This document shows, one piece after another, positions 1 through 58,975 of a DNA stretch of 58,975 nt. The translations under genes were made by a program, and so were the position numbers. The notes below the pieces were generated by a model. That model was given only the letters and a program-made list of their open reading frames with translations, had not been told where the DNA came from and did not search any database. Source of the stretch: an uncultured virus (IMG/VR IMGVR_UViG_3300010282_000326). Taxonomy: Duplodnaviria > Heunggongvirae > Uroviricota > Caudoviricetes. Location of the stretch: the IMG/VR virus record IMGVR_UViG_3300010282_000326; one strand, written 5' to 3'. Numbering within the stretch: the first letter of the stretch is position 1; every line of letters starts with the position of its first letter.

Positions 1-234
1 AGAACTGCCGAAAGTTTTGCAAGACATGGTAGAGATTTAGAATATGCTCATAATTATTCATTATCTGTGTACACAAGTACCCCAATCAAGAATAATTATA
101 CAGATGAAATTTTAGCTTGTGACCTTAATACTTTCTTAACAAAGCCAGAAAAGGCTGAAAAGATATTAAGTGAGGTTAGAGGCTTTAACGAAACAAAGGG
201 GTACAAGTCAGAAACAGGAGTTTATCAAAGATAA
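1..234 (+). CDS. partial CDS (3' end), hypothetical protein
   Basis: Frame 1 is open from the window start to TAA at 232-234, directly before the RBS of the next gene. Confidence 0.6.
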   Translation, partial: RTAESFARHGRDLEYAHNYSLSVYTSTPIKNNYTDEILACDLNTFLTKPEKAEKILSEVRGFNETKGYKSETGVYQR

Positions 235-245
235 GGGGGTAGTTT

Positions 246-983
246 ATGCGTAGTGTATCGTTTTGTTTACCGTGTTATAATGAGGCTAGTCGAGGTGATT
301 TTAATGCTCGATTAACTTTATTATATAATTATATAGTTGAAAATGTAGATGATTTTGAGTTGATTCTTATCAGTGATGGCAGTACTGATAATACAAAGGA
401 TATTATTCTACAATTTAGAAAGACTCATGAGAATGTTGTAGCTAAGATTTCAGAGAAAAATTTTGGTAAAAGCTATACTTTGAGAAAGGCTATTTCTTAT
501 GCAGAAAAGGAACTTTTCTTTTTCATGGATGCCGACCTTAGTACAGGTCTTAATTTTATTAAAGTATTTATAGAAAATTGTAAGCCAGATACTTGTGTTG
601 TAGGCGATAGATTTATGAATAATTCTGTAGTACAAAGAAGTGATATTTTCAGAAAAGGTTTGTCTTTTTTTAGTAGATTTATTATAAAGAAGTTTTTTAA
701 ACTTGATGTAAAAGATACACAATGTGGATTTAAATGCTTTAATACTGCTGATTTAAAGAAAATAAATCCTTACTTTGTAAGTAGTAAGTGGCTTTTAGAT
801 ATAGAGATGTTAATTTATCTAAATGAATTAGGGATAGAAATCATTGATTATCCTATTGTTTGGAATTCAGATTTGAAACCTACTTTTAATTCATTACATG
901 GTGCTTTAGTTTCAGGGTTAGAACTTTTAAGAATATTGGTGATAAAGAATGCAAAGATTAAAAGAATTAAAGAAGGAATTTAG
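246..983 (+). CDS. family 2 glycosyltransferase (polyprenol-phosphate glycosyltransferase, DPM/DPG synthase-like)
   Basis: LPCYNE, SDGSTD, NFGKS, MDAD (DxD) and DTQCGFK motifs. Confidence 0.9.
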   Translation: MRSVSFCLPCYNEASRGDFNARLTLLYNYIVENVDDFELILISDGSTDNTKDIILQFRKTHENVVAKISEKNFGKSYTLRKAISYAEKELFFFMDADLSTGLNFIKVFIENCKPDTCVVGDRFMNNSVVQRSDIFRKGLSFFSRFIIKKFFKLDVKDTQCGFKCFNTADLKKINPYFVSSKWLLDIEMLIYLNELGIEIIDYPIVWNSDLKPTFNSLHGALVSGLELLRILVIKNAKIKRIKEGI

Positions 984-2562
984 TGGTTGGGATATTATAT
1001 TTTGCTATTTAATATTAGCTATATTAGCCTTATATAAAATGGATGGTTACAATAAGTATCTCAGCAGTGATTTACAGTTCGTATTTAACAGGTTATCTCA
1101 GATGAGGTCTTGTATAGCAGACGGAAAATACCCTTTCTTTTACTATCACGATTTATTTGAAACGGGGTATGGTTCATCATTCTTTTATGGTCAGTTAACT
1201 TTATTTCCTTTTTTACCTATAATAAACTATAAAGTTTTTACTATGATATACATTGTTACTGCTTTAACAGTTACTTATGTTGGTTTAAAGACTTTATATA
1301 AAAGATTTGCTTCAAATTATAAAGAGTTAGCAATAATAACTGTAATGTCAAGTTTTGGGCTTCATCTTTATTTTGATTATAACACATTGGCTTGTAATAT
1401 TTTAGCTATCGGAATGAGTTTATTTTTTATTGCTTTTATTGTTGATTTCTTTCGAGATGGTAAGAGTTTTTGTAAAGCTGTTATAATGTTTGGGTTAATT
1501 ATATACTCACATTTAATAACAGCACTAATAAGTTTCATAATTTGTGTTGTGGTATTTATCTATTATTTTGATAAAACCAGATTAAAAGAGTATATTAAGT
1601 TTGCTATATGTTGTTGCATAGTTTCTGCTTATTTTATATGTAATTTTTTATATCATTCAGTCACATTAGACAGTACACGGTTATCAAAAATTAATGAATC
1701 GACTAGTAATATTGAGACATTTTATATGTCAAATTATCTTTTTGAAACTAAAGTAGTTGACTTTTATAGTGGTAATATAGCAAATCAAAACTATTCATTT
1801 ATGAGTTTGATTATGTTCATTACTCTTATAGTTTGCTTTATAAAATATAATAGAAAGTATTGGAAACATTTAATTTGTTGCTTTATTTTATTATTTACTT
1901 GTACAGATTTTGGTTGGAAGTTTATACATCAGTTTTTTACAACTAGGATACAGTTCCCAACAAGGTATGATTTATTTATAGTTGTATTATTTATTGGTAT
2001 TTGTTTGCGAAATGTAGATAAGAAGTGGTTATATGTCATATTATTTTTTACTTGCATACCTGAGTTATTGTTCTGTATATTCATGTATGGTAAAGGTGTT
2101 GTGTTAGCAGAGTATGATAGTCCAGAAAAGCAGTCTATCAGTTATAGTGTGGGCAATGGAGAATATCTTGCTTTAGATTTTAGTAGTGATTATTTACTTG
2201 AAAATAAAAATTTTGCTGTTGATGAGACTGGAAAGAAGTATGATATAAAACAAGATAAAGACCTATTAGAAATTAATGTTAATAATAAAGATGTAAAATT
2301 ACAGATACCAAGATTATATTATAAGGGTTATAAAGTTTGGGACAACTTAGGGGTGGCTTATAAGGTTACAAAAGGTAAATGTGGTTTTATCAATGTAGAT
2401 TTGGATGATAAACTTGTAGATAAACTTTATGTTCAATATCAGCATCCTTTATGGTTGATAATTATATTTGGTTTTGATATATTGTTTGCTTTTTGGTTAG
2501 TTTACAGTTGTTTTAAGTCAAGATTGGAGGTTTCTAATGAAGTTAGTGATAATAGCAGGTGA
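949..2562 (+). CDS. polytopic membrane protein, probable GT-C glycosyltransferase (YfhO/PTPS-related-like)
   Basis: Many hydrophobic helices; GYGSSFFYG, IQFPTR, GEYL and LQIPRLYYKGY motifs; overlaps the GT2 gene. Confidence 0.7.
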   Translation: MQRLKELKKEFSGWDIIFCYLILAILALYKMDGYNKYLSSDLQFVFNRLSQMRSCIADGKYPFFYYHDLFETGYGSSFFYGQLTLFPFLPIINYKVFTMIYIVTALTVTYVGLKTLYKRFASNYKELAIITVMSSFGLHLYFDYNTLACNILAIGMSLFFIAFIVDFFRDGKSFCKAVIMFGLIIYSHLITALISFIICVVVFIYYFDKTRLKEYIKFAICCCIVSAYFICNFLYHSVTLDSTRLSKINESTSNIETFYMSNYLFETKVVDFYSGNIANQNYSFMSLIMFITLIVCFIKYNRKYWKHLICCFILLFTCTDFGWKFIHQFFTTRIQFPTRYDLFIVVLFIGICLRNVDKKWLYVILFFTCIPELLFCIFMYGKGVVLAEYDSPEKQSISYSVGNGEYLALDFSSDYLLENKNFAVDETGKKYDIKQDKDLLEINVNNKDVKLQIPRLYYKGYKVWDNLGVAYKVTKGKCGFINVDLDDKLVDKLYVQYQHPLWLIIIFGFDILFAFWLVYSCFKSRLEVSNEVSDNSR

Positions 2563-3106
2563 TGCAGCAGTTGGAAAGATGACAGTTGGTCAAGAGTTAG
2601 CAAAACAAACTGGGTTAAGACTATTTCATAATCATGTGACAATAGAGCCAGTTATTGAAGTTTTTGGTTACTATGACTCAAAAATAATAAATAAGCTCAG
2701 GCTTATTATGTTTGAAGAGTTTGCTCGCAGTGATTTAGATGGAATGATTTTTACTTGTATGGTTGATTATGATAATCCAGTAGAGCGATTATATGTTGAG
2801 AATATTAAGAGTGTGTTTGAAGTTTTCTTAGAAGAGAAAGGTAGAGAGTTAGAGTTTTATTATGTGGAACTTGATGCTTCTCAAGAGACCAGACTCCAGC
2901 GTAATACTACAGAAAACAGATTAAATAATAAGCCAAGTAAAAGAGAAATCGAGGTTTCAAATCAACGACTTATAGATGATGATAAAAATGGCAGATTTGT
3001 TAGTAAGGAAGGTGAAGTCGAATATGATAATTTCTTGCGAATTATTAACGATAATCTTTCTGTTGCTGAACAAGTTGATTTAATAAGACGGAGGTTCGAG
3101 TTTTGA
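2537..3106 (+). CDS. P-loop kinase (shikimate/nucleotide kinase-like)
   Basis: N-terminal IIAGDAAVGKMT Walker A; LFHNH; RLQRN lid; GGAGG RBS. Confidence 0.8.
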   Translation: MKLVIIAGDAAVGKMTVGQELAKQTGLRLFHNHVTIEPVIEVFGYYDSKIINKLRLIMFEEFARSDLDGMIFTCMVDYDNPVERLYVENIKSVFEVFLEEKGRELEFYYVELDASQETRLQRNTTENRLNNKPSKREIEVSNQRLIDDDKNGRFVSKEGEVEYDNFLRIINDNLSVAEQVDLIRRRFEF

Positions 3107-3205
3107 CATATCCTTGTAGAAATTGCGTATATTTTCCGATTTGTGGTTCTAATACGAGAACTATGTTTTGTGCAGGAAGAAAAACTAAGAGTGAGGTTAA
3201 AAGGG

Positions 3206-3799
3206 ATGAAAAGCACAAGAGCAATAAAACGCCAAGGAAATAAAGCAGAAAAAGAAGTTTCTACTGTATTACGAAGTATGGGTAGAAATTATCATGTATT
3301 TGATAATGTAATGCTTAAGACAAATAAACAGGGAGGTACAACACAAATAGACCATGTGGTAGTATCTCCTTTTGGTATTTTTGTTATTGAAACTAAGTCA
3401 CATAAGGGTAAAATTTATGGAGATTGCCTTGGTAAGTATTGGACACAATGTCTATACAATAAGAGGGGTACTATAGATAAATATACTTTTTATAGTCCAT
3501 ATCTTCAAAATGCTGGACATCTAAAAAATATGTATAAGTTAACTGGTTTAGATTGTACATATTTTTTAGGTTTAATAGTATTTACAAGTGATGAGATTAA
3601 TATGATTGATGTTAGATGTCCTAACGCTTGTCATGTTAATGAATTAGCTCAGTATATGTATTCCTATAAGAAACGAATATTATCTGATGCTCAGGTAAAT
3701 AGTTTGATTGGCTTAATCAAGAAAAATAATATTCAGTCTGCTTATTTTGATAAGAAACATGTAAAGTATGTTAAGACTATGCAGAAAGGAAATAAATAG
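3206..3799 (+). CDS. NERD-domain nuclease-related protein
   Basis: G-x-x-AE, TTQIDHVVVSPFGIFVIETKS and SPYLQN motifs; ATG at 3206 preferred over GTG at 3143. Confidence 0.85.
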   Translation: MKSTRAIKRQGNKAEKEVSTVLRSMGRNYHVFDNVMLKTNKQGGTTQIDHVVVSPFGIFVIETKSHKGKIYGDCLGKYWTQCLYNKRGTIDKYTFYSPYLQNAGHLKNMYKLTGLDCTYFLGLIVFTSDEINMIDVRCPNACHVNELAQYMYSYKKRILSDAQVNSLIGLIKKNNIQSAYFDKKHVKYVKTMQKGNK

Positions 3800-3801
3800 T
3801 T

Positions 3802-4644
3802 ATGTTTTTTGTTTGTGCTAAATATGATAACGATATGTTTGGTGTAATCGATACTGTAGATGGTAAAATAGAACAGTATTCTGCATCACAGTTAATCGAG
3901 TCAGTAAAGCTTGGTATAACTATTCATGGTATTGAGATTCGTTCAATTGGAACAGTTATCAATGTTGTGACACCTAAATCTTTTTCTATAGTTCAGGAAT
4001 CATTTTATTCTAATTTAGATGTAATAGATAGAAAAAAGGCAGGTGGAGCTTTAGCAAAAACAAAATTATTAGGGGTAGAGCCATTTTATCGTGTGTTTAG
4101 TCCTTTATATAAAGAACATTGTATAGGAAATATAGAAGAGCTTATACTTAATTTTCATAGTTACAATGAAAAACAGCAGATTATGACTTTTGGGTTTGCT
4201 TGCGATTATAGCTGTAATTATTTTGAAGTTAAGATGTCTGATTTAAATAGATTATTAAAAAATAGTCCTTATAATAGTAAAGTTACTATGCGTACTGGTT
4301 CAGTTGATAAAATTCCTTTATGTATTGATGGTATTTGTTATATAGCTTTTCCTTTAGTTTATAGAGATTATTTAGTTAAGTCTTTAATGAACTTTTTAAA
4401 TTATTTTCTTTCTTCAAGGACAAATAAGAATTTTAGATTAGGAAGTATGCAATTTGAGGATTTAATTATTCAGAAAAGGCGACAAGATACAAATATAGGA
4501 AAAGCTAGTGTTATAGATATATTATATAATTTCGAAGGTTTGCTTATTTGTTTAGATTATGGTATGAAAGAGAGTTATTTGGGAGTTACTGATGCTTCAG
4601 ATTCTTTATATAAATTAATTAGTAGATTATCTAATGAAGATTAG
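3802..4644 (+). CDS. hypothetical protein with recurring N-terminal GVxDxxDGxxE module
   Basis: 280-aa ORF; N-terminus resembles that of 12030..13073. Confidence 0.7.
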   Translation: MFFVCAKYDNDMFGVIDTVDGKIEQYSASQLIESVKLGITIHGIEIRSIGTVINVVTPKSFSIVQESFYSNLDVIDRKKAGGALAKTKLLGVEPFYRVFSPLYKEHCIGNIEELILNFHSYNEKQQIMTFGFACDYSCNYFEVKMSDLNRLLKNSPYNSKVTMRTGSVDKIPLCIDGICYIAFPLVYRDYLVKSLMNFLNYFLSSRTNKNFRLGSMQFEDLIIQKRRQDTNIGKASVIDILYNFEGLLICLDYGMKESYLGVTDASDSLYKLISRLSNED

Positions 4645-4686
4645 CCAAATATTTTATGATATTTATAAAATATTTTTAAGAAAGCC

Positions 4687-4715
4687 TTGACAAAAGGCTT
4701 TTTTAATGCTATAAT
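4687..4715 (+). promoter_or_regulatory. consensus sigma70/sigmaA promoter upstream of the tRNA/ncRNA cluster
   Basis: TTGACA (4687-4692), 17 bp spacer, TGc-TATAAT (4710-4715); the -35 lies inside an inverted repeat AAAGCCTT/AAGGCTTT followed by a T-run. Confidence 0.9.
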
Positions 4716-4750
4716 GTACTCACTTCAAAAGTAAAAAATCTTATGAAGTT

Positions 4751-4863
4751 TGGTAACAAAAACCAACTGTCAGTATTTTTGCAGTTAAGATGTGTGGCTT
4801 ATCAACCTTAAGATTATATGGTAACAAAAACCAACTGTCAGTATTTTTGCAGTTAAGATGTGT
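4751..4863 (+). repeat. two identical 45-bp direct repeats (4751-4795, 4819-4863)
   Basis: TGGTAACAAAAACCAACTGTCAGTATTTTTGCAGTTAAGATGTGT twice, 23 bp apart. Confidence 0.95.
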
Positions 4864-4891
4864 AGTTAGCCGACTTAAGGCTTTATATTGT

Positions 4892-4965
4892 GGATATATA
4901 GTTCAGTTGGTTAGAACATTCGGCTCATAACCGAACGGTCTTAGGTTCGAGTCCTAATATATCCA
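4892..4965 (+). tRNA. tRNA with CAT anticodon, probably tRNA-Ile2 (lysidine, reads AUA) rather than Met
   Basis: Cloverleaf: GGATATA/TATATCC acceptor, TTCGG-CTCATAA-CCGAA anticodon arm, TTCGAGT T-loop; CGGCTCATAACCG context resembles Firmicute Ile2. Confidence 0.9.
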
Positions 4966-5038
4966 TTTTGCAGATGCCATTCTGCAAAGCCTTCGCTCAA
5001 GACTGGTGAGATAACGCCATTGTCTTACCAGTCGACTT

Positions 5039-5122
5039 GCACTTGTGGTGGAATAGGCAGACACAAGGGACTTAAAATCCCTCGGAGGAAACTCCATACG
5101 GGTTCGACTCCCGTCAGGTGCA
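5039..5122 (+). tRNA. tRNA-Leu (TAA)
   Basis: GCACTTG/CAGGTGC acceptor, AGGGA-CTTAAAA-TCCCT anticodon arm, long variable arm GGAG-GAAA-CTCC, TTCGACT T-loop. Confidence 0.95.
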
Positions 5123-5201
5123 TTACTTGTGGTTATAGACAAGTACCTTGTTTTTCATGGCAGTTGAAAAGACAACTGGCGACTCGGAAAGACGAGTAAT
5201 T

Positions 5202-5252
5202 ACATCTAAGTTTTGGGAAACAATAAATACGAGTTCGATTCTCGGTAGATGT
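5202..5252 (+). pseudogene. truncated tRNA-like element (acceptor stem + T arm, no normal D/anticodon arms)
   Basis: ACATCTA/TAGATGT 7-bp stem enclosing CGAG-TTCGATT-CTCG. Confidence 0.5.
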
Positions 5253-5336
5253 TTTGTCGGCATGGAATGTTAAGGTGTCAAGTATATCTTGATAGATATG
5301 CATTCTGTGCTGACTTTGTCTAAGGAGTTAAAGATT

Positions 5337-5561
5337 ATGTTTATTAATGGAGCAGACATAAAAGTTGAAAAAGTTGGAATGAGTCTTGTATTCAGTGTAT
5401 TAAACGTTGGTGATATTATGCGTTTTAACATTGAAAAAGGAGATATAACTTATTTAGATAATTTTAATAAGTTAAGCTCAGGAAGATTCGAGCAGATTGA
5501 GGCTTTTTGTCTTGATTTTATGAATAAGTATGAAAAAGACAGTTCAATTTATAAGGGGTAG
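5337..5561 (+). CDS. hypothetical protein
   Basis: ATG at 5337 after TAAGGAG RBS, in frame with ORF 5289..5561. Confidence 0.6.
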   Translation: MFINGADIKVEKVGMSLVFSVLNVGDIMRFNIEKGDITYLDNFNKLSSGRFEQIEAFCLDFMNKYEKDSSIYKG

Positions 5562-5564
5562 TGT

Positions 5565-5897
5565 ATGAAAGCTTTTAAGTTAGTTTATGATGCTAAATTA
5601 AATCGTCTTAAGTCTTTACAGTTCGATGTAAAGAATGAAAGAGATTTTAGTTCTGACCCAGATACAAATTTATCTGATTCAGTTAACTCACATAATTGCA
5701 ATCCAGATACATTTTTATATAGTTTAGCTTGTTTTAATAATGAGTTGGCTATAGGTTCTTTAGAGATTAGAAAATGTAACCGCTGTAATAAGTATTTTAT
5801 GCTTGCAGATGATGAAAAAGATTGGTTTTTGCAAAAAGATATGTGCTTACCAAAGCGATGCAAGTTATGCAGAGGTAAGAAGCAGATTGCAGTATAA
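5565..5897 (+). CDS. zinc-ribbon protein (zf-trcl-like C-terminus)
   Basis: CNRC-x-F-x-EKDWF-x-K-x-PKRCKLCR pattern. Confidence 0.75.
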   Translation: MKAFKLVYDAKLNRLKSLQFDVKNERDFSSDPDTNLSDSVNSHNCNPDTFLYSLACFNNELAIGSLEIRKCNRCNKYFMLADDEKDWFLQKDMCLPKRCKLCRGKKQIAV

Positions 5898-5905
5898 TAT
5901 TACAG

Positions 5906-5978
5906 TGGGCTATCGCCAAGCGGTAAGGCACAGGACTTTGACTCCTGCATTTCGTCAGTTCGAATCTGACTAGCCCAG
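5906..5978 (+). tRNA. tRNA-Gln (TTG)
   Basis: TGGGCTA/TAGCCCA acceptor, CAGGA-CTTTGAC-TCCTG anticodon arm, TTCGAAT T-loop. Confidence 0.95.
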
Positions 5979-5981
5979 TTA

Positions 5982-6250
5982 GGCGAGTACAAAGCACAGG
6001 CATGGTCTTAAAGATATAACTGTGTATATCTTAAAGATACCTTTGTATTCGTCAAAAATTTAAAGACCGTTGCAGTTAACCTACAGTCCTTTTAGGAACA
6101 GTCAAAAGTACTTTAAGGATTGCCATTGTGTAGGCTAAGGTACATGGCTACTGCCCAGTTGCTAGTGAGGCTACATAGCAGTTAAGCAACAAAAAACTTG
6201 GAGTTGACTTGTGTAGTAGAGTCGTAGCTCTTTGTTTGGCTAAGTTTTGG
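5982..6250 (+). ncRNA. candidate structured ncRNA of unknown class
   Basis: No sense ORF; at least eight complementary segment pairs, three of them crossing (pseudoknot-like); lies between tRNA-Gln and tRNA-Pro. Confidence 0.55.
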
Positions 6251-6265
6251 TTTATAGGCTTGTTT

Positions 6266-6340
6266 CGGAATGTAGTTCAGTTTGGCTAGAACGCTTGATT
6301 TGGGTTCAAGAAGTCGCAAGTTCGAATCTTGTCATTCCGA
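6266..6340 (+). tRNA. tRNA-Pro (TGG)
   Basis: CGGAATG/CATTCCG acceptor, CTTGA-TTTGGGT-TCAAG anticodon arm, TTCGAAT T-loop. Confidence 0.95.
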
Positions 6341-6390
6341 TTAGTGATATTGGATATTTTTGGTGGTGCAAAAGTTTAAGATATTGCTAA

Positions 6391-6490
6391 TATGCGGTTG
6401 ATGTCCAAAGGGACAGACCTGCGTGAAGCAGGTAGGTAGACATACCGAGGGGAAGTAGTGGGTAGCTCCCATGAAGAAACCGTCTGCATA
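6391..6490 (+). ncRNA. candidate multi-branched small RNA
   Basis: GC-rich island; closing stem TATGCGG/CTGCATA encloses four hairpins. Confidence 0.5.
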
Positions 6491-6530
6491 GACATTGAGT
6501 TGTCTAACTGCAATTAAAGGGGTAGTTTAT

Positions 6531-7199
6531 ATGAGAATAATTGATAAACAACAAGATTATTACGATTATTTACAAAGTCCTACTGATACACTTGTCTTTG
6601 ATAGACGAGGTTCTTTTTTACTATCTAAGGAACAGTTTTGTAAAGATTTAGATTTGTATCGGGAAAGGTCAAGGTATCGTTTCGTTTTATTACAGTGCGG
6701 AGCGACATATTGGCTATTTTTAGCAACTATAAAAGATAAGGAGTCTTATGATTATTCCTTAGAGTTATTAACTTCATGGAAGAATTATAGTAAAGAAATT
6801 AAGTTATTGCAACTTGATACAGTTGATATGAGAGATATCTTTGGTCTTTATGATTATAAGATTAAAGATTTAGATTGTGATAAAATAAAATCAAGAGTGC
6901 AAGACTTTAAAGATGCTATTGATAGAAATAATTTTAGTGTAGTTAGAAATATTAGTTCTAATATAAAGTACACAGATTATAAGAATAGCTATAAAAAAGA
7001 AAAGTCTACTTTACCTTTATTAAAGGCTTGTGGTATTAGCTCTTTAATTCAGCCTTTAGATATGTTTACAGCCATTGAAGAATACTTTTCCTTAGTGAAA
7101 TCAAGTTCTGAAACTACAGAGGCTAAAGGAGCAACAAATGATGATAAAATAGTAATGCATGGTTTTGATACTAAGACCTCATTTAGAGGTAAGAGATAA
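6531..7199 (+). CDS. hypothetical phage-type protein
   Basis: ATG at 6531 after AAGGGGTAG; MRII...DYYD start and HGFD.KTSFR end. Confidence 0.75.
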   Translation: MRIIDKQQDYYDYLQSPTDTLVFDRRGSFLLSKEQFCKDLDLYRERSRYRFVLLQCGATYWLFLATIKDKESYDYSLELLTSWKNYSKEIKLLQLDTVDMRDIFGLYDYKIKDLDCDKIKSRVQDFKDAIDRNNFSVVRNISSNIKYTDYKNSYKKEKSTLPLLKACGISSLIQPLDMFTAIEEYFSLVKSSSETTEAKGATNDDKIVMHGFDTKTSFRGKR

Positions 7200-7209
7200 G
7201 GAGTTAATT

Positions 7210-7380
7210 ATGTATATTTTGTTTGAAAAAGCAAATGCAACTTCAAGGAAAGATAATATTCATTACTATGATGCTATGGGGTATTGTACTTCTGAAGAAG
7301 AAGCAATGAAATGGAGAGATTCTAATCCAGATTATAGAGTATATAAGTATTGTCCAGATAAGGAAATAAAGATGGATTAA
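7210..7380 (+). CDS. small hypothetical protein
   Basis: ATG at 7210 after TAAGGAG RBS. Confidence 0.6.
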   Translation: MYILFEKANATSRKDNIHYYDAMGYCTSEEEAMKWRDSNPDYRVYKYCPDKEIKMD

Positions 7381-7404
7381 GATACTGTAGAAAGAGGTGA
7401 TGTT

Positions 7405-7959
7405 ATGGGTAAGCCAGCTTTATCTGAAGAGAAAATCACTCAGATATTTAAGCTATACCTAGAGAACAAGTCAGCTAAGGAAATATCCGAAAAATTAGGG
7501 GTATCCTATGCTACTGTTCTAAAGTATATTAAGATGGGTGAAATTGAAGATATAAAAAAGAAGATGGAAAAGGAAAATAAGAAACCTAAAGTTGATGCAA
7601 AGAAAAAGCAACCAGCAAAAAAGACTTCAAGTACTACAAAAAAGGTTGAAAAGAAGAAGGAAAAGCCTATGATAACTGAAGTAGATAAGCCTAAAAAAGA
7701 AGTAGTTATGACAAAAAAGTCCGTGACGCAGGATTTACTTGATAAAGCATCAATTAAGTCTAGGCTGAAACGGAATAAAAACTTAAAGGTTGGAATCCTA
7801 ATGCCAAGTTCTTGTGAGGATAAAAAAGTTAAAGCTAAAAAAGAAGAGGAATACGATGAGTTATATGGCGAGGATAGATGGTATTGGATATCCAGAGAGG
7901 AAATGGTATTAAATATCATGGTAAAAATTGATGATATGAAGTTAGATGGTAGTATCTAA
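7405..7959 (+). CDS. helix-turn-helix DNA-binding protein with Lys-rich linker
   Basis: SAKEISEKLGVSYATVLKY HTH followed by a very basic low-complexity region. Confidence 0.75.
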   Translation: MGKPALSEEKITQIFKLYLENKSAKEISEKLGVSYATVLKYIKMGEIEDIKKKMEKENKKPKVDAKKKQPAKKTSSTTKKVEKKKEKPMITEVDKPKKEVVMTKKSVTQDLLDKASIKSRLKRNKNLKVGILMPSSCEDKKVKAKKEEEYDELYGEDRWYWISREEMVLNIMVKIDDMKLDGSI

Positions 7960-7960
7960 G

Positions 7961-7990
7961 GAGGGAGTGGAGTTTACTCCCTCTCTTTTT
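7961..7990 (+). terminator. intrinsic terminator
   Basis: GAGGGAGT/ACTCCCTC stem followed by a T-rich tail. Confidence 0.75.
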
Positions 7991-8048
7991 GATTTACTTA
8001 TAAAGCTAATATATTACAAATAGTAAATTTTAATTTGGAGGTTAGTTC

Positions 8049-9878
8049 ATGTTTAAGAAATTTATGGCTTGGCTTAATAAGCACAAAGTCGCTCTTTTTG
8101 TTTGGTGCTTTGTTTTAGTTGTGTTGTATGGAGGGATGAAATTACAGAATAAGAATGAAGAAGACAAAATAAAAACTGTTAGCTATGATGAATTTGTGAA
8201 GTTGGCAGAGGAGGGAAAAGTAGATTACATAACTTACAATGTTAATAGTGAATGGATGATATTTAGTTTATATAATGAGGATACAAAGGGTAAAACTCGT
8301 GATGAGTTGGAGGAATTAGATTATCAATATGAAAATAAAGATTTAAGAAAGACATTATATCCTGCCTATGAAGATTTTAGAAAGGATATGCTTTCTTTAG
8401 GTATAAGTATGGATGCTCAGAGAAGTTCTACTGTTATAGCAAATCTTATTTCCAGCTTGATAACACTCTGTTTACCTTTTTTAATTTTGGTTTTAATATT
8501 TAATGGTATGAGTAAAAAGATGGGAGGTCTTGAAAAAGATAGCTTAATACAAGAAAGTACAGTTAAGTTTTCTGATGTTATAGGTCAAGAGGAAATACTT
8601 GATGATATAAAGTTTGTAACAAATCTTATCAAAAACCCTAAATCTGGTAAAGAAGTTGGTGCTAAAGTACCAAAGGGAATATTGCTGTCAGGTGAGCCAG
8701 GCACTGGTAAGACTCTAATAGCGAAAGCAATAGCTGGAGAAGCAGGGGTACCATTTCTATATATGAATGCTTCAAGTTTTATAGAAATGTATGTAGGTGT
8801 TGGTGCAAAGCGTGTAAGAGAGCTTTTCAAAATAGCAAAGGAGAATACTCCTTGTGTAGTTTTTATTGATGAGATTGATGCAGTAGGAAATAAGCGAGAT
8901 TCAAGGGGTACTACTTCAGAAAATGACCAGACTATAAATGCTCTGCTTCAAGAGATGGATGGTTTCTCAGAAAGGTCGGGGGTATTTGTAATAGCAGCTA
9001 CTAATAGACCAGATAAACTTGATAAGGCACTTGTTAGAGCAGGAAGATTTGATAGGCAAATTGTAGTTGCACCACCTAAGGATTGGCGAGTTCGTATGGA
9101 ACTTTTTGCATTCTACTTAAAAGACCTTAAGGTATCTGATGATGTTGACTTAGAAACATTAAGTAAGCAGACAGTTGGTTTTACTGGTGCTGATATCGCA
9201 GCTATCTGTAATGAGGCAGGTATTATAGCTATGATGAAAGAGCAGGAGTTTGTTACAAATGCTTGTATAGAAGAAGCTATAGATAAGAAGATATTTAAAG
9301 GTAATCGTAGTAATGATGATTCTCACAAGAATGATAAGAAAATAGTTGCTTATCACGAAGCAGGTCACGCAGTTGTTACTTATCTTGTAAAACAACCTAT
9401 CGCAAGAGCCACAATTGTAGGTACTACAAGTGGAGTTGGCGGCTTTGTAATGCAGACAGAGTCAGATAGTTACTTTACAACTGATGTAGAGTTGAGAAAC
9501 CAAATAATGATTGCATTTGGGGGTAGAGCTTCTGAAGCTATAAAATTCAATGATATTATTACAACTGGTGCTAGTTCAGATATAACTCAAGCTACAAATA
9601 TTATGTTAAACTATATAGAAAAGTATGGTTTTGATAAAGATTTTGGTATGCTTGATATGAGTGTTCTTAAGGAGCAACAGTTAGTTAGTAGTGATGATAT
9701 TGTAAAGAGACTTTCAGCTATGTCGAGAGATATGTATAATCAAGTGTATTCATTATTAAAGGATGATTATAGTTTAGTTGAAGTATTAGCTCAGAAATTG
9801 CTTGAAGAAGAAACAATTTCGGGTACAGCTATAAAGGAACTCTTGGATAATGAGCGTAAAAAAGGATATTTAAAGTAG
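8049..9878 (+). CDS. ftsH: ATP-dependent zinc metalloprotease FtsH
   Basis: Two N-terminal TM helices, GEPGTGKT Walker A, FIDEID Walker B, ATNRPDKLDKALVRAGRFDR SRH, HEAGH zinc motif. Confidence 0.97.
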   Translation: MFKKFMAWLNKHKVALFVWCFVLVVLYGGMKLQNKNEEDKIKTVSYDEFVKLAEEGKVDYITYNVNSEWMIFSLYNEDTKGKTRDELEELDYQYENKDLRKTLYPAYEDFRKDMLSLGISMDAQRSSTVIANLISSLITLCLPFLILVLIFNGMSKKMGGLEKDSLIQESTVKFSDVIGQEEILDDIKFVTNLIKNPKSGKEVGAKVPKGILLSGEPGTGKTLIAKAIAGEAGVPFLYMNASSFIEMYVGVGAKRVRELFKIAKENTPCVVFIDEIDAVGNKRDSRGTTSENDQTINALLQEMDGFSERSGVFVIAATNRPDKLDKALVRAGRFDRQIVVAPPKDWRVRMELFAFYLKDLKVSDDVDLETLSKQTVGFTGADIAAICNEAGIIAMMKEQEFVTNACIEEAIDKKIFKGNRSNDDSHKNDKKIVAYHEAGHAVVTYLVKQPIARATIVGTTSGVGGFVMQTESDSYFTTDVELRNQIMIAFGGRASEAIKFNDIITTGASSDITQATNIMLNYIEKYGFDKDFGMLDMSVLKEQQLVSSDDIVKRLSAMSRDMYNQVYSLLKDDYSLVEVLAQKLLEEETISGTAIKELLDNERKKGYLK

Positions 9879-9890
9879 GAGGAAGAAAGA

Positions 9891-10855
9891 ATGGGAGCGA
9901 CTTTTCCAATAGCACTTGTTGTGTTAGTAGTTTGTTTAATTATTTTATTTAGTTTTGTACCTTTGGACTATGGATTTCATCCTTAGCTTCAGGTGTATAT
10001 GTTAGTATTTTTTATCTTATTGGTATGAGGCTTAGACGAGTTTCACCTCGTAAAATTATCGAGCCTTTAATTAAGATAAGAAAAGCAGGTATAAAAATAC
10101 CTATTAATGATTTGGAAACACACTATCTTGCTGGAGGAAATGTTGATAATGTTGTAGATGCTCTTATTGCAGCATCGAGAGCAAATATTCCATTAACTTT
10201 TGATTTAGCAGCAGCTATCGACCTTGCAGGTAGAGATGTTTTAGATGCAGTTAAAACATCTGTTAATCCTAAAGTTATATCAACTGATAATATCAGTGCA
10301 GTAGCTAAAGATGGTATTGAAGTGCTTGTAAAAGCAAGAGTTACAGTTAGAACAAATCTTCAAAGACTTGTTGGTGGTGCAGGAGAAGCTACAATTCTTG
10401 CAAGAGTTGGAGAAGGTATTGTAACAACAGTTGGTTCTTCAGAAGAGCATGGGGTAGTTCTTGAAAATCCAGATAGTATTTCAAAGTCAATTATTGAAAA
10501 GGGTTTGGATTCAGGTACATCTTATGAGATTCTTTCTATTGATATAGCTGATATTGATATTGGTCGAAATATTGGAGCACATCTTAAGACATTACAAGCT
10601 GAAGCTGATAAGAACATAGCTCAGGCTAAAGCTGAAGAGCGTAAATCTATTGCTATTGCTCAAGAGCAAGAGAATAAGGCAGCAGTTGTTCTTGCTGAAG
10701 CTGAAGTACCAAAGGCTATGGCTGAAGCATTTAGAAGTGGTAATTTAGGTATTATGGATTATTATAAAATGCAGAATATAAAAGCTGATACTGAAATGAG
10801 AAGTGCTATAGCAACACCAATTGCTAAGCCAGTTACAAAGCCAATTAAGGAGTAA
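9891..10855 (+). CDS. floA: flotillin-like protein FloA (YqfA), interrupted by a 1-nt frameshift near 9963
   Basis: [47 protein letters not shown]; the N-terminal TM (ATG 9891, AGGAGG RBS) is in a different frame from the rest. Confidence 0.9.
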
Positions 10856-10858
10856 ACT

Positions 10859-11242
10859 ATGACAGGTATTATATTTATAGGTATAATCTTTTATATAATT
10901 TATAAGTATAAAAATGGTGGCTTTTCAAACATACAAATCAATGAGGGTACTGCTGAAAATAATAGACCTTTAACTCAAGCAGAGCAAGAAGCCTTAAAAG
11001 CTCAAGTGCGAGAAAGATTAAAGCATAAGCCAGACCCACATTATATACCAAAGAAAGCTAAAGTTTTTACACAAGATGATATAGAAGCATATCATAATGT
11101 GTTAGATGAATGTGATACTGATGGTTGTGATGTTTCTGAACATCCTGTGCAAGAAACTGAAGAGATTGTTGAAGTTGAATATGAATATCCTTTAGTTTGG
11201 CAGTTAGCTGTTGCAGAAGCAATATCAAGGAGAGTAGGATAG
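10859..11242 (+). CDS. small membrane-anchored protein (position equivalent to YqfB)
   Basis: N-terminal TM helix; directly follows floA. Confidence 0.6.
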   Translation: MTGIIFIGIIFYIIYKYKNGGFSNIQINEGTAENNRPLTQAEQEALKAQVRERLKHKPDPHYIPKKAKVFTQDDIEAYHNVLDECDTDGCDVSEHPVQETEEIVEVEYEYPLVWQLAVAEAISRRVG

Positions 11243-11470
11243 ATGTATATTGATAGTTTGGGAAATGCAAGAAATAATAAAGGTCAAATTATTTGTGCAA
11301 GATGCTATAAAGTTACAAATGTAACTACTATGTCTTGGTTTAATACACAAATGATTTGTTCTAATTGTAGAAAACAAGAGGAGAATGACCCTCGTATAAA
11401 ACAAGCTAAAAAAATGGAGCGTCAAGCTGTATTGCAAGGAAATATGAATTTTAAAGGAGTGGGATGGTAA
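11243..11470 (+). CDS. small zinc-binding phage-type protein
   Basis: CARC...MSWFNTQMICSNC...GNMNFKGVG. Confidence 0.7.
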   Translation: MYIDSLGNARNNKGQIICARCYKVTNVTTMSWFNTQMICSNCRKQEENDPRIKQAKKMERQAVLQGNMNFKGVGW

Positions 11471-12027
11471 TGCGAAAGAAAGTATTAACTTTAACTTTAG
11501 TTTTTGCAATGTTAGGTTTAACTGCTTGTTCTAGAGAAGATTTAGAAAAAGGTGTTGATGTGTCAGCTTATACTGATAAGTTACTTGATTCAGTAGATGT
11601 ACCTCAAACTGGTGGAGATGATAATCTTAAGGATTTTGTTTATGGTAATCTTAAAACAGTTGGTATAGATGTTCATCACTTAGGGGGTATTCCTCAAGGC
11701 ACCTATATTGGAGATTATATTAATGCATTGTTAGATGAGGTTGAGTTAAATACAACTACTAAAGAAGATGCTGAAGCTTATGTAAGAAAGAAGCTTGAAG
11801 AAATGGGTATTGACCAGACAGGCTTAGTTAATGATGAAGTTATTGATGTTATTGTAACTGCATTAAGAGAACAGAATATTGATGTCGATGATATAGTAAC
11901 GGATGGTGCAGTTTCTACTGAAACAGATGCAAGTACAGAAGCAGGTACATCTGAGACTACTGAAAGTACAGAAGCTGATACACCTGATACAGCAGGAAGT
12001 ACAGAAGCTACCTCGGAAGGAGAGTAA
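11470..12027 (+). CDS. putative lipoprotein with acidic Thr/Glu-rich tail
   Basis: Signal peptide with LTAC lipobox; STETDASTEAGTSETTESTE tail. Confidence 0.75.
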   Translation: MRKKVLTLTLVFAMLGLTACSREDLEKGVDVSAYTDKLLDSVDVPQTGGDDNLKDFVYGNLKTVGIDVHHLGGIPQGTYIGDYINALLDEVELNTTTKEDAEAYVRKKLEEMGIDQTGLVNDEVIDVIVTALREQNIDVDDIVTDGAVSTETDASTEAGTSETTESTEADTPDTAGSTEATSEGE

Positions 12028-12029
12028 TT

Positions 12030-13073
12030 ATGTTTTATATTTCAAGTTTCAGACAAGGAAATAAAGTAGGAGTAATAGACTCAAAGGATGGGGTAGTTGA
12101 ATACTATACACCAAGTGAGATTGCTAAATTTCCCTCAATGAATATAACAATAATTACTCCAGATGTTATGAGTGACTTTTTAAGTTTTATGAATCATTTA
12201 TGTTTAGAAGAGGAAAAGTTCTCAGGTGATGATTTTAATACTACATTAAAATATGTAGTTGATAAAGTAACAGGTCAATTTAGTGATAGCATTTGTGATT
12301 TAAAGAAAGAGTATAAGAAAGTTAAACGCTATGGTTTTGATGCTGATATAACAAGAATGCTTTATAAAGATGATTTACTTTTATTTGAGTATGTGCGTTT
12401 TTATAGTGATTATAATCATACATCTTCAAGTAATAAAAAGAATGTTTTAGTCCATTTTTGTAAAGTTTGGGGTTTTAGTAAAGAGCAGGTAGAAAGGTCT
12501 ACTATAGTTGATAATAATAATTGGACTTTGATTGAGAATTATGGTAGTGTTTTAGATGTAGTAAACTTTGATACTGGAAAAGTTGAGAGAATAAATGCTA
12601 AGGATTTAAAGCGTTTTCTTAAGAAGAATAATGTTAATGGAATTACTAAACAAGGTGATAATTTAGTATTTAATTCTTTGCTTGATAGCCACCCTAATTT
12701 TAAAGTTCTTTGTTTCTTAAATTCTTTGATTGTCAATATGGGTGATTTAGATAATTATACTCTTGAGAATTTTATAAATTCTATGAAAACATCAAAAAGT
12801 TATAGAAGTTCAGAAATAGGTGGCTCAAGAGTGGATTATCTATCTGATTTAGTATCAGCTTATAATAATGTGAGGGGTATTTTTCCACCAGATGAATTAT
12901 ATGCTGTATATAGTAATAAGCCATCAAGATTTACTCAAGCTTTTAATTCAATGTTAAGTGCGAGTCGACGTAGGAATTCTAATGATTTAGTATATCTTGA
13001 TGTATTACATAGTGTTAATTTACCAGATTCACTATTACCAGTTGCAAAGGATAAATTATTTGTCATGGGTTAA
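12030..13073 (+). CDS. hypothetical protein with two copies of the GVxDxxDGxxE module
   Basis: VGVIDSKDGVVEYY at the N-terminus; LDVVNFDTGKVERI internally. Confidence 0.7.
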   Translation: MFYISSFRQGNKVGVIDSKDGVVEYYTPSEIAKFPSMNITIITPDVMSDFLSFMNHLCLEEEKFSGDDFNTTLKYVVDKVTGQFSDSICDLKKEYKKVKRYGFDADITRMLYKDDLLLFEYVRFYSDYNHTSSSNKKNVLVHFCKVWGFSKEQVERSTIVDNNNWTLIENYGSVLDVVNFDTGKVERINAKDLKRFLKKNNVNGITKQGDNLVFNSLLDSHPNFKVLCFLNSLIVNMGDLDNYTLENFINSMKTSKSYRSSEIGGSRVDYLSDLVSAYNNVRGIFPPDELYAVYSNKPSRFTQAFNSMLSASRRRNSNDLVYLDVLHSVNLPDSLLPVAKDKLFVMG

Positions 13074-13092
13074 TTAATATAGGAGGTTAGTT

Positions 13093-14160
13093 ATGGAACA
13101 GGCTCAAAATTTAGATGCTTTACTTAAAGAGGCTGTTGATATGCATGGTTCAGATTTACATTTAAGTGTAGGTGCAAAGCCAAGAACAAGAGTACATGGT
13201 TTATTAAAAGATATGCCTTATAAAGTAATAACACCAGATAATGCTGAAAAGTTGATTATGCCTTTATTGGATACTTTAGCAAGAACAGAGTTAAACTCTA
13301 CTGGTCAGTATGACTTAGCTTATTCAGTTCCAGGTCTTGCTCGTTTCCGTGTAAATATTTTTCATCAGAAAGGTGATTTAGCAGGGGTATTTCGTGTACT
13401 TAATGAGACAGTACCAGATTATACAACACTTGGTTTACCTCTTTCAGTTTTTAATCTATATAAGAAAAGAAGAGGTCTTATACTTATAGTTGGACCGACT
13501 GGTTCAGGTAAATCTACCACTCTTGCAAGTTTCTTACATATCATAAATGAGAATTTATATAAGCATATCATAACATTGGAAGACCCTATCGAGTATATAC
13601 ATTGGCATAAGCGAAGTCTTATAAATCAGAGGGAGATTGGTACAGACTGTGATTCTTTTGCAAATGGGTTGCGAGCAGCACTTCGTGAAGACCCAGATGT
13701 TATACTTGTTGGAGAGATGCGTGATACTGAGACAGCGGAAATTGCATTAACCTCAGCAGAAACTGGTCACCTTGTTTGTTCAACACTTCATACTCTTGGA
13801 GCAGCAGATACAGTAAACCGTATTATAGATATGTTCCCAGAAAAGAAGCAAGGTATAGCACGAAGTATGTTAACTGGGGTACTTGAGGCTGTTGTTTCAC
13901 AACAGTTGTTGCCTAGAAAAGATGGTAGTGGCTATGTTGTAGCTTATGAGGCTATGTTTGTAAATAAATATATTAAAGAGTTAATAAAGAATAAAGAGCA
14001 AGATGCTATATCTGATTATTTAAACGAGTCAGAAGCTAAGGAAATGGGTATGGTATCTATGGATTCAACAATATTGAATCTTTATAAAAAGGGCTTGATA
14101 GAAAGAGATACTGCTTTAGATTATTCATTTGATAGGAGAAGTTTATCAAAAATAATTTAG
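13093..14160 (+). CDS. pilT: type IV pilus retraction-type ATPase PilT
   Basis: GSDLHL, RFRVNIF, GPTGSGKSTT, TLEDPIE, NQREIG, LREDPDVILVGEMRD, AETGHLVCSTLHT. Confidence 0.95.
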   Translation: MEQAQNLDALLKEAVDMHGSDLHLSVGAKPRTRVHGLLKDMPYKVITPDNAEKLIMPLLDTLARTELNSTGQYDLAYSVPGLARFRVNIFHQKGDLAGVFRVLNETVPDYTTLGLPLSVFNLYKKRRGLILIVGPTGSGKSTTLASFLHIINENLYKHIITLEDPIEYIHWHKRSLINQREIGTDCDSFANGLRAALREDPDVILVGEMRDTETAEIALTSAETGHLVCSTLHTLGAADTVNRIIDMFPEKKQGIARSMLTGVLEAVVSQQLLPRKDGSGYVVAYEAMFVNKYIKELIKNKEQDAISDYLNESEAKEMGMVSMDSTILNLYKKGLIERDTALDYSFDRRSLSKII

Positions 14161-14171
14161 GAGGCTAGTTT

Positions 14172-14465
14172 ATGAGTAATGTAGTTTTTGTTTTAGGCAA
14201 TAAAGAATTTGCTGTGACATTAGGTAATAAAACTAACGATATAGGCTCAATTATAATTGCTTCAATCTTTGAAGATGTTGAGAGATTTATTTCTTTACAG
14301 GGTGATTTTTATATTGTTGCTTTTGGAAATGATACACATATCGATACGAGTTTATTTAATGAAGATAACATTATTGTAATAACAGATTCAGATAGAAACT
14401 TGGATGAATTAGCAGAATTAGTGTGTAATGAATTTGGTTTCAAAACTAAGACAGAGTATATTTAA
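14172..14465 (+). CDS. hypothetical protein
   Basis: ORF with AGGAGG RBS. Confidence 0.65.
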   Translation: MSNVVFVLGNKEFAVTLGNKTNDIGSIIIASIFEDVERFISLQGDFYIVAFGNDTHIDTSLFNEDNIIVITDSDRNLDELAELVCNEFGFKTKTEYI

Positions 14466-14517
14466 GTTAAGTTTGTATAAGTACCTCTAAGAAGTCAAGT
14501 AAACTTATGAGTTTTGA

Positions 14518-14546
14518 TTGACTTTTTTTCTGTTTTGTGTTATAAT
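14518..14546 (+). promoter_or_regulatory. sigmaA-type promoter with extended -10
   Basis: TTGACT-17 bp-TATAAT with TGTG upstream of the -10. Confidence 0.8.
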
Positions 14547-14568
14547 TATAGCAATGGAGGTGAAAGCT

Positions 14569-15327
14569 ATGCTGAAATATATGCTAAAAGATAAGCGTAC
14601 AAATCAAGAAGTTTTTATGCAAAGGCTTGTTGATTTTGATTTGGCTAGTGATGGTCAAAAGACAGACTATATTTTTTATAATAAGTTAGATAAGGCAGTG
14701 TTTGAAGATAATAAAAATACTGTACTTAAGTATTGTTGTGTTGATTTTGCAAAGTTTTGTCATTTATTTGGCTTTAAACTTGTTAAGCATTCTGTTATAA
14801 GTGGTAGCCATTTCGATAGTCTTTCAGATATAGCAAATTTTTATATTAGTATGACATTTAAGGTGGATAATAAAGATATTGTTAACTACCCTAACAGTTA
14901 TAGAAAATATATTGATGACTGTATGTGCTATGGTGTAAGTCAGTATTTTAACTTAGAGAATATAACAAATGTTATAGCAATACCATTTATTGAAACTTTA
15001 GTTGAAAATCTTGATAGATTGGGTATTTTATGGGCATTATATCTTGATAATGACTCAATATTAAATTATATGAATGAGTCAGGTGTATTAAAGCAGTACC
15101 CAAGTTTATATGAAGCAGGTATTATCGATGAATATGGTAAGGCTGATTATAAGTCTATATCTGATATACCAAAATGTGTTATAGAACCAATTTTACATGA
15201 ACCAGATAGCAAACAGCAGATTGCAAAGTGGTCTTTGTTTAGAGAGTTAAACAACAATTATTCATTCGGGGGTACTGTCACATTAGTAGATAAAGAAACA
15301 CTTGAAATTACTTTTAAGTTTATATAA
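14569..15327 (+). CDS. hypothetical protein
   Basis: ATG at 14569 after GGAGGTG; the track's start at 14518 overlaps the promoter. Confidence 0.7.
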   Translation: MLKYMLKDKRTNQEVFMQRLVDFDLASDGQKTDYIFYNKLDKAVFEDNKNTVLKYCCVDFAKFCHLFGFKLVKHSVISGSHFDSLSDIANFYISMTFKVDNKDIVNYPNSYRKYIDDCMCYGVSQYFNLENITNVIAIPFIETLVENLDRLGILWALYLDNDSILNYMNESGVLKQYPSLYEAGIIDEYGKADYKSISDIPKCVIEPILHEPDSKQQIAKWSLFRELNNNYSFGGTVTLVDKETLEITFKFI

Positions 15328-15336
15328 GGAGGAGTT

Positions 15337-15711
15337 ATGGAAGTAATAAATAAGTTAGTGGATAAAAATACTGGAGTGCTTTGTGGTGTTCTTGTAGGTA
15401 ATAGTTATGATGATGAAGATGAGGAAGTTTATGGTAAGGTTGCTTTATCTTTAGAGAAGGCTACAGAATTAGATATAGATGAGATGGGTTATCTTGAATA
15501 TCTTGATGTTCCAAGTATTGAAATATTTGATTTAGGTAGCTCATTTGTATATTTCGAAGAGGATAGACTGTGTATGCCTGACATAAATGATATTCCTATG
15601 GAAAGATTGGAAGATAGTAAATTTGCAGTTTATGGTTATGTATATGAGTCTAGAGAGAAAATGCCTTATGACGATGAAATTATTATAAAGAGAGTTTTAG
15701 ATATTCAGTAG
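15337..15711 (+). CDS. acidic hypothetical protein
   Basis: AAGGAGG RBS; Asp/Glu-rich. Confidence 0.7.
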   Translation: MEVINKLVDKNTGVLCGVLVGNSYDDEDEEVYGKVALSLEKATELDIDEMGYLEYLDVPSIEIFDLGSSFVYFEEDRLCMPDINDIPMERLEDSKFAVYGYVYESREKMPYDDEIIIKRVLDIQ

Positions 15712-15729
15712 TAAAGATTCTTTTTAAAT

Positions 15730-15768
15730 CTAGCAGGGAGTACTTGATATTTCCTGCTAGTTTTATTA
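15730..15768 (+). terminator. intrinsic terminator
   Basis: CTAGCAGGGA/TTCCTGCTAG stem followed by TTTTATT. Confidence 0.75.
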
Positions 15769-15790
15769 TACTCAATGTAATTATTTTTAT

Positions 15791-16966
15791 TTGAAAGGTT
15801 GTGATATCTTGATTTTGCGTGACCAGATTCATGGTGATGTAGAATTTTCAGCAGCAGAAATGAAACTTATTACAAGTAAGTCTTTTGAAAGATTGAGATA
15901 TATAAAGCAGTTAGGTTTTGCCGAAAAGGTATACTCTGGAGCAACACATAACAGATACCAACACAGTTTGGGGGTATGTAAGTGTGTTACGGATATGTAT
16001 AATGCAGTTGTTAGAAATTGTCCAGAGTTTTATCGAGAAGGTGATTTAGAGCTTTTAAGAATGATGGCTCTTGTGCATGATATCGGACATAGTCCATTTA
16101 GTCATGCAAGTGAAGAGTTGTCAGATAAGTCGCATGAAGAAAGAATGGCTGATATTCTAGAATACGAGAAGAAAAATATAATATTAGCTCATAATTATAA
16201 TATTGAGGCTTGGGATTTAATTACTCAAGTTTATCTTGGTGAGGGCTTAACATATCTGAGTGATAGTCATCTGATTGCTTTGCATAACTTTATGGATGGT
16301 TTTATAGATGCTGATAAGTTAGATTATTTACAAAGAGATGCTGTGAATTGTGGTGTATCTTATGGTAATTTTGATAAAGATGCTTTGGTAAATAATTTGA
16401 CAATAATAAAGAACGAGACAGGGGTAGAGAAGATTGGCATACTTGATACTGGTGTTCAAGCTTTTGAAAGTTTTTTATTAGCCAGATATTATATGTTTAG
16501 TCAGGTTTATATGCATCCAATAGAGCGAATAAATCGTTGGTGTTTCTGTAATGAAATGAAAGAGTTTTTACCGAATGGTAAATACCCAGACAATGTTTCT
16601 AAGTTCTTACAGTTAGATGATACTAAATATGTCAGACGATTTAAGTTTCTTAAGGATTTTGATTATGAATTGATTTATGATTCAGAATATAATCATGACA
16701 TTAAGAAGTTAGTTGATAAAAAACTTGGAAAGTTGGTATTATGTGATACACCACTTAAAAGTATTTTTCGTAAGAGTACTGATGATGATACAGTATATGT
16801 CTTAAATAGTACAACTGGTGATGTAATTTCTTGTGATAAAGCATCACCTATACTTAAAGGTATTGAGTTTGTAAATATACATAAACTTCGATATTATGCT
16901 GAGAAATCAATAGCAGGTGAAGTTAAACAGGAATTATCAAAATTATTGAAAGGAGTTAAAAGATGA
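15791..16966 (+). CDS. HD-domain phosphohydrolase (dNTP triphosphohydrolase/YwfO/SAMHD1-like)
   Basis: RDQIHG, FERLRYIKQLG, ATHNRYQHSLG, HDIGHSPFSH, DADKLDYLQRD, RYYMFSQVYMH. Confidence 0.92.
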   Translation: MKGCDILILRDQIHGDVEFSAAEMKLITSKSFERLRYIKQLGFAEKVYSGATHNRYQHSLGVCKCVTDMYNAVVRNCPEFYREGDLELLRMMALVHDIGHSPFSHASEELSDKSHEERMADILEYEKKNIILAHNYNIEAWDLITQVYLGEGLTYLSDSHLIALHNFMDGFIDADKLDYLQRDAVNCGVSYGNFDKDALVNNLTIIKNETGVEKIGILDTGVQAFESFLLARYYMFSQVYMHPIERINRWCFCNEMKEFLPNGKYPDNVSKFLQLDDTKYVRRFKFLKDFDYELIYDSEYNHDIKKLVDKKLGKLVLCDTPLKSIFRKSTDDDTVYVLNSTTGDVISCDKASPILKGIEFVNIHKLRYYAEKSIAGEVKQELSKLLKGVKR

Positions 16967-17475
16967 TAACAGCGAATGATAGTTTGTTTTGCATTGTAAA
17001 TGCTTGTGATAAAGGTCTTAGATTAAATAAGTTATCCTACTATATGTATATTTGCCAGTTAGCAGGTTATGATTTTTCTTTTAACTTCAAAATAACATCT
17101 TCAGGGGTACAAAGTAAGAACTTGATAAAGTATATTGAGCAGCTTGAGAATGAAGATTATATAGTTCAAGATGATAATATGCTTAGAAATACAAAGAAGG
17201 GGTATGATTATCTTGAATCTATTATACTTTCATTAGATGAAATTGAGTTTGCTGACTGGCTTATGAGAATAACTTATAAATTAGATGTTGAGGATTTGCG
17301 TTTATTAGTTATTACAAATATCGTATTAGAGGAGTACATGGGTAAAGAGATGCTTGAAACAAGCAAAAAGAAAATTATGGATACAGTTTCAGTTCTATGC
17401 CCCTCATTTACGGATAAAGAATTTTATAGTGCAATAAATTTAATTCAAAGGATTAAGGAGAAAAATTATGAGTAA
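16963..17475 (+). CDS. YwgA/DUF4065-like winged-helix protein
   Basis: NKLSYYMYICQ..F.F....GVQS..L...IEQL pattern; ATGA-coupled to the HD hydrolase like ywfO-ywgA. Confidence 0.5.
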   Translation: MITANDSLFCIVNACDKGLRLNKLSYYMYICQLAGYDFSFNFKITSSGVQSKNLIKYIEQLENEDYIVQDDNMLRNTKKGYDYLESIILSLDEIEFADWLMRITYKLDVEDLRLLVITNIVLEEYMGKEMLETSKKKIMDTVSVLCPSFTDKEFYSAINLIQRIKEKNYE

Positions 17476-17848
17476 GTTAAAAAAAGTATTGGTTTTAGTA
17501 GGAATTGTGTTATTTTTTGTAGGTATTGTTGTTACAATATTCATTATAAGTAAGAAGGAAAATGATAAAGTTGTTCAGGCAGATATTATTGAAGCCACCT
17601 ACACAGATGATAATGCAAGACCTATAAAAGAGGTTAAAGTAACTACTTCTGATAGAACAGTTGTAAGTATATCTTCTGTAACTGATGCTGAAGAGCTTGT
17701 AGGTAGTAATGCTACTGCTGATGTAGTATATGAAGATGGAGAAGTTGTTACAAAACCTTGTTATATTGTTAGAACAATTGATAAGAATTTGAAAGAAATT
17801 AAGTACACTGATGGTAATTATATTAAGATTGAATTACCTTTAAATTAA
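17468..17848 (+). CDS. membrane-anchored hypothetical protein
   Basis: N-terminal TM helix. Confidence 0.65.
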   Translation: MSKLKKVLVLVGIVLFFVGIVVTIFIISKKENDKVVQADIIEATYTDDNARPIKEVKVTTSDRTVVSISSVTDAEELVGSNATADVVYEDGEVVTKPCYIVRTIDKNLKEIKYTDGNYIKIELPLN

Positions 17849-17907
17849 AGGTGTATTTGTAGGTTCAGTATTAGTGTTGTGATTATATTTTGTTTAGGAG
17901 GTTTATT

Positions 17908-18879
17908 ATGTTAGTACCTGAGTTCGTCAAAAATAGAAATGGTCTTATTTCTGATAAGTTTTATGAAAGTATCCCTCAATATTGTTTTGAGGATGGTTGT
18001 GGTTTTCCAATGGAAATGAGTAATACTTTAACTCAGTTACATTGTAGTAATCCTAGATGTCCAAGTAAAATTGTTCAGAGATTAGTTGCTATGGCTAATC
18101 AGCTTGGGGTAAAAGATATGGGCGAGAGTCGAGCAGCTAAGTTTGTTCATACATTTGGTATAACAAATCCTTTAATGATTTTTACTTATGAACCAGATTC
18201 GGATGGTGCTATGGGAGATGGTATTTCTTTAGAAGTATCAAATAAGATTGTAAATCAGTTCAATGAAAAGAAGTCATTTACTCTTGCAGAGTATGTAAGA
18301 ATTGCAAATCTTCCTTTTATTCAAACAAGTGCTATGAGTATCTTTGGTGATTATGATAGTCTTGAAGAAGTCTATGATGAAATAGACAAAGGTGGGGTAG
18401 AGTTTATTCGCTCTAAGCTGAATATCAAAAAGGGTGATGATGAAGATACAGAAAGTATTTCAATTAGAGCCTTAAAAGTATATGAGTCTTTAATGACCTT
18501 TAAGTCAGATTTGCTTCAGGCAGTGAATTGGGTTACAATTATAAAAACTCATACAGATGGTATGAAGACACTCAAAGCTGTTTGTTCTGATGAGGTAGGA
18601 GCACCTTTTAGAACAAAGGCTGATTTCTATGCAACAGTTAATAATTCTTTTGATAGTATTCATGTAGAGTTTTTAAATTCTGTTACAAAAGCTATAGATT
18701 ATCTTGTATGGGCTGGAGCTGATGGAAGTCCTGCTCGATATACAAATAAGGTAAAAAAAGTTACGGCTTATAATGAAAAGTATGAGGCTAATAAAGAAGC
18801 AGGTACTTTAAAGGATGGGGAACATTACATTCCTATAGTTACAGCAAATCAATTCTTAGAAATCTTAAAGGAGATGTGA
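17908..18879 (+). CDS. NAD-dependent DNA ligase C-terminal-like protein (Zn finger, HhH, BRCT), no catalytic domain
   Basis: CFEDGC...CSNPRCPSKIVQRL, LGVKDMGE, BRCT-like SVTKAIDYLV...KVKK...IPIVTANQFLEIL; no KxDG adenylation domain. Confidence 0.75.
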   Translation: MLVPEFVKNRNGLISDKFYESIPQYCFEDGCGFPMEMSNTLTQLHCSNPRCPSKIVQRLVAMANQLGVKDMGESRAAKFVHTFGITNPLMIFTYEPDSDGAMGDGISLEVSNKIVNQFNEKKSFTLAEYVRIANLPFIQTSAMSIFGDYDSLEEVYDEIDKGGVEFIRSKLNIKKGDDEDTESISIRALKVYESLMTFKSDLLQAVNWVTIIKTHTDGMKTLKAVCSDEVGAPFRTKADFYATVNNSFDSIHVEFLNSVTKAIDYLVWAGADGSPARYTNKVKKVTAYNEKYEANKEAGTLKDGEHYIPIVTANQFLEILKEM

Positions 18880-19175
18880 TATATTTTATGAATTTTATAT
18901 TTTACAAAAGTCAACTTAACTTAATGAAAAGATATGCAAGATTATATCTTCGTGGAAAGAGTAAGGAATTTGAAAATCTTGAGGAGCCTAAAAGGTCATA
19001 CTTATTACAACAGTATGAGATAGAGGCAGAAGACCTTGATTATTGTGAACACGAAACCTTAAAGCGTCTTGAAAAGGATAAGAAATTGATTAATTTTTTA
19101 AGTTATAGTTGTGGTAGTTTAGTTCTCTTGACCACACTAAGCCTAATAATGAATTTTATTAAGAAGGGTGAGTAG
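18876..19175 (+). CDS. hypothetical protein with C-terminal TM
   Basis: GTGA overlap with the upstream gene; AAGGAG RBS. Confidence 0.6.
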   Translation: MIYFMNFIFYKSQLNLMKRYARLYLRGKSKEFENLEEPKRSYLLQQYEIEAEDLDYCEHETLKRLEKDKKLINFLSYSCGSLVLLTTLSLIMNFIKKGE

Positions 19176-19180
19176 AAGTA

Positions 19181-19747
19181 ATGCAGATAGCGGTAATGGA
19201 CATAAGAAGGTGGGGCTATAACAAAATATCGAAATATTTTTATAAAGATGAAAAGGAAAAGGCTTCATTCTTCATTGAACTTGCCAAGCTCAATTCTTTA
19301 AATTATGATAAGAAAGTATCGCCTTATGGATTTTTGAACAGTTGGGGTAGTATAAAGGATAGAGTTGATAGATATTATCAAGGAATGGAGTATATTGTTT
19401 ATGATACAAATCCATTTATTAGTAATGTTAAGTTAGATGATTTAACTAAGAGAAAGTTCAGAAATACTTATGAGAGTATTATGAAAAATATTGGTAAAGA
19501 TTTGAATTTAAGCGACTCTGATATTCAGATAATGAGTGATTTAGGTCTTAAGTTAGCATATATAGATTATGATGATTCATTATTAAAAATATTCACTTTT
19601 TATAATACAGTATTGAAGTGGGCATTTTTTACAATGCAGGAGAGTAACTTTAGTAAGAATAATCTGTCTTTCCTATCCATTATAAGTATTATGACTTATG
19701 AGGATAGCGAAGCGTTTATAAAGATTATAAATAACAGTTTAGTGTAA
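19181..19747 (+). CDS. hypothetical protein
   Basis: 188-aa ORF in operon context. Confidence 0.65.
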   Translation: MQIAVMDIRRWGYNKISKYFYKDEKEKASFFIELAKLNSLNYDKKVSPYGFLNSWGSIKDRVDRYYQGMEYIVYDTNPFISNVKLDDLTKRKFRNTYESIMKNIGKDLNLSDSDIQIMSDLGLKLAYIDYDDSLLKIFTFYNTVLKWAFFTMQESNFSKNNLSFLSIISIMTYEDSEAFIKIINNSLV

Positions 19748-19763
19748 GTTTGGAGGAATTTAG

Positions 19764-20060
19764 ATGACACCGTTTATATTGATAATCTTGATGTCAATAT
19801 GGAGTATATACCAGTATCTTGGTTATTTTGGAATTGTTAAAGGCTTTTATTATGTGTCTTTATTTGCAGGAAAACATTTCTTAGTTACTGCGATTAAGAT
19901 GATGACAATGAAATGGTCTTTAGTGTTTGGGGTAGTTGGTGTATGTCTTGGTATTGTAGGCATAATACAAAGTAGAATAAATGAAGAGCGTGGTTTAGAT
20001 AATATTAAGATGCCAGCTTTTGTATTTTATTGTATTTATACATTTCTACTTTTCCTATAA
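19764..20060 (+). CDS. small integral membrane protein
   Basis: Three hydrophobic segments; GGAGG RBS. Confidence 0.65.
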   Translation: MTPFILIILMSIWSIYQYLGYFGIVKGFYYVSLFAGKHFLVTAIKMMTMKWSLVFGVVGVCLGIVGIIQSRINEERGLDNIKMPAFVFYCIYTFLLFL

Positions 20061-20069
20061 GAGTTTAAT

Positions 20070-20098
20070 TTGACTTTTTTAAAGTTTTATGGTATAAT
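20070..20098 (+). promoter_or_regulatory. sigmaA-type promoter with extended -10
   Basis: TTGACT-17 bp-TATAAT with TGg extension. Confidence 0.8.
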
Positions 20099-20133
20099 AA
20101 CTATAATAAAGTATTTAGTTTAGGAGGTTTATC

Positions 20134-22050
20134 ATGGATTTACACTTTGCAAAAAGTGCAGTAGCTTATTATTGTAAAGTTACTGGAAATGAATGGAGCG
20201 ATTTTTTTAGTAAGTTAGATAGTGCAATTTCTTTGCCTATTGAAACTCAAGAAGGAGAAGACTGGCTTATTCATGCTTTGGTTAATAAGATAGTAAGTAC
20301 AGGGTTATCTATAAATGAATTTAAGATAAATAAAGATGCTATAAAGGCAGAGTTTGATGAAGCCAGTCGAAAACTTAATGGTGAGTTCTTTACACCAGAT
20401 ATTTGGGCTAAAGAAGCTCATGCTTATATGGATAAGTATATACCAAATTGGAGAACAGACTATAATGTTTGGGAAGCCAGTTGTGGTTCGGGTAACTTAA
20501 TACGCCATGCAAATATCGTTCCAGAACATTTATTTGCAAGTACACTTCAGGAAGATGATATTGAGTTAATTAAGAATACTCCAGAGTTAGCAGGTTGTAC
20601 TGCTTTTACTCTTGATTTTCTTTCTCAAGTTGATTATGATGTAGATAATGCTTATTTTCTTAATCAGTTACCACCAAGGTTACAAGAGATTATAAGGAAT
20701 GATGAGCCACTTATCTTTTTCATGAACCCACCTTACAAAACTGGTCAGGCTAAGGCTACTGAGGTAGGTAGATTTATGGCACAGACAGTTTCTATGCCAG
20801 ATTATGATTTTACTGATTTTAGTAAGCCAGCTTATGATATATTTTATCAGTTCTGTTTCCAAGTAATGAATATAGTTACTAAGTTTAATCTAAAAAACAC
20901 ATATTATTGCTTTTTCGGACCTCTGACATTCTTTACAGGTGCAGGTGCAACTATATTATTAAGAAAGTTTGAGCATTGTTTCGAGTTTATAGATGGTATG
21001 TGTATATCTGCTCAGGAGTTTTCAGATACAAGTACAAGTATTCTTTGGGGTATCGGTTACTCTGTTTGGAAAGCAAGAGGCGGTTATGTAGCAGGAGAAG
21101 ATAAAGACTTCCATAAAGATATTCTTCTTGATAAGAAGTTTATTGCACCAGATGGTGTTTCTACTGGTTGTGAGGGTAAAGTTCTTTATGAGCCACCAAG
21201 AGAAAAGCTTTCAACTTGGGTAGAGCCTAAAGATGTAGAATTCTTTAGTCAGGCACCTGTTTTAACATCTCACCTTACATTTAAGGGTGGTGATGTATTT
21301 GAAAAGAAGGCATATAAGTCAGGAAAACTTGCTGATAATGCACTTGGTACTCTGATGGTAGGTAATACACTTACAAGAAGTGCTGACCAGAGTGCAATAT
21401 TATCAATGCCAACTACAATACAGTATGTTGATATTACAGAGGAGAACTTCTGGAGATGTGTTGGAAGTTATGTATTTAGGCGAGTTATAAATGCAGGTTG
21501 GGCTATTGCCAAGAAAGAAATATCAGCACCAAACACATCAGTAGAGGGGTACGATTTATGGCTTCGTAATGGTTTAGTTCTATTCTTATTTGAGTATAAG
21601 TCTATGATGTCCTCTATGAGAAATGTAGATTTTAATGGAGTTCCTTATAATATCTATAATAAGCTGTTTTTCTTAACTGAAGATGAAATTCGTGAGCATT
21701 GTCATGATGAAGTTATACTTAAAGACCTTGCTGACCATCCTTTACAGAATCAGTTTATGTTAAAGATGATAGCAGAAAGTGAGCCATATTGGGTTCCAGA
21801 AATAAGACAGCTTTATGATTGGTGTAAGACATATACTCTTGCTTCTTATGACTTGAGAAAGTCTGTAAACTATAAGGGTAGTCTTGAATGTGCTGATGCA
21901 GGATTCCAGCAGATAAGAAGTGCTTTATGGGATGAGGATAAGCTCGGTGCAGACCTTACTAAGTTGATTGTAGCAGCAAGAGATTATATGAATATAGGTA
22001 TAGAGAAATTTGGATTTGTTTCAGAAATAGTATCAACAGAGGATTTATAA
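20134..22050 (+). CDS. N6-adenine DNA methyltransferase (gamma order, type IIG-like, no nuclease domain evident)
   Basis: GEFFTP (motif X), VWEASCGSGNL (motif I), LDFL, MNPPY (motif IV), long C-terminal putative target-recognition region. Confidence 0.85.
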   Translation: MDLHFAKSAVAYYCKVTGNEWSDFFSKLDSAISLPIETQEGEDWLIHALVNKIVSTGLSINEFKINKDAIKAEFDEASRKLNGEFFTPDIWAKEAHAYMDKYIPNWRTDYNVWEASCGSGNLIRHANIVPEHLFASTLQEDDIELIKNTPELAGCTAFTLDFLSQVDYDVDNAYFLNQLPPRLQEIIRNDEPLIFFMNPPYKTGQAKATEVGRFMAQTVSMPDYDFTDFSKPAYDIFYQFCFQVMNIVTKFNLKNTYYCFFGPLTFFTGAGATILLRKFEHCFEFIDGMCISAQEFSDTSTSILWGIGYSVWKARGGYVAGEDKDFHKDILLDKKFIAPDGVSTGCEGKVLYEPPREKLSTWVEPKDVEFFSQAPVLTSHLTFKGGDVFEKKAYKSGKLADNALGTLMVGNTLTRSADQSAILSMPTTIQYVDITEENFWRCVGSYVFRRVINAGWAIAKKEISAPNTSVEGYDLWLRNGLVLFLFEYKSMMSSMRNVDFNGVPYNIYNKLFFLTEDEIREHCHDEVILKDLADHPLQNQFMLKMIAESEPYWVPEIRQLYDWCKTYTLASYDLRKSVNYKGSLECADAGFQQIRSALWDEDKLGADLTKLIVAARDYMNIGIEKFGFVSEIVSTEDL

Positions 22051-22060
22051 GGGGTAGTAT

Positions 22061-23056
22061 ATGAGGCTTGCAGATTTAGATGTTAAAACTTTTAATCCAA
22101 ATATTGTTTTACTTCAAACATCAAGTACTAAATTGGAGCAGTTTATTGAGGACAAGTTAAAACGAAAAGTTGAAGCTAATAGAGATTCTATTCTTGTTCT
22201 TGAAACAAAAAAGGATTATATAAAGATTAAAAATGTAAGCGGGATTTATACACCTAAAGGTACAAAGTGGTTTGTTGCTTTGGATTTAGATAAGTATTAT
22301 GATAAAGCTATGTCTAAACTTATAAAGAACTCAACAACTTGTTTATTCTTCTGTACTTGTTCAAAGTATAGTACATATAAACGGTTTAAAGATGAGTTTG
22401 GAAAGCTTCATAATTTCTATGACCTTTACATAAATTATCTTAAGAGACCAGATTTAGTATATTTATATGATGCTTTTGTAAGGTCAGATAATACTCTGAG
22501 TAAACAGTTATTTGATTATGTTGCTCAGGGTTATAGTGGCGATATAGAAGCTGTGTTTAAACTTCTACTTGCTTTAAATGAAGGTAAGGTTATTTCAAAT
22601 AGAAAAGACATATCGGATATTTGTGGTATTGGTGGTCTTTCTGTTGAAACTTTGATTTTTAGTTTACTTAAGCCTTTGAGTGGTTCAAGTAAGGGTTTGC
22701 AGACTGTATTAAAGAACAGAATACAAGCAGGAACAGAGTTAGGTAGTTCTTTAACATACAGAACTTTGTATAATTATATGCATAAGTCTTTAAGAACATT
22801 CTGTGAATTAAAGCAACTGATGATAGCAGGGGTAGTTTATAAGTCAGTACGGAATTTGCCAGATAGTTATAATGAGAAAGATATTGCAAAATATCAAAAA
22901 TATATTTGGAAAATAAAAGAGATTCCATTGTCAAAGTTTTTAAGGTTAATAAATTGTATGGGTAGTCAATGGCAAAGTGAAATTGATTTCATACAATTTA
23001 TATATAGATATTATTATGAAGAGTCAATATTGTTATTAGATGGAGGTAGTCAATAA
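22061..23056 (+). CDS. putative clamp-loader delta (HolA)-like subunit
   Basis: About 330 aa, no Walker A, LSKQLFDYVAQGYSGDIEAVFKLL lid-like segment; replication-gene context. Confidence 0.4.
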   Translation: MRLADLDVKTFNPNIVLLQTSSTKLEQFIEDKLKRKVEANRDSILVLETKKDYIKIKNVSGIYTPKGTKWFVALDLDKYYDKAMSKLIKNSTTCLFFCTCSKYSTYKRFKDEFGKLHNFYDLYINYLKRPDLVYLYDAFVRSDNTLSKQLFDYVAQGYSGDIEAVFKLLLALNEGKVISNRKDISDICGIGGLSVETLIFSLLKPLSGSSKGLQTVLKNRIQAGTELGSSLTYRTLYNYMHKSLRTFCELKQLMIAGVVYKSVRNLPDSYNEKDIAKYQKYIWKIKEIPLSKFLRLINCMGSQWQSEIDFIQFIYRYYYEESILLLDGGSQ

Positions 23057-23721
23057 TGTCTTTGTTGATTAAAGGTGATTTAGATACATTAGCACAGTAT
23101 AAGAATGGTAATGTATCAGCAAAGTACAATAATAAAAAGCATAAGGTATTTTTTGAACTTGTATGTAATGAGTTTAATCTTAAGGATTGTATCAATTTTG
23201 CTAAACAAAGCAGTAATGTATTATTCATAAATTATGAAGGGTTAACAGATAGTGAAGATTATTTAAGTCTAAACTCAAGTGATGTTAATATCTGTATAAC
23301 TTCAGAGTTAGGTAATAATATAACTGAAGATGATATAGAGTTTAGGTTAAACGAAACACCTCAAGGGGTAGTTCCAGTTATCATTTTACCAGAATCTTTT
23401 ACAGATTTACATCTGATTTATAAGCTGTGTAAGAAATATGATAGAGTTAGATTTGTTGGTGGAACTTTATTTCCTATCGAAGATGTAAGACTTGGTTTTG
23501 TGCCAGATACTTCTTATTCTAAGAGAGATATTAAAGATAATTATATAAATGAATTTGATTATTCACCTTTAATAGATGTTGACTTAGTTGATGTTGAATT
23601 ATCTGTTAGTGCTAAAAAAGCAACAGGTACAGATAAAAAGAAATCCTCAAGTTCATCCACTAAAAAGAAGCCATCATTAAATTTTGCTTCACTTAGACCA
23701 CAAGCTAAGTTTGATTTATAA
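23056..23721 (+). CDS. hypothetical protein
   Basis: TAATG coupling; GGAGG RBS. Confidence 0.7.
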   Translation: MSLLIKGDLDTLAQYKNGNVSAKYNNKKHKVFFELVCNEFNLKDCINFAKQSSNVLFINYEGLTDSEDYLSLNSSDVNICITSELGNNITEDDIEFRLNETPQGVVPVIILPESFTDLHLIYKLCKKYDRVRFVGGTLFPIEDVRLGFVPDTSYSKRDIKDNYINEFDYSPLIDVDLVDVELSVSAKKATGTDKKKSSSSSTKKKPSLNFASLRPQAKFDL

Positions 23722-23770
23722 TTAGGCAAGCACTAATTAAACTATATGGTCTTGAATAAAGGAGGCATTA

Positions 23771-24244
23771 GTGATGGATACAGTCAAGGGTATATTAAAT
23801 TTCAGTGGTGAGAATGGTGAGGTAACTACCTTTTTTGGTGGTCGAGTTACTTTATCACAACTTATTATGATTATAGTTGCTATTGTAGTAGTTATAATCT
23901 TATTTAAGTTTGTAAAGGGAGTTTTTCGTATAGTTGGTACTATAGCTATGGTTTGTATAGCTTTAGTTCATTTTGGTTTAGCTAGTCCAGAGCAGTTGAA
24001 AGATGTAGGTTCACAAATTGCTCAGAATGGTGTTGCTAAATACCAGACTTATGCAAGTTTATCCGAGAATATAAAGATTGAGGATAATTCTGTTAAAATT
24101 AAAGCAGGAGATACTTGGATTGATGTAAGTCAGGTTAAATCAATTATTGCAACTGACGGAGATTCTTATTCTATTACTGCAAATGGAAAATCTTATGTTG
24201 TAAATGATAAGCAAATTATTAAGTTACTTGATACATTCAAGTAA
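23771..24244 (+). CDS. membrane protein
   Basis: Two TM helices; AAGGAGG RBS. Confidence 0.7.
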   Translation: MMDTVKGILNFSGENGEVTTFFGGRVTLSQLIMIIVAIVVVIILFKFVKGVFRIVGTIAMVCIALVHFGLASPEQLKDVGSQIAQNGVAKYQTYASLSENIKIEDNSVKIKAGDTWIDVSQVKSIIATDGDSYSITANGKSYVVNDKQIIKLLDTFK

Positions 24245-24248
24245 ATTT

Positions 24249-24278
24249 AATAGGGCACTTTAAGTTGCCCTATTTTTT
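24249..24278 (+). terminator. intrinsic terminator
   Basis: AATAGGGC/GCCCTATT stem followed by a T-run. Confidence 0.8.
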
Positions 24279-24334
24279 GTTTCTAATGTATTGACAAAAT
24301 ATCAATGTTTTTTTGTAAATTTTACGAGAAATAC

Positions 24335-24363
24335 TTGAATTTTTGTTAAATTTGTGGTATAAT
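24335..24363 (+). promoter_or_regulatory. sigmaA-type promoter with extended -10
   Basis: TTGAAT-17 bp-TATAAT with TGTGG. Confidence 0.75.
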
Positions 24364-24400
24364 GTTCATTGTGAATTGAAGTAACGGAAGGAGTCAAATT

Positions 24401-24997
24401 ATGAGTTTACTTAGGTCTTACAGTTTTGGTGCATTTAATGGTGTCAACGAATTACCAGTTGAGGTATTAAATCTTTTCAAGGATGTTAGTGCTGATGATA
24501 AGATTGAATATGCTTCTGAAATAATTTTTAATGGGTTACAAGGCAGAATTGATTTTAGTAGAGAATTCAATCTTAAAGCCTATGAAGCAACTATTCGCAA
24601 GAACCAGAGATTAGGTACAGATGCGGAAAAGAAAAAGAGAAGTTGGATAGACTTCGATGAACCTAATTCTGATGACTATTCAGAAACAGTAACAAATGGT
24701 GGTATAAGTGTTAATGAGTTAAATACAAGGGCTGTTGATAAAGTTGAAGATGCTTTTGAGCAGTATCTTGATGATGAAGAATTACTTTATGCTATTGATA
24801 CTATAAAAAGTTTACAGCCACAGTTACTTGCTGAAGCTCAGGTTGACTTGATAGGTTGTATCAGACAGGCTCTTAAAGAAGTTCCTCAAGCAGTTAAAGC
24901 ACTTAAAGAAGTATGTGAGGAATTTCCACTGGTCAGCGAAATGGTTGAAATTGTCTTATCTTCAAATAGGTCTTTTGAGGAGTGTTTTGCTATGTAA
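24401..24997 (+). CDS. hypothetical protein
   Basis: AAGGAG RBS; 198 aa. Confidence 0.7.
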   Translation: MSLLRSYSFGAFNGVNELPVEVLNLFKDVSADDKIEYASEIIFNGLQGRIDFSREFNLKAYEATIRKNQRLGTDAEKKKRSWIDFDEPNSDDYSETVTNGGISVNELNTRAVDKVEDAFEQYLDDEELLYAIDTIKSLQPQLLAEAQVDLIGCIRQALKEVPQAVKALKEVCEEFPLVSEMVEIVLSSNRSFEECFAM

Positions 24998-25078
24998 TCC
25001 TTAATACTATTATTAAGGAGATGACAAAATGTTAAAATGCGATGACAAACTTGTTACTCTCGGTGAGGGGGTAGCAAA

Positions 25079-26218
25079 GTGCTGAAGAGTTATGCTTTTT
25101 CACCAAAACAGTGCGATGCGAGTTTTACTTATTTAGTAAACAGAGAAGTCGAAAAGTTAAAGTATTATTTTGTCAAGTTTAATGGTATTGAAAAGTATGA
25201 AGAAGCAATGCAGAAAGCTCTATTTCATACATTGTATCATTTTGACAAGTCAAAAGGAGATTTATCAGATTATCTTAAAAAGTTGGCACGAGTTATATCT
25301 AAGAATAACGATAAGTCAGTTCCAGTTGATTTCTTAGAAGATACTCTTTCTGATGATAATCTTGATAATTTTGATGATTCTGATAATTCAAGTACAGAGT
25401 CAAAATTACAATCAGGTAAGGTTAATGACTTTGCTAGTGAAGTATGTGATAGGCTTAGTCCAGATGTAAACATTCGTAATGACCTTGTAGAATTAGCTTT
25501 AGTCTTTATGGATAAGTTTATAGTTTTCTGTGATGCTTTGGAAAGACATGATACAACTACAGTGTATTATCCAGATGCATTTATAAAGACTGGGTTAAGA
25601 CTTTCTAAAGTAAGTAATAATTTCACTAGTGATTGTATAGCCCTTTACAATGAATTTAAGGAAGATTTTGAGTGGTTCTTAGGTCTGATTACTATAGAAG
25701 AGGAAAAGTTAAAGGCTTCACCTAATGAAAAGAGGTGGAAAGAAGCCGATTATCTTCTAATCAATCAGTGTCAGTCTAAACGAATTACTCTAATAAATAC
25801 GAGTACAGGTGCTTTAGTTCAGAACGCAGATTTAGAAGATTGGACAATAAATGGTAATCTTAATAAGAAGCGTATTGTTAAGGTTTCATATACTGACCTT
25901 TGGAATAGATTATGCGATTTAGTTGATTCAGATGAGACTAATGAAGTAAAGTTTATAATAGATAACAGATACATAATAAGAACGCTTGGGGGTAGTTTAA
26001 GTATTGTAAATCCAAACCTATATAATGCTTATGACCTTATCCGAGATGAAATTCTTACTAATGTGTTAAGTGATTTAAATGGAAGAGTCCTCAATGTGGG
26101 TTCTGAGAATTTTTATCTTCTTTGTGATGAAGGTTTTGAAAATAAAATACGAGATAGAGTTGTCTTAGGCATCCCTATTGAGTTATCATACCTTGATATT
26201 ACAGACAGTATCCATTAA
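25079..26218 (+). CDS. protein with sigma-factor region-2-like N-terminus
   Basis: EEAMQKALFHTLYHFDKSKGDLSDYLKKLAR resembles the sigma70 region 2 pattern (FDxxKG.FSTY). Confidence 0.4.
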   Translation: MLKSYAFSPKQCDASFTYLVNREVEKLKYYFVKFNGIEKYEEAMQKALFHTLYHFDKSKGDLSDYLKKLARVISKNNDKSVPVDFLEDTLSDDNLDNFDDSDNSSTESKLQSGKVNDFASEVCDRLSPDVNIRNDLVELALVFMDKFIVFCDALERHDTTTVYYPDAFIKTGLRLSKVSNNFTSDCIALYNEFKEDFEWFLGLITIEEEKLKASPNEKRWKEADYLLINQCQSKRITLINTSTGALVQNADLEDWTINGNLNKKRIVKVSYTDLWNRLCDLVDSDETNEVKFIIDNRYIIRTLGGSLSIVNPNLYNAYDLIRDEILTNVLSDLNGRVLNVGSENFYLLCDEGFENKIRDRVVLGIPIELSYLDITDSIH

Positions 26219-26297
26219 TTGGATACTGTCTTATTATTTGAGAACTCGCAATAGTTCAAATATACTAAGTATCAACTATTATGAAAGGAATTTTGTT

Positions 26298-26735
26298 ATG
26301 GATAAGATTACAGTTAGTGTTTATGTAAAGCAAGGAATTTCAGCTATACTTATAATACGAGATGGTAAACTTATACAGAGAAGCACTTCAAGAATAACTG
26401 ATGAGGCAATTTTATCTTCGAGTTACTTATCATTATTAAATACTTTGGCGAAAGCATTTAGAATGGTGCGTAATTATATTCAAGAAAATCAAGATTGCAA
26501 AAATGTTGTTTTTGAGTTGAATAATTCTACTATAATTAAGTGGTTTGATAAGTGCTATTCTAAAGATGACTACCAAGAACAGTTTATCGAAGTTGTAAAT
26601 CTTCTTCAAGAATTACCGATTAAGTATTTGTTTTCTTTAAGTAAGAAACCTATGGCTTGTGTATATACAGACGAAAAATATATAGAAAAAGAATCGGTAT
26701 CAGGTATTGATAGCCTATTTGAAGGAGAAGAGTAA
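26298..26735 (+). CDS. hypothetical protein, possibly a degenerate RNase H-like fold
   Basis: Beta-beta-beta-alpha-beta pattern (LAKAFRMV...KNVVFELNNSTII); catalytic acidic residues not evident. Confidence 0.4.
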   Translation: MDKITVSVYVKQGISAILIIRDGKLIQRSTSRITDEAILSSSYLSLLNTLAKAFRMVRNYIQENQDCKNVVFELNNSTIIKWFDKCYSKDDYQEQFIEVVNLLQELPIKYLFSLSKKPMACVYTDEKYIEKESVSGIDSLFEGEE

Positions 26736-27028
26736 TGGATAAAACAGCTTATGTGTATGCTATGTACAGCTACTTATTAGATATTGACCTTGCATTTAAA
26801 GGTAAAGATGAAGAGATTCTGAAAGAAATCAGTAACTTAAAAAATAAAATTGATAGTTACCAGAAGAACCCGTCAAAGGAGACTTTTGAGGAACTTGATA
26901 AAAGTTACAGAGCCTTTTTTACTAATGATGGAAAGTTAAAGTCAGTTTATAAGAAGGTACATGATAGAGTAGATAATCTTGGCGAGATGATTTTTAGAAC
27001 AAAACAAATACTATACAAGTTTAATTAA
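26735..27028 (+). CDS. hypothetical protein
   Basis: TAATG coupling; AAGGAG RBS. Confidence 0.65.
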   Translation: MDKTAYVYAMYSYLLDIDLAFKGKDEEILKEISNLKNKIDSYQKNPSKETFEELDKSYRAFFTNDGKLKSVYKKVHDRVDNLGEMIFRTKQILYKFN

Positions 27029-27041
27029 GGGGTAGTGTTAA

Positions 27042-30000
27042 ATGTTAGTTGGTAATTTAGTATATAAGTACAAAGATAAATCCTTTAAGTATCAGCTTAA
27101 AGGTATAGATTGCTCAAGTGCTTTATCTCTTAAGATAACATCTATGAATTATGATGCTATTTGCTTTTTAGCAAATGAGAATTATGAAGGAGTAGATGAT
27201 ACCATTTGGGATAGACGCTTTGATGTTGAGCTAAGTTCAGTTAAAGTTGAAACACCTAATCATACAGTTAATGGTAAGACTGTAAAAGAGGATGTAAATA
27301 GTACATTCTTCTGTAGATTGGGTGCTTTAATTCGTTATGCTAAAATGAATTGTATCTTAAATAATCAAGAGGGTTTCTCAGGTTTGCAACTTGCTTCAGG
27401 TGAGTTTGAGGTTTCTGCTGTAAGTAAGTATCATATAAACTTACCAGATTCTAATGTGCATTTTGCAGATGTAACTCTTGATTATGGTGATATTATTGAA
27501 TTACATATAATTACAGATACAGTTGAGTTAAATCTTGTCGATGATAAGGGTGCAGAACTTGAGTTATTCCCAGCTATTAAGAATGGGCAGAAACTTGGTG
27601 TTAAGTTCAATTCTGATTACTTAGGTTTTGAAGTACCAGTACAAAAGATTGATTTAGCTACTGTAAATGGTATGTACACTTGTATAGAAGATATAGTTAA
27701 GGCACATCCAGATAAAGAGTTTAGTTGGCTCTTGGAAAAGGATTATAAAATAGTGTCTGATGATAATCTTGAAGAAATATGTGAGTATATAAGAAACTGG
27801 GATGGATATGTATTTTATGATACAGAGACTACTGGTCTTAATATCACATTCAAGTCAAGAATTGGTCAAGCAGATCAGCTTGTAGGGGTAGTTTTATCTG
27901 TTAAGTATGGGGAGTCATTTTTCTTCCCAACTCAGATGAAGTCTATTCCTAATTTATGTGGTGGAGACCATTGGTACTTCATGGAACATTATATGCGACC
28001 TATACTTGAAGGCAAAGAGTTGGTTGCTCATAATATGTCTTTCGACTGGAAGGTAGCTTATATTTATGATATTAATTGTAATATAGTTCACGATACAATG
28101 GCTCTTATTAAGTTAACAATTGGTGCAGAAAAGAAAAACTATCCGATGGGCTTGAAGGAAAATACTAAGTTATTATTAAATCGTGATTCTCTTGAATTGT
28201 CTGACCTTGTAGTAGATGATTCTTGGGGTGAAAGTAATATCAAATTCTGGGATTTACCTTACGAGCTTGTTAGATTGTATGCTTGTGCCGATACAGATAA
28301 CACGAACGGTTTGTTGGGGTATGCTATTCAGAATGACCTTTTAGCTAAATATAGTGCTAAAAAGGTATATGAGATTGAAATTGCATTTTCTTATGCAGTT
28401 GCATATCAGGAGTTTTATGGGCATCGTATAGATATTCAAAATCTTAATAAAATGCGTGAAGAAATTGGTCAGGAACAGACAAAATATATGAATGAAATGG
28501 TGAAGATGATTGGTCATGAATTTAATCCAAATTCACCAAAGCAGTTACAGCAAGTAATGTATGTAGAACTTGGTATTCCAGAGCAAATTTCAAGAAAGAC
28601 TGGTAGAGTTACTACTGATAAGGAAACATTAAATAAACTTGCTGAGATTACTGATGCTGAAGATAATATCAAGTACCCATTCTGTGTATTACTACAGAAA
28701 TACAGACAAGCAGAAGGGGTACGAAAGATTGTTGATAAGTTCCCAGAGCACATGACAGAAGATGGTTATATCTTTTCTTCTGTTATGCAGTATGGAACAA
28801 CTACTGGTCGAGTTTCTATAAATAATCCTAATTATCAGTCATATAATGACCCAGTTAAGAAAAATGTAGTTCCTAGACCAGGTTTTTGGATGTTTGATAC
28901 AGATTATTCATCTGTAGAATATCGAGTTCTCGGTAATATGGTTGGTAATAAGCGTATTATGGAGTCATTTGAAGACCCAGACTTCGATTATCATGCGTAT
29001 CAGGCAGCTCATATGTATGGAGTTCCTTATTCAGCTGTTACAAAGAAGTTAAGAAAGGCAGCTAAAGGTATTAACTTTGGTTTACCTTATGGTATGGGTG
29101 ATGAGTCACTTGGAGTTAGAGTTTTTGGTGAGGCTAGTCCAGAGAATACTCGTAAAGCAGCAGCACTTAGAGCAGCATACTTTAAAGGTCAGGAAGATAT
29201 TAGAGATTGGTTTGAATATCATCGAAATCGAGGGGTAAATGAAGGTTTTACTGAAACATACTTTGGCAGAAGAAGATATTATCATCGTCAGGATTTCTCA
29301 GCAAATGCTATAAGACGACAAGCAGGTAACCAAGTTATTCAAGGAACTGCAGCAGACATTTATAAAACTGCTGTAGGTAGAGTTTTTAAGAGAATTTGTC
29401 GTGAAGGTTGGCTTGGTAAGGTTATGTTTACTGGTTTCATTCATGATGAGTTACTTGGTGAGGTTAGTAATAGTATAAACCCAGGTGAGTTTCTGAAGGT
29501 TCTTCGTGAGGAATTTGAGGTTAAGATAACTAATCCAGATGGTAGTCCTTGGTGTCCACTTTATATGGGCTTTGGTTATGGTATGTCTTGGTATGAAGCT
29601 AAGTCTGTAGAATTACCTATTAAACTTCAGTGGGAATTTGTTGAGAAGTATGGTGAGACTGGCTTTCCAGAATGGGATGGTGATGGTAGAAAGTTCTGTG
29701 ATACTATACCAGATAAGCTTAGAGATTTTGAAGTTCGTGATATCAGAAATCAGATTCTTGATGCCGATAGTCAGGGTAAGGAAATCAAACCTACTTTAAA
29801 TAACCAAGTTCTTGATTGTGTTAAAGCTGATGCAAAACTTTATACAAAAGGTATCGAGGAATATGCTGATGATATGGGTTGGCGATTAGATACTATGGAA
29901 GAAGTTGATAGTTGGCTATATAATAATAGAGAAGAAATTATTAAGGACTTGGATAAAAAATATCATATTCAGGATTTATATTATTCTGAAAAGGATAATA

Positions 30001-30455
30001 ATGGTTATCCTATATATGAGTTATCTTTTGAGCCAAGTAAAAGTACTCAAGAGGCATTAACACAATTTTGTAAGCTTCATGGGGTAGATAGAGAAAAAGT
30101 TAATCTATTAGATATTGAGGAATATAATGGCTCAGGTGCAGTTGATGCTGATTATAGTATAGAATATGATGAAGATAGTTCTTCAGAAGAGCGTCTTGAA
30201 CATATTAAGAATGTCAAGATAGATACTTTAGGTATGTATGTTGATATTGATAATAAACAGGTAACTTTATTAATGGTGCCTAAGAATTATATGGACTTCA
30301 TTCAAGCTCATGTAAATAGAGACAAAGAAGGATATCAAGTATTCTTTAAGGATGGTTCTACAGGTCAGCTTTATGAATGTCAGGCTTGGTTAACAAGTCA
30401 AGAAATAACTGTTATACAGGATATGTATATAACTTATTTTAAGACTGTGAGGTAG
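27042..30455 (+). CDS. polA: family A DNA polymerase with 3'-5' exonuclease and N-/C-terminal extensions
   Basis: ExoI YDTETTGL, ExoII HNMSFD, ExoIII YACAD; TTTGRVS; motif A DYSSVEYR; motif B RKAAKGINFGLPYG; motif C IHDEL. Confidence 0.95.
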   Translation: MLVGNLVYKYKDKSFKYQLKGIDCSSALSLKITSMNYDAICFLANENYEGVDDTIWDRRFDVELSSVKVETPNHTVNGKTVKEDVNSTFFCRLGALIRYAKMNCILNNQEGFSGLQLASGEFEVSAVSKYHINLPDSNVHFADVTLDYGDIIELHIITDTVELNLVDDKGAELELFPAIKNGQKLGVKFNSDYLGFEVPVQKIDLATVNGMYTCIEDIVKAHPDKEFSWLLEKDYKIVSDDNLEEICEYIRNWDGYVFYDTETTGLNITFKSRIGQADQLVGVVLSVKYGESFFFPTQMKSIPNLCGGDHWYFMEHYMRPILEGKELVAHNMSFDWKVAYIYDINCNIVHDTMALIKLTIGAEKKNYPMGLKENTKLLLNRDSLELSDLVVDDSWGESNIKFWDLPYELVRLYACADTDNTNGLLGYAIQNDLLAKYSAKKVYEIEIAFSYAVAYQEFYGHRIDIQNLNKMREEIGQEQTKYMNEMVKMIGHEFNPNSPKQLQQVMYVELGIPEQISRKTGRVTTDKETLNKLAEITDAEDNIKYPFCVLLQKYRQAEGVRKIVDKFPEHMTEDGYIFSSVMQYGTTTGRVSINNPNYQSYNDPVKKNVVPRPGFWMFDTDYSSVEYRVLGNMVGNKRIMESFEDPDFDYHAYQAAHMYGVPYSAVTKKLRKAAKGINFGLPYGMGDESLGVRVFGEASPENTRKAAALRAAYFKGQEDIRDWFEYHRNRGVNEGFTETYFGRRRYYHRQDFSANAIRRQAGNQVIQGTAADIYKTAVGRVFKRICREGWLGKVMFTGFIHDELLGEVSNSINPGEFLKVLREEFEVKITNPDGSPWCPLYMGFGYGMSWYEAKSVELPIKLQWEFVEKYGETGFPEWDGDGRKFCDTIPDKLRDFEVRDIRNQILDADSQGKEIKPTLNNQVLDCVKADAKLYTKGIEEYADDMGWRLDTMEEVDSWLYNNREEIIKDLDKKYHIQDLYYSEKDNNGYPIYELSFEPSKSTQEALTQFCKLHGVDREKVNLLDIEEYNGSGAVDADYSIEYDEDSSSEERLEHIKNVKIDTLGMYVDIDNKQVTLLMVPKNYMDFIQAHVNRDKEGYQVFFKDGSTGQLYECQAWLTSQEITVIQDMYITYFKTVR

Positions 30456-30459
30456 TATT

Positions 30460-31086
30460 ATGTATTTTATTGATTTGGATAGAGATTTCATTATGAACAA
30501 TTCAGTTCCTAATAATGACTATTATGAATATTGTTTAGGAAATCAGGTTGAGATTACTGGTATAAAGACTAAAAATGCAAATGACTTAATGGCTAGAAAC
30601 TTATCAGCTAAGTTCTTTGAGGATAAGTTTATGTTAAAGTATCAACCTACTAATAAGGTTCTTTTTAGTAAAACTTTATTGGAATCTCAGTCTGAAGAAA
30701 ATTTTACATCTTTTTCTATTGATGAAAAGTCTGGTAGTATTATTATAGGTACACCTGCAGAATTTAAGGCTCAGGACGGAGTTTTGGTTTTCAGTGGCTT
30801 CTTAAGTCTTAATAATCTTGTTGAACAGGATAGACTGATTTATGGAAATGCTAAAAATGAAAGTACCATCAAGAAAAAGGTTCGAGTTCTTTCTGTTGGG
30901 GTACTTGGTAATATGTTATATGCTTTATATTATGTACCGAGTTCTAAAGGTCTTGCAATCGGAGTTAAAGGTGATTCTTGTACTATAGGTATTTCTCCAA
31001 CAACCTTAAAGACTTTGGATTGCAGTAATTTTAAGGGTTTTTCAATCAAAGATTGGTTTGAAAATACAAAGATAAAGGAGATTTAG
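30460..31086 (+). CDS. hypothetical protein
   Basis: 208-aa ORF in operon. Confidence 0.65.
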   Translation: MYFIDLDRDFIMNNSVPNNDYYEYCLGNQVEITGIKTKNANDLMARNLSAKFFEDKFMLKYQPTNKVLFSKTLLESQSEENFTSFSIDEKSGSIIIGTPAEFKAQDGVLVFSGFLSLNNLVEQDRLIYGNAKNESTIKKKVRVLSVGVLGNMLYALYYVPSSKGLAIGVKGDSCTIGISPTTLKTLDCSNFKGFSIKDWFENTKIKEI

Positions 31087-31088
31087 TT

Positions 31089-31469
31089 ATGAGTTTAGGT
31101 TATGAAACCTTTGAAGATAACAGAACTTTTGAACAAGAAGGTTTAACTGGTGAGGTTAAGCGTTATACAACAGAGAATATGGCTTTTCCTTGTTTCATTA
31201 TATGTGCAGATGATGAACATCCAGTTGAGCTTTTTAAGATTCAAATTTTACAGAAAATGTCTGCGAGTGCAGTATCTTTTGATGAGGAGACTTCTAAACT
31301 TGCTATAAATATTTATTATAATCAGGATAACAAAACAATTACTATAACTAAATTGTATCCTAAACAGGTTAAGTCTTTTCTAAAATTATTTGAAAATTGT
31401 CAAATAGATGGCTATTATGATGATGGCACTAAATTAAGTGGAGGTATGCTTTATGTCTTAGCTGAGTAG
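31089..31469 (+). CDS. hypothetical protein
   Basis: AAGGAG RBS. Confidence 0.65.
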   Translation: MSLGYETFEDNRTFEQEGLTGEVKRYTTENMAFPCFIICADDEHPVELFKIQILQKMSASAVSFDEETSKLAINIYYNQDNKTITITKLYPKQVKSFLKLFENCQIDGYYDDGTKLSGGMLYVLAE

Positions 31470-31483
31470 TGGAGGAGTTTATA

Positions 31484-32068
31484 ATGAGAGTTTCAGACCT
31501 TAAGGAAATTTGGGGTATCCCTATAGTAAAGCTCAAGGAATATTGCAAGCGTTATAGATTTTATAATGTTTTATTGATAGTTGCAGATATTATTGCAGTT
31601 GCTGTTTTAACCTTTGTAATGTATAAGCAGAAAAATGATTTTGTAACTTATATATTAGTTATGCTTCTTTTTTGCTTATTGTTTAATTTTGTTTACAATA
31701 CAGTTCTTAACCCTCAAAAGTGGCAAGTTTATAAGTTTTTTATGAATAATAAGCATTGTAGGGTTGAGAAGAAAAAGTACAAAGTTAATGATAAGAATAT
31801 GTTTTCTATCATGTATTGCACTGGGTATAGACGAGTTGTCCCAAATAAAGAAATAGAAGATTATATGGAGTGGCTTGTAAGTGCTTGCAATGAAGATAAT
31901 TATTATGCTAAGAAGGTCATGAAGTACCTCAGTAAATATGAGGATGAGAGTGGTAATCTGATAGCATATATAATGATTAAAGGAAAAAAGCAATATTTCC
32001 TAAATTTTATTTCAGAAGGAGAAGAAAGCGATGGCGATAATAACACAGGAGCAGTTGAAAGCGATTAA
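31484..32068 (+). CDS. membrane protein
   Basis: Two TM helices; ATG at 31484 after GGAGG. Confidence 0.65.
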   Translation: MRVSDLKEIWGIPIVKLKEYCKRYRFYNVLLIVADIIAVAVLTFVMYKQKNDFVTYILVMLLFCLLFNFVYNTVLNPQKWQVYKFFMNNKHCRVEKKKYKVNDKNMFSIMYCTGYRRVVPNKEIEDYMEWLVSACNEDNYYAKKVMKYLSKYEDESGNLIAYIMIKGKKQYFLNFISEGEESDGDNNTGAVESD

Positions 32069-32987
32069 AGCAGGTGATGTAATTAACGGAGTGCTATTAG
32101 TTAAGTCTTATAGTGTTCAGTTAACAAAGAATGGAAAAGAGTATATCATAGGAAATTTGATGTCAGGGGTAGAAGTACCTTTTAAGGCTTGGGATAATTC
32201 TTCAGCATTTCCGAAGTTTAAGAACGAAGAGTATACTGGTGTTCCATCTCTTGTTCAGGGTGTAGTTGAGGCTTATAATGGTCAGCTTAGTATTATGGTT
32301 AATGATGTCAATGCTGTAGAAGGCTTTACACCAGACCAGTTTTTACCAATAAAGTATAATGCTAATGCTTATTGGGATGCACTTACAAAGTTGGTTAAGT
32401 CAAAAGTAAGTGATAAAGCTTACAATCTTCTTGATAAGATTTTCTTTTCTAAAGAGGATATCGTTGAGAGATTTAAGTATGAATTTGCAGCTCAGAGCCA
32501 CCATGATAATTGTAAGTCAGGTCTTTTAGCACATACATATAAGGTTGTTGGTGCTTTATCTTATGTTTTAAATACTTATCAGGGGCTTGTTATGAAGGAT
32601 TCTAAAACTCTTGACACAGACAAAGTTGACTTATTCTATGTTGGTGCTTTATTTCATGATATCGGTAAGATTGATGAGATGAAGTTCGGTATCTATCAGA
32701 GTAAGGCAAGAGTAACTCATAGATTCCTTGGTATCGAGTATTTCGCTGAGTATAAGAATGAGATTATCGAAAGTTATAATGAAGATTGGTATTATAATTT
32801 AGTTAGTATTATTCTACAGCATCATGGTGAGTATGAGGATAAGTGCAGAACAATTTATGCTCAGGTTATTCATTTGGTTGATGTTCTCGATTCAAGTATT
32901 ACAGATATGCTTCAGCTTATGGAAAGTCCACAGACTCAGGATGGGGTATCAAGAATTAAGCTGAATGGTAATTATTTGATGCTATAG
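32031..32987 (+). CDS. YhaM/Cbf1-like OB-fold + HD-domain 3'-5' exonuclease
   Basis: TKNGKEY OB fold, AAQSHHD, GLLAHT, LFHDIGK, ILQHHG, IHLVD. Confidence 0.88.
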   Translation: MAIITQEQLKAIKAGDVINGVLLVKSYSVQLTKNGKEYIIGNLMSGVEVPFKAWDNSSAFPKFKNEEYTGVPSLVQGVVEAYNGQLSIMVNDVNAVEGFTPDQFLPIKYNANAYWDALTKLVKSKVSDKAYNLLDKIFFSKEDIVERFKYEFAAQSHHDNCKSGLLAHTYKVVGALSYVLNTYQGLVMKDSKTLDTDKVDLFYVGALFHDIGKIDEMKFGIYQSKARVTHRFLGIEYFAEYKNEIIESYNEDWYYNLVSIILQHHGEYEDKCRTIYAQVIHLVDVLDSSITDMLQLMESPQTQDGVSRIKLNGNYLML

Positions 32988-32997
32988 GAGGTATGAT

Positions 32998-33093
32998 ATG
33001 AAAGCATTAAAGATTATAGGAAGAATAGCTTTAGCTTTCTTAGGTGTTATGATTTTTAATTATTTGTTATGGGAGGCTGTATCGTATGAATAA
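32998..33093 (+). CDS. 31-aa hydrophobic peptide (absent from the ORF track)
   Basis: AGGAGG RBS; MKALKIIGRIALAFLGVMIFNYLLWEAVSYE; fills the gap between two genes. Confidence 0.55.
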   Translation: MKALKIIGRIALAFLGVMIFNYLLWEAVSYE

Positions 33094-33910
33094 GAAAGTA
33101 GTAATACCTATTGCTGTTGTAGTTAGCTTAATTGTTATTATGTTTATTATTCGAAGTATCAATATGAGTAAGAAGAAAGAACAAGCTGAGGTTGATACTT
33201 CAACTTCAACTACAGCAGTTGAAGCAAATACTGAAACTACTACAGAAAAAGCTTCCGAGACTACAACAGAGTATAAGCCAGGTATGGGGCTTGCTGGAGA
33301 TAAAAATAAGGATGATGGTAGAGTTGAAATTATAACTACAGAAGCTACTACAGAAGTTCAGCATTATGTGCAAGAGAATCCTACTTATCCAGTTTCAGTA
33401 CAGATATTTGACCACACAGGTGTACCAGAAAGAAATATGGATGGTTCTAGTTGTAAGAGTTATTTCAATGCAACTAAGTTATCAGATTATGGTACATATT
33501 GGGGAGGTGACTTAACAGATTCAGATTTCGTAGGTGGAAACAAGTATCTTGTTGGGGTAGACCAGAATAAAGATGATATTGAAATCGGTGATTTGCAATC
33601 AGTAGGTTGGTTGATTGATAATCTTCCTAAAATGAATGCAAATGATGCTATTAAGTTTACAAATCTTCATGTTATTGGAAGTTTAAGTGATAGTCATGTT
33701 GCTTTACTTTGTAGTTATGATTGGTATTCAGCTTTTGGTATGGATGATACATTAGTTATGTTTGAGGATATATCAGGTACATTAAAGACATCAAGTTTTA
33801 GTGATGGTGATATATTTTCAACAACTATCTATAAACATAATATCAAGGTTGTAGATAATGTGAATGGAAAGCGAGTTGTATGTGTTCAATATAATGTTTT
33901 TAACAGATAG
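33086..33910 (+). CDS. membrane-anchored exported protein with TTE-rich linker
   Basis: N-terminal TM helix, T/E-rich stalk, globular C-terminus. Confidence 0.75.
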   Translation: MNKKVVIPIAVVVSLIVIMFIIRSINMSKKKEQAEVDTSTSTTAVEANTETTTEKASETTTEYKPGMGLAGDKNKDDGRVEIITTEATTEVQHYVQENPTYPVSVQIFDHTGVPERNMDGSSCKSYFNATKLSDYGTYWGGDLTDSDFVGGNKYLVGVDQNKDDIEIGDLQSVGWLIDNLPKMNANDAIKFTNLHVIGSLSDSHVALLCSYDWYSAFGMDDTLVMFEDISGTLKTSSFSDGDIFSTTIYKHNIKVVDNVNGKRVVCVQYNVFNR

Positions 33911-33927
33911 TTGAATATGAGTTTAAT

Positions 33928-33957
33928 AAAGGTGATGATTATTTCATCACCTTTTTT
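33928..33957 (+). terminator. intrinsic terminator
   Basis: AAAGGTGATGA/TCATCACCTTT stem followed by a T-run. Confidence 0.8.
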
Positions 33958-33977
33958 AATAGTGAGGAGGGTTTTTA

Positions 33978-35468
33978 TTGTCTAGACTAAAGAAACTTAC
34001 TTTAATTTTAGCATTATTTTTAATGTTATTACCAGCATTACCAGTTTATGCAGATAATACAGAGGGTACTACAGAGGCTACTACAGAAAATAGTATTGCA
34101 GCTCAAGAAAGAAAAAAGGGTGAGGAAGCAGCAGCAAAGCAGAGAAAAGGTAGTGACGGTAGTTGGTGTGGTATATATTGCACTCAGTCATCTATGGGAT
34201 ATGGAGGAGGTTGTACTGGTCTTTCTGTAACATTAATGTTACAGAATAGTGGTACTTTAAAGTCAGATATTCAATTAGCAGATGGCATCTATAAAGATAC
34301 TAGTGATAAAAAATGGCAGGCATATCATAAAGCAGTTACAAGTACTTATACATTATTCACTTCGGATGATTATTATTTAAGTGGTTATGCATCAGACTTA
34401 AGTGGTGGTTTTGATGATGAATTCTGTACTTCTTCTTGGAGCAATCCTAGTTCTGTTAAGTTTAAGGATGAATCGACTTTAGATGGTGATGTAATTTATA
34501 AAGTAAATGGAAAGTATATAGATGAGTTATCGGATACAGAACTAATTCAAGCATTACAGATGCTTTGGAACAATGATTATTATATAATATTAGGTGTAAG
34601 ATATGGAGAAAAGAAAGTACCAAATGCTGATGCAGGTGTAAGTGGTGATGGCTCTGATAATACAAACTCAAGACATTGGGTATTTTTATCTGGAGTTACT
34701 AATGATGATTTTTATATGAATGACCCAGCGTTAGGTCATAATTTGTCTTGGTCAGAAAGTAAACAGAAGCCACAGTCAAATACTAATGTTAAAGATTGGT
34801 CAGAATACCATAGACCTGTACATATAGTTATATGGAAAAATGAAAAGACAAGTGCAAGAAGTCGTTCAGGTAATTATGTTAATATTACAGATGCAGGCGA
34901 TGAAGGAAAAGCTTCTATGACAGAAGATGGAAGTAATGAATTGGGGTACTCTTCAGATGTATTTTTAGGGAATGGTTATTATTCTGAGGAACAGTTGTTT
35001 TCTAAGATGGAAGTTTCCGAAATGCAGATAGTAGATTTTGGAAATTTTGAAGATTTAGGTCAAGATGATAGAGATGCTCTTGACAACTGGAAGATGAATG
35101 TTGAAAAAGAGAAAGAAAAGAACTCGATTAATGCTTGGATTAGACGAATAGTTATGATATTTGGTATTTTAATAACTATTTGGAGTTTGTTGATTTATAT
35201 TGCTTATTGGTTTGATAGGCTAAATAATCTTATAGATTTCTCTTTACTTGAAATTTTAACATTTCAAAGATTATCTTTATCTGATACAGAAGAAACTTGT
35301 ACTTTCAGTTTAAGGCATTTAGGAGAAAAGAAGAGAACTGTAAATCATAGAGCAATAATATTGATTTCAGTTATTGGTATAACTTTTGGAGCATTGTTAA
35401 TAAGTGGGATACTATATAGAATTATATTTATTATTGTACAAAAGGTATTAAATTTGCTATATGGATAA
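33978..35468 (+). CDS. exported paralog 1: C39-like cysteine peptidase domain + conserved C-terminal membrane anchor
   Basis: Signal peptide (VYA-D), Q..GGGC...ML, RHWVFL, YMNDP (Cys-His-Asp); shared two-TM C-terminus. Confidence 0.75.
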   Translation: MSRLKKLTLILALFLMLLPALPVYADNTEGTTEATTENSIAAQERKKGEEAAAKQRKGSDGSWCGIYCTQSSMGYGGGCTGLSVTLMLQNSGTLKSDIQLADGIYKDTSDKKWQAYHKAVTSTYTLFTSDDYYLSGYASDLSGGFDDEFCTSSWSNPSSVKFKDESTLDGDVIYKVNGKYIDELSDTELIQALQMLWNNDYYIILGVRYGEKKVPNADAGVSGDGSDNTNSRHWVFLSGVTNDDFYMNDPALGHNLSWSESKQKPQSNTNVKDWSEYHRPVHIVIWKNEKTSARSRSGNYVNITDAGDEGKASMTEDGSNELGYSSDVFLGNGYYSEEQLFSKMEVSEMQIVDFGNFEDLGQDDRDALDNWKMNVEKEKEKNSINAWIRRIVMIFGILITIWSLLIYIAYWFDRLNNLIDFSLLEILTFQRLSLSDTEETCTFSLRHLGEKKRTVNHRAIILISVIGITFGALLISGILYRIIFIIVQKVLNLLYG

Positions 35469-37017
35469 TAAGATTAAAAAGGGTTTAGTATATTTATTGT
35501 TGTTATTTAGTTTTACTTGTGCTTTTAGTACTTGTAAACTTGTTTATGCTGATAATAAAAAGACTACTGAGTCTAGTGGAAATAAAACTGCAGATGAAGA
35601 AAAGAAAAAAGGTGAATCAAAGTTAACTGGTTGTACTGGTTCTTGGTGCAAGATTGGTTGTAATCAAAAGCCATTACAAACAGCTCTTAATGGAGATGGT
35701 TGGTGTGTTTATACAAGTTTCTTTACTATGTTAGAGAATTCAGGTACTTTAAAAGATGCATATCAACAAAGTGCACCTTTTTACTGTGGATATTCTGATT
35801 CTATTGATACAAGTTGTAAGTATTTTAAAGGTTTTGATGCATTTCATGCACCTATGGCAGGAAGTTGGAGTTTAACAAATGGAGTAACTAACGCAAATAA
35901 TGTGTGTGATAAGGGTACTTGGTCATTAGTTTCAAGTACAACAATGGGAGATTATAAAACAGGAGCAGGTAGTGCAGGAGAATATTTAGTTGAGATAAAC
36001 GGTACTTCTTTAGGTAAGTGTAAAGTAAATACAACAATAAAAGATTTAGTTGCATATTTATACAATAATGGATATTGGGTAATTATAGGTGTAAATAACC
36101 CTAATAATTGGGGAGATTATAACGGACCATCTGGACATACAGCTCGTCATCAGATGTGGGTATGTGGTGTAGATGATAAAGAGATATATGTAAATGATAG
36201 TGGTAATACAAGTGATAATAATGATGGTATTTTTACTTTAGCCGATTATTATAGTGCTGGAACAGTTGTATGTTGGCTTTGTCCAATTAAATGTGATAAA
36301 GTTACTTGGAAGTCTGCTTCTCATGGAGGTGCTGTTTTACCATCAGGTGCTGATAGTAATTCAAGTACAGTTAAAGATGGCGAACATACATATACTAAAG
36401 GTGAAGATGGTAAATGGTATGATGAGAATGGTAATGAAGTAGATGAGTCTACAGTTAATGCAGCAAAAGCAAATGATAACTCATTAGGGGTATCAGGTGC
36501 ACAGTTTATGGGTGAGGGTTATTATTCCGAACAGCAGTTGTTTAGTGGTATGACTCTTATGGAGGCTGATATCTCTGAAATGTTAGATGTAAGTATAGAG
36601 GATTTTGGTCAAGATAACAGAGAAGCACTCGATGATTGGAAAATGAATGTAGAGAAGGAAAGAGAAAAGAACTCAGCTAACGCTTGGGTAAGAAGAATCG
36701 TAATGATTTTTGGAATAATCTTGACTATTTGGATGTTGCTTATCTATATTGCATATTGGTTTGATAGATTAAATAATTTATTAGATTTCTCATTATTAGA
36801 GATTCTTACTTTTCAGAGGTTGTCATTGTCTGATACCGAGGAGACTTGTACCTTTAGCTTAAGAAGTTTAGGTCAAAAGAAGAGAACAGTTAATCATAGG
36901 GCGATATTGCTTATATGTGTAATAGGTTTGGTATTTGGTGCTTTACTTATAAGTGGCACATTATATAAAATAATATTTGTGATAGTGCGTAAAGTATTGA
37001 ATATACTTTATGGATAA
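35461..37017 (+). CDS. exported paralog 2: C39-like cysteine peptidase domain + conserved C-terminal membrane anchor
   Basis: Signal peptide, GWCVYTS..ML, RHQMWV, YVNDSG; shared C-terminus. Confidence 0.72.
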   Translation: MDNKIKKGLVYLLLLFSFTCAFSTCKLVYADNKKTTESSGNKTADEEKKKGESKLTGCTGSWCKIGCNQKPLQTALNGDGWCVYTSFFTMLENSGTLKDAYQQSAPFYCGYSDSIDTSCKYFKGFDAFHAPMAGSWSLTNGVTNANNVCDKGTWSLVSSTTMGDYKTGAGSAGEYLVEINGTSLGKCKVNTTIKDLVAYLYNNGYWVIIGVNNPNNWGDYNGPSGHTARHQMWVCGVDDKEIYVNDSGNTSDNNDGIFTLADYYSAGTVVCWLCPIKCDKVTWKSASHGGAVLPSGADSNSSTVKDGEHTYTKGEDGKWYDENGNEVDESTVNAAKANDNSLGVSGAQFMGEGYYSEQQLFSGMTLMEADISEMLDVSIEDFGQDNREALDDWKMNVEKEREKNSANAWVRRIVMIFGIILTIWMLLIYIAYWFDRLNNLLDFSLLEILTFQRLSLSDTEETCTFSLRSLGQKKRTVNHRAILLICVIGLVFGALLISGTLYKIIFVIVRKVLNILYG

Positions 37018-37036
37018 ATAAAGATTAAAAAGGAGA

Positions 37037-37702
37037 ATGTTAGTTATGAGTCAAAAATTTAAGTTAGTTGTTGTTCTACTTAGTCTTGTAGTGTTTTTAT
37101 CAAAGGGTATGACTATTCATGCTGAAGAATCTCAGAAGTATTTGTTTATTGGAGATTCAAGATTTGTAGGAATGCAGGATTCTTGTCAAAACAAAGAGGG
37201 GTATTCTGATATTACTTGGTTATGTAAAGTAGGTATGGATAGCTCTGGGGTAGATGAAAATTGGGCTACTATTGAGTCAACTCCAAAAGATACGATAATT
37301 ATATATGAAATGGGTATAAATGGTATGGCATTTCAGAATAACCTTGACCAAGTTCAGAGAATAAAGGATTTAGGTTTTAAAGTTTATTATGTAGAAATTG
37401 CACCAGTAGATGAAAGTAAACCAAGTGCATCTAGAACAAGTAAAGATGTAGAGGATTTTAATAGTAAATTAAATTCTTTTGCTAAGGAGATTTATACAGT
37501 AATTCCTTGTTATGATATTCTAAGTGGTAAATTAACTACTTCAGATTATGATGAAATGGGTATTCATTATAATTCTAATGCTTACAGACTTTGGTATGAT
37601 ATTATCTTTGAAGGGTTGAAAGAAAAAGAGCCAGAATGTAAAGGGGTAGTTAATAGTAAACGGCTTAAAGCAATAAATAAACTATTAGGAGTTGATTTTT
37701 AG
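37037..37702 (+). CDS. exported SGNH/GDSL-family esterase
   Basis: Signal peptide; FIGDS (block I), GING (block III), DEMGIHY (block V). Confidence 0.8.
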   Translation: MLVMSQKFKLVVVLLSLVVFLSKGMTIHAEESQKYLFIGDSRFVGMQDSCQNKEGYSDITWLCKVGMDSSGVDENWATIESTPKDTIIIYEMGINGMAFQNNLDQVQRIKDLGFKVYYVEIAPVDESKPSASRTSKDVEDFNSKLNSFAKEIYTVIPCYDILSGKLTTSDYDEMGIHYNSNAYRLWYDIIFEGLKEKEPECKGVVNSKRLKAINKLLGVDF

Positions 37703-39195
37703 TGAAAAAGAGGTTTTTAGCAGGATGTTTGGTTGGTTTGGTGGTTTTAACCTCATTTAGTTCTTTATCAGTTTATGCTGATAAAAAGAAAACTACTGAA
37801 AAAACTACTGAGACTTCAACAGAAGTAACTACAGAAGGTAGTACAGAAGCAACAACAGAAAAAAGTAGTAAATCACAGGTATCAGAGGGGGATAAGAAGA
37901 AAGCAGAGGATACTTTTAAGAGTTCTTTAGGCTTATCAGATGAGCAATTATCGGTTGCAAAAGCCATGTGTGCAGTTTTACTTGCTGATGGCTTTACAGC
38001 AGAAGCTACCTCAGGAATAGTTGGAAATTGTTATGGTGAGTGTAGCTTTAATTCTAAAGCTTATGCTTATGATAATAGTGATAAACCAAATGATGTTAAT
38101 GGTGGTTTATTTGGTTTTACACCCATTAAAGATATGGTAGATAGTGATGGTTGTTGGGATGGTATTAAATGTAACCATGAGAAGTTTTTATATGGTGATA
38201 CTAAAGGTAGTCATAAGCAACAGAAAGCTTGTCCAGATGGTGGCTGTCAAGTTGCCTATATGTTAAAAGGGGTAGACACTAAGTTTGGGTGGTCAGGTTT
38301 TTATAATAAAGCTTGGAATAATTATATAGATGATTGTAAAAGTAAGATGACAGATGCAGATTTTTTTACTAAAAAGTTACCAGAAAACCCGACTTTAGCT
38401 CAATTAAAAGCAATGACTGAGTGGGATTCTGCAACTGTTGAATTTAATATTTGTTATGAAATCAGTTATGGAAATAATATTTTAATTAAGAAGAATAAAG
38501 CTTATCATGATACAACCTCATCAAGTGCAGCTTGTCATAAGTATTCTAGTAATAAGTTAAAGGGAGCAAAGGCTTGTTATGATTATTTAAAGGCAGTAGG
38601 TACTGTAACAGCAGATGGAAGTACAGCTAGTTCTAATATTTTATCTACTGACTCAGATAAGCAAGAAGCTGAGAATATGGCTTATGCATTAGCTACAAAT
38701 GGCTATTGGTCAGAGTCACAATTAGGTGAGTTTAATCGGTTATATGAAACTCAAGTTACTATATCAGGTAATCGAAGTAATTTTACATCTAAGGAGTTAA
38801 GTAGTCTTTCAGATTGGGAGCAAAATGTTCAAAAAATGAACGAGAAGGGTACACCTTTATACATAGTTAGAATTATAACTATGATAGTTGGAATCATCTT
38901 TACTATATGGATGATTTTAATTTATATAGCTTATTGGGTAGATAGATTAAATAATTTAATAGACATGGAATTATTAGGTCTGTTAACATTTAATAAGCTT
39001 AGATTATCAGATACTGAAGAGACTTGTGATTTTAGGTTATCAGGCTTAGGAAAAGGTGAGGCAAGGACTGTAAATCATAGGGCAATACTTGAAATATGTA
39101 TATTAGGTATTGCATTTGGAGCATTGATTATAAGTGGGTATCTCTATTTAGTAATATTGACTTTAGTACAAAAGGTTATAGAATTTTTACATTGA
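37702..39195 (+). CDS. exported paralog 3: phage-tail-lysozyme-like domain + conserved C-terminal membrane anchor
   Basis: GFTAEATSGIVGNCYGECSFN...GGLFGFT...ATVEFNICYE resembles Phage_lysozyme2; shared C-terminus. Confidence 0.7.
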   Translation: MKKRFLAGCLVGLVVLTSFSSLSVYADKKKTTEKTTETSTEVTTEGSTEATTEKSSKSQVSEGDKKKAEDTFKSSLGLSDEQLSVAKAMCAVLLADGFTAEATSGIVGNCYGECSFNSKAYAYDNSDKPNDVNGGLFGFTPIKDMVDSDGCWDGIKCNHEKFLYGDTKGSHKQQKACPDGGCQVAYMLKGVDTKFGWSGFYNKAWNNYIDDCKSKMTDADFFTKKLPENPTLAQLKAMTEWDSATVEFNICYEISYGNNILIKKNKAYHDTTSSSAACHKYSSNKLKGAKACYDYLKAVGTVTADGSTASSNILSTDSDKQEAENMAYALATNGYWSESQLGEFNRLYETQVTISGNRSNFTSKELSSLSDWEQNVQKMNEKGTPLYIVRIITMIVGIIFTIWMILIYIAYWVDRLNNLIDMELLGLLTFNKLRLSDTEETCDFRLSGLGKGEARTVNHRAILEICILGIAFGALIISGYLYLVILTLVQKVIEFLH

Positions 39196-39204
39196 GGTGA
39201 GTAA

Positions 39205-40758
39205 ATGAAAAAGTATTTAGTTTTAATATTATTAGCAACGACATTATTATGGGGTAGTGTTGATGTGTATGCTGATGATAAAAATAAAACTACTGAAGCA
39301 ACAACAGAGGATTCAAGTAGTGATACAAGTAGTGATACAAAGAAATCTTCTTCAGGTAATAATGGTAGTCCAAAAGATAATCCTTTTTGTAATTCAGGTG
39401 CACCAGTAGCATATAAGGAATTTAAATATTATGATTTTGCAGTTCCTTATAAGAAGACAATAAAGGAAATAGGTGGTTATGCTACAAGTGCAGAAACAAC
39501 AGGGTTGTACAGTTTTCATGGCTCTGATAACGATTGGGGTAATACTCAGCATGGTCTTTTGAATATCTTTAATACCACTACAGGTGACTTAAGTTCAAAT
39601 GTTTTTGATAGTAGTGGTTATGATGATAATTTAGGTGGTTTAATGTATGTAGAAAAGGATGGAGTTAGGTTTTATTGTGGTGCATTAGGACAAGGTTTAT
39701 ATGCAAATTCAGCTTTAGGTTGGTCTTTAAGTAATACAGGTTTGAGTTATGGTGGAGATTATGATAAATTAATGGGCAGTTATTATCCTTGTCAGGCAGG
39801 TCTATTATTCGATGTTATACTTAAAGATGGTACTCAATATCATTTTTGTGAGCAGTCAGCTATGGGTATTGGTCATTCCATAGGTGGAGAAAATGCTGGT
39901 CAGGATGGTATAAATTATAATAAGGCTAAATTAAATTATCAACAATATAAATGTTGTTGGCATACAGATAATCCTTGGCAATTAGTTGAGGTATCTGCTA
40001 AATCAGGCTCATCAACAGCAGGAATAGCTAAAGCAATGGGTATATCAGATGAAAATCCAGTTATGTATATAAGAGTTTGGGTTGCGAGTTTATATATGAT
40101 AGGTAATAGTGGAAAAAAGGCTTCAACATTTGCAAGCGATAAAGATGGTGTGTCTAAAGGTACAGAATTGTCAGAGGGTAGTCCAGATGATTCTTCTTCA
40201 GACCCAGTTGATGGAGCAGCTGAGGGTACTACTAGTGCACAATATTTAGCAAATGGTTATTGGAGTGAGGAACAACTTGCTGTAGTTACTAAGATAAATG
40301 AAGATTTTATAAATTTAACTGCATCAAGAAATGATTTTACAAGTAAGGAACTTGGAGCATTATCTGATTGGGAACAGAATGTTCACAAGATGAATGAAAA
40401 AGATTCAATATTCTATTATGTCAGAATTATAACAATGATTATAGGTATTATATTTACTGTTTGGATGTTGCTAATTTATATAGCATACTGGTTTGATAGG
40501 CTTAATAATATAATTGATATAGATTTACTTCCAATATTAACATTTCATAGATTGCGTTTAAGTGATACAGAAGAGACTTGTACTTTCCGAGCTTCAGACT
40601 TGGCTAAGACTGATACTCGTACTGTCAATCATAGAGCGATATTAGGTATATGTATTGTTGGTGTTGCTTTTGGAGCATTAGTAATTAGTGGCACATTATA
40701 TGTAGCAATTATGACATTAGTTCAAAAAGTATTCAATTTACTTGGAATAGGTGGTTAA
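39205..40758 (+). CDS. exported paralog 4: unassigned central domain + conserved C-terminal membrane anchor
   Basis: Signal peptide; DGVRFYCGALG...GLLFDVILKDGT segment (possibly a 3D/double-psi-barrel-like wall enzyme); shared C-terminus. Confidence 0.65.
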   Translation: MKKYLVLILLATTLLWGSVDVYADDKNKTTEATTEDSSSDTSSDTKKSSSGNNGSPKDNPFCNSGAPVAYKEFKYYDFAVPYKKTIKEIGGYATSAETTGLYSFHGSDNDWGNTQHGLLNIFNTTTGDLSSNVFDSSGYDDNLGGLMYVEKDGVRFYCGALGQGLYANSALGWSLSNTGLSYGGDYDKLMGSYYPCQAGLLFDVILKDGTQYHFCEQSAMGIGHSIGGENAGQDGINYNKAKLNYQQYKCCWHTDNPWQLVEVSAKSGSSTAGIAKAMGISDENPVMYIRVWVASLYMIGNSGKKASTFASDKDGVSKGTELSEGSPDDSSSDPVDGAAEGTTSAQYLANGYWSEEQLAVVTKINEDFINLTASRNDFTSKELGALSDWEQNVHKMNEKDSIFYYVRIITMIIGIIFTVWMLLIYIAYWFDRLNNIIDIDLLPILTFHRLRLSDTEETCTFRASDLAKTDTRTVNHRAILGICIVGVAFGALVISGTLYVAIMTLVQKVFNLLGIGG

Positions 40759-43700
40759 GATGAATTATATTAATTTAGTAGCATTATTAAAAGCTATGCA
40801 TCAAATAAAAAATGTTGAAGTCTATGGTAGAATTATTAGCAGGTTAAAAAGACCTGCTAATATTATGGAAAGTGTCCAAGTAGATGAAACAAAGGGTATG
40901 TTTGTTAAAGTTGATGTATTTGCAGTTAGATTATCAGGCATACAAAAATATCTGAAGGATTGTGGCTATTACGCAAAGAATGATATTTATATGGTTAATG
41001 GTCAACTTATCACATATATAGAAGCAAATAAGTATGTTTTACCTGATTGGTACTATATGAGGGGTACTTTAGCTTCTTCTCAGGTGCAACCAGACTATAT
41101 TTCTTTGTTCAAATGGGGTAAGACTGGGGCTGGTTGGAGCATCAGTTTTACAGAACTTGGTGATTTCGTATTTCAAGAGTTTGAGCATGATAATGATATG
41201 AATTCATATATTCATAAGTCATTTCAGGAGAATATTGTTGTAAGACCAGATTATGTTAATAATCTTCAGAAGTTCTATGCAGTAGACCCACGCACATTAA
41301 ACAATCAACCAGTTGTAGAAAATAAGTCTTTAAATGCTCAAATTCAGCAAAGTTTAAATAATGTTCAAATAACTACAACTGTATCGAATTCGAGTTTTGT
41401 GCAGGAAAGTAGACAAGATATAAAAGATTATTCAACATTGGCAACAAAACTTAAAGATGACCTTAAAAAGGCTAAGTCCTCTAGAACTTCATTCATTCAA
41501 AATCTTATTTCAAAGTATGAAATTGAAGATGAAATTACTGACTATATAATGTACACCATTGATGGTGTAAGGTCATTTTTGAAATCAAAGCCAGTTAAAG
41601 ATGCATCAACAGGACGAATGCTTCTAAAGGGGTACTTAAATAATTTTGGTAAAGATATGGATGCTGAGTATTTAGGTACAACAGTTAAATCGTTCTTAAT
41701 TGATGATTTTGATGAAGTTGCTGATTTTATGGTATCGGGAGATAGGGTTAATTGTCATAAAGAAGCTTGGGCTATGTGTAAGAAAGCTTTTGGTAATCCA
41801 GAGTTGTTTTATGCAGGTATTTTAGGTCAAGTAGTTGGTGTTAGTTTTGATAAACTTGAACCAGTAGTTAATTTATGTAGTGATTATGAATTATCTTTCA
41901 GTAAGATTGTAAATGAAAATCCTTATTTACTTCAAGTGTTAAGTACTTTAGATTATTCAGCTATAGAACATATTGCTTTGTGTGTAGGTAAGGCAAATGA
42001 CCGTAGTATAGATAAGGAAAGAAATATAGCTGTTTTACATTCTTATATTTTAAATACAAGGGGTAATACGGTATTTAAGATTTCAGATTTATATAAAAAG
42101 CCTATAGGTGTTGCATTAAGTAAGGCTAAATATGAGTCTTGTAGAGATAGGGGTACTTATTTATCGAACAATACTTTGGCTAATTTGAAATATTTTATTC
42201 GAGAAGACGAATCTGAAGTCGGATATAATTTATCTGGTGGTTGGCAGTACTTTAATTATCAGTATTGCTTGCGATTAACTCCAAGAGAGTTAAATGATGC
42301 TATTAAAGATTATACAAATTCAGGTATAGGTGTGACATTTGATAATTATATAACTTCTTCCAGCTACTTAGATAAAGAATTATATGTTTATGAACATCTT
42401 TACGAGATGGGAAATGTTAAAATAGATTATGATGTAAATGAAATAGAAAGGTATATTGCTGAGTATGAAGCACAAGTAGGCTTTAAGTTGGAGGAAAATC
42501 AGCGTAAAGCTGTACATCTCTGTACAAGGGGTAGTGCTATTATAGCAGGTAGTGCAGGAAGTGGTAAAACTACTGTTTCAAATTGTATAGTTTATGTATT
42601 AGATAAGTTAGAGAGAGGACATGCAACTTTTAAGTTTGCGACTCCAACTGGTAAGGCAGCTAAGAGATTACAAGAAGTTGTTAAAAAACCAGTTAAGACT
42701 ATGAATAGCTTATTCAAAATATTTGGTACTGAATCAAGTATTCTTGATGAGGATAAAGGTGATGCTTCTGATGAAGGTATATTTTATTTCTTTGATGAAG
42801 GGGCTATGGTAACAATAGACTTATTATACTCGGTATTAAAGAGAATAAGTACAAATAACAGAATATTTTTCTTTGGTGACTTTCATCAATTACCACCTAT
42901 AGGTAAGGGTTTGCCTTTTAGAAATCTTTTAAGGTTTATGCCTTGTGTTTTCTTAACAGTATCTAAAAGGGCTGAGGAAGGTTCAAATATTACAAGAAAT
43001 TCTAATTATATCAATGAGAATAGTGATATGAATTGGAAGAATCTTGTGAGTGAAGGAGATTTTATTCTTTGTCCTTGTAGTGATGATATGGTAAAAGATA
43101 TAACTGTAGGTCTATGTAAGCATTATCTTGGTCAGAATACTATAAATGAAGACCAAAACTTAATGAAATTGATGAATGTTACTTCTTTACCAGATATACC
43201 TAATTTAAAGCCGAGTGATATTCAAGTAGTTAGTCCATTAGCAAAAGCATCTTATGATTGGGGTACTATAAGATTAAACACACTATTACAGCCTATATTT
43301 AATAGTAATCGAGGTGTAAAGAACACATTTTTCTATCAGCCAAGTAAAGATTCATATATAAAATTTTTAATTGGAGATAGAGTAATACATTCTGAGTCTA
43401 ATATGTATAGTATGCAATGGTATGAATCTTATACTGGAGGTCAATTTGTAAAGACTTTTGGTTTTGGTATTTGTAATGGAGATGTTGGAAAATTGGTTGC
43501 AGTTTATCCATCAAGTCAGTGTATTTTTATGGAAGAACAGACATTACCACCAGCAGATTTTGAATATCCTCAGACTATGCGTGATGATTCAACATATTCA
43601 GGTGAAAATCTATATTTTCTTGTTGTTGAATATTTTGATTATATCACGAATAAGAATTATTATATACTATATAGATGTAGGCTTTCTGATTATAGTAATG

Positions 43701-43996
43701 ATTATGGATTAGCTTTAACTGGTGAGGATTTCTCTAAATTAAACTTATTCTATGCAGGTACAACTCATAAACTTCAAGGTAGTCAAGCAAAGCTGATAAT
43801 TTCTGTTTTAAAGAAAGTTAACTATCAACATTTTATAACACGAAATATGATGTACACTGTTTTTACTAGGGCAGAAAAGCAAGTATTTGCTATAGGTTCT
43901 GTTTCTAATGATAGAAACTCTATGTTATCTATCGCAAGAAGAGATGTAGCTGAGGAAGATGTGCTTACAATAGGAGAATTATTATATAAAGTGTAA
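40751..43996 (+). CDS. RecD2-like superfamily 1B DNA helicase with long N-terminal region
   Basis: GSAGSGKTT, TPTGKAAKRL, DEGAMV, GDFHQLPPIG, NGDVG, TTHKLQGSQ, YTVFTRA; ENPY motif. Confidence 0.92.
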   Translation: MVKMNYINLVALLKAMHQIKNVEVYGRIISRLKRPANIMESVQVDETKGMFVKVDVFAVRLSGIQKYLKDCGYYAKNDIYMVNGQLITYIEANKYVLPDWYYMRGTLASSQVQPDYISLFKWGKTGAGWSISFTELGDFVFQEFEHDNDMNSYIHKSFQENIVVRPDYVNNLQKFYAVDPRTLNNQPVVENKSLNAQIQQSLNNVQITTTVSNSSFVQESRQDIKDYSTLATKLKDDLKKAKSSRTSFIQNLISKYEIEDEITDYIMYTIDGVRSFLKSKPVKDASTGRMLLKGYLNNFGKDMDAEYLGTTVKSFLIDDFDEVADFMVSGDRVNCHKEAWAMCKKAFGNPELFYAGILGQVVGVSFDKLEPVVNLCSDYELSFSKIVNENPYLLQVLSTLDYSAIEHIALCVGKANDRSIDKERNIAVLHSYILNTRGNTVFKISDLYKKPIGVALSKAKYESCRDRGTYLSNNTLANLKYFIREDESEVGYNLSGGWQYFNYQYCLRLTPRELNDAIKDYTNSGIGVTFDNYITSSSYLDKELYVYEHLYEMGNVKIDYDVNEIERYIAEYEAQVGFKLEENQRKAVHLCTRGSAIIAGSAGSGKTTVSNCIVYVLDKLERGHATFKFATPTGKAAKRLQEVVKKPVKTMNSLFKIFGTESSILDEDKGDASDEGIFYFFDEGAMVTIDLLYSVLKRISTNNRIFFFGDFHQLPPIGKGLPFRNLLRFMPCVFLTVSKRAEEGSNITRNSNYINENSDMNWKNLVSEGDFILCPCSDDMVKDITVGLCKHYLGQNTINEDQNLMKLMNVTSLPDIPNLKPSDIQVVSPLAKASYDWGTIRLNTLLQPIFNSNRGVKNTFFYQPSKDSYIKFLIGDRVIHSESNMYSMQWYESYTGGQFVKTFGFGICNGDVGKLVAVYPSSQCIFMEEQTLPPADFEYPQTMRDDSTYSGENLYFLVVEYFDYITNKNYYILYRCRLSDYSNDYGLALTGEDFSKLNLFYAGTTHKLQGSQAKLIISVLKKVNYQHFITRNMMYTVFTRAEKQVFAIGSVSNDRNSMLSIARRDVAEEDVLTIGELLYKV

Positions 43997-44050
43997 TTTC
44001 TGAATATTATGGATAGCAGTAAAATATCATTATAGAAAGGAGTATTAAAA

Positions 44051-44344
44051 TTGAATATCTACGATATTTCTTGTACTTTTGAGGAATATCATCACATCGA
44101 TGGGGTTTGGCAGAAGACTGACGAAAGCTGTACAAAGACCAGCAGTTCGGTTATAGCCAATATGCTTGAATGTAGTCGATATTTTACTAGTTTAGGGGGT
44201 CAGATGAAGACTTACTTTGTTAGAAATCGAAGGTTTGGCGAAGTTTGTAGCAAGATTATGAGTATATCAATATGTGGGACAGTTTGTAGGATTTACTCTT
44301 TCAGTTATAATAATGCAAGAAGAGCAGTAGAGGGCAATCTGTAA
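44051..44344 (+). CDS. hypothetical protein
   Basis: AAAGGAG RBS before a TTG start. Confidence 0.6.
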   Translation: MNIYDISCTFEEYHHIDGVWQKTDESCTKTSSSVIANMLECSRYFTSLGGQMKTYFVRNRRFGEVCSKIMSISICGTVCRIYSFSYNNARRAVEGNL

Positions 44345-44383
44345 AAGGTTGCCCTTAATATATGTAAAGGAGAAAGCAATTAA

Positions 44384-44578
44384 ATGAATGGACAACTTGA
44401 TTTAATTGCTAGTGATGAAGATTTCGATATTTTTATGCAGAAAGCAGAAGAAACTTTGTTAGTTATGAATAGTGATGTAAAGGATGAGTTAAAAGTAAAG
44501 AGGGAAGATAAGCACGAAAAATTGTCTTTGAAATCAATATTTAAGCCTACTGGTACAGGTGGTTGGCACAGCGTTTAA
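44384..44578 (+). CDS. small hypothetical protein
   Basis: AAAGGAG RBS. Confidence 0.55.
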   Translation: MNGQLDLIASDEDFDIFMQKAEETLLVMNSDVKDELKVKREDKHEKLSLKSIFKPTGTGGWHSV

Positions 44579-44630
44579 TGTTTTCTGTAATATCATCTAT
44601 AAAGTATAGTTAAATCTTTGAGGTGATTTT

Positions 44631-45434
44631 ATGCGACAGAATGAGGTATTTCCTTACTATAGAAAATGTTGTGATGAATTAGAAAAGCAGTATTATTATA
44701 TGCAGACTTTGTTTAACGACCAATATGTAGATGAACTTTGTGCTATGCGTGGTTATGTAGATGAGCATCAAAGAAATCTAATTGCAGAAATGAAGTTGGG
44801 GTACTGTCAGATTGAAGATACTGATTCTCTTGGCGATATGCGTAGAGAATTAGGTTTAGTTTCTAAAAAGGATAATTTTCTTTTAAATGAGCGTTTTATA
44901 GTTCCAGTTCATAATGTTGAGAATAGAATAGTTGCTTTAATAGGCTATTTAAATGATAAAAAGAAGTATATAACAACTCCATCTCCTTATTTTAGTAAGG
45001 AATGTATGTTTTTTAATTTCCATCAGGCTTATGAATTAAGTTGGAAAGAATATAATGGATTTGTTATATTGGTTGAGGGTATCTTTGATTGTTTATCATT
45101 AAGAAGTATTGGACTTCCTTGTATTGCAACTATGGGTGCTTCAGTATCAAAGATTAAATGTGAATTATTAAAACTATTTAAGAAAGTTTTAGCTATACCA
45201 GATGATGATGCTACTGGTAGAAAAGCTTTGAATAGATATTCTAAGTTTGGTTGGCAAGTACCATTTAACACAACCTTTTTAAAGTTTCTTGGTGGAGAGG
45301 TTGATTTTGGTTCTGACAAGCTACATTGTAAGGATATGGATAATTTTGTATCTTGGTTTGAACCAGATGATGTTAGAGAAATATTGCTTAGTTATTATGA
45401 TAGCAAGGAAGATATAGAAGTTTTAAAGTTATAG
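44631..45434 (+). CDS. DnaG-type primase catalytic core (Toprim), no N-terminal zinc-binding domain
   Basis: ERFIVPV, KYITTP...FSK, LVEGIFD, ATMGA, PDDDATG, KDMD. Confidence 0.88.
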   Translation: MRQNEVFPYYRKCCDELEKQYYYMQTLFNDQYVDELCAMRGYVDEHQRNLIAEMKLGYCQIEDTDSLGDMRRELGLVSKKDNFLLNERFIVPVHNVENRIVALIGYLNDKKKYITTPSPYFSKECMFFNFHQAYELSWKEYNGFVILVEGIFDCLSLRSIGLPCIATMGASVSKIKCELLKLFKKVLAIPDDDATGRKALNRYSKFGWQVPFNTTFLKFLGGEVDFGSDKLHCKDMDNFVSWFEPDDVREILLSYYDSKEDIEVLKL

Positions 45435-45442
45435 GTGATTTT

Positions 45443-46165
45443 ATGGGCTTAGCGAAGTTAGTTGCAGAAAGTAGTGTAAATAGGTTTGTAATTTCATACG
45501 CAGGTAGAATGCAGTTTTCTAATGTTTCAAAGACAAATAAGGCTCTTTGTTTTGTATTAAATAAGGGGTACTTTGAAATAGATACTAAAGAGGATTTTGA
45601 TTCTCTTTTATCTACTATTAAGTCTTATGATACTGTAGTTCCAGTAGGAGATATGGAGGCTGTAAGATTAGCTGATGGTGCTATAATATATCGTCAACGA
45701 GTATATTATACAAGTTTGTATCAAGTGTTGAAATTATCTAAAGAGTTTGCTTTGGGTATAGCATTAGATTCTAATTTTGGTATAAAAATACAGAATATAC
45801 TTGGGGTATGCGATTATTTAAAGTATATAGAAGTTTATGCTGAAGGTAAAGAAAAACTTATTGACACATATTTGACTAATTGTCTTACAATACAGTTATA
45901 TAATGTTGTAGAACAGTTTGGTTTGTATTCAAATTTAGGAGAGAATGTTGAGTCTATACTTGAGAATAAAAAGGGTTATATGGATAGAGCACCTTTTCTT
46001 TTAAGTACCTTGTGTAAAAAGGAAAAGAAATCTTCGATATTTTTACCATTGAATTTTAGTGATGAAAGAATGTATAGTATCACTGTAGATGATAGAAAAA
46101 TATTAAATTATGGCTTTACTTTATCTAATTTAAAGGGGGACATGAAGAAAGGTGTGTTTAAATGA
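45443..46165 (+). CDS. hypothetical protein
   Basis: AGGTGA RBS; 240 aa. Confidence 0.65.
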   Translation: MGLAKLVAESSVNRFVISYAGRMQFSNVSKTNKALCFVLNKGYFEIDTKEDFDSLLSTIKSYDTVVPVGDMEAVRLADGAIIYRQRVYYTSLYQVLKLSKEFALGIALDSNFGIKIQNILGVCDYLKYIEVYAEGKEKLIDTYLTNCLTIQLYNVVEQFGLYSNLGENVESILENKKGYMDRAPFLLSTLCKKEKKSSIFLPLNFSDERMYSITVDDRKILNYGFTLSNLKGDMKKGVFK

Positions 46166-47064
46166 ATATAAGAGCAGATAATCATGTACAGTCTTTAGAT
46201 GATGAAATTAAGATTTTTGATGATGACCGATGGGACTTGTTAGATATATCGGATAATTCATTAAATTTTGAATTTTTTAATGAGTTTGAAGATACTAAGG
46301 AGTTTGAGTCACAAAGATTAAACTTTATATTGACTGTTTCTCAGATTGTTAGCTTAGTTATATTTGCTTGTTTGTTACTTTTGGGGTTTGCTTCAAAGAT
46401 AGGATTTTTTGATAAATCTGGCTTGGATGAAGCTCAACATATAGCAAGTTATGAATCTGATACTAAAATTAAATATGTAGAGGGTACTGATGGAACTAAT
46501 GAAGATATTATTGAAACTTCTAAAGTTCTTGGAAATTATTTCAATGTACTTAAAAATGAGTCAGATTATGCTCTCCTTGATGATTGTTGCTTGACTTCTT
46601 CAACATATAAGCAAAATTATGATAATTATATTGCTAATATGGTAGATAATTATGATATGAATGATTGTTATGCAAGAGCATTAAAATCTATTGGAGGTGA
46701 GTGTAGGTTAAATAAAGTTAATAAAGTTATAGTTAAGGATAACTTATATTACTGTTATGTTAATTTAAACATGCCATCTTACATAGATATGTATGAATAT
46801 ATTTATATGCATCAGTATCATTTTACTAAACATTTTAATACTGTTGATGTTACTCAGGCTAATGTTTTACGCTATTTCTTACAAGTAATTGAGGAAGATA
46901 GGGTTCCTATGACTTCTAAGGAATATTGTATTGTATTCAGTAAGGATTCTAATGGAAGTTTAAAGATACAAGATGATAGTCAAATATATGATGAAGTATC
47001 ATCTATTTACACAGTTTCGATTCAGCAGATTATACAGTTACTTGAAGGTACTTTAACTAATTGA
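46162..47064 (+). CDS. single-pass membrane protein
   Basis: TM helix at about aa 55-80. Confidence 0.7.
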   Translation: MNIRADNHVQSLDDEIKIFDDDRWDLLDISDNSLNFEFFNEFEDTKEFESQRLNFILTVSQIVSLVIFACLLLLGFASKIGFFDKSGLDEAQHIASYESDTKIKYVEGTDGTNEDIIETSKVLGNYFNVLKNESDYALLDDCCLTSSTYKQNYDNYIANMVDNYDMNDCYARALKSIGGECRLNKVNKVIVKDNLYYCYVNLNMPSYIDMYEYIYMHQYHFTKHFNTVDVTQANVLRYFLQVIEEDRVPMTSKEYCIVFSKDSNGSLKIQDDSQIYDEVSSIYTVSIQQIIQLLEGTLTN

Positions 47065-47480
47065 GATTATTCTATGTTTGTCGACTCGGTTATAAATTAT
47101 TTGTCATCGCAAGGGGTATAAAACAAACTTGGCAATGATGCTTATATTGTTGTCAAGTTTGTTATTCTCCGATTAAGTTGACGCTTAAGTTGTATTATAT
47201 TATATGTAATTTGTTTTCGGTATTATTTTCTACCGTCTTGGTGGAAATATACATACAGTCAGTTCTACAGTGACTAATCTGTAGTGTCAAATTGCCCAAT
47301 TTGCAAAAATTACTCAATATGTCAAATGAACAACGAAGGTTAGATGAAAATCAATCTATCGAGTTTCAAATGAACAATTGAAAAATTATGCAAACTAAGC
47401 AAAGGGCGATTTGGTTTAACCAAGTTGCCTATTTTAAACTATCAATCTATCAAATTACCAAACTAAGGAGGTAAAAAACA

Positions 47481-48602
47481 ATGGCAATTAAGAGACCAGC
47501 ACCAAAGAAGCTGTCAGCAGAGGCTCAGACAGCAATCACTAGTGCATCAGCACAGCAGACAGGACAGGCAGTTCGCCAGAAGTCCTATGACCCAGATTTT
47601 CCAGTTTTTGAGGTACCTGTAAATCAGAAGGTATTAGTTTATATACCTAATCATACAGTTATGTCCCCAGATGGTCAGGTTAATCTGAGAATGGATAAGT
47701 TTGCAGCTCATCCTATTATCGATGGAAGAAGTTTCGGAGATATTCGTTGCTCACAGGGGGTTGTAGTTCCAGAGCTTGGACTTGATGGTTCTTGTCCACT
47801 TTGCGATTCTATGCAGGAAGTTTGGGAACTTTACAATCTTGAGTATGCCGATATCGCTAAGGCTAAGGGTATTGACCCTGCATCACCAGAGGCTCAGGAA
47901 CTGCTTAAGCAGGACAGAATTGATTTAGTTCATGATATGCGTGTAAAGCAGGCTGAGGTTTGGTATACTTTCCCTATTGTTGTTATCGAGTGTGAGGAGA
48001 AGGATGGTCAGATGACTGTTAATCCTAAGAAGAACGCAGAGGGTAAGATTACTGGTAAGCCTATGTGGTACTCTATTCGTGAGAGGACATTCCTTGATAA
48101 GTGGGTTGCAGGTTATGATTCTATCGACACAGATGGTGGAGAAGCTCCTACAAGTCCAGCAGGTCTTTGGGCAATTCTTAACTTCACTTACACACCTAAG
48201 TCAGGTAAGGCTGATAAGATGGGTTCTGCAAGAGCACTTAAGGTTACATTCAAGTCAATGAATGAATCTTACAATCAGTGGGCTACATACTTCGACCAGT
48301 TAACTGAAGCTTGGACTCCAGAGAAGGCTCAGGAAGTAGTTGTTCTTGATGCAGTTCGTAGTATGGATGAACTTGTTGAGGTTTGCGACACAGTTATGAA
48401 GCCAGTTAAGGAAAAGATTGCAATGCATAAGCTCGGACAGGGAGCAGGGGTAGCAGCAGCTACTGGAGCACTTCCTCAGACTAGTGCAGAAGCAGCTTTA
48501 GAGAACTTTGGAGCTACAGCAGTTGATAATGCAGGTGATAGTGCAGGAGCACCACCTACAAATCTTGTTGGTGAGATGCCAGCTAATGTTGGTGTTGAGT
48601 AA
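47481..48602 (+). CDS. putative single-stranded DNA-binding protein (gp32-like), probably highly expressed
   Basis: H...C...CPLC zinc ligands, aromatic-rich core, flexible Ala/acidic tail, distinct codon bias (AAG/CAG/GAG), perfect TAAGGAGGT RBS, own terminator. Confidence 0.55.
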   Translation: MAIKRPAPKKLSAEAQTAITSASAQQTGQAVRQKSYDPDFPVFEVPVNQKVLVYIPNHTVMSPDGQVNLRMDKFAAHPIIDGRSFGDIRCSQGVVVPELGLDGSCPLCDSMQEVWELYNLEYADIAKAKGIDPASPEAQELLKQDRIDLVHDMRVKQAEVWYTFPIVVIECEEKDGQMTVNPKKNAEGKITGKPMWYSIRERTFLDKWVAGYDSIDTDGGEAPTSPAGLWAILNFTYTPKSGKADKMGSARALKVTFKSMNESYNQWATYFDQLTEAWTPEKAQEVVVLDAVRSMDELVEVCDTVMKPVKEKIAMHKLGQGAGVAAATGALPQTSAEAALENFGATAVDNAGDSAGAPPTNLVGEMPANVGVE

Positions 48603-48625
48603 TTAACATAGAGCATTAGAACTTT

Positions 48626-48657
48626 AAGGGTTCAGTCAGAAATGGCTGAACCTTTTT
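48626..48657 (+). terminator. intrinsic terminator
   Basis: AAGGGTTCAGTCA-GAAA-TGGCTGAACCTT followed by Ts. Confidence 0.85.
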
Positions 48658-48665
48658 AGTTTGCC

Positions 48666-48694
48666 TTGACAATTTATGAGTTTTGTGTTATAAT
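48666..48694 (+). promoter_or_regulatory. consensus sigmaA promoter with extended -10
   Basis: TTGACA-17 bp-TATAAT with TGTG. Confidence 0.88.
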
Positions 48695-48722
48695 AATACT
48701 ACTAAATAAAGGGGTGTTTATT

Positions 48723-48818
48723 ATGGTAGTTGAGAATAAAGAGCGAAATACAATTAAAGAAATTAGAGAATTAACAGAATTACAGACTAAAACTTTATTA
48801 AAAGATTACGGAGGTTAG
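48723..48818 (+). CDS. 31-aa peptide (absent from the ORF track)
   Basis: AAAGGGGTG RBS downstream of the promoter; MVVENKERNTIKEIRELTELQTKTLLKDYGG. Confidence 0.5.
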   Translation: MVVENKERNTIKEIRELTELQTKTLLKDYGG

Positions 48819-48821
48819 TTT

Positions 48822-49736
48822 ATGAATAAGTTTATCAAACGATTTGTTGTTGGTAATGTTATACTTTGTTTTATAGTATTATGGAATTTAGCTATATATA
48901 AGCATTCAGTAGATAAGTTTGAGAAAAATTTAGATGAAACTAAAACAGCTTTTGAGGATGTCACAGCAACTACTACTGAACAAGCAACATTACCAGAAAT
49001 TCAGACTGAAAGTACAACAGAAGAGCTTGAACCTTTAGGTAAAGTGAGAGAAGCTCACGCAGTTGTGAATAAGGAAGTTTTAACTGAAGCAACTACTGAG
49101 CAAGTAGAAACAACAGAAGTTTCTACTGAGGAGAAAAGAGTTACAAATTGTTTTCCAAGAGTAGATACAAATAATGATGATACATTTTCGTATACAGAAG
49201 ATGGAGAAAATATTATAGCAACAATAAATGGGGTAGACTATACTTTTTATAAAGCTATCTTATATAATAATATTAATTTTCCATCGATAGGTTCTCAGTT
49301 TGCAAAAATAACTATACCGAGTATAGGAATATATAGTACGGATATTATAGTTGGTGCTACTCAAGATTTAGTTGATACTTTTGATATTTGTATGAGTACA
49401 AGAGATAGTTATTTTGGAGATAAAAGACCTGCTTTACTTTGTGGACATAATAATCGAAGTTTTGAGAAATTATTTAATCTTAAACTTGGCTCTTATATTT
49501 TCATTGAAACTGATTATGGTGGTTTTGTTTATAAAGTAACAAATATTGAGTATGGTACTATAAATGATGAATACACTGAAATTTATGATAAAAATGGAAA
49601 AAGTCTTTTAGTTGAAAATACAGAGTATGATAATCAGATACTTCAGATGTACACTTGCTATGGAGAAACTAATGGTACAAAGGAAAGATTAGTAGTTACA
49701 GCAGAGCAAGTAGTGGGTACGGAGGTATATAAATGA
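48822..49736 (+). CDS. sortase (class D-like)
   Basis: N-terminal TM, TTE stalk, ITIPSIGI, LCGHN, YKVT, MYTCY, RLVV (His-Cys-Arg triad). Confidence 0.85.
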   Translation: MNKFIKRFVVGNVILCFIVLWNLAIYKHSVDKFEKNLDETKTAFEDVTATTTEQATLPEIQTESTTEELEPLGKVREAHAVVNKEVLTEATTEQVETTEVSTEEKRVTNCFPRVDTNNDDTFSYTEDGENIIATINGVDYTFYKAILYNNINFPSIGSQFAKITIPSIGIYSTDIIVGATQDLVDTFDICMSTRDSYFGDKRPALLCGHNNRSFEKLFNLKLGSYIFIETDYGGFVYKVTNIEYGTINDEYTEIYDKNGKSLLVENTEYDNQILQMYTCYGETNGTKERLVVTAEQVVGTEVYK

Positions 49737-50416
49737 AATATTATGGCAGATTAGATATGAATATCAATGATGCAGCAACACGCTATCAAGTTATAAGGAC
49801 TAATGGAAATAAGTCACGGTTTCTTGTTGTAGATTTTGTAGATAATGCTGTAGAAGATTGGAAGAAGGAAGACCTCTTAAAAATAGCAAAAAAGGAGAAA
49901 ATTCTTGGGGTAGATAAAGATATTACTACTCCTTTAGGTTATATAGCTTGTATAGGATATGTTGATGGTACGATTGAAACATCGTTAGCAGATGATAAGG
50001 CATTTAAGACAGAAAAAGAGGCAGAAGAATATTTATATTCAGAAGATGGTTTATTATTTAAGTATTTAATAGAAGGTTTTAATGAGGGTTCATATGATTA
50101 TCTTGAATGTATAGAGACAGAAGATGATGGTTTTATTTTTTCTATTTCTTTAAAGGACTTTAGTGCTATTGCTTGCTTGAGTGCAGAAGATGTAGTAGAA
50201 ATGTACACACCAGATTATATTGGTGAAAGAGGTGGAGATGAATTAAGTCCTACAAAGGCAGCTATTTTTATGAAAAAACTTATAGAAGATGATGATTATT
50301 TGAAATTATATACTTCCAGAAAGTTAGATACTTTTTTAGATATGCTTATTAATTATACGAGTACATTTGATGATATAAGTTTTTATATTTGCCCTTTATT
50401 TAAGAGTATAGTCTAA
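49733..50416 (+). CDS. hypothetical protein
   Basis: GGAGG RBS; degenerate VVDFVDNAVE...ILGV module. Confidence 0.65.
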   Translation: MKYYGRLDMNINDAATRYQVIRTNGNKSRFLVVDFVDNAVEDWKKEDLLKIAKKEKILGVDKDITTPLGYIACIGYVDGTIETSLADDKAFKTEKEAEEYLYSEDGLLFKYLIEGFNEGSYDYLECIETEDDGFIFSISLKDFSAIACLSAEDVVEMYTPDYIGERGGDELSPTKAAIFMKKLIEDDDYLKLYTSRKLDTFLDMLINYTSTFDDISFYICPLFKSIV

Positions 50417-50481
50417 AGTTTGTTTTATTTTATTGTAGATATGTGTAATGTTTTTATAAATTTTTGTTTTGGAGGTTACAA

Positions 50482-51546
50482 ATGGAGGAAGTAGGTAATT
50501 TAGTATTAATGCTCTATCCTAAAGAGGAGAGAAATAAGGGTGCTATTGTTGAGGCATATAGTGATATAGTCACACATTGTAGGGATAAGTATAGAGATGA
50601 AGCTTCTTGTATAAATAACGCTATTTCTAAGTCTCAAGACTTAATAGAATTATTTGATAAGAAGTTTCCTTTTTTTGACAAGTCTATAAAGACTACTAAT
50701 ATTTGTTATACTTTTGCAGTTTTATATGATACCTTAAATAGAATATGTGATGTACTAACAAGAGATGTTAAATTTAAGACCCTTGAAAAACCTAATCGAA
50801 TGGTAGTTAAAGATGTTAAGGAACTGAGAAATGTAGTAGACCAAAAGTGGACTTCTCCAAAAGGTCATATTGAAGAGGCTATATTAGCTCCTTTAGAGTA
50901 TCTTAAAAATGCTTTGGTTTTAGGTGATACCATTAACTTTAGTTATGAAGATTGTCTAAATATTTTGGTGCTTATACAAATAGTATGTGCTGATGTAGTT
51001 TCAATTTTAAATGATGATTCAAATAGCACATTTTTATTAGGTAGAGATTACTGTATAAAGGCAGAAGAAATAATAGTGCTGAATGGGGTAGCTAAAACAG
51101 TTGTAGAAGCAGCTGATGAGATGGCTAAAGAAATTGAAGAACTTGATAATGATGATGGAGTTACTGAAGTATTAACAAGTGAACCAAAACCTAAATCAAA
51201 AAGTAAAAAGAAAGAGGTAAAAGTAATGAGTGAAACAAAAGTTGAGGAAAATTTATACGATTTAATTGTATCAGGTCTTGATGATGTAACAAAAGATGTT
51301 ACTACTTATAAAGAGGTACAAGATAAGATTGAGATAAGTATTCCAGATGTGAATTTACCACCAGAAGTTGTTGATAAAATCAAAGATTCTATTAAAAGTG
51401 ATATATCAACATATTTAACTCCTATAGGTGATAAAATAAACAGTAAATGTGAAGTAATTCTAAGTGAGATTGATGAGCTTCAGCGAGCTTTGTATAATCA
51501 GGTAGAATATATTAACAGCTTAAAGTCTAGTTTAGCATTAGCATAG
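50482..51546 (+). CDS. hypothetical helical protein
   Basis: ATG at 50482 after GGAGG. Confidence 0.7.
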   Translation: MEEVGNLVLMLYPKEERNKGAIVEAYSDIVTHCRDKYRDEASCINNAISKSQDLIELFDKKFPFFDKSIKTTNICYTFAVLYDTLNRICDVLTRDVKFKTLEKPNRMVVKDVKELRNVVDQKWTSPKGHIEEAILAPLEYLKNALVLGDTINFSYEDCLNILVLIQIVCADVVSILNDDSNSTFLLGRDYCIKAEEIIVLNGVAKTVVEAADEMAKEIEELDNDDGVTEVLTSEPKPKSKSKKKEVKVMSETKVEENLYDLIVSGLDDVTKDVTTYKEVQDKIEISIPDVNLPPEVVDKIKDSIKSDISTYLTPIGDKINSKCEVILSEIDELQRALYNQVEYINSLKSSLALA

Positions 51547-51552
51547 TTTTTT

Positions 51553-51581
51553 AATAGCACTATTAAATTAGTGCTATTTTT
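51553..51581 (+). terminator. intrinsic terminator
   Basis: AATAGCACTA/TAGTGCTATT stem followed by Ts. Confidence 0.7.
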
Positions 51582-51652
51582 ATGCAGTTTTTTTGAAAGA
51601 TGTATTATAACTAAATAGTTGTTAAATTTTTAAATAACTTTTGGAGGTTTTT

Positions 51653-51934
51653 ATGAGTAAAAGAGATGATTTAATCAAAGAATTAACTTATGAGTATGAA
51701 AAGGACTATGATAAGGTTAAAAATCTTACAAAGCCAGAACTTGAGGAACTTCTTGAGCAGGAAAAGAAAAATTGTCTTATTGATTTACTTGTAAATGAGT
51801 ATCATGAAGATGAAGAGGAAGTAAAGGGTTTGGCTTTAGATGAACTTGAAGCTCTTATAGATGATATAGAAGATACATCTCCTATGCATCCTAATGAGAC
51901 CTTTGAAGAATTTATGGAGCATGAGGATTATTAG
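51653..51934 (+). CDS. small very acidic protein with internal duplication
   Basis: ATG at 51653 after GGAGG; two LIxxLxxEYxxDxxxVKxLxxxELExL units. Confidence 0.7.
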   Translation: MSKRDDLIKELTYEYEKDYDKVKNLTKPELEELLEQEKKNCLIDLLVNEYHEDEEEVKGLALDELEALIDDIEDTSPMHPNETFEEFMEHEDY

Positions 51935-51935
51935 T

Positions 51936-52463
51936 ATGTATGTGGCTTTTTTACATTATGAGACAAAAAAGGATACTAAGTGGATTATTGATTTATTTGC
52001 AACAGATAAGCCTTTTACATTGAGAGTTGATGAGACTTATTTACAAGATTTTCTTAAAGCAAAAACATTTTATGCGATGGTCAATAAGAGACAGATTATA
52101 TATGAAGGTGGTATTTTAACAGAAGAAATCTTAGATGAGTTTTGGCATAATGCTTTAAATACTCATAAAGGATTATCACCTAATATTCCTCGTACTACAG
52201 CTTTTAAAGAGTTAATGAAGATAGAAAATCGTTTTGCTATTTATAGTTTTATAGATGTAGATTTCTTTTCAGGAACAAAAGTACATGGGGTACTTGTTGT
52301 AGATAATAAATATGGAACTTATTATATGAATAAGTGGGCAAGTTCCTCAAGATTTCTACCTAAGACCTGTGCTTATACTATTACAGGTAATATATTATTT
52401 TTAAGATTACTTACAGTAAATAATAGTGCATTTAAAGATGTGCAGTTTGAAATAGGAGGTTAA
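51936..52463 (+). CDS. hypothetical protein
   Basis: ATG at 51936 just after the upstream stop. Confidence 0.6.
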   Translation: MYVAFLHYETKKDTKWIIDLFATDKPFTLRVDETYLQDFLKAKTFYAMVNKRQIIYEGGILTEEILDEFWHNALNTHKGLSPNIPRTTAFKELMKIENRFAIYSFIDVDFFSGTKVHGVLVVDNKYGTYYMNKWASSSRFLPKTCAYTITGNILFLRLLTVNNSAFKDVQFEIGG

Positions 52464-52464
52464 T

Positions 52465-53637
52465 ATGAGTGATGTAGAGAAGAATCCATTTCCTAAATTA
52501 GTTAGTTGGGAAGTATGGAATTTTATGTCTATTGAACACGCATTATGCGAGTTTGATGAAAGAAACATAATCAATCTAAAGGGGTACAATGACTCAGGTA
52601 AGTCTGCTATGCTTTCAGCATTAAAGGTTTTACTTACCAATTCAAATCCGAATAAGCAGACAGACTTTATTCAGGATGATAAAGAATATTTTAGAGTTCT
52701 TGCTACTTTTGAGGATAAGGTTCAGATACTTAGGGATAAGTATATAAATGGACAAAGTTTATATGAGATGTATAAAAATGGGGAACTGATATACTCTACA
52801 AAGTCAGGTAATTCTCTTTCAAGAGTATCAGAAGTACCTCAGCCTATCGCAGATTATCTTGGACTTATTAGTTATGAAAAGACTTTCCTTAATGCAAGAA
52901 GTTGTTTCGAGAAGCAAATAGGTGTACAGACAACTGGTAGTGAAAACTATAAGATGTTTAATACAGTGTTAAAGTCAGAAGAAATTTCTACTGCATCTAC
53001 TTTGCTTAATAACGATAAAAATAAGTTAGCAAGTGATATAAATGCTATAGATGCAGAGATAAATGCTAATAAGACTTTAATTGGTCAGGGACAGTTCTTA
53101 TCTGCTGAATTGATTGATTATCTTAAAGAGCATGATGGTCTTATAGATGATTGTGAAAGCAGAGAGAATGTATTTAATCAAATCAATTCATTTTCTACGA
53201 GTATTGATAATGTAGTTATTACACCAGAGTTATCTGTTATAGACACAGATGATTTACAGCAGTTGTATGCTATAAATGCTCTTAAGGAAAGTCTTAGGGG
53301 TATCGTTATTACTCCAGAAGTATCTGTTGTAGATGCAGGTCAGTTAAGTGCTATTCAGACTATAAAGTCTTTATTAGATTCTTGTGACTTAAATATAGCA
53401 CCAGAAGTTAGTATAGTTGATGAAGAACAGTTAAAGATTTTATCAGCTATTCAGAATATAGTATCTTCTCTTTTTGAGTGTGATGCTATTATAAATGAGG
53501 ATGACGCTAGACTTAGTGAATTAAATTCTCAGTTAGAAGCTTTAGAAAAGGAGGCAGCAACACTTGGTGCTAAGATGATTAAGTGTCCACATTGTGGAAA
53601 TTTATTTGACCCAGAGACGGCAGGACATCAGCACTAA
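52465..53637 (+). CDS. SbcC/Rad50-like ATPase, N-terminal half only, ending in a CPHC zinc-hook motif
   Basis: WNFMSI, LKGYNDSGKSAMLSAL Walker A, FIQDD, FEKQ (Q-loop-like), coiled coil, terminal CPHCG; no signature or Walker B. Confidence 0.8.
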   Translation: MSDVEKNPFPKLVSWEVWNFMSIEHALCEFDERNIINLKGYNDSGKSAMLSALKVLLTNSNPNKQTDFIQDDKEYFRVLATFEDKVQILRDKYINGQSLYEMYKNGELIYSTKSGNSLSRVSEVPQPIADYLGLISYEKTFLNARSCFEKQIGVQTTGSENYKMFNTVLKSEEISTASTLLNNDKNKLASDINAIDAEINANKTLIGQGQFLSAELIDYLKEHDGLIDDCESRENVFNQINSFSTSIDNVVITPELSVIDTDDLQQLYAINALKESLRGIVITPEVSVVDAGQLSAIQTIKSLLDSCDLNIAPEVSIVDEEQLKILSAIQNIVSSLFECDAIINEDDARLSELNSQLEALEKEAATLGAKMIKCPHCGNLFDPETAGHQH

Positions 53638-53651
53638 GATGCTATTAGTTT

Positions 53652-54716
53652 ATGAGAAATTTTAAGAGTCCTAATTTTTTAAATCCAGAGGAGGATAATG
53701 CAGAACTAATTTTTAAGTATGTATTTATTGTTGGTATCATACCATTAATAGCTATAGCTTTTAAGCTACATAGAATGGCACAGACGCCACCTATTCAAAC
53801 ATCAGTTGTAGCTTATGTTGATGATAAAGGTCTTGCAGTTGAGAAGCAGAATGATGCTTTTATGGATTTCTTTACAAGTAATTATCAGTATGATAGTATA
53901 GCTATTAGTCCTTTGGCTTGTCAGTATAGTTTATATGATTACGACAAGAGATTAAAAAGAGTTGATGATACTTTATTTACAACCTTTAATAGTGGTTATA
54001 ATAATTGGTATGACTGTATTTCTTATATAAAAGATGATTGTAACTTTGATTTAGTTACTGGTAATGATGATATAAGTGATATGGTAACCGATGCAAGGTC
54101 TATCGAGGAATCTATCAGTCAGAAAACTGATGGTTATATTTCAGGAAATTATTTAACAGATGGGGTACTAAGTGAGCAAAGTATCATTTCAGTTTGTTCA
54201 GTACCATATACTTTTGGTTGTGATACTTGGGCAGTAAAGAATAAATATAACGAGGGCTATCATGTTGTATGTACAGACACTATAGACTATAAGGAAAAAG
54301 GCAGTCTTACTTCAGTAAAGATTCCTTTAAGTAATAAAGATTATGATTGTTATGTTGTAGCTGAAACTACTGATAGTTTAGAGTCTGTATTAACTAAAAT
54401 GAGACAGGAGAATTTTAGTTTGGGAGGTGGATATGAAAAGACTAAGATGAAGGTTTCATTTGCTGAAACTAATTGGTTAAGTGTTGGTAGCCCATCAAAG
54501 TTTATTGCTAAACTTGGTAAGAGTGAATATATTTATGATTATAATCATTTAATTTCTATTTGTCAGTTCGATATTACAAGTAGAAGTTATCAGAAAAATG
54601 ACGCAGCAGATTCTTTTAAGGCTGATAAGTCTGTATATTTTGATAAGGATTTTGTTGTTATTATAAAAAATAATAAAACTGGGAACATAGTGATGATGGG
54701 GTATAAGAATAAGTAA
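53652..54716 (+). CDS. membrane-anchored serpin-like protein (degenerate)
   Basis: SIAISPLA, IEESISQKTDGYI, VKIPL and terminal VYFDKDFVVIIKNNKTGNIVMMG match serpin landmarks in order. Confidence 0.6.
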   Translation: MRNFKSPNFLNPEEDNAELIFKYVFIVGIIPLIAIAFKLHRMAQTPPIQTSVVAYVDDKGLAVEKQNDAFMDFFTSNYQYDSIAISPLACQYSLYDYDKRLKRVDDTLFTTFNSGYNNWYDCISYIKDDCNFDLVTGNDDISDMVTDARSIEESISQKTDGYISGNYLTDGVLSEQSIISVCSVPYTFGCDTWAVKNKYNEGYHVVCTDTIDYKEKGSLTSVKIPLSNKDYDCYVVAETTDSLESVLTKMRQENFSLGGGYEKTKMKVSFAETNWLSVGSPSKFIAKLGKSEYIYDYNHLISICQFDITSRSYQKNDAADSFKADKSVYFDKDFVVIIKNNKTGNIVMMGYKNK

Positions 54717-54720
54717 TAAT

Positions 54721-54769
54721 ATTCAGTGGTTATTCAATTTAATGAGATTTGCGTAACCACTGAATTTTT
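54721..54769 (+). terminator. probable intrinsic terminator
   Basis: ATTCAGTGGTTA/TAACCACTGAAT stem followed by a T-run. Confidence 0.7.
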
Positions 54770-54818
54770 ATCTTCTTTTTTATAATTTAAGAATTTTATT
54801 GATTTGTTGATTATCCTA

Positions 54819-54847
54819 TTGATTTTTTATTAGTTTTGTGGTATAAT
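54819..54847 (+). promoter_or_regulatory. sigmaA-type promoter with extended -10
   Basis: TTGATT-17 bp-TATAAT with TGTGG. Confidence 0.75.
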
Positions 54848-54944
54848 ATATTAAGTGAAATTTTTATAGTATAAATTTTACAAGTTAGTTTTGTAAAGCA
54901 TAAGTCTTGATGTGCTTTATGTTAATGAAAGGAAAAATTATATT

Positions 54945-55064
54945 ATGCAAGCTCAAGAAAATATATCTTTTGATGAAGTTCTCTGTATGTTGGATGAACT
55001 TTTAGCTACAACAAATTCAGTTGAGGAAGTTGAGGACTTTTTGAAAAAGTGGGGGTTCGAGTAA
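54945..55064 (+). CDS. 39-aa acidic peptide (absent from the ORF track)
   Basis: GAAAGGA RBS-like sequence; MQAQENISFDEVLCMLDELLATTNSVEEVEDFLKKWGFE; stop abuts the next ATG. Confidence 0.55.
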   Translation: MQAQENISFDEVLCMLDELLATTNSVEEVEDFLKKWGFE

Positions 55065-55670
55065 ATGTCTTTTGTATTAGTTGAGGAAGGTAATGCTAAA
55101 TATGTTTTTGATTCTTCGGATAATACAGTTGAAATTGTAAAAGATGATTCTATACTATCGAAAATAAAATATCGTACAGCAAAGATGGAATATCAGAAAA
55201 AAGGTTATTTATTTCCTAAACTACTTTATACATATTTGCTTAAGTCATATACATTAGATGTATATAATAAAGATTCTTTCAAGTTCTGGGGTAGTATTTT
55301 TAATCTTTTTGATGATTTTTATAGAGTTTTACCAGCAGGTAGTAATTTTTATGAATATGGTTCAAAGATAAAGTATTTTGCTGAATTTCGTGAATTAGGT
55401 GGTAAGACTAATGCTTTTTTGATAGTATTTTATGATAATGCTATTAAACGCTATTATATAGCTGAACATTATGATGATATTTATCAAGTTACAAGAATAA
55501 ATTTTACAGACCTTGGGTTTAAGTATAGAGATGAGCATATTTCGCAGTATAGTTGTAGAGTGGGGTTAGGTAAGAAGTATAGTAATTGTATTTATTTTGC
55601 TTATTTTAAGCATAATAAATCAAATCAGTCTTATTTTTATAAAGGTGCTTTTCATGATAAAGCTCTTTAG
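55065..55670 (+). CDS. hypothetical protein
   Basis: 201-aa ORF; YVFDSSDNTVE resembles the recurring module. Confidence 0.65.
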   Translation: MSFVLVEEGNAKYVFDSSDNTVEIVKDDSILSKIKYRTAKMEYQKKGYLFPKLLYTYLLKSYTLDVYNKDSFKFWGSIFNLFDDFYRVLPAGSNFYEYGSKIKYFAEFRELGGKTNAFLIVFYDNAIKRYYIAEHYDDIYQVTRINFTDLGFKYRDEHISQYSCRVGLGKKYSNCIYFAYFKHNKSNQSYFYKGAFHDKAL

Positions 55671-55734
55671 ATTAACTAATATTTCTGAAAGTTTTGTGGT
55701 AATATAAAGTATATTAAATGTCATTTGAAAATGA

Positions 55735-56796
55735 ATGAATATTGTTTGGAAAGGAGATATTGCAAGCGTGTACAATAAGGTTGTAGGTGGCAAGGTAATG
55801 ATTGTAGGCGACTTACATTTCAGTGATGTTTTCACTGGTAAGCACAAGAATTATCTTGAGAATTGTTTTTGGGTTCTTGGTAAGATGTCAAAAAAGATAA
55901 AAGAAGAGAAGCCGAGTGCAATAGTTCTTGGTGGTGACCTTATAGGTTGGTCTGAGACTAATGTCAAGGATAGACAAGTGCTTTCGATGTTGTGTAAAGT
56001 ATTACAAAGTTGGAATGATGTATGTCCAGTCTATTCTGTAAGGGGAAATCACGATGTTAAGGGGTATCCAGATTTTCTGTTTTTATCAGAACTTGGTTTG
56101 ATTATAACTTCTGCTGAATGTGGTGGTTATTTCGATTATTATGGTTATGAAGGTCAGGAAACTCCAGAAGTTAGATTCCATATTGTTGATTATGGTGATG
56201 AAGATAGGGCTTTAGATATACTACAAGCTGAGGGAAGTAGTAATATCGTTTTAGGTCATAATAATTATACTATTCAGGGTATAACCACTTGGTATGCAGA
56301 CCATGATGGTAAGGAGTTGAGTATGATGCAAAACTTTGGAGATGTTGATATGGTTATTAGTGGTCATATACATAATCCAAGTCCAGAGATTTATTCAACT
56401 CAGATGCCTAGTGGTAAAGATTGTATGCTCTTTTATACTGGTTGTCCTACTCGACCTATAAAGGAGAAAAATCTATATGAGAGTTGTTGGTATGTATTTG
56501 TAGAGTATAATAAGTCTACAAATAGTACAGATATAAATACTGATGAGTTTAAACTTTTACCTATCAAAGAAGTGTTTTATGATGACGATAGTTTTGTAGA
56601 AGATAAGTCTGAGGAAGAACTTCAGGAAGAGGTAAGAAAAGAAAAGCTTACAGAGGTGTTAAGTGATTTGCTTAAGTATAGAATTAGTTCTGGAGACCCT
56701 ATACAGCAAATTCAGAATATACCTAATGCAAGTCCAGAAGCAAAGGCTATAGCTTCTCAGTATTTAACTATCGCAATGAACCAAGTAACAAGTTAG
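55735..56796 (+). CDS. Mre11/SbcD-like metallophosphoesterase nuclease
   Basis: GDLH, GGDL, GNHD, GHN and SGHIH motifs; true start may be GTG at 55768 after AAGGAG. Confidence 0.88.
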   Translation: MNIVWKGDIASVYNKVVGGKVMIVGDLHFSDVFTGKHKNYLENCFWVLGKMSKKIKEEKPSAIVLGGDLIGWSETNVKDRQVLSMLCKVLQSWNDVCPVYSVRGNHDVKGYPDFLFLSELGLIITSAECGGYFDYYGYEGQETPEVRFHIVDYGDEDRALDILQAEGSSNIVLGHNNYTIQGITTWYADHDGKELSMMQNFGDVDMVISGHIHNPSPEIYSTQMPSGKDCMLFYTGCPTRPIKEKNLYESCWYVFVEYNKSTNSTDINTDEFKLLPIKEVFYDDDSFVEDKSEEELQEEVRKEKLTEVLSDLLKYRISSGDPIQQIQNIPNASPEAKAIASQYLTIAMNQVTS

Positions 56797-56814
56797 AATT
56801 AGGAGGTTAAGGAA

Positions 56815-57006
56815 ATGGCTATTCAAGTAGATAACTACTTGACAACTGGCGAGGTTGCATCAGTTCTCGGAGTTACTATTCCGACAGTTAAATCTTATAT
56901 AGATAAGGGCTATCTTAAAGTTGACTTAAAGTTGCCAAGTGGGAGAATTAAAATCAAAGAGGAACAAGTAATAGAGTTTCTAAAAAAATTAAAAGGAGAA
57001 GAATAA
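56815..57006 (+). CDS. excisionase/MerR-like helix-turn-helix protein
   Basis: YLTTGEVASVLGVTIPTVKSYIDKGYL...PSGRIKI; AGGAGG RBS. Confidence 0.85.
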   Translation: MAIQVDNYLTTGEVASVLGVTIPTVKSYIDKGYLKVDLKLPSGRIKIKEEQVIEFLKKLKGEE

Positions 57007-57744
57007 ATGAGCGGTATTGAAGAAATTACTAAGCGTATTTCAGTAGCTAATGCTGAAAGTAAGAGACTCAACAATGAAAGACAGGTTAATATTGGTAAGA
57101 AAGAGACTTTAACACAGCAGTTGAATGAAGCTATCAAGAAGTACAATGAGATTTATGGTACTTCTATTACAGTTGATACTGTTGATAAAGAGGTTGAGAG
57201 AGTTTCTGCTATCAAGGAGAAAGAGGTAAGTGTTGTTGAGAATATACTTACTCTCATTCAGAATGGTCAGTATGAAGAAGCAAAGAAAGCAGCAGGGGTA
57301 GTTGAAGCCCCTAAAGAAGAAGAGAATAAACAGGTTGAGGCTGTTACAGCACCGACTCCAGTAGTTGAAACACTTGCTCAGCCAGAACCAGTCAAAGAAG
57401 TTGAAACTGTTAAGGTAGAGGAGCCTAAACAGGTTGGGGCTGTTACAGCACCAGCAGCAGAAGCAGTTGTAACACCTCCAGTAGCTCCATCACCTACTGC
57501 AACTACAAATAAAGCAACTTTAGGTGTACCATCTATGGTTGAGGGAGAAGCTTCAACAGAAGCAAGTCTTAAAAAGCCTAATCTTAGTGGTATTGATGCT
57601 CTTGATGGATTTACACAGGGTACAGGTGCTGTTGCACCACCTCCAGTTGTAGCTCCTCAGCCAGAAAAAGTTGATAATGGAGATGTAGTTGCACCACCTC
57701 CGAGTTTTGATTCTATATTAAATGGAACAGCATTCAAGCTTTAA
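57007..57744 (+). CDS. coiled-coil protein with Pro/Ala/Val-rich disordered tail
   Basis: Heptad-like N-terminus; repeated KQVxAVTAP and VAPPP motifs. Confidence 0.7.
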   Translation: MSGIEEITKRISVANAESKRLNNERQVNIGKKETLTQQLNEAIKKYNEIYGTSITVDTVDKEVERVSAIKEKEVSVVENILTLIQNGQYEEAKKAAGVVEAPKEEENKQVEAVTAPTPVVETLAQPEPVKEVETVKVEEPKQVGAVTAPAAEAVVTPPVAPSPTATTNKATLGVPSMVEGEASTEASLKKPNLSGIDALDGFTQGTGAVAPPPVVAPQPEKVDNGDVVAPPPSFDSILNGTAFKL

Positions 57745-57760
57745 GAGGGGGTAGTTAGTT

Positions 57761-58975
57761 ATGAGAATTTCTTGTAATGATTATGATAAATTAATGGCTA
57801 TACTTACAGATGCTTCTTTTGTTATTGAAGACCCAATGACAAAGGAAGAGGCAAGAAATATTGTCTTTAAGTTAGAAAAGGGTGATTCTGTAACTGGTCA
57901 TGTTATTGGATATAATAATATTGTGACTTTTAAACAGGTTTTATCTAAAGAGTTCTTTGATATAACCTTAGAAGACTCTGATAATGATATTGTACTTTTC
58001 CAGATAAAAAGTAAGGTACTTTTAGGATTCTTAAACACTTATAAAAATTTAAGAAGAACTTATGTTAATGAAGTGATTTTTGAGTTTACTCCTACTGGGG
58101 CACTTAAGTGTACAGTTATTGAGAAAGATAAGGCTGATGAGGATTCTATGTTTGAAGATGATACTGTTAAAGAGTATGTATCACAGAAAGTATTTAAGCT
58201 TCGACCAGTAGCAAATAATCAGCTTGAGCAGATAAATATGACAGCACCAAGTGCAGAGTTAATTACAATTCCTTGTTTAAATCTTCTTTTCCATATTAAG
58301 AATTTGGCAGGATTACTTCAGCAGGGTACTAATATCTATAGTATGCTTCAGTTTGATAATGATTATGTTGTTGTAGTTAATCCATCTTTCACAGTAACTA
58401 TGCAGAATAATGTTCAAGATGGTGATATCTTCAAAGGCATTTCTATTTATTATAAGGGTATTAGTTTCCTTAATAGACTTTGTTTACCTTTAGATTCTAT
58501 TGAGGTTTCTAAAGACCAGAATCATGTCTATATTAAGACAGAAAATACAGAGTCATTCATAAGATACAGCACTCAGATTAGTAATTATAATATGTTCTTA
58601 GAGGCTTTCAAGCATAATGAGAATGGTCTTGCATTTGATAAGCTGTATTTCAAGGATGTTATAAGACGACTTAGTCTTGAAGATGAAACAGTAGAATTTG
58701 GGGTAGATGTTGAGAATAATATGCTTACTCTTTCAAATAGCAGTTTCAATCAGGAGATGCCTGCTATAAAGATGAAGAATATGGAAGTATTTAGTACAAC
58801 CAAGTTTAAGATTATGCCAGACATCTTTAATCAGGTGCTGATTGGTGATGAATCTTTTGATGATACAACTTTTATATATTATTACAAGAGTGATAATAGT
58901 AAGTTGGTGTTCTTTACTGATGCTACAAGAGATTGGTTTGCAGTAGCAAGAGTAAATATGTATGAAGTAAAATAG
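57761..58975 (+). CDS. putative DNA sliding clamp (DnaN/beta-like)
   Basis: About 400 aa with a three-fold repeated helix + beta-strand pattern (e.g. AFDKLYFKDVIRRL...LTLSNS); replication context. Confidence 0.5.
   Translation: MRISCNDYDKLMAILTDASFVIEDPMTKEEARNIVFKLEKGDSVTGHVIGYNNIVTFKQVLSKEFFDITLEDSDNDIVLFQIKSKVLLGFLNTYKNLRRTYVNEVIFEFTPTGALKCTVIEKDKADEDSMFEDDTVKEYVSQKVFKLRPVANNQLEQINMTAPSAELITIPCLNLLFHIKNLAGLLQQGTNIYSMLQFDNDYVVVVNPSFTVTMQNNVQDGDIFKGISIYYKGISFLNRLCLPLDSIEVSKDQNHVYIKTENTESFIRYSTQISNYNMFLEAFKHNENGLAFDKLYFKDVIRRLSLEDETVEFGVDVENNMLTLSNSSFNQEMPAIKMKNMEVFSTTKFKIMPDIFNQVLIGDESFDDTTFIYYYKSDNSKLVFFTDATRDWFAVARVNMYEVK

Follow-up and report, generated by a model that had tools for sequence, protein, structure and literature searches.

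What role could a single hexamer play if it recurs along one strand of a stretch of DNA and is nearly missing from the other? The stretch analysed here, hereafter the window, is 58,975 nt long, and an exact count gives 79 copies of GGGGTA on its + strand and 1 on its - strand. The initial annotation had counted 75-80 + strand copies by hand; all 12 of its example coordinates are in our list of sites, and the TACCCC it had noticed near 78 is the sole opposite-strand copy. GGGG words occur 119 times in the window and are followed by TA in 79 cases; runs limited to exactly four G number 91, and TA follows 70 of them. Markov models of order 0, 1, 2 and 3 predict 12.4, 9.4, 10.9 and 22.5 copies, respectively. 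The order-4 expectation is 57.9, from a model that already includes the counts of GGGGT and GGGTA. Ranked by z-score, GGGGTA is the most extreme of all hexamers in the window at both order 1 and order 3.

Codon usage does not explain this excess, as had been proposed from the start. In 300 synonymous-codon shuffles that preserved every protein and the codon usage of each gene, the number of copies was 19.5 +/- 2.9, with a maximum of 29, and pooling the codons across genes lowered it to 16.8 +/- 2.8; that is, 17-20 copies are expected where 79 are found. Among the 95 Gly-Val dipeptides encoded in the window, 38 are spelled GGG-GTA, versus 3.4 expected. The strand polarity that had been claimed is real as an enrichment on one strand, and TACCCC, at 1 copy, is not frequent on the + strand. 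The scarcity of TACCCC cannot be taken as avoidance, since C is rare (6614 C versus 12158 G) and composition alone predicts 0.7-1.1 copies; the polarity is therefore an enrichment of one strand and not a demonstrable avoidance on the other. Pooled over 12 elements, the opposite strand holds 10 copies versus 14-23 expected, which are small numbers.

The sites and the genes considered are listed in Table 1. By the ORFs called in this analysis, 73 of the 79 are inside + strand ORFs, in frames 0, 1 and 2 in 38, 20 and 15 cases, and 6 are non-coding, so that the earlier statement that the word occurs in all three frames and between genes holds. The number of sites per kb is constant over gene-length classes, and the sites are spread evenly along genes. 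Their gaps average 750 nt (CV 0.58; largest, 2301 nt), and none of 5000 random placements was as even. Around the word there is no information past 8 positions; the signal is asymmetric, short and compact. Alignment of the window to eight relatives shows that only 7-29% of the sites are shared in aligned columns (Jaccard 0.07-0.29). Density is thus kept and individual positions are not. The window itself is polarised in the same sense, with 54 of its 56 ORFs of at least 100 aa on the + strand, the two exceptions being short, and a G>C skew of 0.295 on that strand.

Table 1. Coordinates of the GGGGTA sites and of the genes considered in the window.
Feature	Position	Strand	Basis
GGGGTA array, 79 sites	198..58705	+	extended form D-GGGG-TA-B (C excluded before, A rare after; flank counts)
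GGGGTA starts 1-27	198, 236, 1164, 3465, 4072, 5555, 6519, 7278, 7498, 8745, 8905, 8979, 9520, 10451, 11684, 12090, 12874, 13384, 13876, 15269, 15971, 16421, 17104, 17199, 18106, 18394, 19344	+	
GGGGTA starts 28-54	19929, 21047, 21546, 22051, 22829, 23365, 25068, 25989, 27029, 27885, 28316, 28716, 29232, 30081, 30898, 31512, 32166, 32943, 33554, 34943, 36487, 37198, 37247, 37643, 38269, 39251, 39536	+	
GGGGTA starts 55-79	41061, 41115, 41629, 42060, 42150, 42528, 43260, 44798, 45565, 45803, 47113, 48447, 49230, 49907, 51085, 52287, 52581, 53297, 54162, 54698, 55288, 56061, 57295, 57748, 58700	+	
Sole opposite-strand copy (TACCCC on +)	78..83	-	exact count
Shine-Dalgarno-position example	236..241	+	4-7 nt before start codon
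Family A DNA polymerase (PolA), 1137 aa; marker linking window to relatives and pXO16	27042..30455	+	Pfam DNA_pol_A 1.3e-67
RecD-like SF1 helicase, 1081 aa	40751..43996	+	Pfam AAA_19, AAA_30, UvrD_C_2, SH3_13; PHROG 'exonuclease V' 6e-66
DnaG-type primase catalytic core, 267 aa	44631..45434	+	Pfam Toprim_2 3.2e-9, DNAG_N 4.5e-5; PHROG DNA primase 6.2e-18
SbcC-like ATPase	52465..53637	+	PHROG SbcC-like 1.3e-10; collinear pXO16 homologue, 29% identity, E 2.8e-52
SbcD-like metallophosphoesterase	55735..56796	+	Pfam Metallophos 4.1e-16; collinear pXO16 homologue, 36% identity, E 4.6e-52

The window is a member of a group of giant plasmid-like elements that are related to pXO16, with collinear backbone genes, genes on one strand and lengths of hundreds of kb. 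Its PolA is 38.7% identical to that of pXO16 over 96% of the query and lies on a 272,762-bp contig; relatives of this PolA are found on gut-metagenome contigs of up to 410 kb. Of its 72 ORFs, 13 are homologous to and collinear with pXO16, and 59 are without a pXO16 match. pXO16 (pBTHD789-1) is a 350-kb conjugative plasmid of B. thuringiensis sv. israelensis whose coding sequences share a single strand, and the DNA it transfers is single-stranded (PMC6199540). The pXO16 reviews, in the portions available, discuss ssDNA transfer, the orientation that its CDSs have in common and the possibility that it is phage-like, and these portions make no mention of the GGGGTA word. pXO16 and the window thus have in common the word, a related PolA, collinear genes and one-strand coding; they differ in that the host of pXO16 is a Bacillus, whereas the window's sequence occurs in ruminant-gut runs.

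In pXO16, GGGGTA occurs 658 times on the sole coding strand and 5 times on the other, versus 274 +/- 9 under a synonymous shuffle that held 152 non-coding sites fixed. Each of its 35 ten-kb bins has 13-26 sites (variance 4.7 and mean 18.6 over the 34 full bins), and a 4.4-kb stretch whose ORFs, on both strands, do not exceed 79 aa has 8 sites and 0 reverse copies. A further relative, contig C1, has 215 copies versus 0 on the opposite strand, with a shuffle null of 62 +/- 6; C1 is binned in a Lachnospiraceae MAG, an example of mis-binning. In both sequences the sites again fall in all three frames and in non-coding DNA, and their gaps, of at most 2071 nt in pXO16 and 1559 nt in C1, are under-dispersed; for each of the two, none of 5000 random placements reached this evenness. 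In 40 of 41 loci from relatives, the leading hexamer is of the G(n)TA type. The length of the G run is specific to the lineage (3, 4 or 5); L066 and L067, for example, use only the form with five G. The variants GGGGTA, GGGGGTA, GGGTAT(C/T) and GGTATT have G-G-T-A in common. In L068, a close relative whose primase is 68% identical, the excess of GGGTA is weak (46 versus 20). The over-representation first described in the window is therefore confirmed and is wider than had been stated. Selection on the word acts at the level of DNA, and we conclude that GGGGTA is a short DNA-level signal whose density, one site per 0.2-0.75 kb, is maintained on a single strand across the element family.

By whom is the word read? 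Co-resident with pXO16 in the same strain is pBTHD789-2, also with one-strand genes, in which GGGGTA occurs 7 times versus 7-8 expected. In MAG G001, five non-carrier contigs have only 0-2 copies per 10 kb, and in none of 55 unrelated viral contigs with a distant PolA is the word enriched. At the same time, an element of a Bacillus isolate and elements recovered from gut metagenomes have the word in common. Since it is private to the element family and yet shared between different hosts, its reader is probably encoded by the element. A host Chi site for RecBCD or AddAB is unlikely, given the lack of enrichment in pBTHD789-2 and in the other MAG G001 contigs, and AGCGG, the Chi of B. subtilis, shows no excess on the coding strand. 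Nor is there the terminus convergence of KOPS/SRS-type signals, because the orientation of the word is constant round the pXO16 circle and none of the 35 ten-kb bins departs from a positive G>C skew. An identity with the Shine-Dalgarno sequence does not hold either: sites 4-7 nt upstream of a start codon number 6 of 79 in the window (at 236, 5555, 22051, 25068, 27029 and 57748), 88 of 658 in pXO16 and 15 of 215 in C1, and the usual ribosome-binding sequence in the upstream regions of the window is GGAGG/AGGAG.

Of the proteins encoded by the window, the one that would fit such a reader best is the DnaG-type primase core. Its nearest solved structure is 2AU3, 'DNA primase' (8.7e-11), and it is 42% identical to, and collinear with, the Toprim protein of pXO16; a Toprim/DnaG core was found in 24 of the 54 related loci searched. 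The translation of 44631..45434 has no Cys/His zinc motif. CHC2 and DnaB homologues were found neither in the window nor in C1 or the related loci, and may be encoded in another part of the 272-kb contig. In the pXO16 record, a DnaB-like helicase is annotated, as is a CHC2 zinc-finger protein that is separate from the core.

As the likeliest of the readings considered, though with somewhat less than an even chance, we propose that the GGGGTA sites are initiation sites for this primase on the discontinuously copied strand. The + strand would be that strand, as the template for lagging-strand synthesis at a fork that runs in gene direction, as the strand displaced or transferred in rolling-circle-type replication or conjugation, or as both. 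The primase would read single-stranded + strand DNA from 3' to 5', with the final A as the uncopied, 'cryptic' base, and would start opposite T to produce pppA-C-C-C-C, which the family A polymerase would extend toward lower + coordinates. The enzyme may be split, i.e., a catalytic core encoded in the window and a zinc-binding reader possibly like the separate CHC2 protein of pXO16. Primases initiate at the middle base of a triplet, the triplets of Firmicute DnaG are d(CTA) and d(TTA), a His33 mutant of the T7 primase changes its preference from d(GTC) to d(GTA) or d(GTG), and a catalytic core can be assisted in trans by a zinc domain (PMC2978363). The G-T-A at the 3' end of the word variants fits this form of triplet, with its central pyrimidine and uncopied 3' base, an agreement of form only. 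The geometry is also consistent: since a primer on 5'-GGGGTA-3' grows to lower + coordinates, the presumed fork would travel in the sense of both gene direction and G>C skew, two independent markers of the direction of replication.

More broadly, giant pXO16-like elements may carry a private 'priming code', a proposal to which we give somewhat less than an even chance. That is, start sites on one strand every few hundred bases, written largely via synonymous codons, would serve the element's own split primase (catalytic core plus separate zinc-finger reader) and allow the displaced or transferred strand to become duplex whatever the host, with no need of that host's primosome signals; the count of G read (3, 4 or 5) would co-evolve with the reader. 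The priming idea of the initial annotation is partly supported, being in accord with the geometry, the encoded primase core, the G-T-A form and the privacy of the word. The weak GGGTA excess in L068, with its similar primase, and the lack of a zinc-binding domain in the window's core count against it, as does its model system. The sites of the T7 primase are 5'-(G/T)2GTC-3' (PMC12839067), and GGGTC occurs in T7 39 times on the + strand and 55 times on the - strand versus 28-33 expected, with no polarity and little enrichment of the primase pentamers. There is thus no established precedent for primase sites that are enriched throughout a genome.

The word might instead be a private Chi-like or motor-orienting signal, whose orientation is read by a helicase, nuclease or DNA pump of the element and which marks 'self' or sets the direction of the motor, a role that we regard as rather unlikely and that the initial annotation had also raised, as a Chi-like signal or a translocase-orienting motif. 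Polar over-representation on the leading-strand sequence, by which Chi is known, is seen at 79/1 in the window, 658/5 in pXO16 and 215/0 in C1, and is a feature common to Chi-like and primase readings; Chi and KOPS, in their own systems, lie on the same strand as GGGGTA would, which counts against priming. Strict polarity and an excess on the G-rich strand are as in Chi and KOPS, variation of the word by lineage is as in Chi between bacteria, and an element-private word suits a private reader. Candidates for that reader are the RecD-like helicase and the SbcC/SbcD-like pair of the window or the FtsK/SpoIIIE-domain protein annotated in the pXO16 record, but at E<=1e-5 nothing in pXO16 matches the RecD-like helicase, in contrast to the conserved primase. 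The density and regular spacing also speak against such a role, as Chi and KOPS of E. coli are many times sparser and we know of no regular spacing for either. Moreover, the reverse orientation is not clearly counter-selected in the small pooled numbers given above, the strand does not switch round the pXO16 circle as it does for terminus-pointing KOPS, and the host version of this reading is disfavoured by pBTHD789-2 and by the unenriched AGCGG. Less likely again is a signal in transcription or RNA, in which the non-template strand or GGGGUA in mRNA would act in pausing or anti-termination in long operons, as a site for an RNA-binding protein or RNase, or as a weak ribosome contact. The word is on the sense strand in every sequence examined, and because gene orientation, skew and motif coincide in all of them, replication- and transcription-linked readings are not told apart by orientation. 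The GGTAG core resembles part of the ops element, which is read by RfaH on the non-template strand, and since some sites are in the Shine-Dalgarno position, GGGGU can act as a ribosome-binding sequence. However, most sites are distant from starts, their number follows length and not gene count, GGTATT and GGGTATC are unlike a ribosome-binding sequence while GGAGG serves most genes, and known signals of the ops type are found one to an operon instead of every 0.5 kb. pBTHD789-2 is without the word despite the same translation and transcription machinery, and the word is kept in the ORF-free 4.4-kb stretch of pXO16, though this may be transcribed.

It is improbable that the word is the site of strand-specific nicks like those of phage T5, or of a base modification made asymmetrically by an enzyme of the element. 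Sites of nicking enzymes and of asymmetric methyltransferases are short, asymmetric and compact, as is this word with its at most 8 informative positions, and genes of nuclease type are at hand, with a NERD protein in the window and, by annotation, pXO16 genes for HNH, GIY-YIG and non-specific endonucleases. A regular 0.5-kb spacing would, on the other hand, bring no obvious benefit to cleavage or modification. The initial annotation had named an orphan methyltransferase as a possible reader; Pfam finds no methyltransferase family in 66 window ORFs (49 at E<=0.001, 17 at E<=0.01), a scan that covered this part of the element and all but six short ORFs in it. That the word is a functionless by-product of a mutation or repair bias, or of a codon-pair preference, we consider very improbable: GGG-GTA pairs (Gly-Val) make up half of the coding sites, but all three frames and non-coding DNA are used, the spacing is regular, density is constant despite positional turnover, the length of the G run differs between lineages (five only in L066 and L067), and the same-host replicon pBTHD789-2 is without the word.

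The word hints at how DNA is copied or transferred in a large and almost uncharacterised class of giant elements, which comprises pXO16 as well as the gut contigs, and because pXO16 is culturable, the priming idea can be tested directly. If the sites are indeed primase starts, this would be the first replicon in which codon usage is visibly reshaped by the specificity of a primase, as in the spelling of Gly-Val; to our knowledge no earlier one is known. The spacing of the sites would then be a sequence read-out of the maximal length of Okazaki fragments. Function aside, a one-strand G(n)TA word, at least five times enriched and evenly spaced, is a signature by which these elements can be recognised, oriented and binned in metagenomes. 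It can also flag mis-binning, as of C1, and foreign insertions; a pullulanase gene in L092 that is without the motif is an example of the latter.

Among known systems, several share part of this picture. The Inocles of oral Streptococcus are giant elements of about 350 kb that, like the window with its Pfam-detected sortase, encode a sortase and a RecD-like helicase, along with many cell-wall genes, a likeness of gene content only; they differ in having two replichores and DNA polymerase III, and a polar word is not mentioned in the parts of their description that were available (PMC12340149). The signals called sso or ssi, with plasmid primases, act in a given orientation on the displaced or transferred strand, where they start synthesis of the complementary strand. 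Known sso and ssi elements are single, long and folded, whereas GGGGTA is an unstructured word of 6-8 nt in hundreds of copies. The DNA transferred by pXO16 is likewise single-stranded (PMC6199540).

Like GGGGTA, the Chi sites of RecBCD/AddAB and the KOPS/SRS of FtsK/SpoIIIE are polar words over-represented on the G-rich leading-strand sequence. They are features of a host genome, common to its replicons and far sparser, while GGGGTA is missing from a co-resident plasmid, runs in one direction round pXO16 and is regularly spaced. Bacterial DnaG is related to the window's core, which is closest to the solved bacterial DnaG 2AU3. Its triplets, d(CTA) and d(TTA) in Firmicutes and d(CTG) in E. coli, share the central T with our word and, in Firmicutes, the 3' A; its specificity is seated in the zinc-binding domain, and the triplets are Leu codons abundant on the lagging template (PMC2978363). 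They are, however, common by chance, whereas GGGGTA adds at least 4 specified bases and bends synonymous codon choice throughout the replicon. T7 is a further parallel, with a family A polymerase, a DnaG-type primase core and one-strand genes in both replicons. The T7 gp4 sites are short G-rich words ending in G-T-N, with the last base uncopied and a primer A opposite T (PMC12839067, PMC2978363), features that our proposal would extend to GGGGTA. Yet the T7 sites are degenerate, non-polar and barely enriched, and their last base is C, whereas GGGGTA is a single stringent word of 6-8 positions, ending in A, that is 6-8 times enriched on one strand and evenly spaced, and the window primase differs from gp4 in having neither a fused zinc domain nor a fused helicase.

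The window holds 79 copies of GGGGTA on the + strand and a single copy of its complement, TACCCC, at position 78, in a sequence composed of 20,255 A, 19,948 T, 12,158 G and 6,614 C (58,975 nt). All 12 positions named in the initial annotation recur in the exact site list. Markov models of order 0, 1, 2 and 3 predict 12.4, 9.4, 10.9 and 22.5 copies, respectively, and GGGGTA is the strongest outlier among all hexamers of the window. TA follows GGGG in 79 of 119 words, and exact runs of four G's in 70 of 91, while the flanks add little: C precedes the word once and A follows it five times in the 79 sites. The array had been described as strand-polarized. One TACCCC is what composition predicts (0.7-1.1), so 'polarity' here denotes one-strand enrichment, with no shown avoidance on the other strand. 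In 12 elements with four G's before TA (G4 type), pooled, the other strand carries 10 copies, versus 14-23 expected.

The ORFs of at least 100 aa lie on the + strand in 54 of 56 cases. By our own ORF calls, on which the frame assignment rests, 73 of the 79 sites are inside ORFs (38 in frame 0, 20 in frame 1, 15 in frame 2), leaving 6 in non-coding DNA; 6 sites lie 4-7 nt upstream of a start codon, a place taken in most genes by a GGAGG-type sequence. Shuffling synonymous codons within genes yields 19.5 ± 2.9 GGGGTA (maximum 29 in 300 shuffles), and across genes 16.8 ± 2.8. Codon usage thus does not explain the array, in agreement with the initial annotation, and the enrichment survives the kind of shuffle which that annotation had named as a possible refutation. 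Gly-Val pairs are spelled GGG-GTA in 38 of 95 instances, versus 3.4 expected. The gaps between sites average 750 nt with a CV of 0.58, an evenness equaled in none of 5000 random placements, and are depleted both below 100 nt and above three times the mean, the longest being 2301 nt. Sites per kb are alike across gene-length classes and spread evenly along genes. Density therefore goes with length and not with gene number, i.e., the unit is distance along the DNA.

The window's family A DNA polymerase (PolA) sits on a contig of 272,762 nt, so the window belongs to a giant element. PolA relatives number in the hundreds, on gut-metagenome contigs of up to 410 kb. None has a close match in IMG/VR; a nucleotide search of phage records with the PolA gene gave no match. 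Viral contigs yielded no PolA in a single-protein pattern scan and, in an alignment-based scan, only distant PolA at 21-30% identity. When 401 genomes from the family to which G001, a rabbit-gut Lachnospiraceae MAG, belongs were searched for PolA, the sole match was G001 itself. The window sequence occurs in 18 public runs from 11 studies, always as assembled contigs; the labels, where given, are ruminant-gut or gut metagenomes, and there are no RNA runs among the 18 listed holders. Pfam and PHROG scans of the window detected no phage structural families; the gene content is one of replication, repair and cell-envelope functions. Four of the genes, encoding FtsH, FloA, the secretion ATPase and sortase, are of cellular type and unusual for a plasmid or phage. 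Several PolA homologues (among P0006, P0007, P0036, P0062, P0069, P0118 and P0120) are 1300-1518 aa long, and in most of the long ones Pfam detects LAGLIDADG domains, intein-splicing domains or both (PF14528, PF14890); some relatives thus appear to have inteins in their polymerase gene.

Features of the window and of two related sequences, with coordinates in each record
Feature	Record	Position	Strand	Basis
FtsH-like AAA protease	window	8049-9878		Pfam/PHROG
FloA flotillin-like protein	window	10025-10855		Pfam/PHROG
Type II/IV secretion ATPase	window	13093-14160		Pfam/PHROG
Family A polymerase (PolA)	window	27042-30455	+	Pfam/PHROG
DnaG/Toprim primase core, without zinc finger	window	44631-45434	+	Pfam/PHROG, translation, structural relative
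Sortase	window	48822-49736		Pfam/PHROG
RecD-like helicase and SbcC/SbcD-like proteins	window			Pfam/PHROG
HD proteins	window			Pfam/PHROG
Stretch with no ORF >79 aa on either strand (L122)	pXO16	40,087-44,525		
11-nt tandem repeats, TTGGTAAGTTA x3.5	pXO16	40137-40174		
Pullulanase gene with YSIRK signal peptide, at contig end	L092	2-2704	-	

The closest named relative of the window's PolA (38.7% identity, 96% query coverage) is encoded by pXO16 (pBTHD789-1), a 349,599-bp conjugative plasmid of Bacillus thuringiensis. The window and pXO16 share a backbone in which 13 of 72 window ORFs are matched, in preserved order. According to passages of PMC6199540, all CDS of pXO16 have a single orientation, transfer is of single-stranded DNA through a system distantly related to T4SSs, and the plasmid may be phage-like in nature. 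GGGGTA occurs 658 times on its coding strand and 5 times on the other, with 13-26 sites in each 10-kb bin (34 full bins, mean 18.6, variance 4.7), and GC skew is positive in 35 of 35 bins. Synonymous shuffling leaves 274 copies, a figure that includes 152 fixed non-coding sites. The extended form of the word is W-GGGG-TA-K, and positions further out carry no information. Adjoining the primase gene is the 4.4-kb ORF-free stretch, which carries 8 GGGGTA at normal spacing and tandem repeats, and in which an Rfam search gave no hit; candidate identities are an origin region, a long non-coding RNA and a decayed gene. As a separate observation, AGCGG, which we take to be the B. subtilis Chi, numbers 83 on the coding strand (76-91 expected) and 51 on the other (21-25 expected), i.e., an approximately twofold enrichment on the latter.

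The word recurs across relatives in lineage-specific versions. When the 41 related loci that span 8 kb or more are ranked by hexamer, a G(n)TA-type word comes top in 40. The G4 type is found in the window, pXO16, about ten loci and C1, a 95-kb contig of G001, where GGGGTA occurs 215 times (62 after synonymous shuffling) versus 0 in reverse, at 9-14 per 5 kb. Two loci, L066 and L067, use only five G's (in L067, GGGGGTA 38 versus 1.4 expected, with G4-TA at background), many use three with a 3′ extension, GGGTAT(T/C), and L078 uses GGTATT; the core common to all versions is GGTA. The exception, L068, a 153-kb metagenome contig whose primase is 68% identical to the window's, has only a weak excess of GGGTA (46 versus 20; GGGGTA 7 versus 3.9), and CCTACA and ACCTAC head its hexamer ranking. 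The window has few site positions in common with any of eight relatives (Jaccard 0.07-0.29); that is, density is conserved while sites turn over. The genes around PolA run in one direction in each of the 38 related loci that reach 12 kb. The opposite-strand pullulanase gene of locus L092 was considered as a test of gene against fork direction, but is uninformative: its GC is higher, neither of its strands has the family word, and it probably represents foreign cargo, flanking chromosomal DNA or a chimeric join. The GC of C1 is 0.43-0.49 per 5-kb bin versus 0.54-0.58 in other contigs of the MAG, so C1 is probably mis-binned or extrachromosomal. In gene orientation C1 also has 255 GGAGG and no CCTCC (about 16 expected).

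The elements that share the word come from sources as different as a Bacillus isolate and gut metagenomes. In the first 50 kb of pBTHD789-2, a second plasmid of the pXO16 strain with one-strand genes, there are 7 GGGGTA versus 7-8 expected; five other contigs of G001 have 0-2 per 10 kb; and none of 55 viral contigs of similar GC and skew, taken as negative controls from the alignment-based scan for distant PolA, is enriched. This makes it unlikely that the word stems from the host, whether from its codon-pair bias, its Chi or the preferences of its primase. Whatever reads the word must be a product of the element or be linked to the element's own way of life. Two unrelated IMG/VR viral contigs have strand-biased hexamers of their own: TGGAAC in L003 (26 versus 2.7 expected, 2 reverse) and GCGGTG in L035 (29 versus 2.3, 4 reverse). 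Our searches of the phage, plasmid and pXO16 literature found no earlier report of the word, and passages of two pXO16 reviews do not mention it; the primary paper on the pXO16 sequence (Makart et al. 2015, Plasmid 80:8-15) may do so and may thus bear on novelty. Nor did we find a literature report of genome-wide enriched primase sites.

The best-supported reading of these sequence patterns is that of the initial annotation, namely that GGGGTA words are putative sites at which the element's own primase begins. With their regular spacing and conserved density they would meet a need for a start site within every 1.5-2.3 kb. It is possible instead that the word is a private Chi-like or motor-orienting signal, for which the RecD-like helicase and SbcCD-like genes of the window and an FtsK/SpoIIIE-domain protein of pXO16 would be candidate readers; such a signal, however, fits less well with the density, the regular spacing and the single orientation around the pXO16 circle, and the RecD-like helicase has no pXO16 match at E<=1e-5. 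GGGGTA could also be a nick or modification site; a scan of 66 window ORFs detected no methyltransferase family. A signal acting in transcription or at the RNA level is disfavored, in that the distribution follows length, the variants are not SD-like, and the 8 sites of the ORF-free pXO16 stretch are kept.

As to the primase reading, the primase core is conserved and collinear between the window and pXO16, and is found in 24 of 54 related loci. A primer started on GGGGTA would have the sequence pppACCCC and be extended opposite to gene direction; fork movement would then agree with both gene direction and skew, an agreement that was not bound to hold. It counts against this reading that transcription and inferred fork direction coincide in every sequence analyzed (38 loci and pXO16). 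Because pXO16 is one-directional all round and is transferred as a single strand, the sites could have a role in vegetative lagging-strand synthesis, in making the transferred strand double-stranded in the recipient, or in both processes. Also against the primase reading, a zinc finger was not found in the readable sequence of the window's element. In its favor, the annotation of pXO16 includes a CHC2 zinc-finger protein that stands alone, as well as a DnaB-like helicase; tblastn with both gave no match in the window, C1 or related loci, and zinc-finger and DnaB searches of G001 matched only contigs other than C1. A homologue search with the pXO16 CHC2 protein reached only 9 close proteins, and the three with source names are all from Bacillus. 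A further point against the primase reading is that L068, though closely related, makes do with a far weaker signal.

Among known systems, T7 also counts against it, in that its own primase sites are not polar and are little enriched. In its favor, primases initiate at the middle base of a triplet, which for Firmicute DnaG is d(CTA) or d(TTA); their zinc domains can work in trans, and a T7 primase mutant has changed its specificity from d(GTC) to d(GTA) (passages of PMC2978363).

What the first reader, a model, noticed from the sequence alone, without database searches (positions are those of the whole stretch)
33978..40758. Cassette of four paralogous membrane-anchored exoenzymes with swappable catalytic domains and one conserved anchor, plus an SGNH esterase
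Seen: ORFs 33978, 35461, 37702 and 39205 share one architecture: signal peptide ending VYA-D, a TTE/Ser linker, a variable Cys-rich ~280-aa domain, and a highly conserved ~165-aa C-terminus (GY[YW]SExQL...L.[DN]W..NV...RI..I.GI..T[IV]W..LIYIAYW.DRLNN..D..LL..LTF..L.LSDTEETC.F...RTVNHRAI...FGAL.ISG.LY) with two TM helices. The central domains differ: two C39/papain-like Cys-His-Asp peptidases, one phage-tail-lysozyme-like domain and one unassigned domain. Anchors 1/2 and 3/4 are pairwise closest, implying successive duplications with domain exchange. An exported SGNH esterase sits in the middle. Known: these catalytic folds include peptidoglycan hydrolases, O-acetylation blocks lysozymes, and some SGNH enzymes (Ape1) remove it. 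Inference: an apparently undescribed modular wall-breaching or remodelling complex in which a common anchor docks different hydrolases onto one membrane machine, for DNA transfer/entry across diverse walls, release, or contact-dependent attack.
Basis: partly seen in the sequence, partly recalled or inferred. Interest (0 to 1): 0.85.

Follow-up and report, generated by a model that had tools for sequence, protein, structure and literature searches.

The report
Membrane-tethered wall hydrolases sharing one anchor
A giant plasmid-like element from gut bacteria carries four exported cell-wall-cutting enzymes that differ in their cutting heads but share one undescribed membrane anchor, and that anchor turns out to define a large, unnamed protein family also present on the conjugative Bacillus plasmid pXO16.

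Summary
Four ORFs share a VYA|D signal peptide, a Thr/Glu linker, a variable head and a ~165-aa C-terminal two-helix membrane anchor (73% mean column identity).

Heads:
- One is a phi29-gp13-type lysozyme (PF18013; PDB profile E 5e-16).
- Two are C39_2-like Cys-His-Asp domains, on weak evidence.
- One is a new beta-rich domain with faint double-psi-barrel resemblance.
- A secreted SGNH-like protein sits in the middle and is fused to lysozyme+anchor in a relative.

The anchor matches no Pfam, NCBIfam or PDB entry. It nevertheless defines a family of 715 50%-identity clusters and is C-terminal in all 150 listed. About two thirds carry lysozyme heads.

Anchors follow the element lineage, not the head class, so heads are swapped or anchors are homogenised.

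The window is collinear with the 350-kb conjugative plasmid pXO16 (PolA 38.7% identity), which has two anchor-bearing genes. Related elements carry 1, 2 or 3 such genes at the same site.

Best reading (0.5): tethered wall-opening enzymes of a pXO16-like megaplasmid, probably serving transfer or mating. Docking of the anchor to a machine is untested. I rate it a new variant of a known kind, with moderate interest.

The parts
33086..33910 (+). 274-aa protein with an N-terminal membrane helix, a Thr/Glu-rich linker and a ~170-aa outer domain of unknown family. It is the conserved upstream neighbour of the anchored hydrolases.
   Evidence: ORF; single N-terminal hydrophobic segment, residues 1-29. 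Homologues lie directly upstream of the anchored hydrolases in L001 (40% identity), L002 and L013. No Pfam or NCBIfam family above threshold.
33931..33957 (+). Terminator-like hairpin (8-bp stem, 5-nt loop, T-run) between the upstream gene and ORF1. It is followed by the RBS GAGGAGG (33964-33970) and the TTG start at 33978.
   Evidence: Read directly from the sequence printed. The consensus scan did not list it and found no more sites than in shuffles, so its function is inferred only.
33978..35468 (+). ORF1, 496 aa: signal peptide (..VYA|D), linker, C39_2-like Cys-His-Asp head (about residues 60-300), and anchor (residues 333-496, nt 34974-35465).
   Evidence: invariant Q70, C79, H233, D249. 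Pfam DUF3335 only E 0.085. Atlas features 0.95 to Peptidase_C39_2 clusters.
35461..37017 (+). ORF2, 518 aa: the same architecture as ORF1 (C39_2-like head plus anchor). Its ATG overlaps the ORF1 stop (ATGGATAA).
   Evidence: Anchor 79% identical to that of ORF1.
37037..37702 (+). 221-aa secreted SGNH-like protein (signal peptide, GDS block, GIHYN block) with no anchor.
   Evidence: Pfam Lipase_GDSL_2 E 0.007, below cut-off; phrog_14008 E 6e-8. 28% identity, E 4e-19, to the N-terminal domain of P0002, where that domain is fused to lysozyme2+anchor.
37702..39195 (+). ORF3, 497 aa: signal peptide, long TTE linker, phi29-gp13-type lysozyme head, and anchor. Its GTG start overlaps the SGNH stop (TAGTG).
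   Evidence: PF18013 E 2.2e-9. Profile A9 hits phi29 gp13 (3csr) at E 5.3e-16, with invariant N109/E113 aligned to GNMQSES. Junction read.
39205..40758 (+). ORF4, 517 aa: signal peptide, Ser/Thr linker, new beta-rich head (about residues 55-320), and anchor (residues 350-513).
   Evidence: No Pfam, PHROG or NCBIfam hit. The AF2 model has pLDDT ~90 in the head. Only weak double-psi-barrel matches: GH45 Z 3.5, kiwellin Z 3.2, expansins Z ~3. 27 of 138 family representatives share this head.
40751..43996 (+). RecD2-like SF1B helicase, 1081 aa. Its start overlaps or abuts the ORF4 stop. It is a neighbour in the same tight gene string, not a hydrolase.
   Evidence: Pfam AAA_19/AAA_30; TIGR01448 RecD2 E 4e-67. 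Junction. Same position in L001 and L013.
32031..32987 (+). YhaM-like HD nuclease, 318 aa, the conserved upstream flank of the module.
   Evidence: Pfam HD E 6e-9. NF010007 YhaM E 5e-11 over its full length. Homologues in L001, L002, L013 and pXO16.

Best explanation
The window is part of a ~272-kb, low-GC, single-orientation extrachromosomal element of a gut Bacillota host. The element is related to the conjugative Bacillus thuringiensis megaplasmid pXO16.

The region encodes a tightly packed string of Sec-exported peptidoglycan-cutting enzymes. Each is held at the outer face of the cytoplasmic membrane by the same C-terminal module. That module consists of two juxtamembrane helices, a first transmembrane helix, a ~45-residue loop that the topology places in the cytoplasm (conserved YWFDRLNN...ECTF...RTVNHR), and a second transmembrane helix.

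The heads supply complementary activities: a gp13-type muramidase-like lysozyme, two C39_2-like cysteine peptidases, and a new barrel-like domain. A soluble SGNH-like esterase probably removes O-acetyl groups that block the glycosidase.

Shown:
- the architecture;
- the paralogy;
- the size of the family;
- exchange of heads relative to anchors;
- the pXO16 kinship;
- the conserved position of the module.

Inferred: the tethered enzymes open the wall only next to the membrane, for an envelope-spanning apparatus of the element. Conjugative transfer or the mating junction is the most likely candidate. The conserved cytoplasmic loop would be the site that places or controls the enzymes. Co-resident anchors resemble each other because they must fit the same element-specific partner.
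For: Architecture and paralogy. The models show the helical hairpin.

Heads:
- PF18013 in ORF3, and a gp13 profile match at E 5.3e-16 with the GN..E motif invariant.
- Invariant Q/C/H/D in 8 of 8 class-A heads, with Atlas hits to Peptidase_C39_2.
- Relatives carry NlpC/P60 (P0123), Glucosaminidase (pXO16 RS28810) and an adjacent SH3+NlpC/P60+3D protein (L001).

Family:
- 715 representatives at E<=1e-3, 199 at <=1e-30; the anchor is at the C-terminus in all 150 listed.
- 64 of 99 scanned have PF18013, 2 of them with an N-terminal GDSL domain.

Fusion: the SGNH-like ORF is homologous to the N-terminal domain of P0002.

Anchors track the element:
- 44 head-class changes on the tree against 53.6 +/- 2.2 in 200 shuffles (minimum 45).
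- The L001 lysozyme and class-D anchors are 79% identical; the L002 pair is 85%.

Element:
- PolA is 38.7% identical over 96% of its length to the 350-kb B. thuringiensis plasmids. In 50,697 phage records the listed hits reach <=27% identity over <=60%, and no record covers >=80% of the query.
- 12 non-cassette ORFs are collinear with pXO16, and there are 2 anchor hits there at E 1e-20 and 4e-13.
- pXO16 is conjugative and needs a wall hydrolase for efficient transfer (review PMC9673590).

Position: the order HD nuclease - N-anchored protein - anchored hydrolase(s) is conserved in the window (4 copies), L001 (3), L002 (2) and L013 (1). The RecD helicase follows in all but L002, whose contig ends first.
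Against: - No T4SS, coupling-protein or relaxase gene is in the 59-kb window. The rest of the contig could not be read.
- In pXO16 the two anchor-bearing genes (127.9-131.7 kb) lie ~75 kb from the FtsK-like gene and the weak NlpC/P60 protein that probably mark the tip locus. The characterised hydrolase TipB may therefore be a different protein.
- The cassette sits in a replication-type gene string (PolA, HD nuclease, RecD2, primase), not a transfer locus.
- The HD protein looks like YhaM, not a MOB_H relaxase.
- The C39_2, SGNH and double-psi-barrel assignments are weak.
- Topology, activity and any partner are unmeasured.
Confidence: 0.5

Rival explanations
1. Wall remodelling for the element's own surface structures or for host growth. 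The tethered hydrolases would make room in the wall for sortase-anchored giant adhesins or pili (aggregation), or act as accessory autolysins, with no direct part in DNA passage.
For: A sortase gene (48822-49736) and a T2SSE-type ATPase (13093-14160) lie in the window. pXO16 carries sortase, giant surface proteins and C39 peptidases in its aggregation region. Surface modules are a conserved theme of gut megaplasmids (Hodor preprint, section 6) and of Inocles (passages).
Against: The cassette is not next to the sortase or to surface-protein genes in the window. It lies ~8 kb upstream of the sortase, with the helicase and primase between them. The conserved neighbours are DNA enzymes. Nothing links the anchor to sortase substrates.
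Confidence: 0.2
2. Lysis enzymes of a phage-like life cycle. These would be membrane-tethered endolysins kept inactive until the membrane is depolarised, with the two-helix tail acting as a holin-like or release domain.
For: The lysozyme head is homologous to a phage tail lysin. Atlas clusters of relatives are labelled Uroviricota. The single gene orientation, tRNA genes and PolA give a phage-like look, which reviewers also noted for pXO16 (PMC6199540).
Against: - No structural, portal or terminase PHROG among 45 window ORFs at E<=1e-5.
- No relative in IMG/VR by the anchor pattern scan, and none in 50,697 phage records at E<=1e-3 by tblastn with the 517-aa ORF4 protein.
- PolA is far closer to pXO16 than to any phage record.
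- No plaques are known for pXO16.
- The signal peptides look cleavable and the anchor helices are strongly hydrophobic (peak 2.3-2.75), unlike SAR domains.
- The genes sit in a string with replication genes.
- Only 59 of 272 kb were seen.
Confidence: 0.12
3. Contact-dependent attack on neighbouring cells or recipients. The tethered hydrolases would damage the wall of a cell pressed against the carrier.
For: Variable heads on a constant module recall polymorphic toxin logic. The heads diversify faster than the anchors.
Against: A protein tethered by a C-terminal hairpin beneath the producer's own thick wall cannot easily reach another cell. No immunity-like small genes pair with each head; the ORFs are contiguous or overlapping. 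There is no secretion-system marker.
Confidence: 0.05

Closest known systems
pXO16 (pBTHD789-1, NC_018516.1) genes BTF1_RS28810 (WP_003255494.1, 'glucosaminidase domain-containing protein') and BTF1_RS28790 (WP_000795854.1, hypothetical)
   Same: Both have the same C-terminal anchor (profile E 4e-13 and 1e-20; alignment A8), and N-terminal hydrophobic leaders read from the translations. They form a small cassette, three short genes apart, on a collinear, single-orientation megaplasmid.
   Different: The heads are a Glucosaminidase domain (PF01832) and an unassigned domain. The RTVNHR motif has diverged. They lie elsewhere relative to PolA. Neither gene is described in the texts I could read.
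Peptidoglycan hydrolases of Gram-positive conjugation systems (CwlT, PrgK, TraG of pIP501, TcpG, TipB of pXO16). The first four names are recalled; TipB comes from the reference list of PMC9673590.
   Same: Encoded by a mobile element, held at the membrane, and combining glycosidase and peptidase activities to open the wall locally.
   Different: Those enzymes, as recalled, carry both activities on one polypeptide with an N-terminal anchor and lie inside the transfer locus. Here each activity is a separate protein with a cleavable signal peptide and a shared C-terminal two-helix anchor, and no transfer gene is nearby.
Phage phi29 gp13 (PDB 3csr/3csq) and Pfam PF18013 Phage_lysozyme2
   Same: The lysozyme head of ORF3, and of about two thirds of the family, shares the fold family and the GN..E motif.
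   Different: gp13 is deposited as phi29 'Morphogenesis protein 1'. Its virion-tail role and its second, metallopeptidase domain are recalled from the literature. It has no anchor-like C-terminal part: the deposited chain is 334 aa and no PDB chain matched the anchor profile.
Signal-peptide and SAR endolysins (recalled)
   Same: Exported lysins that stay at the membrane.
   Different: Those use an N-terminal tether next to holin genes. Here the tether is a C-terminal hairpin with a conserved loop, in several paralogues, beside replication genes.
Gut and oral megaplasmids: 'Hodors' (bioRxiv 10.64898/2026.02.21.707213) and 'Inocles' (PMC12340149)
   Same: Elements of hundreds of kb in human-associated Bacillota, with sortase and surface genes and a RecD-like helicase. 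Hodors 'frequently' carry Phage_lysozyme2 domains.
   Different: Hodors have 44-47% GC, Rep_3 and VirB4/VirD4, whereas the window has ~31% GC and a family-A polymerase. Neither paper mentions pXO16 or an anchored hydrolase cassette in the parts I read. Kinship to Inocles was not tested.

Membership tests
Phage_lysozyme2 (PF18013) / phi29 gp13 N-terminal lysozyme (head of ORF3) | Match to the family model above its curated cut-off | tested here: met
   38.1 bits against a cut-off of 28.2, E 2.2e-9. Profile of 22 heads against PDB: gp13 at E 5.3e-16.
Phage_lysozyme2 (PF18013) / phi29 gp13 N-terminal lysozyme (head of ORF3) | Conserved Glu in the GN...E[S/C] motif (its catalytic role is recalled) | tested here: met
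   N109 and E113 are invariant in 22 of 22 sequences and align to GNMQSES of gp13.
Peptidase_C39_2 / C39-like cysteine peptidases (heads of ORF1, ORF2) | Significant match to a family model | tested here: not met
   Best Pfam hit is DUF3335 (C39-like) at 12.8 bits against 25, E 0.085. PDB profile: 3erv at E 0.17. hhalign against the pXO16 C39 peptidase: probability 4%.
Peptidase_C39_2 / C39-like cysteine peptidases (heads of ORF1, ORF2) | Gln/Cys ... His ... Asp in papain order, conserved | tested here: met
   Q70, C79, H233 and D249 are invariant in 8 of 8.
Peptidase_C39_2 / C39-like cysteine peptidases (heads of ORF1, ORF2) | Papain-like fold | tested here: inconclusive
   Atlas: feature score 0.95, ten of ten best family hits in the C39 clan, structure TM ~0.5 to C39_2 clusters. 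The Atlas's own model has low confidence and I made no model of my own.
SGNH/GDSL hydrolases (ORF 37037-37702) | Match to a family model above cut-off | tested here: not met
   Lipase_GDSL_2 at 17.3 bits against 32.9. No NCBIfam or PDB hit.
SGNH/GDSL hydrolases (ORF 37037-37702) | Block I GDS and block V His | tested here: inconclusive
   FIGDSRF and GIHYN are present, but the Asp three residues before the His is Met (sequence). In P0002 the same block reads DGIH.
Conjugative (VirB1-type) wall hydrolases of Gram-positive T4SS | Gene lies in a transfer locus with VirB4/VirD4/FtsK-type ATPases | tested here: not met
   None among 51 window ORFs scanned. In pXO16 the homologues are ~75 kb from the FtsK-like gene. 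The rest of the 272-kb contig was not readable.
Conjugative (VirB1-type) wall hydrolases of Gram-positive T4SS | Membrane-tethered extracellular glycosidase plus peptidase | tested here: met
   Signal peptide plus C-terminal helices in all four. Lysozyme and Cys-peptidase-like heads. The tether is C-terminal, unlike the recalled examples.
Conjugative (VirB1-type) wall hydrolases of Gram-positive T4SS | Required for efficient transfer | not testable with these tools
   Needs deletion and mating assays.
Phage endolysin/holin lysis cassette | Adjacent holin or spanin genes and a late structural context | tested here: not met
   The neighbours are PolA, an HD nuclease, a RecD2 helicase and a primase. 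No structural PHROG in 45 ORFs.
pXO16-like megaplasmids (the element) | Collinear shared genes and single gene orientation | tested here: met
   12 non-cassette ORFs of 64 hit pXO16 in strictly descending order. 54 of 56 ORFs >=100 aa are on the + strand, and the two minus-strand ORFs lie inside + ORFs.
Double-psi beta-barrel wall enzymes (MltA/RlpA/3D, expansin, GH45) for the ORF4 head | Fold match | tested here: inconclusive
   Foldseek best E 0.8. VIA Z 3.5 (GH45, 130 residues aligned, rmsd 4.8), 3.2 (kiwellin) and ~3 (expansins) on a 517-residue model. The head was not folded alone.
MOB_H-type HD relaxase + helicase module (as proposed for Hodors) for the flanking genes | HD protein matches TIGR03760 | tested here: inconclusive
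   TIGR03760 is not among the hits at E<=1. The best hit is YhaM, NF010007, E 5e-11. The preprint relied on HHsearch and structure comparison, which I did not run.

The most novel reading that the evidence does not exclude
The anchor is a docking and gating module of a so far unrecognised envelope-crossing apparatus of pXO16-like giant elements. Its conserved cytoplasmic loop would couple wall opening to the DNA-processing proteins encoded around it (YhaM-like HD nuclease, RecD2 helicase). A set of interchangeable hydrolase heads would then be recruited to one portal, letting the element cross walls of different chemistry. That would help explain how pXO16 transfers without a recognisable relaxase.
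Probability: 0.15. Interest if true: 0.85.

Novelty: new variant of a known kind. Interest (0 to 1): 0.55.

Why it matters
Gram-positive conjugation needs a local breach of a thick wall. The enzymes known to do this are few, and as recalled they are single, N-terminally anchored proteins.

This finding adds four things:
- A large unnamed domain family (715 clusters at 50% identity) that tethers exchangeable wall-cutting heads by their C-terminus.
- A new head domain found in 27 of 138 representatives.
- A link between uncultured ~270-kb gut elements and pXO16, the one experimentally tractable conjugative plasmid whose transfer genetics are still largely unknown.
- Two concrete, undescribed pXO16 genes to knock out.

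If the anchor proves to be a docking module, it would also be a handle for finding the rest of the machine.

Tried and rejected
- **tblastn of ORF4 against plasmids and phages at E<=1e-3:** no match. For plasmids this was a sensitivity limit. On pXO16 alone the anchors do hit, at E 1e-7 to 6e-6.
- **Anchor in IMG/VR:** 90 pattern matches, 0 confirmed.
- **Anchor in 185,579 species genomes:** 92 pattern matches, 0 confirmed.
- **Own genome and L001 record:** not held.
- **Earlier findings of this scan:** nothing.
- **Anchor against PDB by sequence:** only chance-level rows, best E 0.015, dynein.
- **Anchor fold searches:** only generic helical hairpins, Z<=6.6.
- **Anchor homodimer prediction:** no verdict.
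- **Class-D profile against PDB:** nothing.
- **ORF3 and the SGNH ORF as single sequences against PDB:** nothing useful.
- **SGNH ORF against P0118:** not significant, E 0.068.
- **Class A against the pXO16 C39 peptidase:** probability 4%.
- **Upstream 274-aa protein against the pXO16 gene at the same position:** no alignment.
- **Promoter and terminator consensus scan:** no more sites than in shuffles.
- **RNA evidence:** no RNA holder listed; read laying was not used.
- **MOB_H idea for the HD protein:** no TIGR03760 hit.
- **Hodor membership:** rejected on GC (31% against 44-47%) and replication genes.
- **'TipB' in PMC8432619:** an unrelated immunity protein.
- **Makart 2018:** not held. 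The TipB paper (Hinnekens 2021) was not looked up by id; only its reference-list entry was seen. Whether TipB is one of the two anchor-bearing pXO16 genes therefore stays open.

Full report
**1. Observation**

A 221-aa ORF lies between the second and third, at 37037-37702.

The four-way alignment shows invariant V-Y-A-D at the end of an N-terminal hydrophobic leader. A Thr/Glu- or Ser-rich linker follows, then unrelated middles. More than 80 columns are invariant, concentrated in the last ~165 residues.

- The anchors alone have 73% mean column identity.
- Pairwise anchor identity is ORF1-ORF2 79% and ORF3-ORF4 65%.
- A hydropathy scan gives one N-terminal and two C-terminal hydrophobic segments in each protein, and only the N-terminal one in the 221-aa ORF.
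- The genes are packed. The ORF2 ATG overlaps the ORF1 stop. The ORF3 GTG overlaps the stop of the 221-aa ORF. The helicase start overlaps or abuts the ORF4 stop.
- A hairpin with a T-run (33931-33957) and a GAGGAGG site precede ORF1.
- The consensus promoter/terminator scan found no more sites than in shuffles.

**2. The heads**

*ORF3 (lysozyme head).* It matches Pfam Phage_lysozyme2 above its cut-off, at 38.1 bits against 28.2. A profile of 22 such heads matches the N-terminal lysozyme domain of phage phi29 gp13 (PDB 3csr) at E 5.3e-16. N109 and E113 are invariant and align to the GNMQSES motif.

*ORF1 and ORF2 (class A heads).* They share a head with invariant Gln70, Cys79, His233 and Asp249 in 8 of 8 sequences. 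Sequence matches to C39-like families are below threshold:
- DUF3335, E 0.085;
- 3erv, E 0.17;
- hhalign to a pXO16 C39 peptidase, probability 4%.

The ESM Atlas places the head next to Peptidase_C39_2 clusters. The feature score is 0.95 and structure TM is ~0.5. Some of those clusters are fused to SLT, LysM, GH19 or SpoIID domains. This is a lead, not proof.

*ORF4 (class D head).* It has no family in Pfam, PHROGs or NCBIfam. An AlphaFold model built on 31 sequences is confident in the head, with pLDDT about 85-95 over residues 50-320. Fold matches are only weak, but they recur in double-psi beta-barrel proteins:
- GH45, Z 3.5, 130 residues aligned, rmsd 4.8;
- kiwellin, Z 3.2;
- expansins, Z ~3;
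- Foldseek best E 0.8.

The best viral match is an uncharacterised gut phage protein at E 9.7e-4.

*The 221-aa ORF (SGNH-like).* It has a leader, a GDS block and a GIHYN block, but its GDSL match is below cut-off. It is 28% identical (E 4e-19) to the N-terminal domain of P0002. In P0002 that domain is fused to a lysozyme head and the anchor. Two further family members carry a clear GDSL domain in front of the lysozyme head (P0118 and P0125). P0118 itself does not align significantly with the window's ORF.

**3. The anchor**

It has no Pfam, NCBIfam or PDB sequence match. Fold searches return only generic helical hairpins, Z<=6.6.

The models show two helices, a long transmembrane helix, a loop with a small hairpin, and a second long helix. 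pLDDT is ~60 on 10 sequences and 80-94 in the 31-sequence model. With a cleaved signal peptide the head is outside, so the first helix runs inward. The loop between the helices is then cytoplasmic. This is inference; topology was not measured.

The word-index search found only 26 relatives. The exhaustive profile search found 715 representatives at E<=1e-3, 356 at <=1e-10 and 199 at <=1e-30. The anchor is at the C-terminus in all 150 listed.

Across 164 members the best conserved positions are a Glu and a Trp before the membrane, an Arg and Gly-Ile at the start of helix 1, Y..W.D..N at its end, and the His of TVNH before helix 2.

**4. Which heads go with the anchor**

Of 99 representatives scanned:
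- 64 have Phage_lysozyme2 at E<=1e-4, 2 of them also with GDSL;
- 1 has NlpC/P60;
- 34 have no Pfam family.

With my own head profiles, 17 of 138 representatives have the class-A head and 27 have the class-D head. P0123 combines NlpC/P60 with a class-A head.

Over 198 proteins, including cluster members and therefore redundant, the counts are lysozyme 128, class D 36, class A 23 and unassigned 11.

On a FastTree tree of the 198 anchors, the head class needs 44 changes. Two hundred label shuffles give 53.6 +/- 2.2, with a minimum of 45. The tree is short and weakly resolved, so that count is rough. The direct identities say the same thing:
- within L001, the lysozyme and class-D anchors are 79% identical;
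- within L002 they are 85% identical;
- ORF4's anchor is as close to a lysozyme protein (P0002, 78%) as to its own class (P0003, 78%).

Anchors therefore follow the element, not the head. This could arise by head replacement or by homogenisation of co-resident anchors.

**5. The element**

The contig is 272,762 bases. The window has ~31% GC and positive GC skew throughout. Of 56 ORFs >=100 aa, 54 are on the + strand. There are four tRNA genes.

Its genes include a family-A polymerase, a YhaM-like HD nuclease, a RecD2 helicase, a primase, FtsH, FloA, a T2SSE-type ATPase, a sortase and a metallophosphoesterase. No phage structural family is hit among 45 ORFs.

The polymerase is 38.7% identical over 96% of its length to that of the ~350-kb B. 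thuringiensis plasmids (10 records). In 50,697 phage records the listed hits reach at most 27% identity over 60%, and no record covers 80% of the query.

Those plasmids are pXO16, according to the FEMS review passages. Against the full pXO16 record, 12 non-cassette window ORFs of 64 hit in strictly collinear order. The anchor profile finds exactly two genes:
- RS28810, Glucosaminidase plus anchor, E 4e-13;
- RS28790, unassigned head plus anchor, E 1e-20.

They are three short genes apart.

**6. Conserved position**

In L001 (a 268.7-kb contig) three anchored proteins follow the HD nuclease and a homologue of the 274-aa N-anchored protein. After them come an SH3+NlpC/P60+3D protein, then the helicase and primase. 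L002 has two anchored proteins in the same place.

L013 lies on a 95-kb contig of a MAG labelled uncultured Lachnospiraceae, with PolA 65% identical. It has one anchored protein, a lysozyme head plus anchor.

The window's four-plus-esterase set is thus an expansion of a module that can be a single lysozyme-anchor gene. The 274-aa upstream protein is present in 4 of 4 of these contexts. It is absent beside the L003 gene.

**7. What is known**

- Review PMC9673590 (passages and section 16) states that pXO16 has 434 CDSs with few homologues. [quoted passage not shown] No relaxase has been identified.
- Review PMC6199540 (passages) notes the common orientation of all CDSs, many paralogues, a suspected phage-like nature without plaques, and ssDNA transfer distantly like pCW3.
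- Makart 2018 is not held. For the TipB paper (Hinnekens 2021) I saw only the reference-list entry and did not look it up by id. From annotation and Pfam, an FtsK-like gene (204-206 kb), a 1833-aa protein, a 709-aa protein with a weak NlpC/P60 hit and an AAA ATPase (228-229 kb) probably mark the tip region. That region lies ~75 kb from the anchor-bearing genes. This placement is my inference.
- The Inocle paper (PMC12340149; passages) and the Hodor preprint (outline; sections 6, 7 and 28; passages; supplements not seen) describe human-associated megaplasmids. Neither mentions pXO16 or this cassette in what I read.
- Hodors differ from the window in GC and in replication genes.
- None turned up the anchor, which has no name to search for. 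Its absence from print is therefore not proven.

**8. Reading**

The most likely explanation is a set of membrane-tethered wall hydrolases of a pXO16-like megaplasmid that open the wall locally for the element's envelope-spanning functions. Transfer is the leading candidate. The conserved loop would be a placing or control site.

The main weaknesses are these:
- no transfer genes are nearby, and only 59 of 272 kb were seen;
- the pXO16 homologues are far from the presumed tip locus;
- two head assignments are weak;
- there is no evidence of any partner.

The rivals, given with odds above, are wall remodelling for surface structures, phage-like lysis, and contact-dependent attack.

Noticed in passing
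window 17890-58975, against NC_018516.1 34-125 kb: Twelve non-cassette ORFs are collinear with the conjugative B. thuringiensis plasmid pXO16. They include the ligase-like 17890, 20134, 22061, PolA, the HD nuclease, the primase, 47481, 52465, the metallophosphoesterase and 57761. The window is a distant gut relative of that 'terra incognita' plasmid.
   Followed up: yes
window 40751-43996: The RecD2-like helicase has no tblastn hit in pXO16 at E<=1e-4. At the matching place (40.1-44.5 kb) the pXO16 gene table lists no CDS. That table omits pseudogenes, so this may be a gap in annotation.
   Followed up: no
window 4891-6341: Four tRNA genes (Met, Leu-taa, Gln, Pro) are clustered on the element.
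   Followed up: no
window 8049-14160: The element encodes an FtsH protease, a FloA flotillin (E 5e-134) and a T2SSE/VirB11-type secretion ATPase close together. That is unusual cargo for a plasmid or phage.
   Followed up: no
window 15791-16963: A second HD protein has weak matches to dGTP triphosphohydrolases, including the anti-phage dGTPase models.
   Followed up: no
window 33086-33910; L001 6734-7594; L002 2364-3251; L013 16979-17890: A ~280-aa N-terminally anchored, exported protein of unknown family always sits directly upstream of the anchored hydrolases. It could be a partner, scaffold or inhibitor.
   Followed up: partly
L001 12121-14619: In the related 268.7-kb element an 832-aa SH3 + NlpC/P60 + 3D-domain protein, without the anchor, follows the three anchored proteins. 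It takes the place of the window's extra heads.
   Followed up: partly
L013 10001-14455: The PolA homologue in the Lachnospiraceae MAG is 1485 aa against 1137 aa in the window. BLAST aligned 780 residues at 65% identity, so it may carry an insertion such as an intein.
   Followed up: no
whole window: Size class, ~31% GC, tRNAs, RecD-like helicase and sortase resemble the oral 'Inocle' elements (PMC12340149). Kinship was not tested, because no Inocle sequence was at hand.
   Followed up: no
NC_018516.1 249-252 kb and 283-285 kb: pXO16 carries two annotated C39 family peptidases. One is next to a class A sortase and giant surface proteins. This hints that C39-type domains are a recurring part of the wall and surface toolkit of these elements.
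   Followed up: partly
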